Below are positions 1-64,000 of a DNA stretch of 64,000 nucleotides, one piece after another. The DNA is from a candidate division FCPU426 bacterium (GTDB lineage Bacteria > Oederibacteriota > Muellerivitia > Muellerivitales > Muellerivitaceae). The stretch is from contig CAWCKJ010000003.1 in NCBI GenBank assembly GCA_963796105.1, forward strand, positions 672,001 to 736,000, in the 5' to 3' direction. Positions within the stretch are counted from its first letter, which is position 1, and each line of letters begins with the position of its first letter. The position numbers and the translations under genes are program-made. Under the pieces are notes generated by a model, which was not told the DNA's origin, did no database searches, and was given only the letters and a program-made list of their open reading frames with translations.

Positions 1-15
1 TTACCACAGGGACCC

Positions 16-54
16 ATGCCGAACCTCAATGAAGATTTCATTGAAAGTTCGGCA
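16..54. repeat. Inverted repeat within a REP-like cluster
   Basis: ATGCCGAAC-C-TCAATGAA-gat-TTCATTGA-aa-GTTCGGCAT; related GTCTCTGAGTCTC...GTG motifs near 143-163 and 52095-52113. Confidence 0.5.
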
Positions 55-297
55 TAGCACCGATTTCCTTAACTGATTTATGGAAAACCGGCGCAGAGCC
101 TCAGCTAAGATAATTCTTTAAATAATATGTTCTTTTGGCTGGGTCTCTGAGTCTCTGGGGTGAATTCAAGAATTTTGTTAGAGTTTCTTAGTCTTTTACC
201 ATCAGGGTTTTCACACTATCCTTTCAATTCCCTATTATGAAAAACCTCTCAAATAGTTTTTGAAGCCTCTTCTTTTTACACGGTGTAAAATAAGCCC

Positions 298-1725
298 ATG
301 CGTTTAACCAAAAGCTGGTTCCCGCTCTTTCCTATCCTGGGCCTTTTGGCTTCGGGCTGTGCCACATCCGGTTCATCCTTGATGGTCCCGATTAGGCCCG
401 CGCCTATCCACACCCTGAAATCCCCCCCTCCCGCCCGGCTCCTCATTCCCCTGGTGGTAAAGATCCCCAAATTGACTGACGTGGAAAAACACCTGGCTGA
501 ATTCGCAAAGAAAGATTTGGCCAAGGCCGAGACATCCCTGACCAAAAGCCTGGGAACCACCGTTTGGTGGGATCCCTTGGATTGGGAATTCAAGGGCAAC
601 AGCCTGACCGCCCACATGCACTTCCACTTCAAGAGACCCGCCGGATCGAAGAGCCTGGCCAAGGAAGCCGAAACCCTCGCCAAGGATGTCGAAAAGGACG
701 CCAAGGTGGATCTGGCCTCGGCCCTCCACTGGAGCGAAGACTGGCACCTGGAAGCGCCCAATTTCAAGGAAACTCCAGGGGAGGAAAAACCCGGGACCGC
801 GGCCGCCCCGGAGACTGGCAAAGAAACGGACGTCCGCAAGGGCGAGAAAATCCTCCGCAAGGGGACTTCCAAGTATCACGAAATGTTGAAAGACGCCTCG
901 AATTTCAAGGAAAAAGCCAAGGAACTTTTCGACAAGATCCAGGAACCCATCAAGATGGCCAAGGACCTCTGGCTCCAGATCAAAACAGACCGGGTGAGCG
1001 TGGGCTCCTTCCGGCTGATTCCTGACGTCCGTTCCCCCCGCCTGGAAACGGTCTTCGAGGTCATCGCCCAGCCCTATGTCGTCATCGGGGATAAACCCCG
1101 CCCCTTGAGGAGCGAATTGCCTCCCATCAAGGAATACCAGCCGGGTCCCGAGGGCTTCCATATCGAAACCAACCTGAAGATCAGCTTCAACGAGGTCAAC
1201 AAGCTCCTGATCGACCCCAAAACCGGCATCCTGAACCGGGCCCTTCCGGGGGGCGGCAACCACCACCTCAAGATCACCTCCATCCGCGTTTATGGTTCCG
1301 GGGGCCGACTCGTGGTGGAGGCCCAGGTGCAGTACGCCCCCGTCATCAATCTCGGGGGCAAACCCGCCGAATTGACCATCTATCTCCTGGGGACGCCCAC
1401 ATTCCACGAGAAGAAACAGGTCATCGACTTTCCCGACATGGATTTTGACATCAAGACCAGCGACTTCCTGGTGCAAATGGCCGCGTTCATCGCGGGTTCC
1501 GGAATAAGGGAGGAATTGCGCAAAAAAGCGGTGATCCCCGTCGGGAAAAACCTGGGGGAATTAAAGACCCAATTGACCCAAATGCTCAACCGGCCCCTGG
1601 GGCGCTTCGCCAGGCTCCGAACCAAGGTCACATCGCTCAAAATGGTGGAAGCCTTTGTCAGCGACTACGGCCTAGAAGGAAGGATTGCGTTGGATGGCGA
1701 CGCGGCGGTGGACCTGAACTGGTAA
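298..1725 (+). CDS. DUF4403-like lipoprotein
   Basis: 475 aa ORF with lipobox-like LASGC; C-terminal half (IYLLGTP...IDFPDMDFDIKT) resembles DUF4403. Confidence 0.6.
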   Translation: MRLTKSWFPLFPILGLLASGCATSGSSLMVPIRPAPIHTLKSPPPARLLIPLVVKIPKLTDVEKHLAEFAKKDLAKAETSLTKSLGTTVWWDPLDWEFKGNSLTAHMHFHFKRPAGSKSLAKEAETLAKDVEKDAKVDLASALHWSEDWHLEAPNFKETPGEEKPGTAAAPETGKETDVRKGEKILRKGTSKYHEMLKDASNFKEKAKELFDKIQEPIKMAKDLWLQIKTDRVSVGSFRLIPDVRSPRLETVFEVIAQPYVVIGDKPRPLRSELPPIKEYQPGPEGFHIETNLKISFNEVNKLLIDPKTGILNRALPGGGNHHLKITSIRVYGSGGRLVVEAQVQYAPVINLGGKPAELTIYLLGTPTFHEKKQVIDFPDMDFDIKTSDFLVQMAAFIAGSGIREELRKKAVIPVGKNLGELKTQLTQMLNRPLGRFARLRTKVTSLKMVEAFVSDYGLEGRIALDGDAAVDLNW

Positions 1726-1831
1726 ATAATATTGAGGATGATCACAGCCCAAATCAGCGGGCTATTTTAAGATCAGTAGACGGATGAGAACCTGATTTTC
1801 CAAATTTGTTCAACTCTCGAAAAAAATCGGT

Positions 1832-2734
1832 TTAGGACCCTAGATCCACTAGGAATTTACCGGAGCCTTTGGTTACGCCGTTCACCTGGATGAGATAATA
1901 ATAAACACCCGATGCCACTAAATTGCCATATCGGTTTCGTCCATCCCATAAAGCGACACCGTTATTCCCTTGGACCACCTGCACCAATTCCCCGGATAAG
2001 GTGAAAAAGGACGCGGTGGCGCCGGTCGGCACGCAATTAACCTTTAAATATCCCCCCACCGCCCATTTGGGATTGAAGGGATCCGGCCAAACATGAATGT
2101 TACAGACAGGAGTAAAAGTCGGTGTGATCGTAGGGGTCAAGGTTATGGTCGGAGTATTGGTAATGGTATTGGTGACTGTGGGTGTTGGTGTCAGGGTAAC
2201 GGTGGGCGTGATGGTAGGTGTCGGGGAGATCGTGGGGGTATCCGTTACGCAGTTGACGGTTAAAGTGATATAACTGCCGAAACTCGTTCCTGGTCCGCTA
2301 GGAACGGTATAGTACATGGTTGAATTAAGCACAAATGTGTTACTGAAACAATCTGTGACCTTCATGACCAACGTAACGTTACCTGACGCGCCAAGAGGCA
2401 GGTCCCCCAAAGTCCAAACCACCTGGCCGGATTCCAGGGTGCAAGATTGCCCCCCCGAGCAGGAAATAAAGGTCAGGTCGGGCGGAATCGCGGTCACAAA
2501 CGTCGTCTGGCTATCCGTATATCCATCAGGATTGGCATTGAGGTACCCGGGGCCGTATATCACGATATCGCCAATATTGTATTGAGCTTGGGCGCTTGAA
2601 AACCCCAGGAACAGGAAAAACACGGTCATCCAAAACATTTTCCACGGCCAGCCCGAATTGGTTTCCGCGGTTGATTGGTTTTTAATCACTTGTTTGTCCA
2701 AATTCCGAGAATATTCTCTTTTAAAAACCAGCAT
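1832..2734 (-). CDS. Secreted protein: DUF11-like domain, Thr/Pro linker, FlgD/T9SS-CTD-like C-terminus
   Basis: Signal-like FLFLGFSSAQA; IPPDLTFISCS...VVWTLGDL; TPT repeats; WPDPFNP...WDGRNRYGNLVASGVYYY. True start may be downstream (MFWM). Confidence 0.7.
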   Translation of the reverse strand: MLVFKREYSRNLDKQVIKNQSTAETNSGWPWKMFWMTVFFLFLGFSSAQAQYNIGDIVIYGPGYLNANPDGYTDSQTTFVTAIPPDLTFISCSGGQSCTLESGQVVWTLGDLPLGASGNVTLVMKVTDCFSNTFVLNSTMYYTVPSGPGTSFGSYITLTVNCVTDTPTISPTPTITPTVTLTPTPTVTNTITNTPTITLTPTITPTFTPVCNIHVWPDPFNPKWAVGGYLKVNCVPTGATASFFTLSGELVQVVQGNNGVALWDGRNRYGNLVASGVYYYLIQVNGVTKGSGKFLVDLGS

Positions 2735-2885
2735 TAAATGGATTTTTCACCATTAGTCGGGTGAAAAGAAACTTTTAATCATTACGCACTAAGGGAGTTT
2801 AGCACGAAATATTCGCATTGACGATTCCACGCTAATTAAATTCAGGGACAATCCAGCCAACACACATTAATGACAGAGGTATTAT

Positions 2886-3860
2886 TTATGGCTTGAAATA
2901 TTTCGCGGCTTCCTTGGCCCAATAGGTAATGATTCGATCCGCCCCCGCCCGTTTGATGGCCATAAGGCTTTCGGCCATGGCTCCCTCCAAATCCAGCCAT
3001 TTTAACTTCCCAGCGGCCTGAATCATGGAATATTCCCCGGAGACGTGGTAGGCCCAGAGGGGAACCGGGAATTTCATCCGGGCCTTCGCGATGATATCCA
3101 GAGCCGTCAAGGCGGGCTTGACCATGACCACGTCCGCCCCCTCCTCTATATCCATCTGGATCTCTCGCAAGGCCTCGCGCGCGTTGGAAGCCGGCATCTG
3201 GTAGGTTTTGCGGTCTCCAAAGGCCGGGGTGGAACCCGCGGCTTCCCGGAACGGTCCGTAGAATTGGGACGAAAACTTGGCCGCGTAACTCAACAACAGG
3301 GTGTTTTCCTGTTTGTTCTTTTCCAGCACCTTCCTGATAAATCCTACGCGTCCATCCATCATGTCCGAAGGCGCCACAATATCCGCACCCGCTTGAGCAT
3401 GGGATAGTGCGATCTTGCCCAGCAGGACCAGGGTCGGGTCGTTCTGGACTTCGCCCTTGGAAATAATCCCGCAATGGCCATGGGAGGTGTATTCGCAGGC
3501 GCAGACATCGGTGATTACCACCAGAGAGGGAATTTCCTTTTTTAAAACCCGGACCGCTTTCTGGATGATTCCATTGGAGTTATAGGCTTCCTTTGCCGAC
3601 GGATCTTTCTTTATGGGGATACCGAATAATAGAACCGCCGGGATTCCAAGGGCATGGGCCGAGGCCGCTTCCCTCACGAGGGAGGATAGGGAGCGTCTGA
3701 ATACCCCCGGCATGGAGGAAATCGCCTCAGGGGATTTTAAGCCCTCAGCGACGAACAAAGGCAGGATGAAATCCCGCGCTCCCAGCATAGTTTCTTCAAA
3801 CAGGCCGCGAAGAGCCTTGGTTCTTCTTAACCGCCTCATTCGTTGGATTGGGAAAGCCAT
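2886..3860 (-). CDS. hemB: Porphobilinogen synthase
   Basis: RMRRLR, DVCACEYTSHGHCG Zn site, APSDMMDGR, MVKPA, YHVSGEY. Confidence 0.97.
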   Translation of the reverse strand: MAFPIQRMRRLRRTKALRGLFEETMLGARDFILPLFVAEGLKSPEAISSMPGVFRRSLSSLVREAASAHALGIPAVLLFGIPIKKDPSAKEAYNSNGIIQKAVRVLKKEIPSLVVITDVCACEYTSHGHCGIISKGEVQNDPTLVLLGKIALSHAQAGADIVAPSDMMDGRVGFIRKVLEKNKQENTLLLSYAAKFSSQFYGPFREAAGSTPAFGDRKTYQMPASNAREALREIQMDIEEGADVVMVKPALTALDIIAKARMKFPVPLWAYHVSGEYSMIQAAGKLKWLDLEGAMAESLMAIKRAGADRIITYWAKEAAKYFKP

Positions 3861-3910
3861 GTTTTTCCTTTAAAAGCTAAGTCGATTCCAGGTAATTAAC
3901 GGAGATGAAA

Positions 3911-4753
3911 TTATATAACCCTTTGCTTGTATTTTCTTCCCCAAGCCGTAATCGCATTCGCGAATCCGGCAATGGTGTATTTGGCCGGTTTAACAACGAT
4001 TTCCATTCCCCATTTATGAACCGAACTAGCCGTGACTGGTCCGATCACCGCTATAGGAGTATCCTTTAGCCATTTTGCCCTTTGCGCTGATGTAAAAGAA
4101 TTGAAAAAATGATCTAACGCCAACGAAGAGGTGAAGGTAATAAGATCAGCTCCGCCATTTTTCTTAAACAATATCCTGAGTTTGCCAACACTTCCCTTCG
4201 GCATATCGTTTTTATATAAGGTTACGCTGTCAACCCTGGCGCCCTTTTTCTTTAGAAAATCGGAAAGGAGTTCTCTCCCTTCCCGGGCCCTGCAAAGTAA
4301 AAGCCTTTTCCCCCCCAAGGGCACTTTACCGAACTCCTCGGCCAAACCTTCCTGTTGAAAATCCTCGGGAACCAAATCCGGCTTCAAGCCAAAAGACTTC
4401 AGGGTTTTTGCCGTAGCTTCCCCGACGCAGGCAATCCTGGCTTTGCCAAGGGCTTGGATATTTTTTCTGAGTTTTTTCCAATGTCCGATAAATATACGAA
4501 CCCCGTTCGAGCTGTAAAATACCAGCCAATCGAACTCGTCGGCTTTTCTTATGAGTTTTTGCCCAGTTTTCCCCAAAGGAAGCGGGACAATTTCAGATAC
4601 TGGAATTTCAATGACTTTAAATAACTTCCCGTTTAGAAGACCCGTCAACTGCCCCGCTTGAGATTTCGCGCGGGTGACAAGGACCTTCAATTTTGGCCGC
4701 CCCTGAAACCGGTTGCCTTTCCCAGTGATCTGAACAATCTTATTTTTTTCCAT
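3911..4753 (-). CDS. hemD: Uroporphyrinogen-III synthase
   Basis: VLVTRAKSQA, WLVFYSSNGV, CVGEATA, ITFTSS, AVIGPVTA; hem context. Confidence 0.88.
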   Translation of the reverse strand: MEKNKIVQITGKGNRFQGRPKLKVLVTRAKSQAGQLTGLLNGKLFKVIEIPVSEIVPLPLGKTGQKLIRKADEFDWLVFYSSNGVRIFIGHWKKLRKNIQALGKARIACVGEATAKTLKSFGLKPDLVPEDFQQEGLAEEFGKVPLGGKRLLLCRAREGRELLSDFLKKKGARVDSVTLYKNDMPKGSVGKLRILFKKNGGADLITFTSSLALDHFFNSFTSAQRAKWLKDTPIAVIGPVTASSVHKWGMEIVVKPAKYTIAGFANAITAWGRKYKQRVI

Positions 4754-5158
4754 TTAATCCGTCTCATTCAGAATCGAATTTTAAACAACATTGCCAACAT
4801 CATTTCCGGAAACCCCAAAGATTTCATCTTTTAAGATCACGTTAAAAATTACTAGATATGCCATTTTATGGGGTGTTCATTGAAAAACATAGCCGCGTAA
4901 ACATGGTGGCGATTCCATTAATTGCCCTCATGAATATCTAATTTGTAATGAAAAACATTAAATAGTCGTGATATTCACAGACCATCAGAAAGCAGCGCTA
5001 TTTTACGGATCTTTGAAACCGTTTTCAGAGTCAACCTTGATTATCAAGTAAAAGTAAAAAATCCTCCCGAAAAGAAACGGAACTGTGAAAAATCGGGTAT
5101 ATTCTTAACAACAAAAAAAGACATTTGAAACAAACAATATTTCGAATTAGGGAACCTC

Positions 5159-8100
5159 TTGAAAAGACCGGGCCTTCTCATTTCCAATTTCATCTCTCAT
5201 GATTTTTCACTTTTTTCTTTTTTAAATCCAATCAAACGCCGTTATAGGTTCGCAGTCCTCGGAATTTTTTTAATTGTTCTTCCGGGGAAAGACGCCTATG
5301 CCCTGTTGGATACGCTATATGTCACAGGGAACCAGCTTGCCACCTCCCCTTCAAACGGTTGTACGCTTACACTTAAAGGCGTTGACGTGGATGGGTTGGA
5401 ATTCTCCCCCTATGGTTATGGGCCCGGCGGTAGCAGTTCCAATTGCGGCGGCTTTACCGGAAACAGCACCAACGGCTGCGGTGGAAATACCCTGGCGGCG
5501 GCCCAGGAAGCGGTCACGGCCTGGCATGCCACAGTCATCCGCCTTCCATTGAACCAGGATTTCTGGTTCGGTTGTTCCAATTCGATCACCCAGATCGCGG
5601 CCACCCAATACCAGTCGGCGGTATCCGCCATCGTCGGATACTGCGCCTCCAACAACTGTTATGTCATCCTGGACCTCCATTGGTCAGGCACCTATAGCGG
5701 CACTTCACCCACAACACCCTGTAGCGGATCGGGCTGGGGTACCGCCACGGGACAAGAAGCAATGGCGGATGCCAACGCTATCACCTTTTGGGGTTCCGTA
5801 GCCAGTATGACCTGGACCAAAAACAATCCAGCGGTCATGTTCGACCTGTACAACGAACCCACCAATATTCCCGCCGCGGCATGGGTTACCGGCGGAAGTA
5901 CAGGCGGAACCGATACCCCCTCCTGGACACCCGGAATGCAGGGACTGTTGAACGCGGTGCGCGGCGTAGGCGCCAATAATATTTGCTTGTTGGGCGGCTT
6001 GTCCTGGTGTTCAAACCTGAAAAGCGTCCTCAGCGCCCCAGGGCCAGTCACCAATAACGGTAATGGCGTCGTCTACTCAGCGCACTTTTACGGGTCCAAC
6101 GACGGAACCACACCCACAAGTTGGAACGCGGATGTGCCATCAAGTCTCTTGTCCACTGCCCCAGTTTTCGTCGGAGAATTCGGCGGTCCCACGACTTGTG
6201 GAACAGATCCTGATAATCCCACTTTCGACTCAAATATGATCGGCACTTCAGGATGGGCCGTCACAACCAATGGTGTTGTGGGAGCCACCGCCTGGTCATT
6301 TACCGATGATTCCTGCCCTAACATGCTTTCGAATTGGACTTGGACCGCCAACGCATGGGGTGCCGCCGTATCTACCTGGCTGGCGACGCCAATCCCCACT
6401 TGTCCTCCCATCACCCCCGGGCCGACTCTTACTCCGACTTTGTCTCATACCCCAACCCAAGTTGTCACGCCCACCTTTACCAATTCCTCAACCCGGACTC
6501 CCACTCCTTCTTCAACAAACACAAACTCTCCAACCGCATCAAGCACACAAACGCGCACGCCCACAAATACATCCACCAATACGGTGACCAATACCTTAAC
6601 TAATACATTAACCAGCACGCCCACCCTTACCGTGACGCACACAAATACACCCACTAACACATCCACTCCCACGCCAACCGCTTCCCCAACAGTCACCAGG
6701 ACCTACACACAAACCAACACCCTTACGAACACTTATACCAGCACCCCATCCCCGACTTTGACCCGCACGAATACCTCCACTAGCACCGTCACCAACACGG
6801 CGACCTTTACCTCAACTGCGACCAGAACAAACACGTCCACCAATACGGTCACGGCCACTCTGACGAACACTTCCACCAGCACCGCCACGAATACAGCGAC
6901 ATCCACTTCTAGTCCGACCAGGACAAATACCGCCAGCTACACCCCGACGCCTACTCCGACCGCAACTCGGACGAATACTTTGACCAACACAGCGACTGCC
7001 ACCTTGACGAATACCACGTCCAACACCGCCACCAATACGACAACACCCACTTTAACATCGACAAGGACCAATACACCGACAAACACTTCCACCAGCACCC
7101 CAACTTCAACGCCCAGCAATACCGCCACGAATACACCCACCAACTCGACAACAGCAACCTCGACTCGGACAACCACGCCTACGTCCACTAATACCGCTAC
7201 TTCCACCTCAACTTCGACTCCGACCAGCACCTATACGAGCACAGTCACCAACACGAGAACCAACACTTCCACCAATACAGCCACAGCGACGAATACGCCG
7301 ACAGTGACCCCCACCGCGACCAATACCAACACGGGGACCGCTTCCCCCACTAATACGCCTACGATCACGCCAACCAGGACCTCAACCTCCACCCCGACGA
7401 ATACCTCCACCGCTACTCCCACGCAAACGGCTACAAACACCCCCACCATTACGGCGACTGCCACGCCGACCAGAACCGCTACGCCGACCTCCACGAATAC
7501 TTCAACCTCCACAGCGACTTCGACTCCGACCAGCACCTTTACGACCACCGCGACAAGCACGAAGACCACCACGCCCACCAATACCCCAACGGCGGCAAAC
7601 ACGAATACCCCGACTGTGACACCCACAGCGACCAACACCAACACGGGAACCACATCCCCCACGAATACCCCAACGATTACCTCGACTAGGACTCCAACGC
7701 CCACACTGACAAATACTTCATCTTCCACTTCGACTCCGACTGTAACGAACACAACCACCAACACTTCAACGGCCACTACGACGCGGACGCCAACCCCTTC
7801 ATCCACGAACACCCCAACCCACACGCCTACATCCACCCAGACAAATACCTCAACCGCTACGCCGACTCCGACGCCTTCTTACACGTCCACCAGTACTTCC
7901 ACATACACGAAGACCACTACGCCCACCAATACCATGACGGCAACGAATACAAATACCCCAACGGTGACGCCCACTGCCACCACAACCAACACCGGGACCC
8001 AGCCGCCCACGAACACGCCGACCAATACCTCCGCCTTCACGAACACAGCAACTCATACCTTGACTACAACACCGACGAATACTTCAACTTCCACTCCGAC

Positions 8101-9484
8101 AGCGACGAACACATCAACGTCTTCGATGACGCCTACTGCGACCCGCACCGCTACCACGACGGTCACGAACACGATGACCGTTACGGCTTCGCCAACCCCG
8201 ACACCAACGGTGGCGAACACGTCCACCAACACACCAACGGCTACCCCAACCAGGACTGCGACTCCCACCTCTACCTATACTTCCACCTCGACCAATACTT
8301 TGACCGCTACTCTGACTTTAACACCCAGCTATACATCCACGAGTACGTCTACTTCGACGAGAACTGCCACACCTACATTTACCCCTACGGCGACTTTCAC
8401 CTCGACTATGACCCCTACAAATACATTCACGAGTACAGGCACTGCGACGAACACGAATACGCCGACTGTGACACCTACCACCACCAATACCAACACAGGG
8501 ACCCAGTCACCCACTAATACGCCGACTATAACGCCCAGCTTCACGAACACTCCAACGCAGACCCCGACACCCACAGCGACGGCTTCGATGACGTCTTCGC
8601 CAACTCCAACGGCGACAGACACATTCACCAACACCCCAACGTCCACCCCGACTGAGACGCCGACTTCTACCTTTACTTTCACGCTCACGAACACATTGAC
8701 GAATACCTCTACCTTCACACCGACGGCCACTTATACATGGACGAATACGCCGTCAAACACGCCCACTCCGACCGCAACTTATACTCCAACGAATACCAAT
8801 ACCGGGATCCAGTCACCCACCAACACACCGACGGCGACATTCACACCCACCCATACTCCGACTAATACGTCCACCTCGACGATGACGAATACGCAGACAC
8901 CCACCAACACCTTTACAAACACCTCCACCCCTACCTTTACCAGCACCAAGACGGCTTCGACTACAGCGACTCCTGCGTCATCGCCTACGCTCACCGCTTC
9001 GCCTTCCCCTACGGTCACGAACACGATGACCGTTACGCCAACTCCGACTGTCACCCGCACGCTGACCCCAAGCTTCACTTCGACGCCGACGGGGACATTC
9101 ACTTATACAGAGACTCCAACAAGCACTGCCACTTTCACGGCGACATTCACCGTGTCTTACACTCCAACGACCACCTTGACACAGACATCCACACCGGTAG
9201 GCAAGAATGGGGTGTTTATTTATCCGAATCCTGTGAGTGGTACTGAGCCTGTGACAATCCAGGTGACCCTGACGCGAACCGAGCCGTTGGTACGGATCGG
9301 GATATACACGTTGTCCTTCAGGAAGGTGAATGAGGTTGACCGGACCCAAGTGCCGGCAGGAGTCAGCGAGATAGCAGTCCCCCTGACGGACAAGGCCGGC
9401 AAACCTCTCGCGAATGGGATCTACTACGTAGTGTTCCAGGCGCCCCAGGGGCGCCTTGTCGCCAAATTGCTTATCTTGAGATGA
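5159..9484 (+). CDS. Secreted GH5 glycoside hydrolase with ~930-aa Thr-rich stalk and T9SS-CTD-like C-terminus
   Basis: VIRLPL, ILDLHW, DLYNEP (acid/base), YSAHFY, VGEFG (nucleophile), TAWSF; C-terminal IYPNP...LANGIYYV...KLLILR. Confidence 0.88.
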
Positions 9485-9542
9485 AACACTTCAGGGAGAG
9501 AAAAACAAACAAATCAATCTTCTAATATTTATTCGAAATGAG

Positions 9543-10472
9543 TTACATTTTAAAAAAGTTTTTAAGTATCCCCTTCGCGCCATTCCTCAACAAATCATCC
9601 GCTAATGAAATTCCAAGTTCTACCGGACTTTGAGCCGGTCCTTTAAGACGCCCCCTCAATAACGGGGTCCCTTTGGGATCAGCAATGAATCCCGAAAGAA
9701 CAAGTTCATTTCCATCCGCATGAGCCAATGCGCCGACCGGAACGCGGCATCCACCCTGGAGTTTTTTCAAGAAAGCCCTTTCCGCCTCCGCGCTGATCTC
9801 CGTTGGGGAGTCGTTCAACACGCCCAGCTTGCTTAAAAGCTCACGGTTATTGCCTAGAATGGTCACACACAGGATTCCTTGGGCCGGCGCCGGGAGGAAG
9901 ACATCCGGCTCCAACAACTCGGTGATTTCTTCCCGCCTGCCCAAACGTATCAGCCCAGCCGCGGCAACAATGATGGCATCCGCTTCCCCTTTCTTGAGCT
10001 TCTTGATGCGGGTATCCACATTGCCGCGCATGGGAATAACGGTAAGGTCCGGACGGGACGCGTGAATTTGAGCCTCACGGCGGGGAGAACTTGTTCCCAA
10101 CCGCGATCCAGGAAGAAGTTCCCTGAACATTTTGCCGCCGGCCGAGATAAGCGCGTCCCGAGGCTCCTCCCTGCTAAGGAAGGCGCCGTAGACGATCCCC
10201 TCCGGCAGGACAGTCGGGACATCTTTCAGGCTATGAACCGCGGCTTGAATTTTTCCCGAAAGAAGCGCCTCATCCAATTCCCTGGTAAATATTCCTTGGG
10301 GTTCACTGCTCGAAGGCATAACACCCGGGGAAACCCCCAGTTGATCGCCTAATGTTTTGATCGGTTCTAGGCGGACCCCTTCCCCATTTAATATTCCGGC
10401 GATCTTCGCCCGGACCATTTCCGCTTGGGCCATGGCTAACGCACTTCCCCGGGTCCCAAGAAGAAAGGTCAT
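9543..10472 (-). CDS. hemC: Hydroxymethylbilane synthase
   Basis: GTRGSALA, AVHSLKDVP, GTSSPRR, RGNVDTR, LQGGCRVP. Confidence 0.97.
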   Translation of the reverse strand: MTFLLGTRGSALAMAQAEMVRAKIAGILNGEGVRLEPIKTLGDQLGVSPGVMPSSSEPQGIFTRELDEALLSGKIQAAVHSLKDVPTVLPEGIVYGAFLSREEPRDALISAGGKMFRELLPGSRLGTSSPRREAQIHASRPDLTVIPMRGNVDTRIKKLKKGEADAIIVAAAGLIRLGRREEITELLEPDVFLPAPAQGILCVTILGNNRELLSKLGVLNDSPTEISAEAERAFLKKLQGGCRVPVGALAHADGNELVLSGFIADPKGTPLLRGRLKGPAQSPVELGISLADDLLRNGAKGILKNFFKM

Positions 10473-10484
10473 GAAATAATGCCC

Positions 10485-11759
10485 TTACTCATTTTCTGGG
10501 TTTTCAACGAGCGAGAAAAGTTCATTCAACATTCTGGCGTATTCAAGGCGGTCCCGCTCGGTTTTCACCTTTTTCAAGTTCGCCGAGGGGGCGTGCAGCA
10601 ATTTGGCGGTTAAATCATGGACGAGGCGTTCCATGTCTTTGCGTTCATTCTCCGGCAGGTTGGGATGCTTTTTCAAAAACTCACCCCACTCCGCCCGCTG
10701 TAAACCCTCAAAATGCTCTCTCAGCCTAACCACCGTCGGAACTAGTTCCAGGGAGGCATACCAAGAGCAGATTTTTTCCATTTCCTCCCGGAGTATGTTC
10801 TCGGCGGATTCAACGGCTTTTAACCGTCCAGACCTGTTGGCATCCGCGAGGCCCGCCAAATTGTCGACATTGTAAAGATAGACTGATTCGATTTCCCCGA
10901 CCCCGGGATCGACATTCCTGGGAACGGCAATATCGATGATCAGGAGTGGTTTCCCATAACGGCTTTTCATGGCTCTTTCAAGTTGTTCCCGAACTAACCG
11001 CAATTTCCCCCCGCCCACCGAGGTAATAATGATGTCCATCTGCTCTAACTTGCCGAGCCCGTCCTCCAGGGTCAAAGCCTCCCCCCCCAGTTTCGCTGTC
11101 AGGCCTTTCGCTTTCCCCAGGGTCCGGTTAGCTATAAAAAGACTCCTCACTCCTGCGTCGGTGAGATATTTCGAGGTAAGCTCGCCCATTTCCCCCGCGC
11201 CTAAAAGCAAAACCCGGTGATTTGATAAATCGCTGAAAATCTTGCCGGCCAGGTCCACAGCCACGCTCGAGACATTGGTCGGCATTCGGGCAATATCCGT
11301 TTGCGTCCGAACCCTTTTCGCGGCGGCAAAAGTTCTGTTAAAAACTCCATGCAATATGCTTCCGGCCATCTTCCCCTGGCGGGCTTGCTCGAAGGCGTCC
11401 TTGACCTGGCCGAGAATTTGAGTTTCCCCCACGACCATGGAATCCAGGGAGCTGGCCACCCTGAAAAGGTGGAAAAAAGCCTCAGAACCCTCGTGAAAGT
11501 AAAAATACTTTTGGACTTCCACGGGCTTCAACCGGTGGATTCTGCCGAGAATGGCACGTATTTTCTCAAGGCTCTGTTTTTCGGCGTCTGTGACCACATA
11601 AAATTCCACCCGGTTGCAGGTGGAAAGGAAAACAGCCTCAGCCGCCGTTGCCTTTAGTTCCTCAAGCACCTTCATGACTCCGTCGGGCGCCAAGGCATAC
11701 TTTTCCCGCGTTTGAAGCGGAGCGGTCGTGTGATTCATCCCGTAGGCAAAAAACTTCAT
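10485..11759 (-). CDS. hemA: Glutamyl-tRNA reductase
   Basis: LSTCNRVE, SLDSMVVGETQILGQVK, GAGEMG, DIAVPRN; start set at ATG 11759 (MKFF). Confidence 0.96.
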   Translation of the reverse strand: MKFFAYGMNHTTAPLQTREKYALAPDGVMKVLEELKATAAEAVFLSTCNRVEFYVVTDAEKQSLEKIRAILGRIHRLKPVEVQKYFYFHEGSEAFFHLFRVASSLDSMVVGETQILGQVKDAFEQARQGKMAGSILHGVFNRTFAAAKRVRTQTDIARMPTNVSSVAVDLAGKIFSDLSNHRVLLLGAGEMGELTSKYLTDAGVRSLFIANRTLGKAKGLTAKLGGEALTLEDGLGKLEQMDIIITSVGGGKLRLVREQLERAMKSRYGKPLLIIDIAVPRNVDPGVGEIESVYLYNVDNLAGLADANRSGRLKAVESAENILREEMEKICSWYASLELVPTVVRLREHFEGLQRAEWGEFLKKHPNLPENERKDMERLVHDLTAKLLHAPSANLKKVKTERDRLEYARMLNELFSLVENPENE

Positions 11760-11784
11760 CCGGTTTTCCTCGGTCCCCAGTTCT

Positions 11785-12603
11785 TCAAAAGGCGTGAAAT
11801 GTCGACAAGAACACCCGAACACCCACAAAAGTGAAAAGAGCCAATAAATAGCCGGCCATAACGAGGGCCATGGTTTTTCGCCCCCTCATTCTCAAACCCC
11901 ACCTCAAAAGGAAAAAGGCGGCGTAAATGAGCATCACCATCATGGAACCAAGAATTTTCGGGTCTGTAAGGGGCAAATGGTCGAATACCAGGAATGCCTG
12001 GATGACCCCAAGAGCCAGGCCGGCGGTCCAGAACACAAAACCCAACGCTATATAAAAAACAGTCAAATTCTCAAGTGATTCCAGGGAAGGAAGCCGGTAG
12101 GCCCAATTTCGGATGCGGTGTTGTTTGATCTGGCCTTCCTGGACCCAGAAGGCCACTCCCACGCCGAAACCCAAAGTGTAATGAGCGAAACCCAGGAAGA
12201 TGAAAAAGATATGAAAAGCCATTCCGAGCGACATCAGCCGCGGGTCGATCAAGGCTTTCGAGTGAAATGAGGCGATAAAGGCGAGAAGGGAAAGCAGGAA
12301 AATGAACGGGATGAAAAGCGTCGTAAGGATCGGCACATTCAGTTTGATCTGGCCGAGGAGCAAGGCTCCCAATAGGGAAAATGTCAAAACCAATAGGATG
12401 CCATCCATCGTGACCATTGGGGCGTATCCCTCCAAGATCCATTTGGCGCACAAGAGCGCCGCAGTGCAAATAAAGCCGGCGGATAAGGATCCAAGAACCC
12501 GTTTATCCGTGACATTCTCCTGATTTTTATTCGAATAGGAAAACCAACTGGCGCCGGCGTTGCAAAGAACAATGGAGATGAAAAGGACTGGCAGTATTAA
12601 CAT
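11785..12603 (-). CDS. Cytochrome c assembly family (CcsA/HemX-like) membrane protein
   Basis: Multiple TM segments, RLPSLESLE, TDPK, conserved His residues; directly upstream of hemA. Confidence 0.8.
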   Translation of the reverse strand: MLILPVLFISIVLCNAGASWFSYSNKNQENVTDKRVLGSLSAGFICTAALLCAKWILEGYAPMVTMDGILLVLTFSLLGALLLGQIKLNVPILTTLFIPFIFLLSLLAFIASFHSKALIDPRLMSLGMAFHIFFIFLGFAHYTLGFGVGVAFWVQEGQIKQHRIRNWAYRLPSLESLENLTVFYIALGFVFWTAGLALGVIQAFLVFDHLPLTDPKILGSMMVMLIYAAFFLLRWGLRMRGRKTMALVMAGYLLALFTFVGVRVFLSTFHAF

Positions 12604-12721
12604 TCAAACACTTCCTCTCAGGGAGAACCATCCAATGAACAACGAAATTTTCCCACAGATTCCGGTAGAATCACCAAAAAAATAGGGTTCCCCGCGGTTT
12701 TCAAACACATCGGCCTGAAAC

Positions 12722-12753
12722 AAAAAACCCCCGGTCTATAGGCCGGGGGTTTT
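12722..12753 (-). terminator. Intrinsic terminator after nuoN
   Basis: AAAACCCCCGGTC-TATA-GGCCGGGGGTTTT, giving a T-run on the minus strand. Confidence 0.8.
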
Positions 12754-12765
12754 CCTAAAGAAATC

Positions 12766-14235
12766 CTAAAAAAGGGCTGAAGCCGCGGATCTCGCGATAT
12801 CAATGATAGGCGTAGGCCAAAACCCAAAAGTCACAGTCGCCAAAACACAAACGATTAAAACAACCTTTTCCAAAAATCCCATCTCGATGGGCGATGGGTC
12901 CTTTGCCTCGCAAACCAAAGCCTGGCGGACAACCTGGAGATAGTAATAAAGCGAGACAACGCTGAAGATCATGCCTACCAGGGCCAGCCAAGTATAACCC
13001 TTGGAAATAGCCGCGCTGAAAAGGTACCATTTGCCCGCAAATCCCGCAAAGGGAGGAACCCCCGCCAGGGATAACAGGCAAACCAACAGGACCACGCCGA
13101 TCAAGGGGGACCTTTTCCACATACCGGCGAAATCCTCAATTTTCTCGCTGCCTGTCTTGTCCGCCACCACAGCGATGGCTAGGAATACGCCCATATTGGC
13201 GAAAAGGTAAATAAACAGGTAGAAAAGCACCGCGGTCAGGCCCAAATTCCCTCCCGCCAAAAAACCCGTCGAGATATAACCGGCCTGGGCGATGGAGGAA
13301 TAGGCCATCAAGCGTTTCAAGTTGGTCTGGGGAAGGGCTTCCAAATTGCCTAACGCGATGCTGATGGCGGCAAGAGCCGCGAATAGGCCGGCCCAAACCA
13401 CCTGGAGGGACGGGGCGGGAAGCCCCACCCAGAAAAGCCTGATGAAGGCCGCGAACCCGGCGGTTTTGGAGGCGGTAGAAAGATAAGCCGTGATCGGAGT
13501 GGGCGAACCCTCATAAACATCCGGGGTCCACATGTGAAAGGGGGCCAGCGAGATTTTAAAAGCCAACCCGCCGATCACGAGGATCAAGGCCAGCATCGCC
13601 AAGGGGGATGAAGGCTGGCCCATTAATTTATTTCCCATATCAGCGATGAATGTGGTCCCAGTCAAACCATAAAGGTAGGAAAAACCAAAAAGTAGCAAAG
13701 CGGAAGAGAAAGCCCCGATCAGGAGATATTTCATCCCCGCCTCATTACTGAGGCTGTCCTTTTTCATGAAGGAAGCCAGGAGGTAACTGCTGATGGTGAG
13801 TGTTTCCAAGGAAACATAAAGCGTGATGATTTCCTGGGCCGATGCCAGTGCCGAGGCGCCAGCGGCGGAGAAAAGCAGGATGGCGAGGAATTCGGGGAGA
13901 TAAGGTGTGGGCCGGGCCTTGAAATAGCGGGAGGCTATCAGGACCGTCAACAGAGCCGCCAAAAGGATCAACAACTTGAAAAAAACCGCCAACCGGTCGG
14001 TTTTCAGGAAACCGGCGAAGGCCTGGATGGAATCAGGCATGGGGCAACTGCCTGAGCATAAACCCGAACCTCCCAGGCATGGCAGCGCCGCCAATGCCCC
14101 AAGGATTCCCAGGGACGCGACCCAGAAAAATATTCTTTTTTTGGGTTCCCCCTCCAGGAAAAGATCAATCAAAAGGATGAGGATGGCCGCGCCGATCAGG
14201 CACAGCTCGGGAAGAAAAACCTGGTATTGGATCAC
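12766..14235 (-). CDS. nuoN: NADH-quinone oxidoreductase subunit N
   Basis: EAGMKY, FKISLAPFHMWTPDVYEG, KRLMAYSSI, SLAGVPPFAGF. Confidence 0.95.
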   Translation of the reverse strand: MIQYQVFLPELCLIGAAILILLIDLFLEGEPKKRIFFWVASLGILGALAALPCLGGSGLCSGSCPMPDSIQAFAGFLKTDRLAVFFKLLILLAALLTVLIASRYFKARPTPYLPEFLAILLFSAAGASALASAQEIITLYVSLETLTISSYLLASFMKKDSLSNEAGMKYLLIGAFSSALLLFGFSYLYGLTGTTFIADMGNKLMGQPSSPLAMLALILVIGGLAFKISLAPFHMWTPDVYEGSPTPITAYLSTASKTAGFAAFIRLFWVGLPAPSLQVVWAGLFAALAAISIALGNLEALPQTNLKRLMAYSSIAQAGYISTGFLAGGNLGLTAVLFYLFIYLFANMGVFLAIAVVADKTGSEKIEDFAGMWKRSPLIGVVLLVCLLSLAGVPPFAGFAGKWYLFSAAISKGYTWLALVGMIFSVVSLYYYLQVVRQALVCEAKDPSPIEMGFLEKVVLIVCVLATVTFGFWPTPIIDIARSAASALF

Positions 14236-15812
14236 TTGAACCCCCCGATGTGCTCAATGAGAGGCGCGATAGTGGCGTTAGAAAGCGCCACGAAGGGCTT
14301 CGGATATAGGCCCACCGCCAGCGAGACTGCCAATAAATAAACGATGGGAAGGATTTCGATGAATTTACCGTCCTGGATCTCCTCCTTGAAATGCGGGTCC
14401 TTGACCGGACCGTAAAAAACCATCTGGACCAAACGGAGGTAATATACCGCCGTGAAGACGATGGCCAGGATGACCACCCAGAACAAGGTTTGAAAAACGG
14501 GAAAACCTCCTTGAAAGCCGCTGCGGTAAGCCCCCAGGAAGATCAGGAACTCACCCACGAACCCGCTCAAGCCGGGAAGACCCACATTGGCCATGGACGC
14601 CGCCACAAAAAGCCCCGCCAAAACCGGCATGCATGCCGAAAGCCCCCCGAGTTTGGAAATTTCCCTCGTGTGAGCCTTTCCGTAAATCGTTCCAACAAGG
14701 GCGAATGACATGGCCGCCACGATCCCATGGGAAAAACCCTGGATGACGGCCCCGTTGAGGCCCGCGGCCTGGAAGGTGCATATTCCAAAGAGAACCGCGC
14801 CGCAATGGGACACGGATGAATAGGCGATAACGTACTTGAAATCCTTCTGTTTCAAAGCCACCAGGGCCGCGTAGAGAACATTGATCAGGGTAAGAAAAAC
14901 CAGGATTGGAAGCCATTGTTTCGCCCCGCCCGGCAGGCAGGGCAAGGCCACACGGATGATGCTGTAGCCCCCGAGGGTCTTCAAGACTCCCGCGTGAAGC
15001 ATGGAGGCGGCGGTCGGGGCCGAACCGTACCCGTCCGGGGACCAGGTATGGAACGGGAAGATGGCTGAAATGACCCCGAAGCCGATGAAAAGGAGGGGAA
15101 ACCAGAGGTTCTGGAAATCCTGTCCGAAATTCGTCCGGGTGATGTCCCCGAGGATCCGGAGGTCGAAGGTATGCACGGAGGAAGTGAAATACATCGCGAG
15201 AAAGCCCACCAGCATGAAAGCCGATCCCGCGAGGATGTATATCGTGAGTTTCATGGCGGCATATTCCTTCCGCCCGGAACCCCAAATACTCACCAAAAGG
15301 TACATGGGCAGGACGGCGAACTCGTAAAAAAGGAAGAAGAAAAAGAGATCCAGGCTGATGTAAGCGCCTGCCACGCCCCCGACCAGAAGGGAGAAATAAA
15401 CAAAGTACTCCTTGACCCGCAGGGTGATATTCCAGGAAATGAGGGAACCCGCGAAATAAACCGAAGCCACCAAAAGCACCATCAACACGCTCATACCGTC
15501 CACGCCCAGCAGATAGTTAATCCCCAGGTTGGAAAGCCAGGGCACCTCCTCCCGCAGCTGGAAACCGCCCAGGTTTGTCTGGTATAGGAAAAACACCCGG
15601 AAGGCGATCCCCAGTTCAAAGGAGGAGAACAACAGGCTGATCCATCGGCTTCCCTTCTCATTGGAGGCCAGCACCAACAAGGCGCCCAGGAGCGGAACTA
15701 CGATGAAGGTGCTCAACAAGGGCAAGAGGTTGGGTCCCTGGGCGGCCGGGTCATGGAAAAGGAAAAAAGCGGCCGCGAAGGGGACCAGGATTGAGCCGAG
15801 CACTGGAAGCAT
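14232..15812 (-). CDS. nuoM: NADH-quinone oxidoreductase subunit M
   Basis: LGVDG, FFFLFYE, PFHTW, IAYSSVSH, GLPGLSGFVGEF. Confidence 0.95.
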   Translation of the reverse strand: MLPVLGSILVPFAAAFFLFHDPAAQGPNLLPLLSTFIVVPLLGALLVLASNEKGSRWISLLFSSFELGIAFRVFFLYQTNLGGFQLREEVPWLSNLGINYLLGVDGMSVLMVLLVASVYFAGSLISWNITLRVKEYFVYFSLLVGGVAGAYISLDLFFFFLFYEFAVLPMYLLVSIWGSGRKEYAAMKLTIYILAGSAFMLVGFLAMYFTSSVHTFDLRILGDITRTNFGQDFQNLWFPLLFIGFGVISAIFPFHTWSPDGYGSAPTAASMLHAGVLKTLGGYSIIRVALPCLPGGAKQWLPILVFLTLINVLYAALVALKQKDFKYVIAYSSVSHCGAVLFGICTFQAAGLNGAVIQGFSHGIVAAMSFALVGTIYGKAHTREISKLGGLSACMPVLAGLFVAASMANVGLPGLSGFVGEFLIFLGAYRSGFQGGFPVFQTLFWVVILAIVFTAVYYLRLVQMVFYGPVKDPHFKEEIQDGKFIEILPIVYLLAVSLAVGLYPKPFVALSNATIAPLIEHIGGFK

Positions 15813-15831
15813 GATGAGATTCCTCCGGAAA

Positions 15832-17709
15832 TTAAAAACTAACGATCAGATAAATCAGGGCCACCGCCCCAAAGATGACCAGCGCGTAGTTCTGGACGTA
15901 TCCAGTCTGGGTCAGGCGGAAAAACCCCCCCATTTTACGGAATGCCCAACCCGTACCGTCCACCATCCCATCGTCCACCACATTGTCGTCGAACCACGTG
16001 AAAAGAGTCGCGATGCCGAAATAAACCTTCTTCACCAGCCACCCGTAAAACTCGTCAACGTAATACTTGTTTTTCAACAGCAGGTAAAGCGGCCCAAAGG
16101 CCTTGGCGGCCTTCTCCGCCGAGAAAACCTTTTTCCAGTAAAACAGCGCCGCGGTCCCCATTCCCAGGAGAACCACCAGGAGGGAAGTTCCGGCGACGGG
16201 CCAGTTGAATTCCATGGGCTGGTACCCGCCGTAATGGACGAATTTGGTATAGGCATCCAGTCCGGGCCAGTTGATCCATCCGACCCCGATGGACAAAAGC
16301 GCGAGGATCATCAGGGGAACCGTCATGGTCAGGGGGGACTCGTGGGTATGGTCCCAGGCATGGGTATCGCGCGGCGGACCCGTAAACACCATGAAAAAAA
16401 GCCGGAACATGTACAAGGCGGTCAGGAAGGCCGTCAAGACGGCCACCCCATAAAGTATTTCGTGGTAAGGCACGGAACTTGTGCGCACCGCGTCAAGAAT
16501 GGCGTCCTTGGACCAGAACCCCGCGAAGGGCGGGATGCCCGCGATGGCGAAGTTGGCGATGAGAATGGTGGCGGCCGTGATTTTCATTTTGGAACCCAAC
16601 CCGCCCATCTTCCGGATGTCGTTGGTGTGAAGGGAATGGATAACGCTCCCGGCCCCCAGGAACAGGAGGGCCTTGAAGCAAGCATGGGTGGTCAAATGGA
16701 ACATTCCCGCGGTATAGCCCCCCGCACCCATAGCCAGCATCATGTAACCGAGTTGGGACAAGGTCGAATAGGCGAGGATACGCTTGATGTCGTCCTGGGC
16801 AATCGCGATGGAGGCCGCGAAGATGGCCGTAAAGCCCCCGACATAGGCCACCACCGTCATGGCGAGGGGGTCGGCCGAAAAAAGAAAGTACGTCCTGGCG
16901 ACCATGAAAACACCGGCGGCCACCATGGTGGCCGCATGGATCAGGGCGGAAACCGGGGTGGGGCCCTCCATGGCGTCCGGAAGCCAGACGTGAAGCGGGA
17001 ACTGGGCGCTCTTCCCCACCGCGCCGCAAAACAAAAGGATGGCGATCCCCGCGATAAAACCGCTCTGGTAAGTATGCGCGGCCAGGCCCTGGGCGACGAT
17101 GGACTGGACGCGGTCAAAGTCGAAAGTCCCGAACATCATGGCAATTGTCACCACGCCCATGAGGAATCCCATGTCCCCGATGCGATTGACGATGAACGCT
17201 TTTTTGCAGGCGTCGGCCGCTTCCGGCTTGAAATACCAGAAGCCGATTAAAAGGTAGGAACATAAGCCCACCAGTTCCCAGCCCACGAAAAGCTGGAGAA
17301 AGCTGTTGGCCAGCACCAGGATCAGCATCGAGGCGGTGAAAAGCGAAAGGTATGAATAGTATGTGGAAAACCTCGGGTCCTCCTTCATGTAGCCGAGGGA
17401 ATAAACCTGGACCATCAATGAAATGAAGGTCACCACGAGAAGCATATTGACGCTCAAGGGATCGATTAAAACCCCGACATGGATCGACCAAGGCGGTATT
17501 TCCATCCACGTCAACGATAGCGTGACGCTCCTGGCGGAAGGATCCAGGGCGAGCAGTTCAAGTAATATCAACGCCGAGAGGATAAAACAAACAGCAACAG
17601 CCAGGATGGATAGAAAGGCTGAAACCATCCGGTAACGCCGGGTGAAAAGAATTATCACCGCGTAAGTCAAAGCCGGCAAAACCGGGATGAGCCATGAATA
17701 TTGGATCAT
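15832..17709 (-). CDS. nuoL: NADH-quinone oxidoreductase subunit L
   Basis: GWELVGLCSYLLIGF, GKSAQFPLHVWLPDAMEGPTPVSALIHAATMV; start set at ATG 17709. Confidence 0.96.
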   Translation of the reverse strand: MIQYSWLIPVLPALTYAVIILFTRRYRMVSAFLSILAVAVCFILSALILLELLALDPSARSVTLSLTWMEIPPWSIHVGVLIDPLSVNMLLVVTFISLMVQVYSLGYMKEDPRFSTYYSYLSLFTASMLILVLANSFLQLFVGWELVGLCSYLLIGFWYFKPEAADACKKAFIVNRIGDMGFLMGVVTIAMMFGTFDFDRVQSIVAQGLAAHTYQSGFIAGIAILLFCGAVGKSAQFPLHVWLPDAMEGPTPVSALIHAATMVAAGVFMVARTYFLFSADPLAMTVVAYVGGFTAIFAASIAIAQDDIKRILAYSTLSQLGYMMLAMGAGGYTAGMFHLTTHACFKALLFLGAGSVIHSLHTNDIRKMGGLGSKMKITAATILIANFAIAGIPPFAGFWSKDAILDAVRTSSVPYHEILYGVAVLTAFLTALYMFRLFFMVFTGPPRDTHAWDHTHESPLTMTVPLMILALLSIGVGWINWPGLDAYTKFVHYGGYQPMEFNWPVAGTSLLVVLLGMGTAALFYWKKVFSAEKAAKAFGPLYLLLKNKYYVDEFYGWLVKKVYFGIATLFTWFDDNVVDDGMVDGTGWAFRKMGGFFRLTQTGYVQNYALVIFGAVALIYLIVSF

Positions 17710-17792
17710 TCTAAAATCCTCTGCTAATAAAAATGTGTGAAGCCAAAACAATTCCACATTGCCGCAATCGCGCCAAGACGGGTGAAGCCAGG

Positions 17793-18107
17793 TCACCCCC
17801 GCATGGCGTGCGCGTCTTCCACGTTGACGCTCTTCAACTGCCTGCGAACGGAAATAACGATAGCCAACGCGACCGCAGCTTCAGCGGCGGCGATCGTAAT
17901 GATAAAAACCACGAAAACCGGCCCAGAGGCATTGATCCAGTTCCAGTATTTGGCGAAAGCTAGGAAATTGATATTCACCGCGTTTAGCATCAACTCAATA
18001 CCCATCAAGATGGAGATGGCATTTCTGCGGGACAAGATCCCGAACAAACCAATCCCGAACAATACGGCGGATAGGTACAAAAAATGGTTGAGAGGAATGG
18101 AATTCAC
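17793..18107 (-). CDS. nuoK: NADH-quinone oxidoreductase subunit K
   Basis: IELMLNAVN, AAAEAAVALA. Confidence 0.95.
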   Translation of the reverse strand: MNSIPLNHFLYLSAVLFGIGLFGILSRRNAISILMGIELMLNAVNINFLAFAKYWNWINASGPVFVVFIITIAAAEAAVALAIVISVRRQLKSVNVEDAHAMRG

Positions 18108-18685
18108 GCTGTATCCTTTCGGGCGATCACAATAGCCCCCACCAAGGCCGATAATAAGAGGATCGAAACCAGTTCAAAAGCGAACGCGTATCCCTTGTCA
18201 GGCCTAATCAACTCCAACCCCAGGGCATTAACGTCGTATCCTTGGGGATTCACCGATGGATTCCCTGAAGAATCAAGAGGGAGACGGTTCGCGGAAACGG
18301 TTGAAGTGGGTTTTCCCAGGGAGGAGGCGGAATGGTCAGACCATTTGGAAACTGAGCTTTCAACCGCAAAGAGGGCGGCAATGGACAAGATGCCCGCCAC
18401 CATCACGGAAAGAGGCGCTTGGTGGTTCAGGACTTTGGCTTTGTCGCTCATAACCTCGCGGGTCAGCATGATCCCGAATATAAGGAGCACAGTGACGGCG
18501 CCGACATATATCAACACCTGAACAACCGCCAGGAATTCCGATTCAAGGTACAGAAAAATACCTGCCGCGCAAAACATGGTAACCGCTAGGAACAAGGCGC
18601 AATGGAAAAGATTCCGGAGTGTGACCACCATCAGGGCGGATACCACAAGGGCCCCCGCGATAACATAAAAAATGGCTGTTTCCAT
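18104..18685 (-). CDS. nuoJ: NADH-quinone oxidoreductase subunit J
   Basis: QVLIYVGAVTVL, FELVSILLL; start set at ATG 18685. Confidence 0.93.
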   Translation of the reverse strand: METAIFYVIAGALVVSALMVVTLRNLFHCALFLAVTMFCAAGIFLYLESEFLAVVQVLIYVGAVTVLLIFGIMLTREVMSDKAKVLNHQAPLSVMVAGILSIAALFAVESSVSKWSDHSASSLGKPTSTVSANRLPLDSSGNPSVNPQGYDVNALGLELIRPDKGYAFAFELVSILLLSALVGAIVIARKDTA

Positions 18686-18687
18686 GG

Positions 18688-19206
18688 TCACGCTCCCGAG
18701 CCAGACGCCGGGGGATTCGCCGCCGATACTGTCTCCAGGGCCGCAGGATCCGTTTGAGAAGGCCGTACCCACTTCATACCTTGCTCGTCCTGCAATAGGT
18801 TTCCCCGTTGATAGACCGCATTCTCGTACTCCTCCGCCACGAATGTTAATGCGTCAAAACCGCATGCCTCCACGCAATACCCGCAAAAGATGCAGGTGGA
18901 AAAGTCCAGTTTGAAGGTGGTCATGCGCCTTTTTCCGTCGGGCATCCTCACCCCCTCGAGCTTGATACAGCTATTGGGGCAAGCCTTGGCGCACATCATA
19001 CAGGCGACGCAATTGAACTGGTCCTTTTCCCCGTCATAGATGAGTTTTATCATGCTTCTGCTGCGCTCAGGCAACGGCATCCTCTCGTCCGGATACTGGT
19101 AAGTATTTGTTTTCTTAAAGAAATAACGGATGGTGACCGACAAGCCCAAAAGAAGGTTCCCAAACCCCTTGAGAATGCCTGGAAAATAACCGAGTTTCGG
19201 GCCCAT
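18688..19206 (-). CDS. nuoI: NADH-quinone oxidoreductase subunit I
   Basis: TYQYPDE and two 4Fe-4S motifs (CVACMMCAKACP, CIFCGYCVEAC). Confidence 0.95.
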   Translation of the reverse strand: MGPKLGYFPGILKGFGNLLLGLSVTIRYFFKKTNTYQYPDERMPLPERSRSMIKLIYDGEKDQFNCVACMMCAKACPNSCIKLEGVRMPDGKRRMTTFKLDFSTCIFCGYCVEACGFDALTFVAEEYENAVYQRGNLLQDEQGMKWVRPSQTDPAALETVSAANPPASGSGA

Positions 19207-19209
19207 GTT

Positions 19210-20289
19210 CTATGCCCCCCCGCCGCAATAAAGAATTAAAAAACCCGTTAATAGAATATTAACAATCGCAACAGGAATCAGGACTTTCCAGCCGAAATCC
19301 ATGAGTTGATCCACTCTGAGCCGTGGAAAAGTCCACCGGAATGACATAATCAAAAAAATGACCAAAAGAAGTTTCAGCATGAACCAGACGAATCCAGGCA
19401 AATTCAAGAAGCCCAGCAATGGCAAAGGAAGCCAACCTCCTAAAAATAATGAGACAGCGACCGACGAAGAAATTATGATCGCGACATATTCCCCCAAGAA
19501 AAACATCGCGAACTTGACGCCTGAGTATTCGGTATGGTAACCGCCGATCAATTCCGATTCCGCCTCGGGGATGTCAAAGGGGGCGCGGTTAGCTTCAGCG
19601 GTGGACGCGGTGATAAAAATAAGAAAAGAAACCAGAATGGGAATAATATAAAGACCCCTTAAAAACCAATAACCATGATCAGATTGATATTCAACGATCT
19701 TTTGCAAGCTGAGGGTGCCAGTGGCCAAAATAATTGGAATGATCGAGAGAACCAAAGGCACTTCATAACTGACAATTTGGGCCGCGGAACGAAATCCGCC
19801 CAGCAGGGCGAATTTATTGTTGGAACTCCATCCAGCTGAAAGGATCGCGATGACAGTGAAGCTGGAAATGGCGATGATATAAAGAACCCCAATGTTCAAA
19901 TCCTGGACCACAACCCCTTTGTCGAAAGGAATAACAACCAAACCCATGAAGGTGGCGACAAAAGCCACAATGGGAGCGATAAAATAGGGAATTCTATCCC
20001 GATGGACAGGCTTCACATTCTCTTTAATGGTGAGTTTAAGCGCATCAGCCAATGTTTGAAGCAGGCCAAAAGGTCCAACTCTATTGGGCCCAATCCTGCT
20101 CTGCATATGGGCTGAAACCTTGCGTTCCATCCAAACAAGGAACATCACAAATACAGCGACTATCGCGAACATGACCACTACGATAACAGCAGTATTAATA
20201 AACTCCTCCCAGTTTGATATACCCAATGTGGTATAGAGGAGCTTAAGAAAGCCTTTTATGAATTGGATTATTTTTTCGGTATTAGTCAA
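19210..20289 (-). CDS. nuoH: NADH-quinone oxidoreductase subunit H
   Basis: ERK...GPNRVGP, AQIVSYE, RAPFDIPEAESEL, PRLRVDQL. Confidence 0.96.
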   Translation of the reverse strand: MTNTEKIIQFIKGFLKLLYTTLGISNWEEFINTAVIVVVMFAIVAVFVMFLVWMERKVSAHMQSRIGPNRVGPFGLLQTLADALKLTIKENVKPVHRDRIPYFIAPIVAFVATFMGLVVIPFDKGVVVQDLNIGVLYIIAISSFTVIAILSAGWSSNNKFALLGGFRSAAQIVSYEVPLVLSIIPIILATGTLSLQKIVEYQSDHGYWFLRGLYIIPILVSFLIFITASTAEANRAPFDIPEAESELIGGYHTEYSGVKFAMFFLGEYVAIIISSSVAVSLFLGGWLPLPLLGFLNLPGFVWFMLKLLLVIFLIMSFRWTFPRLRVDQLMDFGWKVLIPVAIVNILLTGFLILYCGGGA

Positions 20290-20304
20290 ATTTCACATTC
20301 CTAA

Positions 20305-21450
20305 TCATCGGTCGACCTCGGGCACGATTAAATCAAAACTCCCGAGGATCGCCAATATATCCGCAACTTTCCAGCCTCGGGTCAATGTATCCAGAAGATA
20401 AAGATTACTAAAAGATGCGCAACGGAATTTCGCCTTCCAGGGTTTTGGTGTTCCGTCCCCAACCAGGTAAATTCCCATTTCTCCCCGCGAGGACTCGGTT
20501 CGTAAATATACTTCACTAGCGGGGGGTGCCTTTAGCACGGGAGGGAGCTTGGCCTCCACCGGCCCCGGTTCCAGGCGGTCCAGGCATTGCCGGATGATGG
20601 CGACGCTTTCCCGCATTTCATTCATTCTCACTTTGTAGCGGCTCCAACAATCCCCATCGTTTTCCAGGCATTCCTTGAATTGTACCCGGTCATAATAAAG
20701 ATAAGGTTGTTGTTTCCTCACATCGCAAGAAACACCAGAACCCCTCAAGGTCGGTCCTGAAACGCCCGCGTTCATTCCTAAATCAGGGGTGATGACTCCT
20801 ACCCCTTGGGTCCTCCCCAGGAAAATCGGATTGTTAGTCAAAAGATCCTCGTACTCGTCCACTTTAGGCTCGAAATAATCCAGGAAAGACCTGCACTTAG
20901 GGGTGAAATCGGGCAATACGTCGATCATGACTCCGCCGATGCGGATGTAATTATAGGTGAGTCTTTGTCCGCAAGTCATTTCAAACAAGTCCAGGATCCG
21001 CTCCCTTTCCCTTAACCCGTAAAGAAACGGGGTCAAAGCCCCAATATCACCGGCAAAAGATCCCATCCATAATAAATGACTTGCTAATCGTTGCAACTCC
21101 ACAAAGATCATTCTCAGCCATTGGGCCCGGGCCGGGATTTCAATGGCCATGAGTTTTTCAGCGGCCAATGCGAATGCGAGATTGACACTCATCGCCGAAA
21201 CATAATCAACCCGGTCAGTATAGGTGATGCACTGCGGATAAGTCCGGTTCTCGCAAATCTTCTCTATAGAACGGTGCAGATACCCCATCACGGGAGTTGT
21301 TTTTTGAACTGTCTCTCCGTCTAATTTTACAATTAAACGTAACACCCCATGAGTAGCCGGATGCTGGGGTCCAAGGTTGACGACGTAAGAGTCGGAATCA
21401 ACCGCCGAATCGCCGGTTCCTTTATGAAGGCTTAACAATAAATCCGTCAT
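20305..21450 (-). CDS. nuoD: NADH-quinone oxidoreductase subunit D
   Basis: GPQHPATHGVLRL, GYLHR, RVDY, C-terminal EVDR; no NiFe-hydrogenase CxxC motifs. Confidence 0.96.
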   Translation of the reverse strand: MTDLLLSLHKGTGDSAVDSDSYVVNLGPQHPATHGVLRLIVKLDGETVQKTTPVMGYLHRSIEKICENRTYPQCITYTDRVDYVSAMSVNLAFALAAEKLMAIEIPARAQWLRMIFVELQRLASHLLWMGSFAGDIGALTPFLYGLRERERILDLFEMTCGQRLTYNYIRIGGVMIDVLPDFTPKCRSFLDYFEPKVDEYEDLLTNNPIFLGRTQGVGVITPDLGMNAGVSGPTLRGSGVSCDVRKQQPYLYYDRVQFKECLENDGDCWSRYKVRMNEMRESVAIIRQCLDRLEPGPVEAKLPPVLKAPPASEVYLRTESSRGEMGIYLVGDGTPKPWKAKFRCASFSNLYLLDTLTRGWKVADILAILGSFDLIVPEVDR

Positions 21451-21895
21451 CCGTAAAATCCTTCCTTAAAGGATGTTTCTTATAATCATCAGGCATCATG
21501 ATGCGACGCAAATCGGAATGTCCGTCGAACATAACTCCATAAAGGTCAAACACTTCCCTCTCGAACCAATTTGCGCTTTTCCAAATTTTCTCCAACGTTG
21601 GGACAATGGGCTTATCTCGGGGAGTATCAAGTTTGACGGTAATTTGCTGATGATTTAGGTAAGACCATAGGTGGCACACCAAGGTGAACTTGTTTTCCTT
21701 GGGATAATCTACCGCCGTCAAATTGGAAAGGTGCTCAAAGGAATACTCTGGTTTATCCCTCAAGGTTTGGCAGAGGGACAAAAGGGTCTCGCTTTTCGCC
21801 AAAACCACAACTTCTTTTTGAGCGGAAAGAATTACGGTTTGGACTTGCTCTTTAAAATCAGATTCTAATTTAGATTTAAGCTCTTCATTCGTCAT
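21422..21895 (-). CDS. nuoC: NADH-quinone oxidoreductase subunit C
   Basis: TAVDY, ANWFEREVFDLYG, HPLRKDF. Confidence 0.96.
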   Translation of the reverse strand: MTNEELKSKLESDFKEQVQTVILSAQKEVVVLAKSETLLSLCQTLRDKPEYSFEHLSNLTAVDYPKENKFTLVCHLWSYLNHQQITVKLDTPRDKPIVPTLEKIWKSANWFEREVFDLYGVMFDGHSDLRRIMMPDDYKKHPLRKDFTDDGFIVKPS

Positions 21896-21974
21896 GAAAA
21901 TTTAATTCTCCCCTTTATCAACGCCTACATCATAATTTAATTCATTTTTCAACGCGCGATTGGACTACATAAAA

Positions 21975-22517
21975 TTAAAATTCCTTCCGCCTTCTAAATA
22001 TCGGTTCATCCTCTATTTTCTTTTGAATAGCCATTAACCCATAAATTAAAGACTCTGGTCTAGGGGGACATCCAGGGACATAAACATCAACCGGCACGAA
22101 TGAATCAATTCCTTTAACCACGGTATAAGAATCATAGTAATAAGGGCCGCCTGCGATGGTACAACTTCCCATAGCGATGACCCAACAGGGCTTAGGCATC
22201 TGCTCATAAAGTTTTTTCAACGCGTAACCCATTTTCTCGGTAATGGTTCCAGCCGCGATTAAAAGATCGGCTTGGCGGGGAGAAGGCCGAAATACTTCTG
22301 AGCCAAAGCGGGCCAAATCATAACGTCCGCCGGCTGCCGCCATCATTTCAATCGCGCAACAGGCTGTCCCAAACTGAAGGGGCCAAAGTGAATTCTTCCG
22401 AGCCCACTTAAACACGAATCCCATAGCCTTATCCAAGGTCCAAAGGCCTGGTACTTTGCTCTGGTCTTCCATGAGCTCTATTTCAGGTGTTGTTATCCCT
22501 TTTAATTCTAATCCCAA
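21975..22517 (-). CDS. nuoB: NADH-quinone oxidoreductase subunit B
   Basis: [26 protein letters not shown]. Confidence 0.96.
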
Positions 22518-22888
22518 CTCAACGCCTCTTTCTTCCAGGCATAAGCCAAACCCACCGCCAAGATAGAAATAAATAGAATCATTTCAACAAAGCCGGTAAC
22601 TCCCAATTGTTTAAAGGAAACCGCCCAGGGATATAAAAAAACAGTTTCAATATCAAAAATCACGAACATTAGGGCATAAAGATAGAAACTGACATTGAAC
22701 CTAATCCAGGAACCACCATATGTCTCCACCCCGCATTCATACGTATCCTCAAGGATTTCATGTTTGTATTTATATTTAAGCCCTAAAAGACCATTGGGAC
22801 TCAAAATCCAACCAGTTAAAAAGGCCATTAAAATAAATAACACTCCAGCGAATAAGAAAAATAGAACACTTCCGTACTGTTCAAGCAT
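22508..22888 (-). CDS. nuoA: NADH-quinone oxidoreductase subunit A
   Basis: [16 protein letters not shown]. Confidence 0.95.
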
Positions 22889-23014
22889 TTATCACTCTTT
22901 TGAAAAGATTAAAAAACGTTCAAATGAAAGAAATAAAGACAAATCGGTTGAATTAATCTATACATGGACTTTTAATAAATTTCAAGAACTCAGGTTCATC
23001 CGACAAGAGAAAAG

Positions 23015-23989
23015 CTAAAAATCCCTATTGGTGAGAAAATCCGCGAAATTCAAAAGTTCCGTTTTATCCCTTTGGCCGTTTAAAATTAACAACTCATTCT
23101 TTGCTTCGCTAACAAATTTTTTGGCAATTTCGACAGAATGAACAACTGCGCTATATTTGTCCAGCAATTGACGCAAAACATTGAAATCGGTTGAGGACTT
23201 GACTTTTTTATGGATAATTGATTTTAGTTTTTTCTTTTCAAGTGTCGAAGCCCGGTTAAGGCAATAAATCACCGGCAGGGTCAGTTTCCCCTCTCGCAAA
23301 TCACTCATAACCGGCTTGCCCACTTTTGTTTGATCACCAACAAAATCCAGGGTATCGTCAATGACTTGGAAAGCCATACCGACCCCCATACCGAAATTGT
23401 ATAACTGATCCACCGTTCTTTCGTCAGCGCCCGCTAGCATCGCGCCTGTTTGGCAGCTGGCCGCGAAAAGACTTGCCGTTTTCTCCCGGACAACTTCAAA
23501 ATATTGTTCTTCTGTCAGTTCCGCGTTGAACCTATGGAATGTCTCGGAAATTTCCCCGCGGCAGATTATATTCGTGGTATCCGCTAGGGTATTTAAAACT
23601 GTTTTAGGAAGGTTCTTGGCCATCAGATAAAAAGAGGAGGCGAAAACATAATCGCCCATTAAAACTGAAATCTCATTACCCCATTTGAAATTCAGGGTTT
23701 TTTGCTTTCGCCGCACCGCGGAATTATCGATGATGTCGTCATGGATCAGAGTGGCGACATGAAGCATCTCCAAAGCAGCGCCTAATACGACTGTTTGCTC
23801 GGGGACATTTCCGCAATATTTCGCTGAAAGAATTGCGAGGGCCGGCCGCGCCCGTTTTCCGGCAGATCTAGAAAGGTAGTCAACCATCTGCTGAACAAAA
23901 ATATTTTCTGTTTTGAGTGATTGGGCTATCTTTTGTTCAACACGATTTAAATCTTTTTGGATGGAATTGGTTAATTCCTTGAGTAACAC
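23015..23989 (-). CDS. Polyprenyl diphosphate synthase
   Basis: GKRARP, HDDIID...RR, FQVIDDTLD, GKP..SDLREGKLTLP; GTG start. Confidence 0.93.
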   Translation of the reverse strand: MLLKELTNSIQKDLNRVEQKIAQSLKTENIFVQQMVDYLSRSAGKRARPALAILSAKYCGNVPEQTVVLGAALEMLHVATLIHDDIIDNSAVRRKQKTLNFKWGNEISVLMGDYVFASSFYLMAKNLPKTVLNTLADTTNIICRGEISETFHRFNAELTEEQYFEVVREKTASLFAASCQTGAMLAGADERTVDQLYNFGMGVGMAFQVIDDTLDFVGDQTKVGKPVMSDLREGKLTLPVIYCLNRASTLEKKKLKSIIHKKVKSSTDFNVLRQLLDKYSAVVHSVEIAKKFVSEAKNELLILNGQRDKTELLNFADFLTNRDF

Positions 23990-24092
23990 AAAATCTCCCC
24001 TTAAACAGCATATCTACATTGCTCATTCTGCCCCGCATTACAATAGGAAACGCATTTTAACCCAAGAGCACTCCCTCAAAGCAACGAAATGC

Positions 24093-24122
24093 AAAAAAAA
24101 AGCTCCACAAATGTGGAGCTTT
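24093..24122 (-). terminator. Intrinsic terminator after the Crp/Fnr gene
   Basis: AAAGCTCCACA-AA-TGTGGAGCTTT with adjoining A-run (U-tail on minus strand). Confidence 0.75.
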
Positions 24123-24135
24123 CCGGCCTCGTGGT

Positions 24136-24792
24136 TTATTCGCCGAATTGTTCCTTCATTTCTAAGAACTTAATAAACTTTTCGAGATTTTCAAGGCTAG
24201 TGACCACAATTGCACCCCCTGATAAACTGATCACCCGTGCCTTCACAAGGCGGTCCACGACTTCCTGGGTCTTGGGCAAATCCAACCCGCACATCTTGCT
24301 CAACTCGGACACTGTAAAATTTATATCCATTGTTATGCCGCTTGGCCCTTCCTCCCCGTGTTTATGAACCACTAAAAGGATGGTGTTAGCCACAAGACGG
24401 TTAGCATCCTTGATTAAAAGGGTGGCAATTTGCTGATTGGATTCTCTTAGTCTTGATGTGAGGTTTTTCAAAATCTTTTTGACGATTTTAGGATTTGTCT
24501 GCATATGCATCTCAAAAACTTCCTCATCCAAGGCAATTAGGCGAGAAGGCTCCATGGCTATCGCATTTGCAGATCTCACGTCTTTATCAATGACAGCCAT
24601 TTCTCCAAAAAAATCGCCAGCACCTAGGATAACCAATGTTTTCTCCACCCCATCCTTCAATTGCTTGGAAATTTTCACTTTTCCCGATTGGATGATAAAC
24701 ATTTCATTTCCAACGTCGCCTTCCCGAAAAATAATATCGTTGGAATTATAGGTTCGACCGCATTTCTCGAAAATTTCCTGTTCAGTGCTCAT
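24136..24792 (-). CDS. Crp/Fnr family transcriptional regulator
   Basis: cNMP-binding GDFFGEMAVI...RSANA, C-terminal HTH-like segment; start set at ATG 24792. Confidence 0.88.
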   Translation of the reverse strand: MSTEQEIFEKCGRTYNSNDIIFREGDVGNEMFIIQSGKVKISKQLKDGVEKTLVILGAGDFFGEMAVIDKDVRSANAIAMEPSRLIALDEEVFEMHMQTNPKIVKKILKNLTSRLRESNQQIATLLIKDANRLVANTILLVVHKHGEEGPSGITMDINFTVSELSKMCGLDLPKTQEVVDRLVKARVISLSGGAIVVTSLENLEKFIKFLEMKEQFGE

Positions 24793-24896
24793 TTTTTCTA
24801 GCCTTTCGGATGGAGCTTTCAATTTAAGCAGGACAAATAAAGCCCAAAAATCAAACTAACCGATTTTTGTAATTAATTAAACAAGCGGGAAAAGGG

Positions 24897-25853
24897 TTAG
24901 AAATACGCATCAATTGCAAAATGATGGTTGGCGCCTAAAATACCGTCATTCGTCCAAGCGTAATCCAGGCCGACGTAATTTTTCATAAATGGAATTTTAA
25001 CCCCAGCCCCAAGATATAATCCGGCGACTGCGCCAAGGCCGACATCATTTTGGTCAATGGAGCCTTGGAATATGTAACCAAAGCGACCCACCAAGGTGTC
25101 TTTATACCAATACTCTCCACCTAAATTAGCGGAAATAGCATTATCATTTGGAAAGTTCATGTCATAAGCCACAGTAAAATTATTCTCAAACATCTTATAA
25201 GCAACACCAACCTTAACATTAAAAGGCAAAGGATCTGCTTGTTGGTCGAACTTCATGGTTGGCGCGATATTCTGAATATTAAAACCCGCCGTTAAACTTT
25301 TAACAGGAGTTCTATATAAAAGGCCTAGATCAACCGCAAAAGTTGTTGCTGTTTTCAAAGAGACAAGTTGTTCCGAAATGTACTTGGCAGTTAAGCCAAT
25401 ATCCACGTTATAACTGACCCTATAGGCCCCAGCGATATCAACATCCATGTAATTTTCACCGACGCTTTGTCCTGTGGGGTTTCCATTCTGATCATACGCA
25501 CTATCGGTACCTGTTTGAAGAACTTTTGCCCCAATACCAAAAGCAGCGTCATTTCCTAATTTAGTTCCTACATTAACAACACCATAACGAATGGTATCGA
25601 TGAAAACGTCATATTCAGCGGTAATATGGGCTCCACCTAATTGATTCAGCCCAGCAGGATTCCAATAAATAGCATTCGCATCATCCGCCACCGCCACAAA
25701 AGCCTGACCCATGGCAATTGCTCTGGGACCCTCTGGAATTTTGAGGGCTACCGCGCCTGTAGTTCCGGTTCCGCCTGAAAAAAGATTTTGGAGCCCTAAT
25801 AAACATAAATAAAACACTGAAAAAACAAAGATTTTAAAATATTGATGTTTCAC
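24897..25853 (-). CDS. PorV/PorQ (UPF0164)-like outer-membrane beta-barrel
   Basis: GPRAIAMGQAFVAVADDANAIYWNPAGL, GGEYW, DYA, C-terminal F. Confidence 0.8.
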   Translation of the reverse strand: MKHQYFKIFVFSVFYLCLLGLQNLFSGGTGTTGAVALKIPEGPRAIAMGQAFVAVADDANAIYWNPAGLNQLGGAHITAEYDVFIDTIRYGVVNVGTKLGNDAAFGIGAKVLQTGTDSAYDQNGNPTGQSVGENYMDVDIAGAYRVSYNVDIGLTAKYISEQLVSLKTATTFAVDLGLLYRTPVKSLTAGFNIQNIAPTMKFDQQADPLPFNVKVGVAYKMFENNFTVAYDMNFPNDNAISANLGGEYWYKDTLVGRFGYIFQGSIDQNDVGLGAVAGLYLGAGVKIPFMKNYVGLDYAWTNDGILGANHHFAIDAYF

Positions 25854-25921
25854 CTGGAAAACTCCTCACAATTTTTAATAATTATATCCTTTATTCTCGC
25901 TGAACGTCAATGTGGTTTTCC

Positions 25922-26907
25922 TATGCTTATGCACAAAGTGACCGTGCTGTAATGGGTTTTGCTAAGGCACATGCGGTCAAAGCACGGTGAAATAAGGAAT
26001 CGGGATCATGACGACGGTTGAACCGATAGGCATATTCACTTAGATACCGGCCTAAATACTTAGCATCAACGCCATGATGAGTTCCAATGATCCAGGCCTT
26101 GGCGTTGGAAATGAACCGGTGTACCCAGGGCAACCAACTTTCCAACTCTTTCGGGTCATTGGCCATCACCCGGTAGTCTGCCTCCACTCCTTTGAGTTCA
26201 CGCAAGGCTGGCGAAGCATCTGTGTTGAGGAAAGAGCCTTTTTCCATAGTCTGATTCACGAATTCCTGGCTCTCCCACTTGGTTTCCATAGCTACCTTCA
26301 CCTTGGCAAAACCCGCTTTTTCCTTCTTGCAACCATTCTCATCCACCCATTCCTTGCTTTCCACCGCCACCAAGACTTCCACTTGGTTTTCCTTGGCCTT
26401 TTTCCCAAAAACCGCCCCATCCAACTCAATGACGCCCTTTAGAGTATAGCTTTCGTCCTTTTGCCTAAGACCTTCCCGGATCTTATGCAATAGAAGCCAT
26501 GCCGAATGATCCGAAAGATTTAAATGCCGCTTCAGTTCCAGGGCCGAAATACCCCGTTTGCCCTGCATCATCAAACTGATGGCCCTGACCCAGGTTAAAA
26601 GAGGCAGCTTGGAGCTTTCAAAAATCGTCCCGGCGCGAAGCCGAAGACGTTTCCGGCAATAGTCACATTCCCTCACTTCAGGCTTGGCCTGGTGTTGCCA
26701 GAAGCTTTCGCCCTCACATTGGGGACAAACAAAGTCTTTCCCGCCGAAACGGCATCTCCACACCCATTGGCGGGCTTCTTCTTCCGTGTGGATTTTCCTC
26801 AGAATTTTAATGCTTTTCATCCGCTGGTAGCTCATGTACCACCTCCCGTAGCGGACAGTATACCTATGTATTCCTTTATTTCAAGGGTCACTTAATACAG
26901 AAGCATG
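25922..26907 (-). mobile_element. IS1595-family insertion sequence (ISSod11-like), 986 bp
   Basis: Imperfect TIRs TATGCTTATGCACAAAGTGACC and (reverse complement) CATGCTTCTGTATTAAGTGACC; 8-bp TSD GGTTTTCC at 25914-25921 and 26908-26915. Confidence 0.9.
25927..26835 (-). CDS. IS1595 family transposase
   Basis: Zn ribbon CPQC...CDYC, GTIFESSKLPL, IELD, NTD, WVHRFISNAK, YLSEYAYRFNRR. Confidence 0.93.
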   Translation of the reverse strand: MSYQRMKSIKILRKIHTEEEARQWVWRCRFGGKDFVCPQCEGESFWQHQAKPEVRECDYCRKRLRLRAGTIFESSKLPLLTWVRAISLMMQGKRGISALELKRHLNLSDHSAWLLLHKIREGLRQKDESYTLKGVIELDGAVFGKKAKENQVEVLVAVESKEWVDENGCKKEKAGFAKVKVAMETKWESQEFVNQTMEKGSFLNTDASPALRELKGVEADYRVMANDPKELESWLPWVHRFISNAKAWIIGTHHGVDAKYLGRYLSEYAYRFNRRHDPDSLFHRALTACALAKPITARSLCA

Positions 26908-29780
26908 GGTTTTCCTGAAGCGGCAACCTTTCTTTCATTGGTTCGTTGGCGATATTGGTCCTTTTTGATCTTTTTAGAGAGAAAAAAACCCGTTTGGGAT
27001 CTTAAATTTTCCGTGACTTCTTTTACCGTACCTGATGCCACTACCATTCCGCCCTCCTCTCCGCCTTCCGGACCCAGGTCAATTATAAAATCCGCTGTTT
27101 TAATGACATCCAAGTTATGCTCAATAATGAGAACGGTATTACCGGATTCCACAAGCCTTTTCAGGATTGATATTAGGTGGTGGACATCAGCAAAGTGAAG
27201 ACCGGTCGTCGGTTCATCTAATATATATAAAGTCCGACCCGTACTGCGTTTCCCTAGTTCAGTGGAAAGTTTGACTCTTTGCGCTTCTCCCCCGGAAAGG
27301 GTGGTTGCGGGTTGCCCAAGTTTGATATAACCCAACCCGACATCTCTCAACGTTTCTATTATTCTCCTGATTTTGGGAATGGCCAAGAAAAAACTCAAGG
27401 CCTCCTCAACACTTAGTTCAAGTATCTCCGAGATGTTTTTTCCTTTGTATTGAATCTCCAGTGTTTCCCTGTCATATCTTTTCCCTTTGCAAACTTCACA
27501 AGGGACATATACGTCCGGTAAAAAATGCATTTCTATTTTAATAACCCCATCCCCCTCGCAGGCCTCACAGCGTCCCCCCTTAACATTAAAACTGAAGCGG
27601 CCTTCTTTATAACCTCTTGCCTTTGATTCGGGTAAATGGGCGAATAAATTTCGGACATGCGTAAATAAGCCGGTATAGGTTGCGGAATTGGACCTTGGGG
27701 TGCGGCCTATCGGAGTTTGATCAATGACTACAACTTTATCCAGGTTTTCACAACCTTCCAAGGACTCAAACCCTTCAGGCTTTACCCGGAGATGGTAAAG
27801 TTTATGCATTAATGCGGGGTAGAGTGTTTCCATCACTAAAGTACTCTTACCAGAGCCGGAAACTCCCGTTACAGCGCTAAATCCACCAATAGGTATTTTT
27901 ATTGTAATGTTTTTGAGGTTATTCTTGGTCGCACCCTTTAGGGTCAAACAATTTTCATACTTTTTTCCAGGTTCCAAATTGGGAGCAATATATTTCTCCC
28001 CCGTGAGATATTTCGCCGTTATGGAATTTTCATTGGCAATTATTTGTCTTAAATTACCCGATGCCACCACATCCCCTCCCGCCAAACCGGCGCCTAAACC
28101 CATATCGATAAGATAATCGGCTGATTCAATAGTATCTTCATCATGTTCAACAACAATCACTGAATTCCCAATGTCTTTTAAATGCCTTAAGGTAGAAAGC
28201 AACCGTTCATTATCTCTTTGATGGAGTCCGATGGAAGGTTCATCCAATATGTATAATACCCCTACTAAGGCGCTTCCGATTTGTGTCGCCAAATGGATTC
28301 TTTGCGCTTCTCCCCCCGAAAGGGAGGATGTCATCCTTTCTAAAGTCAGATAATCCAAACCAACATTTTTCAAAAATCCCAATCTCGCAAGAATTTCTTT
28401 AAGTATTTGACCCCCAACCAGAACGGTTCTGGGGTCCAAATTTAAATTCTCAAAAAATTCCAGGCATTTCCTAACGGACAACCGGGTAATCTCGATGATA
28501 TTTTTATCTTGAATGGTAACCGCCAAGCTTTCAGGTTTTAACCTAGTACCTTGACAGGCACGGCAGGGTTTACTAATCAGGTATTTTTCGATTTCATCTT
28601 GGATTGATTCCGAATCTGTTTCGCTGTAACGCCTTTCCAAGTTTGGAATAACTCCCTCGAAGGCGCCCCAATATCTCTGACGGTAATTGCCTTTTTGTAT
28701 TTTAAATTCGATTTCTTCTTTAGTTCCGTAAAGAATTGCCTCTTGAACTTTGCGCGGTATTTTTTTGAATGGAATTGTCATACTAATATCGAAGTGATTG
28801 CAAACTCCCTCCAGGAGATTTTGGTAATAAATCGCCTTTGGGGTTTGGTATGGATCTATTGCTCCATCGGCGATTGATTTTTCTGGATCCAAAACTAAGG
28901 ACTCGTCCGCTTCCATTTTGAAGCCCATTCCCGTGCAAGCAGGACAGGCCCCATGCGGATTATTAAAAGAAAAATTTCTTGGCGCCGGTTCCTCGACACT
29001 AATACCGCAATAAACACATGCGAAATGCTCTGAAAAGAGATGTTCGTTTTTATCCTTGGCGGAACCCAGAATGATTTTGACGATTCCGCCGCCATACTTT
29101 AATGCCGTCTCAAGAGAATCCGCGAGTCGTTTTTTGACTTCAGGCTTCAGTACCAAACGATCGATAACTACATCAATGTCATGCTTTTTGTTTTTATCTA
29201 AAGGGATATTATCGTCCAGTTCGAAAATCTGTCCGTCCACCCGAACCCGGACATATCCATCTTTCCGGATCTGATCGAAATTCTTTTTATATTCCCCTTT
29301 CCTGCTTGAAATAATAGGCGCCAAAATGCTTAATTTTTCACCCGCTGGAAATGAAAACACCCGATCCACAATTTGTTGGACAGTCTGACGGCTGATGGGC
29401 TTTCCGCAATTCGCACAATGAGGTGTGCCAATACGGGCGAATAACAAACGCAGATAATCGTAAATTTCAGTAGTTGTCCCAACAGTGGAACGCGGATTTT
29501 TACCGCCTGTTTTTTGTTGAATGGCCACAGCCGGGGATAGGCCTTCAATTAAATCCACATCCGGTTTTTCCATCAAACCGAGAAATTGCCTAGCATATGA
29601 TGATAAGGATTCCACGTATCGTCTTTGTCCTTCGGCATAAAGCGTATCAAACGCCAAGGAAGATTTTCCGGAGCCTGAAACCCCGGTTATGACTACTAAT
29701 TCGTCGCGCGGAATTTCCACGGAAATATTTTTGAGATTATGTTCCCTTGCCCCGCGAACAATAATTGTGTTTTTTTTCAC
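26892..29780 (-). CDS. uvrA: Excinuclease ABC subunit A (last codons supplied by the IS end)
   Basis: [19 protein letters not shown], two LSGGEAQR signatures, Zn fingers. Confidence 0.98.
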
Positions 29781-29884
29781 GACTATTCCCAGGATTTATT
29801 TTAAATACTCAAGAAAGTATTATGAGCTAAACTCAGGCATTATTTCTACCCACCAGCGTTATTTGAGTGGTCCAGTAGTAGCTA

Positions 29885-31984
29885 TTATTGAAATTGACTT
29901 GCCGCCCCAGTTAATCCTTGATTTCGCATGCTGTTGATTTGCTGGAGTTGTTGGGCGGAAACGGAAATCGGTCTTCCCGGGAAAGCTTTCAAGTTGAGTG
30001 TAAAATATAATTGTTTTCCAGAATTGGGGTCTTCGGTGTAGCTGATCTGGGCTTCCCAATCATGTAAATCCCGGTAGATACTTAATGAACGGGTAATATA
30101 TTTCGCATTGGTTACATCATAATTTTCTATTAGTGCGAGCCTGTAATTTGTAAAAAATGCGAAATCGACCTCGCCGCCAACTTGAAATGTAGGAAGTGAC
30201 GGGGAAGGGAAATAACCTATGTTGCTGACATTAGGATCAACGTAATTACCGTTAATCATAAACCGCCACATATCCCGGGGACTTTTTAGGTTAATAACCG
30301 AATTTATGTCTTTCACCGCGTTGTCCTGGATTGAATAATCCATGATGGCTAAATAATTATAAAGGGGAGAAGGGGTAATATAGATTTCCTGGCGGAAATA
30401 GGTTAATCGGGAAGCTTCTGTTCCCACCATAATGTTAAAATCATAGGAGGTACTTGAGCGGATTCTAAATAATGAGCCTCCCAAAAACTCAACCGCGCCC
30501 GTTAAGAGGTTGGACGTAATTCCATGCGGCGGATCAGTGGAACGAATATTATCCAGTTTTTGATTAAAGGTATAACCAAGTGTCGAGGTTGCGTATTCCG
30601 TCCATCTCGCTGTCCAGGTGTTATTAGCGTCTAAAGTATGTGTTTCCCCGGAATTAGTCCCGTTCAAATCAGGCTTATCTTGAAAATTCTCGTTCATCGC
30701 GATTCGTGAGAATAAAGTTTGTGTTTGAAAAAGCTGGGCACTTTGTCCGACTCCCACTTCCCCAGTTAAGTGGTTTACATAATAGCCATCCGTTAAAGTA
30801 TAGGTATGATCCCCAGACAAACTCAAATCCCACTTTAACCAATTCCTTCCAATTAACCGCTGTGGAAAAAGATTGAAATTAAATTGCGGCAGGGATTGAA
30901 GGCTGCGGGTGAAATGGGTTTCAGTTGTATCGCCAATGGAAAAATCAGGGTTTTCCTGACGCCGGAGTAAAAAGCTAAAAGTATATTGGAGGCGGGTCAA
31001 TGTTGCCGAAAGATCATATTCACGATAAGTTGAAACCAAACTCGGGTCCCGACGAGCCACCGAGTAATCCTGGCTGAACATTCCATCTTCAGGATAGTCC
31101 ACCTCCAACCGGCCTTGAAAGTTGGATGAAAATGCCCAAAGTCCCCTGGCTCTCGATTCCCAACGTAATCGATGGGTGTCTTTTTCGTCGATTCCATATC
31201 CATAAAGCGATAAAGCCGAATATTCGTTTAATCCCAATTCATGCCTGACTCCCAGGCCGAGCCCTTTTTTGAAAAAGTAATCCGTATAGAGAGCGCCATA
31301 GCTCGTCGGATTAAAAAGATAGCTTTCAGTCAAAAGAACATAATTACCAAGGTAGTCGGTTTGTCCCGTGGAAACCGAAAATGGCGTTTTCAAGTCATGA
31401 ATGGTTCGAACAAAAAACGGAAAGTAAAATACCGGCACCTTGCCTATATATAGCACAACATTTTCCGCGACTAAATAATCGCCTGAATATATGGTGATCT
31501 TCCCAGTCTTCATGTAAAAATGCCGGTATCCCTCCGGATAATCGCAAGTGGTTGTGACAGCATCCTTGATAATAATTTTTTGATCCTTGATATCGATCTC
31601 CGAACCAGTGCTAATCCATGGCGGAGAGGTGGTTTTTATGTTGTAAGCCTTTCCCTCTCTCGTCTTCAAGTTGTAATTTAAACTATTGGCCTCAATTTCA
31701 TCGGCTTCGCTCTGCCAGACAACATGTCCTTTGGCTTCCACCTCTTGCGCCGTCACGTCATAGCGAATACTGTCAGCATATAAATTGACTTTATCCTGTT
31801 GGATGTGGACTTGCCCTTTTGCCATAACGATATTTTGATCCCTCAGATACTCGATGGTATCGGCTTGCAAACGAACCTGGCCGTTAAGGGAAAAAGAGAG
31901 TTCGGCCCGAAGTGGACTGGATAAAATAATCCAAGCCAAAAGATAAAACAAAGAAACGGATATTTTTCTGTGGCGGAAATTCAT
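29885..31984 (-). CDS. LPS-assembly protein LptD-like
   Basis: N-terminal OstA-like jellyroll ([17 protein letters not shown]), TTTCD, PVFYFP, barrel-like C-terminus with RDLHDW. Confidence 0.75.
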
Positions 31985-33174
31985 TTATTCGGAATAAATC
32001 CCTTGGGATTAGAGTTGTATTTCTTTAGACGCGGTAATAGCCACAGCCAGTTCCAAAAATCATGTTTATGATTCAACCAATAAGCCATTCCGTAGCCAAC
32101 CATGATCAAGAAAAAATTAGGCAGCCACATGGCCATAAAAGGGGAAATGATACCCATGGGGCCTCCCGTATCACCATAAATAATGAAACAGTCGTATAGC
32201 GCCGCAAGCAAAACCGCCAAAACAGGCCCCAGAAATGATCCTGCCCGAGTCATGAGTCCCAATGGGATACCGATAAACGCAAATGCCAAGGTTGAAAAAG
32301 GGAGGGAAAATTTCTTGTGGAATTCTGTTTCATCATACCGGGTGTCTTGTTTGTCCTTTTTTTCCTGTTTTATTTTGGCGGCTAATTCCTCCAAGGAAAT
32401 ATTCCTGGAATTGCTCAAATCCAAGGGTCCGGGATTCCCTTTTTTCGAATTCAAATCCAAGGAACAGCTGTCAAAATCGACTTGAAACAAATTATTCATA
32501 GTCTGATCCCGTTTCGTGCCCAACTGTTGCATAATTCCGTTCTGGAGTTCCAAAATGACATGATAATTTTGAGGATCTTGTTTGAGTATCCCTTGTTTTC
32601 CAAGGATCAAACGATAGGGATATCCTTTTTCATCCATCATCTCGACGATAACGTTTTTCAAAACATCCCGAGCCGAATCTTTTTGATCTACAAATAAAAG
32701 ATAGCCCTCGAAATCCTTAATAAATACTCTTTCACGAACTAAAATCGCTGATCTTTCGGTAAAAACTTTATATTGAAGTTTAACAAAGGAAATATTTCCC
32801 CAAGGCAAAACCGTATCCATAAAAACCACCATGAAAAAACTCATGAGAAGAGATAAAACAATAATAGGCCACGTCACAATCCAGAGTGAAAAACCGCAAG
32901 ATTGGATAGCTAATGATTCGCGATCCGCGCTTAATCGGCCGTAAACAACCAATAAAGCTGTTAAAAAACCGATCGGGATGACCAGGACCAAAAAACTGGG
33001 TTGAATGTAGAGCAGAAGTAAAAAAGAATTAAGTATTCCCACATGATAAACCAACAGATAACTCAAAAACTCCCTTAAATAATAAAGCAAATTAAATGTA
33101 AAGAGGAAACAACCAGACGCGAGAAAAAAAGGCGGGGCGATGGAGCTTAAACAGTATCGCAATAATATAGGCAC
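31981..33174 (-). CDS. LptF/LptG family LPS export permease
   Basis: GRLSADRE, FHKKFSLPF, GIPLG, WLPN; overlaps the lptD-like start. Confidence 0.88.
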   Translation of the reverse strand: MPILLRYCLSSIAPPFFLASGCFLFTFNLLYYLREFLSYLLVYHVGILNSFLLLLYIQPSFLVLVIPIGFLTALLVVYGRLSADRESLAIQSCGFSLWIVTWPIIVLSLLMSFFMVVFMDTVLPWGNISFVKLQYKVFTERSAILVRERVFIKDFEGYLLFVDQKDSARDVLKNVIVEMMDEKGYPYRLILGKQGILKQDPQNYHVILELQNGIMQQLGTKRDQTMNNLFQVDFDSCSLDLNSKKGNPGPLDLSNSRNISLEELAAKIKQEKKDKQDTRYDETEFHKKFSLPFSTLAFAFIGIPLGLMTRAGSFLGPVLAVLLAALYDCFIIYGDTGGPMGIISPFMAMWLPNFFLIMVGYGMAYWLNHKHDFWNWLWLLPRLKKYNSNPKGFIPNK

Positions 33175-33321
33175 AGAACCTATCCTTTGGGTTTTTGGGA
33201 AAACCTGGGGGAAATGCTACCAAAGCAATAATCCTCCAAGACAACAGTTCTATTATAGCTTAACCCGTTTCTAGATTCGGATTAGCCTTCCCGATCAAAA
33301 TAAACAAAAAGGTTTGGGAAA

Positions 33322-33520
33322 TTCAAGGGACGACCCTCCGGGCCGCCACTTGGGCGGGGCATGCGCCGATTCACCATTATGATAATCAGTGCTATACCGC
33401 CCTCTATAAAAATTTTATGGAAGGGTCAGCATGGAATCCCGCCCACCCATTGGCTGTGGCCAAGGGCAGTTAAATTCACGAGTACACGGCTAGGCCCCAG
33501 GCAAGCCCGTGACCTTGGAA
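33322..33520. ncRNA. Candidate structured ncRNA, family unassigned
   Basis: GC-rich island in an AT-rich spacer with nested complementary segments (TGGGCGGG/CCCGCCCA, CATGC/GCATG, CACGG/CCGTG); no ORF. Confidence 0.45.
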
Positions 33521-33563
33521 GCCGGTAAAGTTTTTGAAAGTGTAACTTAATTTTCTAATTAAG

Positions 33564-34952
33564 TTATTTGTTTCCTGTGGGCGGAAGAGCTGGTAAATCC
33601 AGATCAGAAGTTCCAGCAGCAGGCAGGGGTGCGGTTCCGTTATTTGAAGCGGCAGGAGAATTCAAATCCTCCAATGGGGGAATTCCTTGGTTTGAAGTGG
33701 AGTTCAACGGAGGCAATAACGGAGCATTGCTGTCCGGAGGCATCATGGAATTATTGTCATTTGAAATCGGGGGCACAGGCAACGAAGGATTTGATGAAGG
33801 TGCTTGATTATTGGAATTAGGTAAATCCGGCAGGGCTAAAGAGGCTGAATTAGAAGTCAGGTTGGATCCAGTACTTGGAAGCAGCGGTACCATGCTTTCA
33901 TTTCCTGCGGGTGCCGGTTGCCCACTGGGTAAAGGCGGTAAATCAAGAGCATTTCCGGTCGTGGAGGATGGGTTATTAGGCTCGGGAAGTGGTGGAACTC
34001 CAATACCGCTATCATTCACCGTAGGTGGCAAAGCCGGAATTTCATTAAGTGCAGGAGGTAAAGTGGGGGCCTGTTGTGTTCCCGAATTATTCAAATCGGG
34101 CAAAGCGGGTGGCTCTTGGTTGTTTTCGTTTGGTGGATTCAAAGAAGGAAATTCATTATTTCCAGAAGTAGCCGGACCAACGGGTTGCAATGTGGAAACA
34201 TTATCCATCGGGAGAGGGGGTAATCCACCAGCATTAGAACCATTCTCCATGGGATTTTGGTTAATTGTTGGGTTAGTCCCGTTATCTGGTAAAAGCGGCA
34301 GTTCACCCGGGGAAAGGGTAGAGCTCATTCCAGGAAGGGGAGGTAAGTTGTTGTTAGTTGAAAGGGGTGTTGTATTACCAGGTAAGGGAGGCATAGTAGA
34401 AGGATTTGTTTTTACGCCCTGAGTCGTTGAACCAATAACAGGAGGAGCAGGCTTCTTCTTAGCCCCAACGTTTTTATGAAACCGTCCCATATCAGGTTCT
34501 ACGGAAAGATTTGCCGGCAGAATCCTTTTAATTTCCTCAGTGATTTTTTCCGCCACCAAATTATCCGACGGGTCAACTGTCAACTCTATAAACTCAAAAG
34601 TGGATGTGTAACGCTGAACTTCACTCACTTTAATAAATCCAACCGGATCACCTTTAGGAGTGAACAAGGCAAAAACATCTCCCTTCACAACTCCGGCCAA
34701 GCTGCCTTTATCAATATAATTTCCGCTGTATTGTTTTCCCGGGGTTCCTCTTAATGCGATCACTTGAGCGCCAAGAAAGGGATGATTAAAATGGTGAATG
34801 AAAAGATTTCGTAATGCTACTTTCGTTTTCACGGAATAGGGTAAATCGGTCCCCGTGGATGCCCCAAGCCCGTAAAGCGCATTTGAAACCGCTGGAATTA
34901 AACTTAGGGCGGATAGCAAAAACAAAAACGAAGAAAGCGGGCGGAATTTCAT
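33564..34952 (-). CDS. Secreted protein with FlgT-C-like domain and Pro-rich PxLP-repeat tail
   Basis: Signal peptide; YIDKGSLAGVVKGDVF...VGFIKVSEV; repeated LPPLP-like motifs; start set at ATG 34952. Confidence 0.65.
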   Translation of the reverse strand: MKFRPLSSFLFLLSALSLIPAVSNALYGLGASTGTDLPYSVKTKVALRNLFIHHFNHPFLGAQVIALRGTPGKQYSGNYIDKGSLAGVVKGDVFALFTPKGDPVGFIKVSEVQRYTSTFEFIELTVDPSDNLVAEKITEEIKRILPANLSVEPDMGRFHKNVGAKKKPAPPVIGSTTQGVKTNPSTMPPLPGNTTPLSTNNNLPPLPGMSSTLSPGELPLLPDNGTNPTINQNPMENGSNAGGLPPLPMDNVSTLQPVGPATSGNNEFPSLNPPNENNQEPPALPDLNNSGTQQAPTLPPALNEIPALPPTVNDSGIGVPPLPEPNNPSSTTGNALDLPPLPSGQPAPAGNESMVPLLPSTGSNLTSNSASLALPDLPNSNNQAPSSNPSLPVPPISNDNNSMMPPDSNAPLLPPLNSTSNQGIPPLEDLNSPAASNNGTAPLPAAGTSDLDLPALPPTGNK

Positions 34953-35015
34953 GAAAACCTCGGAAAAGGTAAGTTTATAATCTAAACACAGCACGCTTAT
35001 AATAATCAAAAAACA

Positions 35016-35052
35016 AAAAAAGAGGGGATTTTTTTGTAAAAAATCCCCTCTT
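35016..35052 (-). terminator. Intrinsic terminator after the PorV-like gene
   Basis: AAGAGGGGATTTTTT-TGT-AAAAAATCCCCTCTT with adjoining A-run. Confidence 0.75.
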
Positions 35053-35075
35053 CAAATCAGATTGATTTATAAAAC

Positions 35076-36035
35076 TTAAAGGCGGGTAATGAGCGAAAGA
35101 TAATGGATTCCACCGATGGAATTGCTAACAAATGCGTAATCCACCTCGAATAAGTATGCCCAAATGCCAACCCCTGCAGAAGGAGTAAAGGAATCATTAT
35201 CAAATTGCAATCCCTTTGTTTCAAATCCGCCCCGAATGGCCACAAATTGACGGTACCAATATTCCACGCCAAAATGATAATTATTAAGAGCTTCACCGGC
35301 ATAAAGTGTATCCGCATCCAAATTAACGGTTAAAGTACTCATGGGGACCTGGGTATTGTTTGATTGCTGGCGTTTTCCCAATTCTTGGCAATAAGAAAGC
35401 CCCAGCGTTAAAGATGGTTGTAATACCTGAGTGGGATGAGTATTTGTGTTCTGCCATGTAATATAAGAACCGCCCGTGATGTCCCGGCCAACCAAAGCGA
35501 TCGTAAATTCCTTGACGGGTTTAAACATAACACCTAAGTCGGAACCAATACCAAATGCTGATGCAGTATATGCATCGGTCTTTAAAAATTTAATTGTCCC
35601 TCCAAGGGTAAACTGTTTTCCAATTTTCCAGCCTCCCGATAAGAAACCGAATTGATCAACATAGGAAGTGGAACCCGTAATTTGTCCTTGTTGGTTAGTA
35701 ATATCAATATTATCCACTCCCAGTCTTCCATAACTTAAGGCATAAGACCCAGCCGATTGCGTTTTAAAAGCTAAATTGACAAAGTCGTATGTTTGAAGAT
35801 CATTTTGGGGAGAATGCATGGTAGTTATTTCTATATCGTCAATCAACGCTAAGCCAGCCGGATTCCAATAAGCCGCTGTTGCGTCATTAGCATCAGCTGC
35901 GAAAGCCCCTCCCATCGCTAATGGTCTTGCCCCGGCCCCTTTTGTCAAAACCTCCGCAGCGTAATATGTTGTATCGGCATAGACCGCGAAGGGAATTGAA
36001 ACCACCAAAAAAGATAAAATCAATACCGTATTCAT
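35076..36035 (-). CDS. PorV/PorQ (UPF0164)-like outer-membrane beta-barrel
   Basis: GARPLAMGGAFAADANDATAAYWNPAGL, GVEYW, VDYAF; start set at ATG 36035. Confidence 0.8.
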   Translation of the reverse strand: MNTVLILSFLVVSIPFAVYADTTYYAAEVLTKGAGARPLAMGGAFAADANDATAAYWNPAGLALIDDIEITTMHSPQNDLQTYDFVNLAFKTQSAGSYALSYGRLGVDNIDITNQQGQITGSTSYVDQFGFLSGGWKIGKQFTLGGTIKFLKTDAYTASAFGIGSDLGVMFKPVKEFTIALVGRDITGGSYITWQNTNTHPTQVLQPSLTLGLSYCQELGKRQQSNNTQVPMSTLTVNLDADTLYAGEALNNYHFGVEYWYRQFVAIRGGFETKGLQFDNDSFTPSAGVGIWAYLFEVDYAFVSNSIGGIHYLSLITRL

Positions 36036-36590
36036 TTTTTTTGGAATCACAGCTATTCTCCTCTCACTTATACAAATTATTTGGGCATCGCTGTTCAAAA
36101 GTTTAACAACCAAATTTTGAAAATTCAACTTTAATAGACTTCAACAGTCTTTTAAATTCCGGAATTTTCACCGATGCCATTTTAAATTTTCCGAAAAAAC
36201 AAACGGTTCGGAAAACCCGTTCAATTTCATTTTAGGCGCGACTTGGATGTGGCATCTTGTTTTCGGCCAAAGCGTCCATTTCAATCACCAATTTGCCTAT
36301 TTTAACCACCAAACAACCAGTCAACTTGAAGGGATTATTAAGCAATTCACCGCCCTTTTGGGTTCTAACCGTCACGCTTATCATAGGCCGTATTTCTGCT
36401 GAATATTCCCGTGAAAATTTCCTGGCTATAAATACGCAGTTCTAACTACAACAGACGTGCGTTTGAATATTTTTTATAAAAGCAAGGACAACTTAGGGTT
36501 TCTTTTAATTCCCCTCAATGTTCCGCCTAGAAAAATTATTTTGATAATCAGCATTCAGGTCTATTCGGGGGATTATTAATGGTCGTTTTA

Positions 36591-36620
36591 TTGACAAAAG
36601 CTTAATTCGATAGGTATAGT
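36591..36620 (+). promoter_or_regulatory. Sigma70-type promoter
   Basis: TTGACA-N18-TATAGT about 105 bp upstream of ATG 36727, which has an AAGGAG RBS. Confidence 0.6.
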
Positions 36621-36726
36621 TACCCTCGTGTTTTAATGGTTTTCCCTGTATTAGGGTGTCAAAACTTCACAAATAAAATAAATTCTAACTTGATTAGGGT
36701 TTATTCTCCAAATAAAGGAGCCTTGA

Positions 36727-39120
36727 ATGCCCGAAACTAAAATATGCAGTAAATGCGGCGCTAAAAATCCCGCCTCGAATAATTTTTGCGAACAATGTGG
36801 GACTAAGATCTCAAATCAAAGCGATATGTCGGCAGTTCAGGAAAAAAACCAAAAATCCAGTTCAACGTCCTCCAAATCAATCAAAAATACAATTCCTTTC
36901 GAAACCAAAACCGAAGAAAAAGTTTCCGCGATAAATCCATCAGGATCGGGTTTTTCTTTTTCCTGGCCGCAAATTATCTATGCTCTCCTGCTTTTAATTA
37001 CAGTATTCACCCGGTTTGATCATTTGGGTTTAAAGCCCCACCATCACGATGAAAGCATGCACGCTTTTTATTCATATCAATTGTTCAAGGACGGGGATTA
37101 CGAATACAACCCGATGATGCATGGTCCTTTTCAATTCCACGGCAACGCGTTCATGTATTATCTTTTCGGGGTATCGGACGCCACTTCCCGATATTTAGCG
37201 GCCACTTTTGGTTTGTTAACAGTTATTCTCGCCATCTTTCTCGGACCATTCCTTGGCCGGGCAGGAACACTCATCGCGACGGCTATGATCGTATTTTCCC
37301 CCAGCTTCATGTACTTCGATCGCTTCACTCGCGAGGATGCTTATATTGCCGGCGGGACCTTCGCGATGATTGTTTTCCTTTTCCGGTTTTACCGCTCCCG
37401 TAAACCACTGGATCTTTGGTTGGCTTCTCTGGGATTTATTGTTGCATTCAGCACAAAAGAATCCATGTTTATTACCATCGCCGTTATCGGTACATACCTT
37501 TTCATCCGTTTACTGCCCTGGATAGATGTATTAATAGCGGGAGGAATAACCGCGTTAGGCGTTTTATCCCAAATCGTGATATTAAAAGTTGATTCCCAAA
37601 TGCCCCAGCAACAGCGCTTGCTGTTCTTGCTTTTTCCGGCGTTGCTCGCCTTCGGATTCACCCTTTATCAGCTTTTTTCGCGCTGGAAAACAAATCAAAA
37701 ACAAACCCCCGAAAGCAAGCTTTGGGCTGTCATTAAGGGCCTTGAAATTGAAAAAATAAAATTTGACTTATTGTATCTTGGGGCTTGGTGGTTTTTATGC
37801 CTCATCATGCTAAAAACCTCATTCCTTCATCTAAACCAGCCAACTATCTTTTCGCTGATCATGCTAATCGCTTATTTCGCGGTTTTGTTCCGCTTTTGTT
37901 GGCTTTGGATGAAAAATGTTTCTCCTGCCCTGACGGGATCCATTTCTCTAGTCAGCATTGTTTTCACTCTTCTGTTTACGACCTTTTTCACGGTCGGCGC
38001 CAACGAGCCCGATTTTTTAAGCCGGATTCACCACATTTTATCGGATCTCTATCAAGGCGCCTTTGGGGGTCTGGAATATTGGTGGGGGCAACATGATGTC
38101 CATCGGGGTGATCAGCCTCCTTATTATTATTTGGTACAACTACCGGCGAACGAGACGGTTTCCTTCCTTTTCTCAATGGTCGCGTTGATTTATTACGGTA
38201 TATTTAAAAACAAGAACATGCCTCTCTTTTTAGGCTATTGGTATGTGGGTTCCCTGGGGCTCTTTTCCTGGGCCGGTGAAAAAATGCCTTGGTTGATCCT
38301 CCACCCCTTGCTTCCCTCCCTTTTGTTGACTGCTTACTTCGTGGGACAAATTTGGGAATCAAAACCGCTGACTCAGGCTTGGCGCGCGGCTCGCTCCACC
38401 GCGCTTCTCATTTTCGCCTTGTTGCTTTCATATTCCTTGCATTCCGCCATACTTTTAAGCTTTTACCATGAATGCAACCCTGTGGAGCCCTTGGTTTATG
38501 TTCAATCGGGCCCCGATTGCAAGGAAGTGGAGAGAATCATCAGGGAAATATCTTATGGAGAAACCGGGGGCCCGGACCTGTCTTTGACGATTGAGGACAA
38601 GTGTTCATGGCCTTTCGCTTGGCAATTGAGGGATTTCTCAAAACGCAACCATCCTTCCACAATCACCATGGCGGACAATCCCATCGTCCTGACCGGCACC
38701 GAGTCTGACGCACAAGCCTACCCCATCTTGAGCCAAGCTGGATATGTAAACCGCAAATACAAGCTCCGGGTATGGTGGGTGCCGTCTTGGTTTAAAAAAG
38801 GATTCCCAGGCACCGAGATGAATTTCGGCCTCTTCAGGGAGTGGTTATTCAGCAATTTCATCCCACTGCCCTGGTACAGCCCCCGTCCAGACATGGTGGA
38901 TTGGAGCGACCTGAAAAAATGGATCCTTTACAGGGAAGTTTGGTCGGATATGGGTAGCTATAACATGAGAATGTGGGTGAAGCAGGATCTGGCTCAAAAG
39001 TACGGTTTCACCGAGACCAACAGGTCCGATATCCCGGCTGATTATCCAAAAGTCGAACTAACTCCCGTTCCGACACCCGCTGGGCCCGCCATGATTCAAC
39101 ACCACAAGCATGGCAAATAA
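36727..39120 (+). CDS. TIGR03663/Agl23-like GT-C-fold membrane protein with N-terminal zinc ribbon
   Basis: CSKC...CEQC; RFDHLGLKPHHHDESMH, YNPMMHGPFQF, RFTRED, TKE, GLEYW, EKMPWL, EPLVYVQS. Confidence 0.78.
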   Translation: MPETKICSKCGAKNPASNNFCEQCGTKISNQSDMSAVQEKNQKSSSTSSKSIKNTIPFETKTEEKVSAINPSGSGFSFSWPQIIYALLLLITVFTRFDHLGLKPHHHDESMHAFYSYQLFKDGDYEYNPMMHGPFQFHGNAFMYYLFGVSDATSRYLAATFGLLTVILAIFLGPFLGRAGTLIATAMIVFSPSFMYFDRFTREDAYIAGGTFAMIVFLFRFYRSRKPLDLWLASLGFIVAFSTKESMFITIAVIGTYLFIRLLPWIDVLIAGGITALGVLSQIVILKVDSQMPQQQRLLFLLFPALLAFGFTLYQLFSRWKTNQKQTPESKLWAVIKGLEIEKIKFDLLYLGAWWFLCLIMLKTSFLHLNQPTIFSLIMLIAYFAVLFRFCWLWMKNVSPALTGSISLVSIVFTLLFTTFFTVGANEPDFLSRIHHILSDLYQGAFGGLEYWWGQHDVHRGDQPPYYYLVQLPANETVSFLFSMVALIYYGIFKNKNMPLFLGYWYVGSLGLFSWAGEKMPWLILHPLLPSLLLTAYFVGQIWESKPLTQAWRAARSTALLIFALLLSYSLHSAILLSFYHECNPVEPLVYVQSGPDCKEVERIIREISYGETGGPDLSLTIEDKCSWPFAWQLRDFSKRNHPSTITMADNPIVLTGTESDAQAYPILSQAGYVNRKYKLRVWWVPSWFKKGFPGTEMNFGLFREWLFSNFIPLPWYSPRPDMVDWSDLKKWILYREVWSDMGSYNMRMWVKQDLAQKYGFTETNRSDIPADYPKVELTPVPTPAGPAMIQHHKHGK

Positions 39121-39139
39121 AGTCGGGCTTTTACGCTGG

Positions 39140-39179
39140 TAAAAAAAGGGTTGGCCCTTTTCGCGGCCAACCCTTTTTT
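39140..39179. terminator. Bidirectional intrinsic terminator
   Basis: AAAAAAGGGTTGGCC...GGCCAACCCTTTTTT between convergent genes. Confidence 0.85.
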
Positions 39180-40704
39180 ATTTTTTAGCAGGTCTATCAA
39201 GATAGGCTGTTGTCCGATTTTCAGGGACCAGCAACTTGCCAACCACCTCTTGAATATCCTTTGGAGTCAGGGAGCGGACCATCTCGATGTACTTCAGCAA
39301 ATAACGCCAATCCCCGTGCACCGCTTGATTATAAGCGAGATCCTGAGCCAACCCCGAAGTGGAAGTCTTTCCCCATAGGAACGCGGATTCCGCTTCCCTC
39401 CGCGCCCTTTCCATTTCGTCTCTCGTGACACCGTTCTTCTTGATATCCGTCAACTCCTTCTCAATTTCTTCGATGACGAGTTTCATTTCAACCTTGGAAG
39501 CAGGCGCGAATTGGATCAGGAATAAATTCGGATTCCGGTCTCCCGGGAAACCTGTCGAGGCTGAAATGGATGAAACTATTTTATTCCCGAAAATCATGTC
39601 TTTAACGAGCCTGGAACTGTTCCCCATTGTCAGGATGGTGGAAAGGACATCCAAGGAAACCGATTCCAGGTGCGGAAAATTCGGGCAATGCCACGCCAGC
39701 ATCGCCATAGGATCAGCGTCATACTCCACATGGACGGTCTTCTGTCCCGATTGCGGCGGTTCTTGGGTCCAATCCGGCTGAAGGGCTGGTATCGAGGGGT
39801 TCGGGACACTCCCCACGGTTTTTTCGAGCAATTCAAGGATATCCTCATGCCGGACCCCGCCGACGATGGCCAGAACACCGCGATCCGGGCGGTAAGTCCG
39901 TTTATAAAATTCCTCCGCGTCGGGCCGCAAGAGTTTTTGAATATCCGCCATCCAGCCAATGGTCGGGTCCTTATAGGGACTGGCGGAAAAAGCGGTGGAC
40001 TCCAAGGCCTCGTACAATTTACCCTCTGGATTGGATTCGGTTCTCCATCGCCGTTCCTGGGCGACGACATCCCTCTCGGAATAAAACTCGCGAAAGACAG
40101 GGTGGCTGAGACGGTCCTTTTCGATTTTCGCGTACAGTTCGACGCGGTTGACGGGCAGGGTGATGGTATAGTTGGTGACATCCTGGCTTGTCCAAGCGTT
40201 CAGGCTTTGGCCGCCATAACGGGTATAAATCGCGTCCAGTTCATCCTTGACGACCCATTTCCTGTGTTCCTCCTGTAGGTTTTTCATTTCCAATGCCAGG
40301 TTTTTCAATCTTTCCAGGGAAGGCTCTATTTTTTCTCTCTCCTCATTCATTTCCCTAGCGACAACATCCATCTTGTCCAAGATGGGTTTTTCCTTCCCGT
40401 AATTACGGGTTCCGATGGTTTCGGTGCCCTTGAACATCATGTGTTCCAGCATATGGGGCAAACCCGTCTTGCCTTTGGGAGCGTCTTGGGCCCCGACCGG
40501 CTGCATATAGGAAAATGAAACAACCGGGACGCCCGGTTTCTCAACAATGAGAACACGCAGTTTATTGGGGAGAACTTTCTCAAAAACCGGCAAGGTGAGG
40601 TCATCCCCCGCTTTATTTTCCTCGGCCCAAAGAGCAAGAGGTTTATAAACCGATGAAGTGGTAATCGCCGTAAGAACGATCAGAATTTTTTTCAAGCTGT
40701 TCAT
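39178..40704 (-). CDS. M16 family (pitrilysin-like) zinc peptidase, secreted
   Basis: GLPHMLEHMMFKGT (HxxEH), LNAWTS, ERDVVAQERR, SSRL. Confidence 0.92.
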   Translation of the reverse strand: MNSLKKILIVLTAITTSSVYKPLALWAEENKAGDDLTLPVFEKVLPNKLRVLIVEKPGVPVVSFSYMQPVGAQDAPKGKTGLPHMLEHMMFKGTETIGTRNYGKEKPILDKMDVVAREMNEEREKIEPSLERLKNLALEMKNLQEEHRKWVVKDELDAIYTRYGGQSLNAWTSQDVTNYTITLPVNRVELYAKIEKDRLSHPVFREFYSERDVVAQERRWRTESNPEGKLYEALESTAFSASPYKDPTIGWMADIQKLLRPDAEEFYKRTYRPDRGVLAIVGGVRHEDILELLEKTVGSVPNPSIPALQPDWTQEPPQSGQKTVHVEYDADPMAMLAWHCPNFPHLESVSLDVLSTILTMGNSSRLVKDMIFGNKIVSSISASTGFPGDRNPNLFLIQFAPASKVEMKLVIEEIEKELTDIKKNGVTRDEMERARREAESAFLWGKTSTSGLAQDLAYNQAVHGDWRYLLKYIEMVRSLTPKDIQEVVGKLLVPENRTTAYLDRPAKK

Positions 40705-40803
40705 TCAAAAGTCTCCTTGCGAGAAAATCAATCGGGATTATAAGCTCAACTGGAATGAATCGGCTAAAATTCACCCCGTATCAACTGGCGAATTATTCGT
40801 TCT

Positions 40804-41931
40804 TCAACCTCCAAGACTTACCCCTAACAGCTTCCCCAAGCCGAAGGTGACCCCTGCCGCAAGCAGTCCCAGGATGAGTTGCCTGGTGCCGGCGAACCAG
40901 ACAGGTTTTCCAGTAAACAGCGTCCCTAAAGCCCCAAAGCCGAAAAGTCCCAGGGAACCCAATCCTATGCTGGCCAACACGGCGGATCTCCCTTCCACAA
41001 GGATAAATGGAAATACTGGTATCAATGCCCCCAGCGCGAATAAAAGGAAGGAATAAAAAGCCGCCTTCGCAGGCGATCCCCCTTTTTCATGCACATCAAT
41101 CCCCAATTCTTCCTTGACCAGGGTCTCGACAGCCCGGCTTTTATCCGAGAGCATGTGATTAGCGAGTTCCAGGGCTTGTTGGGGGGACATGCCTTTCGAC
41201 TCATAGATCAACTGCAGTTCTTCCATCTCGCCTTCGGGATTTGCCTGGTATTCCTCCTCCTCAATTTTAATTTCTCTCTCAGCCAACTCCCTGGAACTAG
41301 TGACCGATAGCCATTCGCCCAGTGCCATGGAGCATGCTCCCGCGAGAAGGCCCGCCATGCCGGTGAGCAATAACCAATGGTTGTTGACGGTAGCGCCTGC
41401 CACCCCCATCACCAGGCTCAAATTGGAGCATAAACCGTCATTGGCCCCCATGACGGAGGCCCTTAGGGTATTTCCCTCAACGTTTTTATGGCGTTTTTCG
41501 GGGTTTATGACGGAATTGGCGCCCGAGGATAAGCTTTGGACGCTTAATATCTCCCCCAGGACCAAATCATGGCCATGTTCCTCACCCACCATGGGGGTTC
41601 CCTTTGTTTCAGGCTGGGGGGCATAAAGGTTCCGATCCGCTTTTTCCCCCTCGGCAATGGTGTTTAAGACCATTCGGGGGCCGATCATTCTGGCGACCCA
41701 AGTCAGGAAGACAGCCCGCCAGGATGGTTTTCGGGCCGGGACTTTTCCGCCGGACTTTTGAATTTGGTTTTCCCAAAAATCCCTGTGCTTTTCCTCGACC
41801 CTGGCAAACCTTTTATAAACCTCGGAAATTTTTTTGTCCTTTTCCACCTTCGAGAGCGTGTGATATTGAATCGCGCTGTCCACTTCCCCTTGCCAATTCG
41901 CCAAATAACGTTTGATATCCGAAGAAGCCAT
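40804..41931 (-). CDS. VIT1/CCC1 family transporter with N-terminal ferritin/rubrerythrin-like domain
   Basis: EVDSA..Y, EEKH, EEHGH; LRASVMGANDGL, SMALGEWLS. Confidence 0.88.
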   Translation of the reverse strand: MASSDIKRYLANWQGEVDSAIQYHTLSKVEKDKKISEVYKRFARVEEKHRDFWENQIQKSGGKVPARKPSWRAVFLTWVARMIGPRMVLNTIAEGEKADRNLYAPQPETKGTPMVGEEHGHDLVLGEILSVQSLSSGANSVINPEKRHKNVEGNTLRASVMGANDGLCSNLSLVMGVAGATVNNHWLLLTGMAGLLAGACSMALGEWLSVTSSRELAEREIKIEEEEYQANPEGEMEELQLIYESKGMSPQQALELANHMLSDKSRAVETLVKEELGIDVHEKGGSPAKAAFYSFLLFALGALIPVFPFILVEGRSAVLASIGLGSLGLFGFGALGTLFTGKPVWFAGTRQLILGLLAAGVTFGLGKLLGVSLGG

Positions 41932-42138
41932 TCAAGATACCTCCCAATATTTTCTCACAAGAAAATAAGTTGAGGGATTGTGCATAAACCAGTTGTCATT
42001 GCCAATCCCATTTGATGATGCCGCCGATGAATCTCATAAAACATTATACGAAAATTTTAAAAATTAAGGCGCGGATGGTTATTTAATGAGTGGAATTTAG
42101 GCTGATGCCGAATCTGCGGAGCCCAGATGAATTCTAAC

Positions 42139-45100
42139 TTACCTGATGAAAATAATCCTCTTGGTTTTCCGGTCCATGGGTTCCACCAGATAGAATAGGT
42201 AAACCCCGCTCGCGCAGGTATCCCCATACTTGTTGGACCCGTCCCAGAAGAAGCTGCCTTGGAACGGCGCTTCCAGGTACCGGCTGTCCAATGTCTTGAT
42301 GTGCTCCCCCGCCGAGTTGTAAACGGTTAATTGGAAGGGCCCGGGATATTGGCTCGTCCCCACGAAGATGGATACCGGCTCTCCCCCTCCCTTGAACACG
42401 TTCTTCGTCACAGTGAAGTAATCCACCGTCGGAGTCCATGTCGGGATCTGGGTCATCGAGGAAGTCTCCGTGGGTGTGAAGGTCACCGTGGGCGTTAAGG
42501 TCCATATGGGTGTGTTGGTTTTCGTCGGCGTCGGGGTGCGAGTGGAAGTCGGAGTCCGGCTAAAGGTGGGAGTGGACGTTGAGGTTCGGGTATTGGTCAA
42601 GGTCGGGGTTGAAGTGTATGTCCGGGTGAAGGTCGGGGTGCGGGTATTCGTGGGGGTATTGGTGGCAGTGGGCGTGTTGGTCGAAGTCCTGGTATTCGTA
42701 GCGGTATAGGTGTTCGTCGGGGTGTAGCTAGGCGTGGGTGTCTTGGTATTCGTGGGGGTAAAGGAGGTGGTAGGGGTGTTGGTCGAAGTCCTGGTATTCG
42801 TAGCGGTATAGGTGTTCGTCGGGCTGTAGCTAGGCGTCGGAGTGTAGGTATTCGTGGAGGTAAAGGTGGGGGTAGGGGTGTTGGTGGTTGTAAAAGTGTT
42901 GGTGGGGGTAGTTGTATTGGTCGGGGTATTCGTGTTGGTGGGCGTGTTGGTGGACGTGGGGGTGTTGGTCGGCGTGTGTGTTGGGGTCAAAGTAGGGGTA
43001 TTCGTGGGCGTATTGGTGTTAGTCGGGGTATTGGTATTGGTCGGGGTATTCGTGACTGTATAGGTGTTGGTGGGAGTTGAGGTATTGGTAGCGGTATTTG
43101 TATTGGTGGGAGTATTGGTGTCCGTCGGCGTATTAGTGTTAGTTGTAGTGTTGGTCGCGGTATAGGTGTTAGTCGATGTATTGGTATTGGTCGGTGTGGC
43201 GGTATCAGTCGGAGTGTTCGTATTCGTCGGGGTGTAAGTGGCGGTATTGCTGTTAGTCGGCGTATTCGTGAAGGTCTGAGTGTTGGTATTGGTAGGTGTA
43301 TTGCTGTTTGTGGGTGTGTAGGTCGGTGTCGGAGTAAGCGTGCTGGTCGGCGTATTCGTGGGGGTATATGTATTTGTGGGTGTGGAAGTGTTCGTCGGCG
43401 TGTAGCTGGGTGTAAATGTGAATACGGGCGTATAGGTGGAGGTATTGGTCGGAGTCGGGGTGGGAGTCAGGGTCGATGTATCCGTGGGTGTCGATGTTGG
43501 GGTGTTGGTGCTCGTGGGTGTGTTGGTCGGGGTCGGGGTGTTGGTATTGGTTGGCGTGTTCGTGGGTGTGTAAGTATTCGTCGGAGTGAAAGTGTCAGTC
43601 GATGTAAATAAGGGAGTGTAGGTCCACGTAGGGGTTTCAGTGGATGTATCGGTTGGAGTAGGAGTTGGCGTCTGGGTGGGAGTGGACGTGTAAGTAGGTG
43701 TCGGAGTGGTTGTGGGGGTATTAGTCGAGGTATTGGTCGGGGTCGAAGTGGGTGTGGCTGTCGGCGTGGGAGTAGGTGTCGTGGTTGGAGTATTGGTGGA
43801 CGTCGGTGAAGGAGTACGCGTCGGAGTGACAGTAAAGGTGTTCGTGGGAGATGTCGTCCCGGTTGGGGTATCAGTAGGAGTGGACGTAACCGTGGGCGTG
43901 GAAGTTGGAGTCGGAGTAGAGGTGGTGGTTGGAGTCAAAGTCGGGGTTTTGGTTGGGGTGGAAGTGGGTGTAGAAGTAGGGGTGGGGGTGGAGGTAGTCG
44001 TGGGAGTAGGAGTTGGTGTGGGTGTTGGAGTCCTAGTCGGGGTGGAAGTCGGCGTCGGCGTGGGGGTCGTGGTAGGCGTTGGCGTCGGCGTATTGGTGGG
44101 TGTAGAAGTCGGGGTATTCGTAGGGGTGGGAGTGGGCGTCACCGTCGGGGTGGGAGTAGGTGTAGGGGTCGGGGTCTTGGTCGGGGTGATGGTAGGGGTA
44201 TTCGTGGGCGACTGGGTCCCTGTGGGCGTATTGGTCGGAGTCGGGGTGATGGTTGGCGTGTGGGTGGGGGTTGGAGTCGGAGTGGTGGTGGGTGTAGGTG
44301 TATTCGTGGCAGTAGGAGTGGGGGTGGGAGTCCTCGTGGGAGTCGGGGTTGGGGTTGTTGTGGGGGTGGGGGTCGGGGTATTGGTGGGCGTTCTTGTGGG
44401 GGTATTGGTCGGAGTCGGGGTGGGTGTCGCGGTGGGTGTTGGAGTAGGCGTATTGGTAGGTGTAGGCGTAGGGGTATTGGTGGGTGTGGAAGTCGGAGTC
44501 GTGCTCGGGGTGGGTGTAGGTGTTTTCGTCGGGGTGGGTGTTGGGGTATTAGTTGGGGTCGGCGTTGGAGTGGTGGTGGGTGTCGGCGTCGGTGTATTAG
44601 TAGGGGTAGGCGTCGGAGTCCTTGTTGGAGTAGGCGTCGGCGTGGTGGTGGGAGTGGGCGTGGGCGTATTAGTCGGTGTGGGGGTCGGTGTATTCGTCGG
44701 AGTTGGCGTAGGAGTTGTTGTCGGGGTCGGGGAAGGGGTTGGGGTTGGCGTCCGAGTCGGGGTATTAGTAGGTGTCGGTGTGGGCGTAATCGTGGGTGTA
44801 TTGGTGGGAGTCGGGGTCGGAGTCTTGGTTGGGGTAATAGTAGGCGTATTCGTGGGCGACTGAGTCCCGGTTGGGGTATTCGTGGGCGTCGGGGTGATAG
44901 TTGGCGTGTGGGTGGGTGTAGGGGTGGGAGTGGTTGTAGGAGTAGGAGTCGGAGTAGGGGTGGGCGTTCTTGTTGGTGTATTGGTAGGAGTAGGTGTCGG
45001 AGTGGTTGTCGGTGTTGGAGTCGGGGTGTTAGTAGGGGTAGGTGTGGGAGTTCTCGTCGGGGTAGGCGTTGGGGTTGTCGTAGGGGTGGGAGTCGGCGTA

Positions 45101-47385
45101 TTCGTGGGTGTATTGGTGGGTGTTAGAGTAGGAGTATTCGTCGGGGTTCGGGTCGGGGTTGGAGTAGGCGTGTTGGTAGGTGTCGGAGTGGGGGTATTCG
45201 TGGGCGTCGGGGTGGGAGTGGTGGTCGGCGTCGGAGTAGGTGTCCTTGTCGGGGTCGGTGTGAGGGTATTGGTGGGGGTTGGAGTAGGCGTTGTCGTCGG
45301 GGTAGGAGTCGGGGTGTTGGTAGGCGTGGGAGTAGGAGTCCTGGTTGGGGTTGGGGTCGTTGTGGGTGTAGGAGTAGGCGTATTGGTAGGGGTCGGACTG
45401 GGGGTAGGTGTGGGTGTGGGGGTAGGTGTTCTGGTCGGTGTGGGAGTTGGGGTTACGGTCGGGGTGGGGGTAGGAGTGTTAGTGGGAGTCGGAGTAGGAG
45501 TATTGGTTGGAGTGGGTGTTGGGGTCCTGGTCGGGGTTGGAGTGGGTGAGGGTGTCGGGGTAGGAGTCGGTGTGTTGGTGGGGGTAGGCGTCGGAGTCCT
45601 GGTTGGAGTAGGGGTTGGCGAAGCCGTGGGAGTCGGAGTAGGGGAAGTTGTGGGAGTCGGAGTAGGAGTATTGGTTGGAGTGGGTGTTGGGGTCCTGGTC
45701 GGGGTTGGAGTGGGTGAGGGTGTCGGGGTAGGAGTCGGTGTGTTGGTGGGGGTAGGCGTCGGAGTCCTAGTCGGAGTTGGGGTTGGCGAAACCGTAGGAG
45801 TCGGAGTGGGGGAGGTTGTGGGGGTCGGAGTAGGAGTCGGAGTCCTGGTCGGGGTTGGAGTTGGCGATACCGTGGGCGTGGGGGTGGGGGTATTGGTCGG
45901 GGTCGGAGTGGGACTCCTCGTGGGGGTGGGGGTAGGTGTATTCGTAAAAGTATAAGTGTAAGTAGGAGTGTACGTGAAAGTGTAGGTGTTGGTATGGGTG
46001 AAAGTGGGCGTAACAGCCGGGGTCGGGGTGTAGGTATAAGTGTAGGTGGGGGTGGGAGTATAGGTATAGGTGTAGGTGTTGGTATGGGTAAAGGTGGGTG
46101 TGATGGCGATGGTCGGCGTATAGGTATAGGTGTGGGTGGGGGTCGGGGTCGAAGTGAAGGTATAAGTGTAGGTGTAGGTATAAGTGTAAGTATGGGTAAA
46201 GGTGGGGGTTAGCGCCGGGGTGGGGGTATAGGTAAATGTCGGGGTATAGGTAAAAGTATGAGTATAAGTCGGCGTGTTGGACCAGGTAAAGGTCGGGGTC
46301 CAGCAAGGGATGTTGAAAGTAACCGTGTTGGAGGTTTTTCCCTCGATGGAAAAGTTATTGGTAGCAGTCGTGCATTGGTTGTTCACCATGCCGTTGTTGT
46401 CCGTCGCGTATTCCTGGAAGGTGACACAGGAATTTCCGGCAATTCCTTCCGGCCAGATGACGGTAAGCTGGCTTCCTCCCAATCCGTTGACATAGGGCTC
46501 GGTGGCGATGTAATTCCCGTTTTGTACCGAAACACCACCCATATCCAGAGTTTGTCCCTGCCAATAGCTCTGGCTGATCGTGTCCGTCATGGTGACGGCG
46601 CCAGTCTGGGGACCACCGGTGTTGCAGACCGTCAGGCAGAACTCATAGGTGATGTTGTTTCCGGATTCATTGGGTCCGCCGCAGACGGCTTTCCCGACCG
46701 TGAAGGCGGGCGGCCCCAGGGTCGTCGAGGAGGCCGGAATCGCCACAGCTTGCGAGAAAAACAAAGCCCCATTACAGTTGCTGGTGCTGTAGTCCCCGTT
46801 AGCGTCCGTGGATACATAAGGGACCCTCGCGCCGCTCACGGGGTTCCAAAGGCTCTGGCCCCAGCAGCATTCGGAAGAAGTGGCGCTGACCTGGGACGCG
46901 CTGCCCCATCCGCTGGTGCTGTAGTCGGTCGCGTACCAGTTGGTGGCGGGGGGAGTCGTGGGATTCCCCGAACTGATGTAATCCATCTTGAGGCCGCCGC
47001 TTCCGCTGGTGATCTCGGAGTGCTGGCCGTTGGAGCAGGTGATGTCCAGGTCCCAGGAGGAGTAAAGGTTATTGCAGGCGGTGTTTTGGGTATAAACGCT
47101 GAGATAAACTTGGGAGCCGGTTAAGAGGGACGTGGGAACGGTGATGCAGCCCGGGGGACAACTGCCGCTGCCGTCCCAGTTGCAATAATTGATCTGTCCC
47201 AGGTAAACGCCGCCCACATAGACCTGGGACCAGTCGTCGCTGGATACGCAAATCTTGGCGGAACTAGGCGTGCATTGGGACCAGGATTGGAGCGGAAGAC
47301 CCAAGAGAAGCAAAAATCCAAAAACTTTTAAACTCCGGATCATCCAAAAGGATGGTTGGAAACTTCTTAATGCGCGATGATTCAT
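42139..47385 (-). CDS. Large secreted protein: Cys-rich head, DUF11-like domain, ~1300-aa Thr/Pro stalk, FlgD/CTD-like C-terminus
   Basis: Signal peptide; [13 protein letters not shown]...[12 protein letters not shown] repeats; [10 protein letters not shown]...[16 protein letters not shown]. Confidence 0.8.
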
Positions 47386-47644
47386 TTTTCGTAGTTAACC
47401 ATTTACTGAGACCCTTCAAAGCCGCAGTTTGACCAGGAATATTTTTATAATAAACATTCAAAACATAAGCATTAAAATCGTTTTAACATCAAAAGTATCT
47501 AACAAATTATCGCATAAGAAAACTGTTTTTTCGACCCGAGTTACGTTAAATCCGGCGGGAAACGAAAATCAATAGCGCCCTATCCACCTACCTGTTAAAC
47601 GAGTAATTAATCAAAAAAATGAAGATTCTCTGAATAAAAGCGGT

Positions 47645-47683
47645 TTTACTTGGATTTAACATTGAAATAAATAGAAGTCTATA
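47645..47683 (+). promoter_or_regulatory. Pho-box-like 11-bp-period repeats upstream of ppx
   Basis: TTTACT, TTAACA, ATAAAT, TCTATA starting at 47645, 47656, 47667, 47678. Confidence 0.45.
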
Positions 47684-47762
47684 AAGTCTAGTAAAACAAC
47701 TGCGCCAACGGTTTAATATGTTCTCCTCCCGTCCAACCGTTACCTTTCAAACAAGGAGATTT

Positions 47763-49274
47763 ATGCCGACCCTATGCGCGCTTGATGTGGGTTCCAACGC
47801 CATGCGCCTCGCCATCGGTTTTCTGGACCATGAAAAAAAGCTCCACGTCGTCGAGGACCTGCGGGAACCAGTCCGGCTGGGCCAGGATGTTTTCAAAAGG
47901 GGCGCCATTTCCCGCGAGAGCACCCGCAGGACCATAGAGGCGTTCAAGAGGTTCAAGGAAGTTATCGGCCAGCACCAGGTGGTCAAGACCCGGGCTGTGG
48001 CCACGAGCGCGGTCCGGGAGGCCAAAAACCGGGATGTGTTCCTGAAAAAGGTATTCCAAGCCACCGGCATCGAGCTTAAGCCCATCACCTCGGAAGAGGA
48101 AGCCCTGCTGGTTTACTTGGCGGTATCCGAGAAAATCCCCCTGGAGGGAAAAACCTCCATGCTGGTGGACATCGGCGGCGGCAGCGTGGAAGTCACCCTG
48201 GCCCGGGACGGAAAGATTCTCCTCTCGGAAAGCTTCCAGATGGGGGCCGTGCGCCTCCTGCAGGTTCTCGACAAGAGCAAGTACGGCGAGAAGGACTTCA
48301 ACCGGATGGTCCAGGAATACGTGGACGCGGCCCGGAACCGTTTCAACCAAAAGCTCGCCGGGCAGAAGGTGGATGTCTGCGTGGGAACCGGGGGAAACCT
48401 GGATACCCTATTGTTTTTGAAAGAGCGTTTTTGGCGTGTCAAGGACCCTTCCTATATTACGCGCCCGGAGCTTAATTCCCTCCTGGCCCGCCTGCGCAAG
48501 CTCTCCTATGACGAACGAGTCACCAAACTGGGTCTGCGCCCCGACAGGGCGGACGTCATTCTGCCCGCCATGATGGTCCTTCAAAAAATCATGGAAGTCG
48601 GCCGCATCTCCCGCATTCACATCCCGAATGTCGGCGTCAAGGAAGGCCTGTTGATTGACATGGTCTCGGAGCTCCTGACCGGCCGGCCGGCCCAGCGTCG
48701 GGACGAGGTCTTAGCCACTGTCCGGCAGGCCGGCTTGAAATACTCCTTTGACCAGGCCCATGCGGAAACAGTTACGAAGCTCTCCCTGGAACTTTTCGAC
48801 CGGACGCGCCAACTGCACCGCTTGGGGGAGGATAACCGGCTTCTCCTTGAAGTGGCCGCCCAGCTCCACGATATCGGCCAGTTCATCAGCTACGGCTCCC
48901 ATCACAAACATTCCTATTATTTGATAAAAGCCTCCCAGTTGATGGGGCTTACCCCCGGCCAAGTCGAGCTTGTCGCCAACATCGCGCGTTATCACCGCAA
49001 GGCGCTCCCCAAGGCCACTCACGAGAATTACCGGCTTCTCCCGGCCCGGGAAAGGCTTATGGTCTCAAAACTCGCCGCCATCCTGCGCGTCGCGGACGCA
49101 ATGGACCACGATCACGCCTCCAAAGTCCAGCATTTCGCGGTCCAATACAAAAAACCCCATTTTTCTCTGAAAATGATGGGACAAGGGGATATGCTCTTGG
49201 AGCGCTGGGCGCTCCTGAAAAAATGCGATTTATTCGAGAAGGTATTCAAGGTTAAATTTTCAGTCAAAAGTTGA
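47763..49274 (+). CDS. ppx: Ppx/GppA family exopolyphosphatase with HD domain
   Basis: LDVGSNAMRL, ATSAVREA, DIGGGSVE, RADVI, LHDIG, HHKHSYY, ARYHRK; AAGGAG RBS. Confidence 0.9.
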   Translation: MPTLCALDVGSNAMRLAIGFLDHEKKLHVVEDLREPVRLGQDVFKRGAISRESTRRTIEAFKRFKEVIGQHQVVKTRAVATSAVREAKNRDVFLKKVFQATGIELKPITSEEEALLVYLAVSEKIPLEGKTSMLVDIGGGSVEVTLARDGKILLSESFQMGAVRLLQVLDKSKYGEKDFNRMVQEYVDAARNRFNQKLAGQKVDVCVGTGGNLDTLLFLKERFWRVKDPSYITRPELNSLLARLRKLSYDERVTKLGLRPDRADVILPAMMVLQKIMEVGRISRIHIPNVGVKEGLLIDMVSELLTGRPAQRRDEVLATVRQAGLKYSFDQAHAETVTKLSLELFDRTRQLHRLGEDNRLLLEVAAQLHDIGQFISYGSHHKHSYYLIKASQLMGLTPGQVELVANIARYHRKALPKATHENYRLLPARERLMVSKLAAILRVADAMDHDHASKVQHFAVQYKKPHFSLKMMGQGDMLLERWALLKKCDLFEKVFKVKFSVKS

Positions 49275-49318
49275 GGGGATAACCCCCTTTTGGCCCTGAT
49301 CATCAAGGAGACAATTTT

Positions 49319-50014
49319 ATGGCCCGTACTAAACCCAAGGAAATCGAGGGAAAACTCATCGCGGTGGAGGGGCTGGACGGTTCCGGCAAATCCACCCAAA
49401 TCCGCCTCCTCAAACGCTGGCTGGAGCTGGAAGGCTACAAGGTTTTCTTTACCGAGTGGAACTCCTCCGAGCTGGTCAAGAAAGCCACCAGGAAGGGTAA
49501 GAAGAAAAAGCTCCTCACTCCCACCACATTCTCACTCATTCATGCCACGGATTTCGCCGACCGTTACGAACGGCAGATTCTTCCCCTCCTGAAAGGGGGT
49601 TATCTCGTCCTCGCGGACCGCTACTGCTACACGGCCTTCGCCCGCGACGCGGTCCGGGGCTGTGACAGGGACTGGCTAAGGAAGCTTTACCGTTTCGCGC
49701 GCAAACCCGACATCACCTTTTTCTTTCAGCTTCCCCTGGAGGTGGCCCTGGGGCGAATCCTGGAGGGCCGCCCCATGCTGAAGTACCACGAGGCCGGGAT
49801 GGACATGGGCTTTTCCCAGGACCCCTACGAGTCCTTTAGGATTTTCCAGGGCAAGATTTACGAGGAATACGGCCGCATCGGCAAGGAATTTCCATTCGAG
49901 AACGTGGATGCCACCGTTCCCATGGAAAGCCAGCAGGCTTTCATGCGGGATATCGTCCGGAAGCGCATCGACCTCAAGAAATTTAAATTCAAGGCAGTGG
50001 GGGTGAAATCATGA
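49319..50014 (+). CDS. Thymidylate-kinase-fold protein A (candidate polyphosphate kinase subunit)
   Basis: EGLDGSGKST P-loop, ATDFADR, LADRY, Lys-rich RKGKKKK, YHEAGMD. Confidence 0.75.
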   Translation: MARTKPKEIEGKLIAVEGLDGSGKSTQIRLLKRWLELEGYKVFFTEWNSSELVKKATRKGKKKKLLTPTTFSLIHATDFADRYERQILPLLKGGYLVLADRYCYTAFARDAVRGCDRDWLRKLYRFARKPDITFFFQLPLEVALGRILEGRPMLKYHEAGMDMGFSQDPYESFRIFQGKIYEEYGRIGKEFPFENVDATVPMESQQAFMRDIVRKRIDLKKFKFKAVGVKS

Positions 50015-50865
50015 AGCCAAAACGCTTTTATGGGAAAGGCCTTCCCAACGTCGATCCTACCCTTCTTAAGGGGACATTAATCATCATCGAGGGCTCCGAT
50101 GGCGCCGGCCGTTCCACCCAGATCGGCTTCCTCCAGAATTGGCTGGAGCGCAGGGGCGTTCCCGTCGTTATGGTGGGGTTGAAACGCTCCGAGCTGGTGG
50201 GCGAGGCCTTGGCCGAGGCCATGCAGGGTAATACTCTCAACGCCATCACCTTGAACCTCTTTTATGCCACCGATTTCGCCGACCAGTTGGAACGGGTGAT
50301 CGTGCCGGCCTTGAAAGCCGGCTTCCTGGTCCTGGCCGACCGCTATATCTACACCCTCATGGCCCGGGATATCGTCAGGGGTTCCTCCATGGAATGGCTC
50401 AGGGAGATTTACGGTTTCGCGGTGGTCCCGGACGCGGTCTTCTACCTGAACGTGAGCCCCAAAATCCTTGCTGAGAGGAATTTCAGCAAACGGGGGTTCC
50501 TGGACTATTGGGAATCAGGGATGGATATCCAGCGGGTTGGCGGCATGTACGACAACTTCGTCAAATACCAGGGAAGGCTTCACAAGGTATTCCAGAATTT
50601 CCAGAGGGAATACGGCTTTTACACCATTCAGGGAAGCAGGTCCATGGTTTCCATCGCGAGGGAAATCCGGGGCCGGGTTGAGAAGATTTTGTTGGCCAAG
50701 GACCTGGCGGAGAAACCGGTTCCCCAAGCCAAGGAATTAACCCCTAATCCTGTTGAAAAAACCGAAAAAACGCCTGAAAAGACCCTGGAAAAAACCGTGG
50801 AGAAACCAGCGGCCAAAATTCACGAAACCCCGGTCGAAAAAGTCCACGTTCCGGATAAACAATAA
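50011..50865 (+). CDS. Thymidylate-kinase-fold protein B (candidate polyphosphate kinase subunit)
   Basis: EGSDGAGRST (Arg in place of the Walker A Lys), ATDFADQ, LADRY, YWESGMD; ATGA overlap with the previous gene. Confidence 0.75.
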   Translation: MKPKRFYGKGLPNVDPTLLKGTLIIIEGSDGAGRSTQIGFLQNWLERRGVPVVMVGLKRSELVGEALAEAMQGNTLNAITLNLFYATDFADQLERVIVPALKAGFLVLADRYIYTLMARDIVRGSSMEWLREIYGFAVVPDAVFYLNVSPKILAERNFSKRGFLDYWESGMDIQRVGGMYDNFVKYQGRLHKVFQNFQREYGFYTIQGSRSMVSIAREIRGRVEKILLAKDLAEKPVPQAKELTPNPVEKTEKTPEKTLEKTVEKPAAKIHETPVEKVHVPDKQ

Positions 50866-50973
50866 ACTAAAAACTCGTGAACCAAACAACAATTTCTCAA
50901 TTCCCCGCTGTGACCCAAGGAACCATACCTCCGGCACCTTGGTGTCGAACCTGTTCAGGGTGATTACAACCCG

Positions 50974-51393
50974 TTAGGGCTTCGGTTTCTTCGAGGGTTT
51001 CGCCTTGCCTAAACTGTTGAGGACAGCCGCCTGGCGGATGAGCGCCTTGAAGGCGGACTCGTCCACTTCTTCCCCTTCGCGGATGTCGATCGCCCGGCGC
51101 GCGTTTCCGTCGAGGCTCGCGTTAAAGAGACGGGCCGGGTCCCTCAGGGACGCGCCCTTGAAGAAGGTGAGTTTCACGACTTTATGATAGGTTTCGCCGG
51201 TACAGATAATGCCGTCGCGCGAAAAAATAGGGGTGCCTCTCCACTTCCATTCCTCGACGACATCCGGAACCGCCTGCCTGATGAGCTTGCGCATCCGGCT
51301 GAGGGTTTCCCCGCGCCAGTCCCCGAGCTCGGCGATTCTTTTTGTGATAAGCTCCGATGCCGGTTGTCCTTGGCTCGTTCCTGGTTTTTTCAT
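50974..51393 (-). CDS. DUF1801 (YdhG-like) domain protein
   Basis: LGDWRGETL, EEWKW, KLTFFKGASL, LDGNARRAID. Confidence 0.85.
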   Translation of the reverse strand: MKKPGTSQGQPASELITKRIAELGDWRGETLSRMRKLIRQAVPDVVEEWKWRGTPIFSRDGIICTGETYHKVVKLTFFKGASLRDPARLFNASLDGNARRAIDIREGEEVDESAFKALIRQAAVLNSLGKAKPSKKPKP

Positions 51394-51552
51394 GTTTTTC
51401 CCCATTTCACATTAATTACTCGACTTTGGCAAATCTAGGATTGCCTCGCGTTTCCCCCTCTTAAAGAGGGGGGGATTATCACTAGCGCCATGCTTTTCGA
51501 AATTTGTCTAAGTTGAGTTAATTATTAATTTTTACGTCTGACATCTTTACCT

Positions 51553-51987
51553 TCATCGCCCGCCCGGTTCGCGCGAAACCTCAGCCGACAGGCGCTCAAG
51601 ATTCTGTTCGTTGGCTGGGACGACGATATGTTCCAGGCTCTTGGCGGCTTCCTCGCTTTCGAACTCCTGCGACCAAGTCACGGCCGTTCCCGCGGGCGAC
51701 GGGGCGAGGGTCACGGTTAGGCGGTACTTCGGATTCGAGACGTGCTGAACGACGAACTTCCTCGGCGGCTCTATTTCCGTTAACACATTCTCGTTAGGGT
51801 AATTCTTGCCGTCGGGCCCATGCATGACCAAAGACCAACGCCCGCCATTTTTGAACTCGAAAGAATTAAAAGTATTAGTGAAACCTGCCGGTCCCCACCA
51901 ACGAGCCAGGCGGTCCGGATGGTTGAAGGCGGCAAAAACTTTTTCCGGGGTGGCAGGTATTTCCCGGGACGCAATGAAGGTTTTCAT
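51553..51987 (-). CDS. SRPBCC (AHSA1-like) domain protein
   Basis: LARWWGPAGFTNTF, MHGPDGKNYPN, ANEQNLERL. Confidence 0.85.
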   Translation of the reverse strand: MKTFIASREIPATPEKVFAAFNHPDRLARWWGPAGFTNTFNSFEFKNGGRWSLVMHGPDGKNYPNENVLTEIEPPRKFVVQHVSNPKYRLTVTLAPSPAGTAVTWSQEFESEEAAKSLEHIVVPANEQNLERLSAEVSREPGGR

Positions 51988-52127
51988 CGGCTTCTCCCTT
52001 TTCCATGAATCAAATAAAGAATGCGGCACAGTCTCGATTTCTTTGGCCTAAACGCCCAAAGTGAAAGAGATAATGTTTAAAAAAGGCTTTCTGAGTCTCT
52101 GAGTCTCCGTGGTGGATATAGGTGTTT

Positions 52128-52655
52128 TTAGCGCTTCTTCTTTTCAGGTATGAACTTCACCGATACGGAATTGATGCAATACCTCAAACCTGAGGGTTTG
52201 GGTCCGTCCTCGAAAACGTGTCCCAAGTGCCCCCCGCAGCGCGGGCAATAGACCTCCACCCTGTCCATCCCGAAGGAATGGTCCGGACGGCTCGCGACAT
52301 TCTCAGGAAAAATGGGGCCGAAAAAGCTGGGCCATCCCGTTCCCGAGTCGAACTTGGTCCCCGCCGCAAAAAGCTCCAATCCACAGCCGGCGCAAACATA
52401 AATGCCCTTATCGTGGTTATCCCAATAAAGCCCGGAGCAGGCCCTTTCGGTCTCATGGCCCCTCAATACCTGGTATTCCTCTTGCGTCAAGATTTTCTTC
52501 CATTCGGCGTCGGTCTTGACGACCTTATCCCCCTTGTATTTCCCCATATAGCACTCCTTTCCTTTCGAGACGGCTTTTTCTTGCGAGAAACCAAAGGGCG
52601 ATGCCGCCAATAACGATATAAAGAAAAGAGCGATTAAACCTGTCAACTTTCCCAT
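52128..52655 (-). CDS. msrB: Methionine-R-sulfoxide reductase with signal peptide
   Basis: KFDSGTGWPSF, GHLGHVF, GLRYCINS, two CxxC motifs. Confidence 0.95.
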   Translation of the reverse strand: MGKLTGLIALFFISLLAASPFGFSQEKAVSKGKECYMGKYKGDKVVKTDAEWKKILTQEEYQVLRGHETERACSGLYWDNHDKGIYVCAGCGLELFAAGTKFDSGTGWPSFFGPIFPENVASRPDHSFGMDRVEVYCPRCGGHLGHVFEDGPKPSGLRYCINSVSVKFIPEKKKR

Positions 52656-52868
52656 GGATTCTCCCCTTCATGCGCGTCCAATGTCCTGCGGGCTTATTGA
52701 AACTTTACGTAAACCAGGCGGGCAATTCCAAGGGGAGGAAGTGAAAATAATGGATGTTTAGCGCTAAGTTTTATTGATAATCGGAACAGCGTGAAGCAGA
52801 GGTGGAATTCGAGGTATTAATAATTGGCCTTATTTTATCTCACGTACTGCCTGATTGGTTAAAACTGT

Positions 52869-53072
52869 GCTTCCGAAGGAACCAGTGTGGTGCGTGGTTG
52901 ATGTTCTAGGGTTTTTGCAGGACCTATAAAGTTGTTCTGTGGTTCCGAAGGAACCCGTGGTGAAAGGTCGTTTTTTCGGCTGAGTCCCTGTGGTGAATGG
53001 TGGTTGATTTTTTATTTTTCGTCTTATTAATTTGAAATATTTACCGTGGTTCCGAAGGAACCTGTGGTGAAA
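52869..53072. repeat. Cluster of REP-like hairpin repeats GTGGTTCCGAAGGAACCNGTGGTGAAA
   Basis: Copies near 52871 (partial), 52939-52965 and 53046-53072; a variant at 59227-59253. Confidence 0.75.
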
Positions 53073-53080
53073 CGTTGTTT

Positions 53081-54427
53081 TTAATAAAGCGCGAAGGGCC
53101 TTCTCTCGGCCAATAACCTGTAATCCTTCCCATCGATCGCCTGTTGCATCTTGACCCGGTATTGCGAATAAACCGAGATGCCCCTTTCGTGAATCTTGAA
53201 GGCATATCCGATCTGGAAAAAAACAGCCGCGAAAATGAAAACCACCCCCAAAATCCTCCAGAAGCGTTTGACTGCCAGGTACTCCCAACAATAAAAGGAA
53301 TAAATCATGATGACCGGCAGGGCCTCGTAATAGCGGTGGGCGGAAGGGGGCTTCACGGAGAACCAGAAGAGAAAATAAACGGCTAAAACCACGGCCAGGG
53401 TCAGAAACTTCACCCGTACCCACTCAGGCCTTGGATGTTTCCGGATAAACCAAAGGACAAACAAGGCCCCGGCCTGGAGAATTCCCGCCCCCCAAAGGAA
53501 AAATCCCGGTTTGGCCAACCAGGGCGATTTCAGCAAAAAGTCCACCCTTTCCGGGGTATGTTCCCCCAGGAAGCGGGGCAGTTCAAAACTCGCGAAAGAC
53601 AACAGACGGAAAATCACCGTGAATAGCGCCATCGCGTTGCCCAGGTTGAAAGGGGCGGAATAACCCTGGAGATTGCCGGTCATTCCGAAGCCATGAACAA
53701 TATAGGTAGGCGCCAACAACGCCAATAGGGGCGAAGCCCCCAGGCTCCCGAAGATTAGCGCTGACCGGATAGTTCCCGTCTTCCATTGTATATAGAGGGA
53801 ATAGGCCGCGAAGGGGATGAACATCACGAAGGACATATGCAGTTGGGCGACCCAGAAAAAGCCGAAACCCATCAAGACATTGGACAAGGCAAGCGAAAGG
53901 ACATTACAGCTCAAAGCTGGTAAAGACTCCATGAACCCGATGAAAAACAAGACAGCCCCCACGATGGAATAGGACTGGTTCATGACCTGGGTGGAAAAAT
54001 GGGTGGTCCAGGGCGCGATGAAGACCCAGGTGTAAATGAACCAGGGGGGAATGCCTGGCGTCCTCCTGCAACAATACCAACCCAGGAAAAACCAGGCGGC
54101 GAAGGTTAAAAGATTGAGGAACAAGTAAGGGGATTCCGCGGTGGGCCACAGCCTCAAGGGGACCGAAACCAGCAATCCCTCCAGGGCCCCCGCCATTTGG
54201 CCTTGGTAGGAAGTCCCCCCTCCCTGCATATCCGTGCCGTAATAGGGCCAGGTTTGGGTCGTGAAGGATTTCAAGCCGACCAGGTAGGTTTGCACTTCGT
54301 CCTCGTCGGTCGTGATAGAAGGGCAATTGAGGCCGAAATAAAAGCGGAAAAGGAAAGCCGCGACGAGAAAAGCGAAAAACCAGAACTTCTTGTTTTGACT
54401 GAGGAAAGGAATGTCTCCCCTATTCAC
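53081..54427 (-). CDS. Polytopic membrane protein, GT-C glycosyltransferase-like
   Basis: First TM ending FRF, followed by an acidic TDEDE loop; about 11 TM segments; QLHMS. Confidence 0.55.
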   Translation of the reverse strand: MNRGDIPFLSQNKKFWFFAFLVAAFLFRFYFGLNCPSITTDEDEVQTYLVGLKSFTTQTWPYYGTDMQGGGTSYQGQMAGALEGLLVSVPLRLWPTAESPYLFLNLLTFAAWFFLGWYCCRRTPGIPPWFIYTWVFIAPWTTHFSTQVMNQSYSIVGAVLFFIGFMESLPALSCNVLSLALSNVLMGFGFFWVAQLHMSFVMFIPFAAYSLYIQWKTGTIRSALIFGSLGASPLLALLAPTYIVHGFGMTGNLQGYSAPFNLGNAMALFTVIFRLLSFASFELPRFLGEHTPERVDFLLKSPWLAKPGFFLWGAGILQAGALFVLWFIRKHPRPEWVRVKFLTLAVVLAVYFLFWFSVKPPSAHRYYEALPVIMIYSFYCWEYLAVKRFWRILGVVFIFAAVFFQIGYAFKIHERGISVYSQYRVKMQQAIDGKDYRLLAERRPFALY

Positions 54428-54469
54428 CGCGGCTCCCTTTGAACCAAGAATGGATTGGATTTTGGGAGT

Positions 54470-55795
54470 TTACCCCACGGGAATCGTCAGCACCACCGTA
54501 AAGGTGCTTCCCTTCCCCTCCTCGCTTCTCAGGGAAACTTCCCCGTTCATCTTCTCCACCAGGTGCTTCACGATGGAAAGGCCCAGTCCCGTCCCGCCCG
54601 CCTCCCGGCTCCGGGAGACATCCACCCGGAAAAACCTCTCGAAAACCCTCGATTGGGCCTCAGGGGGTATTCCCGGCCCATGGTCCTCCACCAACAATTC
54701 CATCCGGCCGTCCGGCCCCTGGGCGGAATAAACCCTGATTTCGGTCTTGGCCGCCGAGTATTTCACGGCGTTGTCCAGCAGGTTCTCGAACACGTGGAAC
54801 AACCCCTCCCTGTGCGCCTGGACCCGGACTCCTGGCGGAATCTCCTGGCGGATCATGATCTCCTTGGCCTCCCATTTGGCCTTTAACAGCTCGATCGCCT
54901 GTTGGGCCACCTCGGAGGGGTCCACCGGCTCCATCGAGGTGATGTAGAGCCCGCTCTCGATCTTGGACAGCTCCAGCACGTCGGTAATGAGGGCGTTCAA
55001 GCGGTGGGCCTGGTCGGAGATTTTCTTCAGGAACAAGCCCCGGTTTTTCTTGTCTTCCAGGGCGCCGGAAAGAAGGGTCTCCACATAGCCCAAGATCCCG
55101 GTCAAGGGCGTCCTCAGCTCATGGGACACGTTGGCCACGAACTCGGTCCTCATGCGCATCAGGCGCTTCAAGGAGGTGATGTCCGAGAAAACCACGATCT
55201 GGCCGAGGAGGGTGCCGTCCGCCACGCGGACCGCCCCCACGCTGACCGCGAAATACTTCTCATCCTTCCCCGCGAACTCGATCTCGCCAGCGGCCCTTCC
55301 CTGCGCCTTGGATTGGGCCAGGAGGTCCGCCAGAACCGGGTGGCGGACCACCTCCAGGTAATGCTTTCCTAGGTGGTCCTTTTCCAGGGTTTCCAGGATT
55401 TTCTCAGCCGAGGGGTTCATCAGCACGATGCGGTCGGCCTGGTTCAGGAGCAGGACTCCTTCCCCCATGCTGTTCAGGATGACATTCAGCATGGACTCGT
55501 TGGAACCGAGCCTTTGGAGCATTTCCTCGAAATTGCGGCCTGGAATGAAAACATCCCTGCCGCTCAAGGATTCGGGTGAGGGGGACGTTGCTGGGTCGGG
55601 GTCAGCGGGCTTTTCCGGTTTTGCCTGGTCCGAACCCGCGGGATGGAGGATAAACAACATGACCAGGCCCATCCCCATTCCAATGATGAGTAAAAAGGCC
55701 GAGTACCATTCCAGAAGCCTCAGGAACCCGAGGATTACGGCCAGCGCAATGGCCAGGAGAAAGACCGTCCAGAATAGGCGTTTGGAAATTCTCAT
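54470..55795 (-). CDS. PhoR-like PAS sensor histidine kinase
   Basis: FVANVSHELRTPLT, NLLDNAVKY, DHGPGI, FERFFRVD..RSRE.GGTGLGLSIVKH. Confidence 0.88.
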   Translation of the reverse strand: MRISKRLFWTVFLLAIALAVILGFLRLLEWYSAFLLIIGMGMGLVMLFILHPAGSDQAKPEKPADPDPATSPSPESLSGRDVFIPGRNFEEMLQRLGSNESMLNVILNSMGEGVLLLNQADRIVLMNPSAEKILETLEKDHLGKHYLEVVRHPVLADLLAQSKAQGRAAGEIEFAGKDEKYFAVSVGAVRVADGTLLGQIVVFSDITSLKRLMRMRTEFVANVSHELRTPLTGILGYVETLLSGALEDKKNRGLFLKKISDQAHRLNALITDVLELSKIESGLYITSMEPVDPSEVAQQAIELLKAKWEAKEIMIRQEIPPGVRVQAHREGLFHVFENLLDNAVKYSAAKTEIRVYSAQGPDGRMELLVEDHGPGIPPEAQSRVFERFFRVDVSRSREAGGTGLGLSIVKHLVEKMNGEVSLRSEEGKGSTFTVVLTIPVG

Positions 55796-55855
55796 GTGGG
55801 ATTTACGTTACCAATCTATTGGGTTGGGGTCAATCCGGATCAAGAGGGAGACGGC

Positions 55856-56539
55856 TTAAACCTCTTCCTTGAACAAGTAGCCATATCCCTTGACCGTCTG
55901 GATGTTTTTCTCATAGAGGCCCAGCTTTTCCCTGAGACGCCGCACGTGGACGTCCACCGTCCGGGTAGTCCCGAAATAATCATATCCCCAGACGTTGTTC
56001 AAAAGGACGTCCCGGGAAAGGACCCGGCCGGAGTGGGTGAGGAAATAGTCCAGGAGCTCGAATTCCTTGGCGGTCAAATCCATCTTCTGGTTCTTCAGGG
56101 AAACCTCGTGCTTGGCCCTGTTCAAGGAGAGGTCCTTGAATTTCTGGATGGCCTCGCCCTCCTGGGACTTGGAAAAACGCCTCAAGACGGCCCTCACCCT
56201 CGCCAGCAGTTCCTTGATAGAGAAGGGCTTTGTGACATAGTCGTCCGCCCCCAGCTCCAGACCCACGATCTTGTCAGACTCCTCCCCCTTGGCCGTCAGC
56301 ATCACGACCGGGATATGGTTGGTCTTGGGATTGGCCTTCAGGGTCTTGCAGACAGTCAAGCCGTCCGTCTTGGGAAGCATCAGGTCCAAAAGGACCAGGT
56401 CCGGCATTTTCTCAGGAATTTTCTTCAGGGCGGCCTCACCGTCCATTTCGGAGAGCACGCGGTAGCCGTCTTTTTCCAGGTTGTAGGTCAAAAGGTCAAC
56501 CAGGTCCTTCTCGTCTTCCACGACAAATATTTGTTTCAT
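55856..56539 (-). CDS. PhoB/PhoP-like OmpR-family response regulator
   Basis: VVEDE, LLDLMLP, LTAKGEESD, GADDYVTKPF, RTVDVHVRRLREK. Confidence 0.9.
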   Translation of the reverse strand: MKQIFVVEDEKDLVDLLTYNLEKDGYRVLSEMDGEAALKKIPEKMPDLVLLDLMLPKTDGLTVCKTLKANPKTNHIPVVMLTAKGEESDKIVGLELGADDYVTKPFSIKELLARVRAVLRRFSKSQEGEAIQKFKDLSLNRAKHEVSLKNQKMDLTAKEFELLDYFLTHSGRVLSRDVLLNNVWGYDYFGTTRTVDVHVRRLREKLGLYEKNIQTVKGYGYLFKEEV

Positions 56540-56598
56540 ATGGGCCTTTCCCCGGTCGGAAACTTGGGTTACGGATAGGTCCCGGGTCTCAGGAATGG

Positions 56599-56642
56599 AT
56601 TATAGACAGGCGGTTCAAAAGCCACTGTTAACAGCTTGTAAA
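56599..56642 (-). promoter_or_regulatory. Pho-box-like site and -10 hexamer upstream of the phoB-like gene
   Basis: Minus strand TTTACA-AGCTG-TTAACA (56642-56626) and TATAAT (56604-56599). Confidence 0.55.
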
Positions 56643-56816
56643 ACCCGTTCGTCACGCCGATTCAAAACAGTCATAATTCCAAAGAATTTAAGGCTTCAGG
56701 TGACATCGATTCAAGGTGAAGCAGGTCAAATATTAACCTTTTGTTTACCCCCCATTCAAATGAATCTTCGATCCGTGCCCTATTCTCCCCGCGTCAAAAA
56801 GAATAAGGAGCCTTCC

Positions 56817-57209
56817 ATGAAAAAAATCATGTTGATTGATTCCGACACCTCCCATCTCAAGCGGATGAACGACATTTTATCGAGGGACTTCAACGTCCTG
56901 ATTTGCAGCAGGGGCCACAAAGCCTGGGAATTGTTCAATTTATTCAACCCCGGCGCGCTGGTGCTTGATCCCGTGGCCACCGGATTGAACACCTCGGAAT
57001 TTTTTCCCAGGGTCCGCAGGAAAACCTGGCCTGATTCCATTCCCATCATCGCCATGACCCGTTTGACCACCCTCAAGCACATCGAGAAGAGTTTCGACTG
57101 GGGGGCGGATATAGTCCTTTCCAAGCCCTGCGATGCCGAAAGAGTCCGGAAAAAGCTGATGGAATTACTTCCCTCGGATGAAAGCCTGCCGGAATTAGCC
57201 AGGGTTTAA
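56817..57209 (+). CDS. Single-domain response regulator, atypical
   Basis: KIMLIDSD, LVLD, IPIIAMT, GADIVLSKP; AAGGAG RBS. Confidence 0.8.
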   Translation: MKKIMLIDSDTSHLKRMNDILSRDFNVLICSRGHKAWELFNLFNPGALVLDPVATGLNTSEFFPRVRRKTWPDSIPIIAMTRLTTLKHIEKSFDWGADIVLSKPCDAERVRKKLMELLPSDESLPELARV

Positions 57210-57252
57210 GCTGAAATATATTTACAAAGTTGCCCAGTGGATCAGGTTATAT

Positions 57253-57287
57253 AAAAAAAGCGGGAGGCTTTGCCCCCCGCTTTTTTT
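57253..57287. terminator. Bidirectional intrinsic terminator
   Basis: AAAAAAAGCGGGAGGC...GCCCCCCGCTTTTTTT between convergent genes. Confidence 0.85.
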
Positions 57288-57299
57288 CATTTGTATTAA

Positions 57300-58631
57300 T
57301 CAAGAGTTGAAATTCGGGTCGTTCACCCTTCCCATGAAAAGCACCGTATTGGAGGCGTTATCCACGATCATGAAGATGAAGGGATGATCGACAACAAAGG
57401 GAATGTGCGGGGGCTGCATGATGACCGCCTGTATCGTCGTTCCCACCACGACACCCGTCGCGGCGACAGCGGTGGTGCCAGTCTCATCCACGTCCACATA
57501 AGCCTTGTGGATGACGCTCGTGATGTATAAATCCTTGTATCCATCGATTCCCGAGAAATCAGCCCCAGTCCCCGCTTGGGGTACGGGCTTTGTAAAGGCC
57601 AAGGGCATGCCGATGATGGATAAGCCCTGGCTTAAATCATAATTAGTGCTGAACGTGAACTTTGGCAGGGCCAAATCCACCTGCCGCACCGATGTTCCCG
57701 TCATGGCGGCGGAATTGGCCGCCAGCCAGGCGTTGAGGTTATCCCCGCTCATGGCACCCTCGAGGGCGGCCATCCCCCCTTGGGGCGGCAGGAACACGTA
57801 CATGGAGGCCTCGTTGTTCTGGTAAGGGATCGCGAGCACGCTGGCGGCGCCATTGTAGCTCCCGACGTTGGCGGAAAGGGTTTCATTCATCATCGAGACT
57901 GATTCGGAGGTTGTCGGATCGAGAAAGAAAGTTTGGGGCTTGGTGAAGGAAACAGGGAAAGCGGTTTGCCATGAGCCTTTGAAATAAATGGCGTTCGTCA
58001 ACACAAGCCTGGTGTATTTACCGATGCTATTTTGGCTCAACAGGTTCGGAATATATCCTTCCGTCTCCTGCGAGACGGCGCCGTTGATCGTCTGCAATGC
58101 CCCGCTTGGGTTACCGACGAAATCCACGTTCGTGACGCCAGCGTAATAGTCCGTCTCCACGACGTTGCGGTAGGTCGGCAGGATATTGAAGCCCTGCTGG
58201 ATCCAGAGGTTGTCCGCCGTGTCGAGGGTGTAATGCTTGCCCGGGGCGTTGATCTCCGCGATCAACTGCTGGAAAGACTGCTGGCGCGCGGCCGCGTCGT
58301 GGTTCAAATTCAAAACATTTTGCATCTGGACCGCGGTGTTGCCATTGGCGCCTTCCTGGGCCATTCCCAGGGCTGTGATGATGCTGAAGGGCGAGAAAAA
58401 GATGTTGCCCGACTGGGATTGGTAGAAATTATACAGGTTGGCGGAGAGGCAGTTGTCCGCCTGGGGGGCCGTGCAGGTGATGGCCTTGGCCTGTAGAGCG
58501 GGCGGGGAAACGATATTGTTGGCGGCCGTAGGAAGGTTCCTGCTGCATCCGGCGTAGAGTAGAAGGGCGGACACTGCCAGGGCTGAGATCCCGTGCATCC
58601 GGTAATTTTTTTTCACGATCGAAGCCTCCAT
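57300..58631 (-). CDS. Serpin family lipoprotein
   Basis: Lipobox YAGC; NIFFSPFSI, LTNAIYFKGSW, LPKF, VDETGTTAVAAT, VDHPFIF, LFMGRV. Confidence 0.93.
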   Translation of the reverse strand: MEASIVKKNYRMHGISALAVSALLLYAGCSRNLPTAANNIVSPPALQAKAITCTAPQADNCLSANLYNFYQSQSGNIFFSPFSIITALGMAQEGANGNTAVQMQNVLNLNHDAAARQQSFQQLIAEINAPGKHYTLDTADNLWIQQGFNILPTYRNVVETDYYAGVTNVDFVGNPSGALQTINGAVSQETEGYIPNLLSQNSIGKYTRLVLTNAIYFKGSWQTAFPVSFTKPQTFFLDPTTSESVSMMNETLSANVGSYNGAASVLAIPYQNNEASMYVFLPPQGGMAALEGAMSGDNLNAWLAANSAAMTGTSVRQVDLALPKFTFSTNYDLSQGLSIIGMPLAFTKPVPQAGTGADFSGIDGYKDLYITSVIHKAYVDVDETGTTAVAATGVVVGTTIQAVIMQPPHIPFVVDHPFIFMIVDNASNTVLFMGRVNDPNFNS

Positions 58632-58885
58632 ACAAAGGGTTTAAACATTCGGAAAATATTCGTACTTTTGGTAAATGCAAAAAACATACCATTCACAGGG
58701 ATATTGGGTGAGGTCGGGCACAACCGGCGGAAATGATTCGTTAAACATTGGGGGTTAAACCATGTTTTTCACTTTTAAAAAGGGCTTTTCTAAAGCGAAT
58801 TCACCTACTGGCTCAATGAATCCGCCGATTTTTAGCCCTAAAAAGTCAAAATAAACCCAATTAAATTCAAATACCTGACAACTTT

Positions 58886-59067
58886 ATTTTTCATTGCCTT
58901 GCGGTGAGCGCATGCAGGGAGCCTGCGGTGAGTTCGCTAGTGGTGAGGACATTCGGCCGAGCCACACGCACCGTAGCGTGCGGCAGTGAGTCGAGGCCCT
59001 TGGTCGAACCATCGAACCCGTCGAACCCGTAAGCCCTGAGGCTCTCGAAGGGTTCATTTTTCATTGC
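58886..59067. repeat. Nested REP-like cluster bounded by 12-bp direct repeats
   Basis: GGTGAG x3 then TCGAACC x3; ATTTTTCATTGC at 58886-58897 and 59056-59067. Confidence 0.7.
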
Positions 59068-59289
59068 TTTATCGCCCCTCAACCGCGAATTATAATCAAT
59101 GGCCGGCTCCCCTATTCCCCAAATAACAATAAATTCGTTTCTTTAAACCGTGGGGCATCGCACCGAAGTGAGTTGTTATAGAATTAATTGCATTAAAGCT
59201 TTGATGTTTATCCTATTTGTACCCTTGTGGTTCTGAAAGAACCCGTGGTGAAAATTGACTATTATTAGAAGTTCTAAGAATGGAATGCC

Positions 59290-60162
59290 ATGAAAGAAAC
59301 CTGGACACCCCTTCGATTAATTCAATGGGCCATTCCCCTTTTACGGCAAAACCAGGTCCACCACCCCCGCCATAGCGCCTTCAGCCTGGTGGCTTTCGCG
59401 TTGGGGATGGATACCTTGAAACTCCACCTGCATTTCGACCGGTTATTGAAAAAATCCGAGGTCCAAAGAATCAAAAGACTGGTCTCTCGCAGATTGAGGC
59501 ACGAACCCCTGGAATACATCCTCGGGGAGATCTACTTTTTCGGCCTGCCCTTCAAGGTATCCCCTGCGGTCTTGAGGCCCAGGCTGGGGACAGGCCAGTT
59601 GGTGGAAATGGCCTTGGAAACCCTGGCCCAATTGCCCCGGGAAAAACGCCTGGTATTGGATCTGGGGACCGGCTGCGGAAACATCGCCCTCTCCGTCGCC
59701 AAATACATCCCCTGCCGGGTCTGGGCCGTGGAACTCTCGTCCAAAGCCCTGGCGGTCGCGAAAGCCAACGCCCGCCGCTTGGGGGTCGCTTCATCCCTCC
59801 AATGGCGCCAAGGGGATTGGTTCTCAGCCTTGACTCCCCGGGACCCTTCCCGGTTCCAGGTCATTCTTTGCAACCCGCCTTACATCGCCCGGTCGGAAGA
59901 GGAATATTTGAACGAAGAAATCACGGGGTTTGAGCCCCCAGTGGCCCTCTACGGCGGCAAGACCGGCCTGGACCCTTACCGGGCCGTGGCCCGGGGCCTT
60001 TCCAAAAAGCTGGCGCTGGGCGGGGTGGCCCTGATGGAGCTGGAACCCGGCCGCGCCAAGGAAGTCAGTTCCCTTTTCAAGGGCCAGGGTTTGAGGAGAA
60101 GCTTCGGCAAGGATGACGCGGGGGTGAACCGGGTGCTCGTGCTGGAAAAAAGGCAATTTTAA
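59290..60162 (+). CDS. HemK/PrmC family N5-glutamine methyltransferase, divergent
   Basis: RRLRHEPLEYILG, LDLGTGCG, CNPPY, FEPPVALYGG. Confidence 0.85.
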   Translation: MKETWTPLRLIQWAIPLLRQNQVHHPRHSAFSLVAFALGMDTLKLHLHFDRLLKKSEVQRIKRLVSRRLRHEPLEYILGEIYFFGLPFKVSPAVLRPRLGTGQLVEMALETLAQLPREKRLVLDLGTGCGNIALSVAKYIPCRVWAVELSSKALAVAKANARRLGVASSLQWRQGDWFSALTPRDPSRFQVILCNPPYIARSEEEYLNEEITGFEPPVALYGGKTGLDPYRAVARGLSKKLALGGVALMELEPGRAKEVSSLFKGQGLRRSFGKDDAGVNRVLVLEKRQF

Positions 60163-60168
60163 TCCCAT

Positions 60169-60210
60169 CGAGCCCCACGCACCATAGCGTGTGGCAGTGC
60201 TCAGGGCTTG
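60169..60210. repeat. 42-bp REP-like repeat, inverted copy of 61150-61191
   Basis: 38 of 42 positions match the reverse complement of 61150-61191 by manual alignment. Confidence 0.8.
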
Positions 60211-60317
60211 TTTTAAGTTTTGAATTCTAATCTTGCGGGAAAAAGCATTTTTGGGATCGAAGTTCTAAATGTAAAATTCAGCCATGGAATGCCCGAGGTA
60301 CTTTGTTTGATATTAAA

Positions 60318-60527
60318 TTATTTATTCCAATGGGTTGGTTGAATGCCGGCCTGGCGAAGTATTTCTTTAAGAAGGTGAATGCCGATATCGGCTTGGTGGG
60401 GATTGGGAATGCGGAGTTTCAACGGGCCCTTGACCATGAACATATGTTTTCCGCCACTGTAGGGGCCTTCAAAACCCAACCGGATTAAACCGCGGATAAG
60501 CTCGCGCCGGGATACCGGTTTAAGCAT
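60318..60527 (-). CDS. hicA: HicA family toxin
   Basis: 69 aa: PVSRRELIRGL..LGFEGP..GGKH...IPNPH..DIG..LLKEILRQAGI. Confidence 0.88.
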   Translation of the reverse strand: MLKPVSRRELIRGLIRLGFEGPYSGGKHMFMVKGPLKLRIPNPHQADIGIHLLKEILRQAGIQPTHWNK

Positions 60528-60760
60528 GTGCCGATCTTCCATAAAAATAAATTGAGACCGGTACGATACCAATCACTTTATAAGCTTCAAGATAGATTGG
60601 CATGTGCCGATCTTCCATAAAAATAAATTGAGACCGGTACGATACCAATCACTTTATAAGCTTCAAGATAGATTGGCATGTGCCGATCTTCCATAAAAAT
60701 AAATTGAGACCGGTACGATACCAATCACTTTATAAGCTTCAAGATAGATTGGCATGTGCC
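60524..60760. repeat. Three identical 76-bp tandem units plus a 9-bp partial unit
   Basis: GCATGTGCC starts at 60524, 60600, 60676 and 60752; the three full units read as identical. Confidence 0.95.
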
Positions 60761-60993
60761 AAGTTAGGTAATTTCAGGCGTTTTCCATGGATGGTAGGCA
60801 GTTTATCGCCATACTGGACTTTAAGTAAAACCCACTCCTCAAGGACTTCTTGTAAAACCCTTCGACAATCTTCCAAGCTCTTTTCGCTGGCCCAAATACC
60901 CCTCAAACCAGGGATTTCGCCATAATAATTTTTATCTTCTAGAATGCGATATTTTGCCTGGCCCATCGCAGCATGTATATATTGCATGAACAT
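60739..60993 (-). CDS. hicB: HicB family antitoxin (short form)
   Basis: QYIHAAMGQAKYRILED..YYGEIPGLRGIWA..SLEDCR..LQEVLEEW; AAGGAG RBS. Confidence 0.88.
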   Translation of the reverse strand: MFMQYIHAAMGQAKYRILEDKNYYGEIPGLRGIWASEKSLEDCRRVLQEVLEEWVLLKVQYGDKLPTIHGKRLKLPNLAHANLS

Positions 60994-61089
60994 TTTTACT
61001 TCTCCTTTTATCAAATGTAGTTTACCAAGAAGGAATGCCCAAATCAATTCGGGCCACAACTAAGGGTTTTAAGATTTGAAGCATTATTC

Positions 61090-61255
61090 ATTTTTCATTG
61101 CCCTGCGGTGAGTTCATGCGTGGTGAGCTTGGTCGAACCATCGAACCCGCAAGCCCGGAGTACTGCCACACGCTGTGGTGCGTGGGGCACGAAAGGTTCA
61201 TTTTAAACCTGTCCTGAGTAGTTCAACGAGCTCACCACAGGTTCTATCGAAGGTT
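61090..61255. repeat. Nested REP-like cluster related to 58886-59067
   Basis: ATTTTTCATTGC, GGTGAG x2, TCGAACC x2, CCTGAG...TCGAAGG. Confidence 0.7.
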
Positions 61256-61295
61256 TGCCGTTCAAAATCCAATAAGTTGTACCAGGATTGGGGTT

Positions 61296-62054
61296 TTACT
61301 TACCCCTGCTAGCCGGAACAGCTCCCGCTGGGATACTGTTGTTCCCGCCCATAAAATTCTGTCCGTTCCCGGGAAGCGAGGCCAAATACTTGGCGATGAC
61401 GTCCTCGTTCGGCTTGATGTTAAATTGTGCCCGGGCTTGTTTCGAGTAGTCCTCCATTTGGACCCTCGATTGAATCTGGGATTTGACCTGGGCGTAAGGA
61501 GGCATATTCTGCCCTCGCTGTTTGGCCTGGGCGGCAACCCGGTCGTACCAATCCTTTGCTTCCTTCTCGCTCACGATCACTTTTTGCGCTTGGCTGGCGC
61601 TGTATTGGCGGGCCAGTAATTCTTTCTTGTACATGTCCCGGTAGGTCTTCTGTATCCGCTGGATGCTTGCCAGCTTCTTTTCCAGGTTTTCCTTCATGTT
61701 TTTTATCTGGGAGTCCAGTTTTGACAAATCCGAATTCATCGTTTCATCGAGGGATGGGTCCGAGTAATGGGCCTGTTGGGCGGCCTCGCAATAAACCTCC
61801 CGGTCGATCGCGGCGTCCAGCATATTCCTCACCTGTGTCGGGTTATTGGGATCTAGGGAAGCCATGAAGATACCCGCCATATCCATTTCTCCCATCCAAT
61901 CGCCGAAGGTGATCTTATGGTCGCCCACGAGGGCCACCACCTCTCCATTGGAAATACCCGAGGGATTGCTGTATTTGGAGCAGGACCAACCCATCATCAA
62001 AAATACAAATCCCGCGGCGGCGCCAAGAAACAGGTACTTTGATCGAAATGACAT
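61296..62054 (-). CDS. SurA/PrsA N-terminal-domain-like lipoprotein without an obvious PPIase domain
   Basis: Lipobox-like GWSC; VVALVGDHKIT, LDAAIDRE, VSEKEAKDWY, PYAQVKSQI; start set at ATG 62054. Confidence 0.6.
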   Translation of the reverse strand: MSFRSKYLFLGAAAGFVFLMMGWSCSKYSNPSGISNGEVVALVGDHKITFGDWMGEMDMAGIFMASLDPNNPTQVRNMLDAAIDREVYCEAAQQAHYSDPSLDETMNSDLSKLDSQIKNMKENLEKKLASIQRIQKTYRDMYKKELLARQYSASQAQKVIVSEKEAKDWYDRVAAQAKQRGQNMPPYAQVKSQIQSRVQMEDYSKQARAQFNIKPNEDVIAKYLASLPGNGQNFMGGNNSIPAGAVPASRGK

Positions 62055-62213
62055 AAAATTCCCCCATTCAACGATTTTTGAAAAGAACTGCAAAATGAAG
62101 TCAGCATAATAACACGGCCTATCTTTTAATGGCCGAAAAGCCGTCATTTAAAGCTTCATAAACGGCTGGCATGGATAAAAGCTCAATGTTACTTAGGTGG
62201 AGGTACCCAGGCT

Positions 62214-62545
62214 TTTGCGGGCAGGACTACCGGAACCTGCGGGCAGGACCCCAAAACCTGCGGGCAGGACCACCGGAACCTGCGGGCAGGACCACCGACA
62301 CCTGCTCCTAGGAGTTCCAGATTCTTCTCCTAGGACTCCGGAAACCTGTTCCTAGGACTCTGGCACCTGCTCCTAGGACTCCGGAAACCTGCTCCTAGGA
62401 CCTCCGGATTCTGTTCCTAGGACTCCCGAAACCTGCTCCTAGGACCCCCGGAATCTGCTCCTAGAACTATCGGAACCTGCTCCTAGAACTCGTGGCTTCT
62501 GCGGGCAGGATTACAGTCATCTGCGGAAAGGGCCACCGGATCTGC
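62214..62545. repeat. Array of about 15 units of 21-22 bp with two core types
   Basis: Cores TGCGGGCAGGA (x5) and TGCTCCTAGGA-like (x9) plus one degenerate unit, separated by 10-11-nt semi-variable linkers. Confidence 0.9.
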
Positions 62546-62644
62546 AAATCGGAGACTCCATCCATACGGGTAGAGGGCCAATATGGGTATTTTAAAAGGG
62601 GAAGATCAAAACAGGACCGGCTGAAAGAACGGCGTGGATTTACC

Positions 62645-62835
62645 CACCAATCAACCACACCTGCCGTGAGCCCACATGGCGAACGGCAAGATTTGGTTGT
62701 ACCAACTGCCATAAGCAGTTGGTACAAGTTGATTGGTGACGGTTGATAATGGCTTGCAAATGGCCTTACGAATAGCTTTCCATAAACCATTTGTAGTGTC
62801 GGGCGAATTACCCGACCAATTGGAATGCAATTGGT
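62645..62835 (+). ncRNA. Candidate multi-stem structured RNA
   Basis: Perfect 11-bp and 13-bp stems plus four shorter stems; one G-U pair favours the + strand. Confidence 0.5.
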
Positions 62836-62941
62836 ATGCGGGAAGTTCAATAGTGGGCGACGGGAATGAAATGGATTAATTGCCTAAAGTGACGAATGAT
62901 GGCCAGACCCCATTGTTTTACTGGAATACGGAGACCTCTTC

Positions 62942-63121
62942 GTGGCCGTCTACTTCGAGGGTGAAATCATCAAGGGGAAGCCAAAGCTCGCCCGCAAGCC
63001 CTACACCATTGTTTTTGGTCGTGAGGACGTTTTGCGTTTGGTCGAGTTCGAGGAAGGCTTACGCCATTACCCACTGAAAACCGTGCATGAGGTCATCAAA
63101 AGAAAGCGCCATCCGCGCTAG
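62942..63121 (+). CDS. Small basic hypothetical protein (59 aa, below the ORF-track cut-off)
   Basis: GGAG 8 nt before a GTG; reads MAVYFEGEIIKGKPKLARKPYTIVFGREDVLRLVEFEEGLRHYPLKTVHEVIKRKRHPR. Confidence 0.45.
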   Translation: MAVYFEGEIIKGKPKLARKPYTIVFGREDVLRLVEFEEGLRHYPLKTVHEVIKRKRHPR

Positions 63122-63129
63122 ATACACCG

Positions 63130-63468
63130 TCACCGGATCGGGATGGACTTCGAGAGGGTGTTGAGTTGGTCGTTGAGTTGGGCCACCTGGGTGTCGGTCA
63201 GGGTCTTCGAGTTGTTCGCCTTGAGGTCGACGGATTCCTGCTTATGGATTGCATCGACCTGGGCCTTCAAGGTCTTGGCCTGGGCTTTGGTCAGCTTGCC
63301 CGCCTTTACTTCCTTCTGAATTTGGATGTTCTGCTGGCGTAGCCGGATGGTCAGACGATTCATGGGAGTATTCGGTAGAACCTTGGGCACGGTGGGCGTT
63401 GGCATTCCCGCCCCAAGGGCCGCGCCTTGGGCCATGACCAACATGAGAACCAACGCCAAGCACTTCAT
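63130..63468 (-). CDS. Small secreted helical protein
   Basis: Signal MKCLALVLMLVMAQGAALG; RIQ/GKLT-type helical repeat (QIQKEVKAGKLTKAQA); ATGA overlap with the upstream gene. Confidence 0.7.
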   Translation of the reverse strand: MKCLALVLMLVMAQGAALGAGMPTPTVPKVLPNTPMNRLTIRLRQQNIQIQKEVKAGKLTKAQAKTLKAQVDAIHKQESVDLKANNSKTLTDTQVAQLNDQLNTLSKSIPIR

Positions 63469-64000
63469 TTGAAGAACCTTTTCATCCAACCAGAAAACCC
63501 ATCCGCCGCCTCACCGTCACTGGAATATATTCTTCTGAAGAAAAAAACTTGTCCATTGTAGTAATAAGCCAACTCCCTGTTGATAGTCAGTTCAAAACAA
63601 CTTACGTAATGATCCTTTTCAGATGAAATATTGAGCAAATAAGCAGAAGGCCAATCCTCTTCTTTCTTAGGACCGTCTTTCCACAAAGCTAAATAATTCA
63701 AATCATCGTAATCCGCTTTGTCCTCAGCGTAGTCACCGATGAATAACTTCACTTTCTTCCATTCGTAGGTAGCATTTTTGATAACGTCTTTTGGAAAACA
63801 CAAAAAACTTTGAGAGTTTTTCCGAGAAAATTTCAAGCAGCCTTTTTCAAAATCAATTTTTTCACCGATTGCCTTTTTAGCATCCGACGACCCACCACCC
63901 TCAACCTCACCCTCGAAATATCGATAACACATCCACACGCCATAAAGATTGATAGGCGGTTTCGCAGTCTCCGCATAGCAACACCCGGCCAAAAGAAAAC
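63465..64000 (-). CDS. Hypothetical lipoprotein, 5' end beyond the window
   Basis: Frame is open to the window edge and reads FLLAGCC (lipobox-like). Confidence 0.55.
   Translation of the reverse strand, partial: FLLAGCCYAETAKPPINLYGVWMCYRYFEGEVEGGGSSDAKKAIGEKIDFEKGCLKFSRKNSQSFLCFPKDVIKNATYEWKKVKLFIGDYAEDKADYDDLNYLALWKDGPKKEEDWPSAYLLNISSEKDHYVSCFELTINRELAYYYNGQVFFFRRIYSSDGEAADGFSGWMKRFFK

Follow-up and report, generated by a model that had tools for sequence, protein, structure and literature searches.

A likely motor-less, multi-carrier variant of type IX secretion in a candidate division FCPU426 bacterium

Secreted Proteins and Barrels in the Window

The window, by which we mean the whole stretch of 64,000 nucleotides analysed here, carries three genes for putatively secreted proteins that share a C-terminal domain (CTD) and two genes for PorV-family barrels, and all five open reading frames (ORFs) were found where the first-pass annotation had placed them. 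CTD cargo 1 (1832..2734, reverse strand) is a 300-aa frame with a probable start near 2635; it has a DUF11-like head (a weak Pfam match, E 1e-4), a short Thr/Pro stalk (residues 157-214) and a CTD at 1835..2104 (reverse strand), which was located with an HMM built from the genome itself and matches the PorZ C-terminal region (E 9e-8). CTD cargo 2 (5159..9484, forward strand, 1441 aa) has a GH5 head at 5450-6259 (Pfam, E 2e-30), a Thr-rich stalk of ~920 residues at 6368-9202 (Thr/Pro region at residues 404-1348) and a CTD at 9206..9481 (forward strand), modelled as a seven-stranded Ig-like sandwich. CTD cargo 3 (42139..47385, reverse strand, 1748 aa) has a Cys-rich head that found no match in a Pfam search and folded from its single sequence at a pLDDT of 43, a Thr/Pro stalk of ~1300 residues at 42424-46308 (residues 360-1654) and a CTD at 42142..42423 (reverse strand, own-genome HMM). 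The layout proposed earlier, a signal peptide, differing heads, a Thr-rich stalk and a CTD of ~90 aa, is borne out in the three proteins by ORF coordinates, Pfam, stalk composition (41-49% Thr) and a hydrophobic N-terminus on each, with signal peptides judged by eye and with a hydropathy heuristic. The two CTD motifs that had been quoted are also present in all three, as is the terminal basic-hydrophobic strand (KFLV, KLLILR and KRIIFIR).

PorV-family barrel 1 (24897..25853, reverse strand) is 318 aa long, lacks a C-terminal extension and has the best score in the genome with NF033709, the PorV/PorQ family model; in all six closest relatives it lies between uvrA and crp. Barrel 2 (35076..36035, reverse strand), the ATG-started form of the frame 35076-36128, has 319 aa and no extension, and its closest model is PorV2 (NF052325), at a score below cut-off. 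Both pass the NF033709 cut-off of 90 bits (175.2 and 90.5 bits), in agreement with the first reading of them as PorV-like, and neither reaches the PorV equivalog cut-off of 250. The annotation had allowed that the barrels might group with FadL-type transporters; however, they match PorV in the PDB over their own full length (E 2.3e-42) and FadL-type TodX in part (E 1.2e-6), and PF03349, the FadL/TodX family, scores 22.5 and 20.4 bits, below its cut-off of 29.7. Weak Toluene_X and UPF0164 matches were also seen on the window barrels.

Between the barrels lies a conserved block with an lptD-like gene (29885-31984) and an lptF/G-type gene (31981-33174), both on the reverse strand. A gene conserved between barrel 2 and lptF (33564..35009, reverse strand) encodes a secreted protein that combines a small globular domain with a long tail of LPPLP repeats, and the stretch from the first barrel to lptD also contains uvrA and an IS1595. 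The barrels stand around lptD and lptF/G as described, although there is a single lptF/G-type gene in the window rather than two. Rfam gave no match within the window.

A Large Family of Terminal Domains

In two quick single-gene trees of RpoB, the genome falls outside an eight-row FCB clade (support 90, then 100), and its RpoB relatives carry FCPU426 labels. The host is thus apparently no FCB member with a complete canonical T9SS, an outcome that the first-pass annotation had left open, given that motor, ring and sortase genes were also not detected.

Counts below refer to all ORFs or to a relaxed gene set of 4083. An HMM grown from the window CTDs matches 123 of 16031 ORF C-termini and none of the reversed C-termini. 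Identity among the three window CTDs is low (18-20% with the first); nevertheless each was recovered by an HMM made without its whole sequence class (E 9.5e-12, 4.5e-17 and 6.9e-14), so that their similarity is above chance. Cargoes 1, 2 and 3 belong to classes of 9, 36 and 19 members, respectively. The domain is strictly terminal, ending at most five residues from the end in 121 of the 123, of which at least three look like periplasmic anti-sigma domains and not cargo. Anti-sigma-like proteins also have domains similar to the CTD, and three barrel fusions contain such a domain.

Both models suggested earlier for the CTDs match an aligned set of 69 (43 from this genome, 26 from other lineages): TIGR04183 (type A CTD) hits 54 at E<=0.01, with a score of 22.2 against a cut-off of 23 on cargo 2, and FlgD_ig hits 51, while TIGR04131 (type B tail) matches two weakly. 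By a loose pattern, 67 of the 123 are long CTDs with the extra hairpin of the PorU/PorZ type. The best PDB matches of the own-genome CTD profile are PorU (E 4.3e-10), PorZ (5.3e-8) and a translocon-bound F. johnsoniae CTD (9.8e-6), in a search where FlgD scores close to true CTDs. The predicted structure of the cargo 2 CTD (pLDDT 96.4) has the PorU CTD as its top fold match (Z 12.3, rmsd 1.9, 89 aligned), followed by the mirolase CTD (Z 11.4) and PorZ (Z 10.8); the fold is a common Ig sandwich, and unrelated domains score Z 11.6 and 11.3. According to the model, then, the ~90-aa domain folds like a type A T9SS CTD, with PorU and PorZ as best matches. Passages of PMC11285876 state that the CTDs of PorU and PorZ stay uncut on secretion, and that the hairpin by itself is no bar to cleavage.

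Sampled cargo heads include GH5, GH8, GH9, GH12, GH30/59, GH62 and CBMs, as well as S8 and kumamolisin-type peptidases and lectin folds, and stalks adjoining the CTD reach ~1600 residues in the genome's cargo set.

Pairing of Barrels with CTD Genes

The genome holds 19 PorV-family barrels, and for 10 of them the gene immediately upstream encodes a CTD protein (binomial p 4e-11), a co-occurrence that argues against FadL-type barrels with no link to CTD proteins. Nine of these 10 carry a C-terminal extension of the TPR, FN3 or FlgD/OmpA type, presumably periplasmic, and extensions exceed 100 aa in 13 of the 19. At barrel loci of other lineages a CTD gene is present in 37 of 44, counted among kin that are not independent. 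The window barrels are conserved and have neither an extension nor an adjoining cargo gene; in a quick barrel tree with many long branches and no settled deep order, they group with their own orthologues. Both likely serve in a general way as carriers of unpaired cargo, of which the genome has ~100 in five CTD classes, and their link to the three window cargoes is inferred, not genetic.

When barrel 1 was co-folded with the cargo 2 CTD, as had been suggested, the pair scored 0.80 against 0.00 for the best of three controls, with at least 94% of contacts agreeing between runs and a partner pLDDT of at least 84; the mark used for this score is reached by 116 of 157 solved pairs and 2 of 215 mismatched pairs. 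The predicted contact may possibly reflect memory of the solved PorV-CTD complexes (8GL6, 8GLK).

A SprA-Type Pore and the Search for a Motor

The statement that no SprA is recognisable is true of the window, but the genome has a homologue elsewhere, at C3:212289-218342, a 2017-aa ORF that ends in Phe and is ~390 aa shorter than the 2403-aa SprA of F. johnsoniae. TIGR04189 detects it at E 6.6e-34, below the model cut-off, and SprA is the sole PDB match of its family profile (E 3.9e-74); the pathway therefore has a pore. PF14349 (SprA_N) matched neither this genome nor any control, which we ascribe to insensitivity of that model because the full-length TIGR04189 found SprA. An Atlas search with a different SprA homologue returned hits below 0.9 only, with SprA_N on 12-20% of members and no taxa. 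Of 61 genomes of the phylum, 58 have SprA. In 13 of 21 sprA loci the next gene downstream encodes a CTD protein, and in this genome a skp-type (OmpH) gene is found ~7 kb away from sprA.

The absence of PorK/L/M/N noted for the window extends to the genome for most of these parts. GldL and GldM gave no match with TIGR03517, TIGR03513, PF22827 and PF12081, nor did GldN, PorP/SprF (PF11751) or a PorU-type peptidase C25, all in searches positive in a Flammeovirgaceae control genome (G041). GldM was found in none of the 61 phylum genomes. GldK shows partial sub-threshold matches (best 63 bits against a cut-off of 350) and no matches in two relatives. Divergent GldL/GldM could escape such searches: the motor HMMs are Bacteroidia-derived, and among 11 outside genomes with SprA they were positive in just one, so model blindness may stand behind these blanks instead of absence. 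C25 is lacking in all 10 family genomes and present in 7 of the 61 phylum genomes, and therefore some relatives may cut CTDs. A TPR lipoprotein (C3:568123-569337) considered as a universal SprE-like part was rejected, as it matched 9 of 41 phylum genomes, several weakly. Together, 123 CTD-like ORFs and 19 barrels without detected GldL/M/N are what the first-pass annotation expected of a distinct system.

Proposed Pathway and Its Alternatives

The gene content suggests that this is likely a motor-less, multi-carrier T9SS variant. We consider it somewhat probable that a SprA-type pore, 19 barrels and more than 100 CTD proteins form a type IX-like pathway without a motor, in which the CTD is predicted to be bound by a barrel and to stay as a surface anchor. 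The related or reduced CTD-PorV pathway put forward at first is supported in its relatedness but is not reduced to CTD and PorV, as a SprA-type translocon is present and the carriers have expanded to 19. Cargo would be exported by Sec, to judge from the hydrophobic N-termini, and enter SprA, where the CTD would dock on a barrel at the lateral gate by analogy with F. johnsoniae and the modelled contact. The barrel-cargo pair would then exit the pore without a dedicated motor, perhaps helped by the long flexible Thr/Pro stalk, which, speculatively, would allow the pair to move away while the folded head has yet to pass. The CTD would stay uncut and the barrel would serve as a one-use anchor holding the head on its stalk. 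Ten cargoes may each use a private barrel encoded directly behind them, whereas the ~100 unpaired cargoes, including the three in the window, may share stand-alone barrels like the window pair. Enzymes and adhesins are thus likely displayed on the cell surface by a simpler route.

The same SprA-PorV-CTD pathway might instead draw its energy from a motor that escaped the GldL/M models or that is borrowed (TolQRA, ExbBD-TonB or a flagellin-less flagellar motor) and pulls on the periplasmic TPR/FN3/OmpA arms of the barrels. In passages of PMC10994853, F. johnsoniae cargo loads without energy but stays trapped without the motor; a truly motor-free cycle therefore needs a changed pore. The 13 extended barrels would suit such pulling, the genome has five MotA/TolQ/ExbB genes and FliG with no flagellin match, and the genes that directly follow two of the barrels are flgF/flgG-like (named by eye). 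However, no PorV or sprA gene lies within 9 kb of any of the four non-flagellar motor loci, three of which adjoin probable TonB-dependent receptors, with the fourth close to a bamA-like gene (labels by eye); no Ton/Tol operon, including ExbBD-TonB, is linked to PorV in the genome; no motor-like family recurs at 21 sprA neighbourhoods, inspected by eye from sequence starts; and the window barrels have no arm to pull. The flagellar motor as a general energiser was rejected on 15 SprA-positive genomes without FliG, two of them 100% complete. We regard a missed or borrowed motor as unlikely.

It is improbable that cargo passes SprA only to be released, or to have its CTD cut by a non-PorU protease, with the barrels as recycled shuttles and not anchors. 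About 100 unpaired cargoes for 9 unpaired barrels would suit recycling, and passages of PMC12618676 present PorV as presumably recycled in the transport of type A cargo; yet C25 is missing from the genome and its family, stalks of up to ~1600 residues beside the CTD fit a tether, and translationally coupled cargo-barrel pairs fit one-to-one use, as for the type B shuttles in the same passages. We give very little credence to a generic FlgD-like Ig module joined by no common secretion pathway to FadL-type lipid or lipoprotein handlers such as BamG and Treponema UPF0164. The FlgD_ig matches, the similar domains in anti-sigma-like proteins and barrel fusions, the adjoining lptD/lptF and the role of BamG, a FadL-family barrel, in F. 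johnsoniae outer-membrane biogenesis (passages of PMC12611786) are consistent with it, but the domain is terminal and coupled to barrels and sprA, and the PorV match is 36 orders of magnitude better than that of TodX.

Returning to the motor-less pathway, we offer a broader scheme tentatively, as a possibility that is rather doubtful: SprA, PorV-family carriers and uncleaved CTDs would form a self-sufficient, energy-independent display system across FCPU426-type bacteria, Elusimicrobiota and non-Bacteroidia FCB, to which Bacteroidia later added the GldLM/KN motor and PorU; a CTD code of five large classes and private pairs would direct each cargo to the barrel that belongs to it, and certain barrel-TPR pairs would signal to ECF sigma factors.

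A 2024 paper (PMC11285876) states that phyla other than those of FCB lack T9SS genes, and in the current model (PMC10994853) the GldLM motor is required to pull cargo from SprA. A phylum-wide set of pore, carrier and tag without a detectable motor challenges both statements. Literature searches, confined largely to open texts, turned up no description of a motor-less T9SS, nor of SprA/PorV/CTD systems for FCPU426, Goldbacteria or Elusimicrobiota. The purpose of the motor becomes a testable question, by comparing this SprA with that of Flavobacterium or through Endomicrobium proavitum (P0057), a cultured bacterium whose SprA is of this type. These uncultured polysaccharide degraders could also use the system to present cellulases on long stalks, and orthogonal tag-anchor pairs for surface display might be drawn from it.

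Comparison with Known Systems

The type A T9SS of F. johnsoniae and P. gingivalis (SprA/Sov, PorV; 6H3I, 8GL6, 8GLK) is alike in its SprA-family pore, PorV-family barrels and seven-stranded C-terminal tag on secreted enzymes and adhesins, and the skp-type gene near sprA is a further likeness. It differs in that GldL/M/N, PorU and PorP were not detected here, SprA is shorter, the host lies outside FCB, and there are 19 barrels where all type A cargo would otherwise share a single PorV. The FadL-family barrels (TodX, TbuX, BamG; UPF0164) belong to the same superfamily, as the weak Toluene_X and UPF0164 matches indicate, but match partially and weakly (E 1e-6 to 1e-3) where PorV matches over its full length.

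The type B CTD/PorP-SprF system with PorE anchoring, as described in passages of PMC12618676, resembles the present one in a shuttle gene directly downstream of the cargo, stand-alone shuttles for orphan cargo and cell-wall tethering modules. However, the barrels here are PorV-family and not PF11751, the CTDs are type A-like, and TPR, OmpA or FN3 domains are fused to the barrel where type B has a separate PorE. The PorU-PorV/PorZ-PorQ attachment complex (6ZA2, 5M11) contains the proteins that the CTDs match best in both sequence and fold, and PorU and PorZ likewise have long CTDs with an extra hairpin that are not removed. That complex has a sortase and an A-LPS transfer protein, neither of which is seen here, and the CTD type that it bears on two machinery subunits is found in this genome on the bulk of the cargo.

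Placement of the host

The first-pass annotation had proposed a CTD-PorV surface-display pathway, related to type IX secretion (T9SS) or reduced from it. RpoB trees place the host genome (G000) outside the FCB clade as well as outside Elusimicrobiota. The phylum forms a single clade (support 97) in the first tree and no longer does so once NC10 is added. The closest named RpoB sequences (66%) are labelled candidate division FCPU426 and cluster with same-phylum sequences. Cellulolytic Goldbacteria have been placed in the FCPU426 cluster, in a paper whose main text, in the part available, does not discuss T9SS (PMC7031533).

Cargo proteins and their C-terminal domains

All five proposed ORFs, three cargo candidates and two barrels, were recovered at their positions. 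The cargo candidates at 1832..2734 (-), 5159..9484 (+) and 42139..47385 (-), hereafter cargo 1 to 3, bear the different heads, Thr/Pro stalks and CTD motifs described for them: the heads match DUF11 weakly, GH5 (E = 2e-30) and nothing, respectively, the stalks span about 58, 917 and 1295 residues, and identity to the first CTD is just 18-20%. An iterated HMM from these CTDs converged on 123 of the 16031 C-termini of six-frame ORFs in the genome and on none of the same set reversed, and each window CTD was still recovered by an HMM built without its entire class. The CTD lies at most 5 residues from the stop in 121 of the 123 matches, and a stalk of at least 30 residues is found in 101 of the 123 CTD ORFs against 93 of 3961 other ORFs. 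Some matches are not cargo, as three resemble anti-sigma factors and three have no terminal strand; judged by eye, about 110-115 of the 123 are likely cargo.

At a BLAST threshold of our own setting, five CTD classes are large (36, 19, 18, 12 and 9 members). Because the three window cargoes belong to three different classes and related heads are joined to different classes, tags and heads have been shuffled. Sampled heads are mostly glycoside hydrolases, CBMs, peptidases, lectin folds and propellers (one survey covered 20 heads from the 123 CTD proteins, 15 with a match), and the largest head cluster has 14 members across two CTD classes. The Cys-rich head of cargo 3 (46306-47280, -), which has no Pfam match, looks by eye like the starts of further cargoes, including one whose CTD is of another class. 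An Agl23/PMT-type membrane glycosyltransferase-like gene divergent from barrel 2 (36727-39120, +; TIGR03663, 235 bits, above cut-off) is a candidate glycosylator of the Thr-rich stalks.

A profile of 43 CTDs of this genome matches PorU (E = 4.3e-10), PorZ (5.3e-8), a translocon-bound F. johnsoniae CTD (9.8e-6) and FlgD (1.2e-5). The cargo 2 CTD is modelled as a seven-stranded sandwich (pLDDT 96.4), for which the PorU CTD ranks first among 48161 chains (Z 12.3); the mirolase and PorZ CTDs score 11.4 and 10.8, but unrelated Ig domains score 11.6 and 11.3. According to the available text of PMC11285876, the long CTDs of PorU and PorZ stay uncut, and their extra hairpin does not on its own block cleavage.

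PorV-family barrels

The genome encodes 19 PorV-family ORFs, and all 41 genomes searched have such matches (10-46 per genome). Barrel 1 (24897..25853, -) and barrel 2 (35076..36035, -) both exceed the NF033709 cut-off, and the possibility that they are FadL-type transporters without ties to CTD proteins is disfavoured: a profile of the barrel family matches F. johnsoniae PorV at full length (E = 2.3e-42) and TodX partially (1.2e-6), and in other lineages 37 of the 44 barrel loci contain a CTD gene. Ten barrels begin -27 to +1 bases from the end of a CTD gene (binomial P = 4e-11); at the BLAST threshold that we set, one of the 10 barrel-paired CTDs belongs to a large class, against 93 of the 113 others (P = 6e-6, Fisher's exact test), which would divide the carriers into private and general ones. 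Thirteen barrels carry C-terminal TPR, FN3, FlgD-Ig or OmpA extensions.

The window barrels have neither an extension nor an adjoining cargo gene; both belong to a block of conserved gene order (barrel 2, Pro-rich gene, lptF, lptD, uvrA, barrel 1, crp, polyprenyl synthase, nuoA). Barrel 1 adjoins uvrA and crp in all six closest loci, and barrel 2 is present in all three loci extending far enough; both look like inherited general carriers. When barrel 1 and the cargo 2 CTD were co-folded, the score was 0.80, against 0.00 for the best of three controls (contact agreement between runs at least 94%, partner pLDDT at least 84), a mark that 116 of 157 solved pairs attain, as do 2 of 215 mismatched ones. 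Since PorV-CTD complexes have already been solved, this speaks for likeness to them and not for binding.

Between barrel 2 and lptF lies a conserved secreted protein (33564-35009, -) with a small conserved domain, a long LPPLP-repeat tail (700-840 aa in relatives) and no Pfam match. An IS1595-family transposase (25927-26835, -) is inserted between uvrA and barrel 1 and is absent from this site in six of six related loci.

Each of three cassettes on contigs C4 and C12 (L056:568-4604, L055:966-5308, L055:11567-14556) brings together an ECF sigma factor, a membrane protein that resembles anti-sigma factors and ends in a FlgD/CTD-like domain, a CTD protein and a PorV barrel extended at its C-terminus. 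One of the CTD proteins is nearly CTD alone (128 aa), and two of the barrel extensions are TPR. The arrangement suggests cell-surface signalling by way of such a barrel. An operon at L102:7359-15105 (G000:C3:563359-571105) encodes a PorV-FlgD-OmpA fusion, a TPR lipoprotein (patchy, 9 of 41 phylum genomes), a long TPR protein, an unknown barrel-like protein and a bare PorV. Elsewhere are a lipoprotein-like bacterial serpin (window 57300-58631, -; PF00079, E = 2.5e-102) and a 1299-aa ORF (G000:C6:309341-313240) whose N-terminus we take, by eye, to resemble a Cas12b-type nuclease.

The SprA pore and the search for a motor

The window indeed lacks the T9SS pore SprA, as first described; the genome, however, encodes a homologue outside it (C3:212289-218342; 2017 aa, four collinear TIGR04189 pieces, best E = 6.6e-34). 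A 48-sequence family profile has SprA as its sole PDB target (E = 3.9e-74), and homologues include proteins of Elusimicrobiota and Endomicrobium proavitum. SprA is present in 58 of 61 phylum genomes; among 21 sprA loci, 13 have lptF/G genes nearby and 13 have a CTD gene immediately after sprA. The downstream proteins are FN3-like, mutually related beyond the CTD and homologous across families; the one here (L053:13357-18213, G000:C3:218356-223212) could be a core partner of the pore.

The genome combines many CTD ORFs (123) and PorV paralogues (19) with no detectable motor genes. At 96.8% completeness, it yields no match to GldL, GldM, GldN, peptidase C25 or PorP/SprF, with the Flammeovirgaceae control positive each time, and GldK gives sub-threshold partial matches only. 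None of 61 phylum genomes has a GldM match, in a search where no control matched; C25 occurs in 7 of 61, none in the host's family. All eleven outside genomes (three Elusimicrobiota, Flammeovirgaceae, Kapabacteria, Calditrichia, KSB1, Zixibacteria, Cloacimonadales, Gemmatimonadota, Stahlbacteria) have SprA, and Flammeovirgaceae alone has GldL or GldM above cut-off; therefore either motor-less systems are common or the models detect Bacteroidia motors only.

The flagellar motor might serve instead. FliG is present here and in 44 of 61 phylum genomes; no flagellin match was found here, and 9 of the 61 have flagellin-type matches. Two PorV-family barrels, whose extensions are FN3 and FlgD-like, sit immediately upstream of flagellar rod genes (L101:12845-16589, G000:C3:423845-427589). 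Because 15 SprA-positive genomes lack FliG, the flagellar motor is ruled out as a general energiser. Five MotA/TolQ/ExbB genes occur, one flagellar; no barrel or sprA gene lies within 9 kb of the other four.

Comparison with known T9SS

From the observed parts, homologies, gene coupling and non-detections we infer a route in which cargo would be exported via Sec, its CTD would dock on a barrel at SprA, release would proceed without a dedicated motor, and the CTD-barrel bond would anchor cargo permanently. Energy is the weak point, because cargo extraction in F. johnsoniae requires it (PMC10994853, available text). In the available texts, T9SS genes are stated to be absent outside FCB (PMC11285876) and SprA is called FCB-specific (PMC12611786). 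Such a system is undescribed among the papers found, as judged from titles and abstract openings; neither the available part of 10.1101/2023.11.21.568195 nor a term search of PMC7323717 yielded anything relevant.

The tags are type A-like, whereas the cognate shuttle downstream of cargo is logic shared with type B T9SS, as presented in the available text of PMC12618676. The system would work like the outer-membrane half of a T9SS; it is set apart as a T9SS variant because the three defining components, motor, ring and sortase, were not recovered.

What the first reader, a model, noticed from the sequence alone, without database searches (positions are those of the whole stretch)
47763..50865. 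ppx plus two coupled thymidylate-kinase-fold genes: candidate bacterial heteromeric polyphosphate kinase
Seen: two paralogous TMK-fold ORFs overlap by ATGA directly after ppx. They share ATDFAD, LADRY and Y-x-E-x-GMD. One has a normal P-loop (GSGKST) and a Lys cluster (RKGKKKK); the other has GAGRST. Neither has the TREPGG motif typical of bacterial Tmk. Established: PPK2 enzymes use this fold. From memory (needs verifying), a ppx-adjacent TMK-like pair in Sulfolobus has been described as a heteromeric family-3 polyphosphate kinase. Inference: a polyphosphate synthesis/degradation module, likely mis-annotated as tmk and plausibly Pho-regulated.
Basis: partly seen in the sequence, partly recalled or inferred. 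Interest (0 to 1): 0.75.

Follow-up and report, generated by a model that had tools for sequence, protein, structure and literature searches.

The report
Bacterial two-subunit PPK3 polyphosphate kinase
Two overlapping genes labelled "thymidylate kinase" behind a polyphosphate-degrading gene belong to the recently published PPK3 group and likely form a two-part enzyme that makes and spends polyphosphate; this is an untested bacterial copy of a known system, whose partner subunit keeps an active-site arginine that the studied archaeal partner has lost.

Summary
The scan has reported it before on other DNA (33 notes).

ORF A (49319-50014) matches the structure of the Sulfolobus catalytic-subunit homologue STK_15430 at E 4e-63, against 2e-16 for true Tmk. 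ORF B (50011-50865) groups with Sulfolobales-type regulatory subunits (100/100 in a tree without outgroup).

The genome has a separate canonical tmk and two class-III-like ppk2; no ppk1 was found. Among 99 genomes of the phylum, 36 carry the pair and 11 others carry PPK1, with no overlap. A PhoP-type box lies upstream of ppx.

One difference from the published enzyme: B keeps the DRX arginine (114 of 119 diverse B-type domains), whose loss the paper uses to explain the dead Sulfolobus subunit. B instead has Arg for the P-loop Lys and lacks the basic cleft. It likely binds nucleotide or phosphate without turnover. No activity was tested.

The parts
47645..47661 (+). PhoP/PhoB-type box candidate TTTACT-N5-TTAACA, 118 bp before the ppx ATG
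   Evidence: 2 mismatches to TTAACA-N5-TTAACA; rank 104 in the genome with a matrix made from relatives only; the Bacillus box is TT(A/T/C)ACA at 11-bp period (PMC11870197 passage)
47472..47488 (+). second box candidate TTAAAA-N5-TTAACA, 291 bp before ppx; could instead serve the divergent gene
   Evidence: one of 21 sites in the genome with at most 1 mismatch
47763..49274 (+). ppx, exopolyphosphatase / Ppx-GppA family with HD domain
   Evidence: Pfam PF02541, PF21447, PF01966; best NCBIfam match TIGR03706 exopolyphosphatase, below its cut-off
49319..50014 (+). ORF A, cPPK3-type catalytic subunit (231 aa)
   Evidence: E 4e-63 to PDB 2plr/5h70; 49% identical to Sulfolobales-type cPPK3 against 26% to the genome's own Tmk; tree 100/100
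50011..50865 (+). ORF B, rPPK3-type partner subunit (284 aa; P-loop Lys replaced by Arg; DRX Arg kept; 54-aa Lys/Glu/Pro-rich variable tail)
   Evidence: tree without outgroup groups it with Sulfolobales-type rPPK3; residue table; model pLDDT 90.8, best Foldseek hit 5h70
54470..55795 (-). PhoR-like sensor kinase (associated; likely regulator)
   Evidence: best NCBIfam PnpS and phoR_proteo, both below cut-off; a kinase/regulator pair lies near the PPK3 pair in family loci
55856..56539 (-). PhoB-like response regulator (associated), with a box at 56626-56642 upstream
   Evidence: best NCBIfam TIGR02154 PhoB, 273.5 bits against cut-off 296.2; its upstream box ranks 2nd in the genome

Best explanation
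ORFs A and B belong to the PPK3 clade of thymidylate-kinase-fold proteins and likely assemble into a heteromeric polyphosphate kinase, in which A is predicted to move phosphate reversibly between ATP/ADP and polyphosphate and B likely activates it without turning over substrate. A keeps the P-loop Lys, the DRX Arg and a basic patch (K59, K61-63, R82, K155) where Tmk binds dTMP (shown in sequence; its role as the polyP cleft is inferred from the paper's docking). B has Arg at the P-loop Lys and lacks most of that patch, but keeps DRY and other conserved Arg residues, so it likely still binds a nucleotide or phosphate as an allosteric site (inferred). Ppx would degrade the polymer. With no PPK1 found and two class-III-like PPK2 enzymes present, PPK3 is likely this organism's polyP-making enzyme, likely under PhoB-type control (inferred).
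For: (1) A matches STK_15430 at E 4e-63, against 2e-16 for the best true Tmk; the paper names STK_15430 as the Saci_2019 (cPPK3) homologue. (2) Trees: A, B and Sulfolobales-type c/r subunits lie apart from 9 canonical Tmks (SH-aLRT 99, quick tree); without outgroup the split A+cPPK3 versus B+rPPK3 is 100/100. (3) The EP motif is absent from both proteins. (4) A separate canonical tmk is present (188 bits against cut-off 83), and in 29 of 36 phylum genomes with the pair. (5) Context in 80 GTDB loci: ppx 39, CHAD 24, sixA 21, any polyP or phosphate gene 51. (6) Natural A-B fusions exist (P0040, P0044, P0050, P0067, P0110), as do A-B-Ppx-HD fusions (P0127, P0151, P0156, P0253). (7) Strong PPK1 hits occur in 11 of 99 phylum genomes, none among the 36 with the pair; the one family member with PPK1 (G055) has no hit for the pair. 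(8) Complex model: score 0.68, best of 3 controls 0.00; the mark was reached by 116 of 157 solved complexes and 2 of 215 mismatched pairs; runs agree in at least 96% of contacts, partner pLDDT at least 88. (9) Box TTAACA-N5-TTAACA within 2 mismatches in 9 of 17 ppx upstream regions at spacing 11, against a shuffle mean of 0.4.
Against: No activity is known for any bacterial member. B fails the paper's stated mark of rPPK3, the loss of the DRX Arg. With Tmk as outgroup, the long-branched Sulfolobales rPPK3 is pulled away from B; a B+rPPK3 clade is only not rejected (p-AU 0.46). 29 of 80 loci show no polyP gene within the flank held, 24 of them titled Verrucomicrobiota. 25 of 36 genomes with the pair also have PPK2, whereas the paper says most PPK3 genomes have neither PPK1 nor PPK2. 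In 7 of the 36 no separate canonical Tmk was found, one of them 96% complete. A passes the TIGR00041 dTMP kinase cut-off narrowly (84.7 against 83.25). The complex score may come from likeness to solved Tmk-fold dimers. The box consensus was chosen by eye from the same ppx regions, spacing 12 also scored 5 of 17, and the window's nearer site ranks only 104th. The Sulfolobus enzyme favours ATP formation 50-fold, so net polyP synthesis in vivo is an inference.
Confidence: 0.85

Rival explanations
1. Both subunits are catalytic: B is not a dead partner but a second active site (for example another phosphotransfer step or another nucleotide), and the Sulfolobus rPPK3 is a degenerate special case.
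For: B keeps DRY in 78 of 79 GTDB loci and DR in 114 of 119 aligned B-type domains at 50% clustering. D30, R34, R59, R111, R119, R123 and R156 are at least 95% conserved. Sulfolobales-type rPPK3 has DGY and sits on a very long branch nested among Arg-keeping B proteins.
Against: The P-loop Lys is Arg in 82 of 99 aligned B-type domains, Cys in 9 and Lys in 1. Lys-to-Arg changes in Walker A usually stop catalysis while keeping binding (recalled, e.g. RecA K72R). B lacks K59, K61-63, R82 and K155 of A. In several fusions the B half has a decayed P-loop while the A half is intact.
Confidence: 0.08
2. The pair is a divergent (d)NMP kinase, a second thymidylate or broad nucleotide kinase that happens to sit beside ppx.
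For: Tmk fold; A passes TIGR00041 narrowly; public names are 'dTMP kinase'; 7 of 36 genomes with the pair gave no separate Tmk hit.
Against: No EP motif; a canonical tmk and a dNK-like gene lie elsewhere in the genome; Saci_2019 and Saci_2020 made no dTDP; the bioRxiv version says the earlier Tmk claim for STK_15430 followed only ADP; recurrent polyP context and Ppx fusions.
Confidence: 0.04
3. The module acts on another phosphorylated compound handled by the Ppx/GppA protein, such as (p)ppGpp, rather than on polyP.
For: Ppx and GppA are one family, and the window's ppx is below the cut-off of every NCBIfam model.
Against: CHAD, SixA, pst and phoU neighbours, the exclusion with PPK1 and the assayed Sulfolobus orthologue all point to polyP.
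Confidence: 0.03

Closest known systems
SaPPK3 of Sulfolobus acidocaldarius (Saci_2019 cPPK3 + Saci_2020 rPPK3; PMC12995831)
   Same: Two tandem Tmk-fold genes, catalytic type first, behind ppx; no EP motif; basic patch on the first subunit only; separate canonical tmk; same clade. Compared here through PDB STK_15430 and two Sulfolobales-like metagenome operons (L118, L119), not through the Saci proteins themselves.
   Different: Bacterial host. B keeps the DRX Arg and R119 (Sulfolobales type: DGY and W) and has an extra N-terminal arm and a 54-aa tail. No sixA or CHAD in this locus. Two PPK2 genes in the genome. PhoB/PhoR-like genes and a PhoP-type box nearby. Not assayed.
Canonical bacterial thymidylate kinase Tmk (TIGR00041, PF02223)
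   Same: Fold, P-loop and DRX motif.
   Different: 26-31% identity to the genome's own Tmk; no REP/EP motif; separate clade; comes as an unequal pair.
PPK2, including two-domain class II enzymes with an inactive partner domain
   Same: P-loop kinase core, polyP/nucleotide chemistry, active plus partner module (as the paper notes).
   Different: No PF03976 hit in A or B; the genome's PPK2 genes are elsewhere (C2:442010, C2:216800).

Membership tests
PPK3 | Falls in a clade of the dTMPK superfamily apart from canonical Tmk, with the Sulfolobales enzymes | tested here: met
   SH-aLRT 99 in a quick tree of 58 rows; PDB E 4e-63 against 2e-16
PPK3 | Two adjacent paralogues, one cPPK3 type and one rPPK3 type | tested here: met
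   A+cPPK3 versus B+rPPK3 split 100/100 without outgroup; with outgroup the place of rPPK3 is unsure (p-AU 0.46)
PPK3 | dTMP-binding residues including the EP motif not conserved | tested here: met
   TEWNSS and VGLKRS against TREPGG
PPK3 | Basic polyP cleft on cPPK3, absent from rPPK3 | tested here: met
   K61-63, R82 and K155 are shared by A and Sulfolobales-type cPPK3 and absent from B. The paper's own residue list is in pictures (Figs S14, S16) that I could not see, so the residues are my mapping.
PPK3 | Encoded with polyP genes (ppx, sixA, CHAD, pst) | tested here: met
   ppx directly upstream; sixA and CHAD not in this locus
PPK3 | Canonical dTMPK encoded elsewhere in the genome | tested here: met
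   C12:192347-193039, 188 bits
PPK3 | Reversible polyP/ADP-ATP kinase activity, raised by the partner; no dTMP kinase activity | not testable with these tools
   needs enzyme assays
PPK3 | Heteromeric assembly (alpha2beta2 in Sulfolobus) | tested here: inconclusive
   1:1 model 0.68 against best control 0.00, possibly from likeness to Tmk-fold dimers; tetramer not modelled; natural fusions support contact
Sulfolobus-type inactive rPPK3 (ORF B only) | DRX arginine replaced | tested here: not met
   B has DRY (R111); L118 and L119 partners have DGY. B is therefore filed as an Arg-keeping variant, not as the described dead subunit.
Canonical thymidylate kinase Tmk | EP motif and thymidine pocket; groups with canonical Tmk | tested here: not met
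PPK2 | PF03976 match | tested here: not met

The most novel reading that the evidence does not exclude
The Arg-keeping PPK3 is the ancestral and common form: its second subunit holds a working nucleotide or phosphate site (an allosteric energy-charge sensor, or a second catalytic site), and under PhoB control it replaces PPK1 as the main polyphosphate-making enzyme across many uncultured bacterial phyla, far beyond the 'few bacteria' in print.
Probability: 0.3. Interest if true: 0.6.

Novelty: new variant of a known kind. Interest (0 to 1): 0.32.

Why it matters
A bacterial PPK3 could be assayed at ordinary temperatures. The retained arginine makes one question directly testable: whether the 'regulatory' subunit is a dead scaffold or a ligand-sensing or active partner. 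The system itself is published, so the gain is incremental.

Tried and rejected
A pattern from the paper's saci_2020 primer found nothing in metagenome contigs, so Saci_2019/2020 were not compared directly; two Sulfolobales-like operons (L118, L119) stood in. Their assignment rests on gene order sixA-ppx-c-r-CHAD and on likeness to STK_15430, not on a name.

No RNA holder was listed, so co-transcription is open. The sigma-70 and terminator scan gave nothing useful: 4 promoter-like sites against 1.8 expected, none between the box and ppx, and no terminator on the + strand. A plain alignment of ppx upstream regions showed no conserved block; the repeat was then picked by eye and tested. 5 of 17 ppx upstream regions and 2 of 3 pstS upstream regions lack it (best site 4-5 mismatches). 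L111 was dropped from that count as a duplicate of L009.

The careful 58-row tree did not finish; the quick tree is cited. The tblastn hit to ppx near the first ppk2 on C2 is mreB, not a second ppx. A weak PPK1-domain hit in G033 (E 4e-5, 468-aa frame), a genome with the pair, was not counted as PPK1 and was not examined.

The paper's Data S1 could not give a count of bacterial PPK3: the text held is cut at 31,788 of 47,545 rows. Six lineage terms returned 25 rows, one with PPK3. Figs 5, S14, S16 and S19 are pictures, so the paper's tree may already include Arg-keeping bacterial partners. PMC13634411 also uses the name 'PPK3' (listing only); I recall this as a PPK2-type enzyme and did not read it.

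Full report
Observation. Pfam gives Ppx-GppA plus HD for the first and Thymidylate_kin for both others. A and B are 38% identical. All quoted motifs are present, and neither protein has the TREPGG/EP motif.

What is published. I read parts 1-5 of 9 of PMC12995831 (abstract, results, discussion, start of methods), parts 2-3 and passages of its supplementary PDF, the first part and one search of Data S1, and passages of the bioRxiv version; no figures. It shows that Saci_2019 (cPPK3) makes polyP and ATP, that Saci_2020 (rPPK3) is inactive but raises activity about 6- to 10-fold at 1:1, and that neither makes dTDP. It defines PPK3 as a clade that includes 'a few bacteria', in operons with ppx, sixA, CHAD or pst. 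It explains the inactivity of rPPK3 by loss of the DRX Arg and of the basic cleft. Searches found no paper on a characterised bacterial member.

Placing A and B. A hits S. tokodaii STK_15430 (2plr/5h70) at E 4e-63; the best true Tmk is at 2e-16. B hits the same entry at 4e-43, and its model (pLDDT 90.8) finds 5h70 first. Two metagenome contigs with the Sulfolobales order sixA-ppx-c-r-CHAD supplied archaeal stand-ins. A is 49% identical to their cPPK3 and 26% to the genome's own Tmk. A quick 58-row tree separates all of these from 9 canonical Tmks (SH-aLRT 99) and warns of long branches. A careful 22-row tree without outgroup splits A+cPPK3 from B+rPPK3 at 100/100 and puts window B in a set with the Sulfolobales-type rPPK3 at 100/99. 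With Tmk included that long branch moves toward Tmk, and a B+rPPK3 clade is only not rejected (p-AU 0.46). B also shares rPPK3-type characters: G-L after strand 2, D-Q-[LI]-E, and Asp at A's K155.

Genome context. G000 (96.8% complete) has a canonical tmk beside a holB-like gene on C12 (188 bits), a dNK-like gene on C3, two PPK2 of the TIGR03709 type and no PPK1 hit. Among all 99 genomes of the phylum, 36 have the pair (27 of 31 in the family, own genome included). Eleven have strong PPK1 hits and none of these has the pair; one genome with the pair has a weak hit that I did not examine. Kin are not independent, so this is a pattern, not a test. PPK2 is present in 25 of the 36, unlike the paper's majority. 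A separate canonical Tmk was found in 29 of the 36; the seven misses are 63-96% complete.

Wider family. B is present in 79 of 80 and directly downstream in 78. Within up to 6 kb, ppx occurs in 39, CHAD in 24, sixA in 21 and any polyP or phosphate gene in 51; 24 of the 29 without carry Verrucomicrobiota titles. Fused A-B proteins occur, as do A-B-Ppx-HD fusions. A 1:1 complex model scored 0.68 against a best control of 0.00; the mark was reached by 116 of 157 solved complexes and 2 of 215 mismatched pairs, runs agreed in at least 96% of contacts and the partner's pLDDT was at least 88. The interface lies on helices 65-85 of A and 75-95 of B, which I recall as the usual Tmk dimer face, so the pass may come from likeness to solved dimers.

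The point of difference. The Sulfolobales-type partners have DGY; window B has DRY. DRY is kept in 78 of 79 GTDB B proteins (one gap) and DR in 114 of 119 aligned B-type domains among the best 150 representatives at 50% clustering. That set was found with a profile of Arg-keeping proteins, which biases it. In those domains the P-loop Lys is Arg in 82 of 99, Cys in 9 and Lys in 1. B lacks A's K59, K61-63, R82 and K155 but conserves D30, R34, R59, R111, R119, R123 and R156 at 95% or more. The simplest reading is a site that binds but does not turn over, by analogy with Walker A Lys-to-Arg mutants (recalled). The Sulfolobales form, on a long nested branch, looks like the derived and more decayed state (inference).

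Pho control. A TTAACA-N5-TTAACA repeat lies within 2 mismatches in 9 of 17 ppx upstream regions at spacing 11; spacing 12 gave 5, the other spacings from 8 to 14 gave 0-2, and shuffles gave a mean of 0.4. I chose the consensus by eye from those regions, so this part is circular. It matches the Bacillus box TT(A/T/C)ACA at 11-bp period (passage of PMC11870197). Out of sample, a matrix from relatives ranks the site before the window's phoB-like gene 2nd in the genome and a site upstream of a ROK kinase behind phoU 4th. Of 21 sites with at most 1 mismatch, 10 have a downstream ORF, and 5 of those are ppx, phoB, the gene at the head of the pst cluster, a phosphoesterase and a PhoC-like phosphatase. 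The nearer ppx site ranks only 104th, and 2 of 3 pstS regions lack the repeat. The PhoB/PhoR labels are best hits below cut-off. Regulation is likely, not shown.

Mechanism. Shown: gene order, coupling, clade, residues, genome content. Inferred: A catalyses ADP + polyP(n) to ATP + polyP(n-1) reversibly; B binds A and activates it; Ppx drains the polymer; PPK3 stands in for PPK1 as polyP maker; a PhoB-type regulator controls the operon.

Verdict. The scan has noted it at least 33 times, once with the retained arginine; I had recorded that difference before looking. I file it as an Arg-keeping bacterial variant of PPK3 and score interest 0.32.

Noticed in passing
P0255 (EukProt EP00164 Ancoracysta twista, 794 aa); P0277 (1297 aa); P0344 (Rotaria sordida, 1350 aa): Eukaryote-labelled or SPX-bearing proteins carry a cPPK3-type domain. 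P0255 is SPX + cPPK3-like + DUF2252; P0277 is SPX + MFS + cPPK3-like + DUF2252; P0344 has a hydrophobic N-terminal half followed by a cPPK3-like domain. SPX on a polyP-kinase-like domain recalls the VTC polymerase layout (recalled) and suggests a eukaryotic PPK3-type enzyme under phosphate-signal control. A paper search found nothing, and the scan's notes returned only a bacterial fusion. Contamination or bacterial origin was not excluded. This may deserve more interest than the finding itself.
   Followed up: partly
P0278-P0337: A family of about 60 proteins, mostly about 1200 aa MFS + cPPK3-like + DUF2252/APH-like fusions; the named ones are Elusimicrobiota. 70 of 72 hits score better with the A profile, and most keep GSGK, WNS and DR. 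Already noted by the scan (e1-3239323, e1-1454600).
   Followed up: partly
P0233 (1610 aa), P0343 (968 aa): Large proteins that join an InPase (PF18823) domain to a cPPK3-like domain, on contigs of 80-137 kb; possibly phage-borne (not checked).
   Followed up: no
P0127, P0151, P0156, P0253; P0345, P0346: Fusions of cPPK3 + decayed rPPK3 + Ppx HD domain, and of whole Ppx + cPPK3.
   Followed up: partly
L014, L015, L017, L019, L020, L024-L027, L031, L050, L055, L058, L063-L065, L068, L071: A small basic protein (about 110-175 aa, motif KPxKGRxKDL) lies directly after the B gene in 18 of 80 loci, before CHAD or sixA; not identified.
   Followed up: no
G000:C3:767214-767945 (L144), outside the window: ROK kinase behind phoU; best NCBIfam match polyphosphate-glucose phosphotransferase (below cut-off), with a high-ranking PhoP-type box upstream: a likely polyP consumer.
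   Followed up: partly
L022, L032-L034, L039, L041-L045, L047, L048, L053, L069-L073, L078-L083, L086: In most Verrucomicrobiota-titled loci the pair stands without ppx, sixA or CHAD, often beside a cytidine-deaminase-like gene.
   Followed up: no
window 42139-47385 (-): Divergent 1748-aa secreted-type protein with a very long Thr/Pro repeat tract and a C-terminal domain resembling FlgD-Ig sorting domains (recalled); similar T/P-repeat proteins occur on C2.
   Followed up: no
G000:C3:773260-773400 and C7:166530-166700: Two pstS genes share a nearly identical upstream stretch of about 80 bp with GC-rich palindromes.
   Followed up: no
L036, L040: In L036 (Bathyarchaeota title) A runs into the first half of B in one 462-aa frame and the rest of B is in another frame; in L040 B is in two frames. 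Frameshift or assembly error.
   Followed up: no
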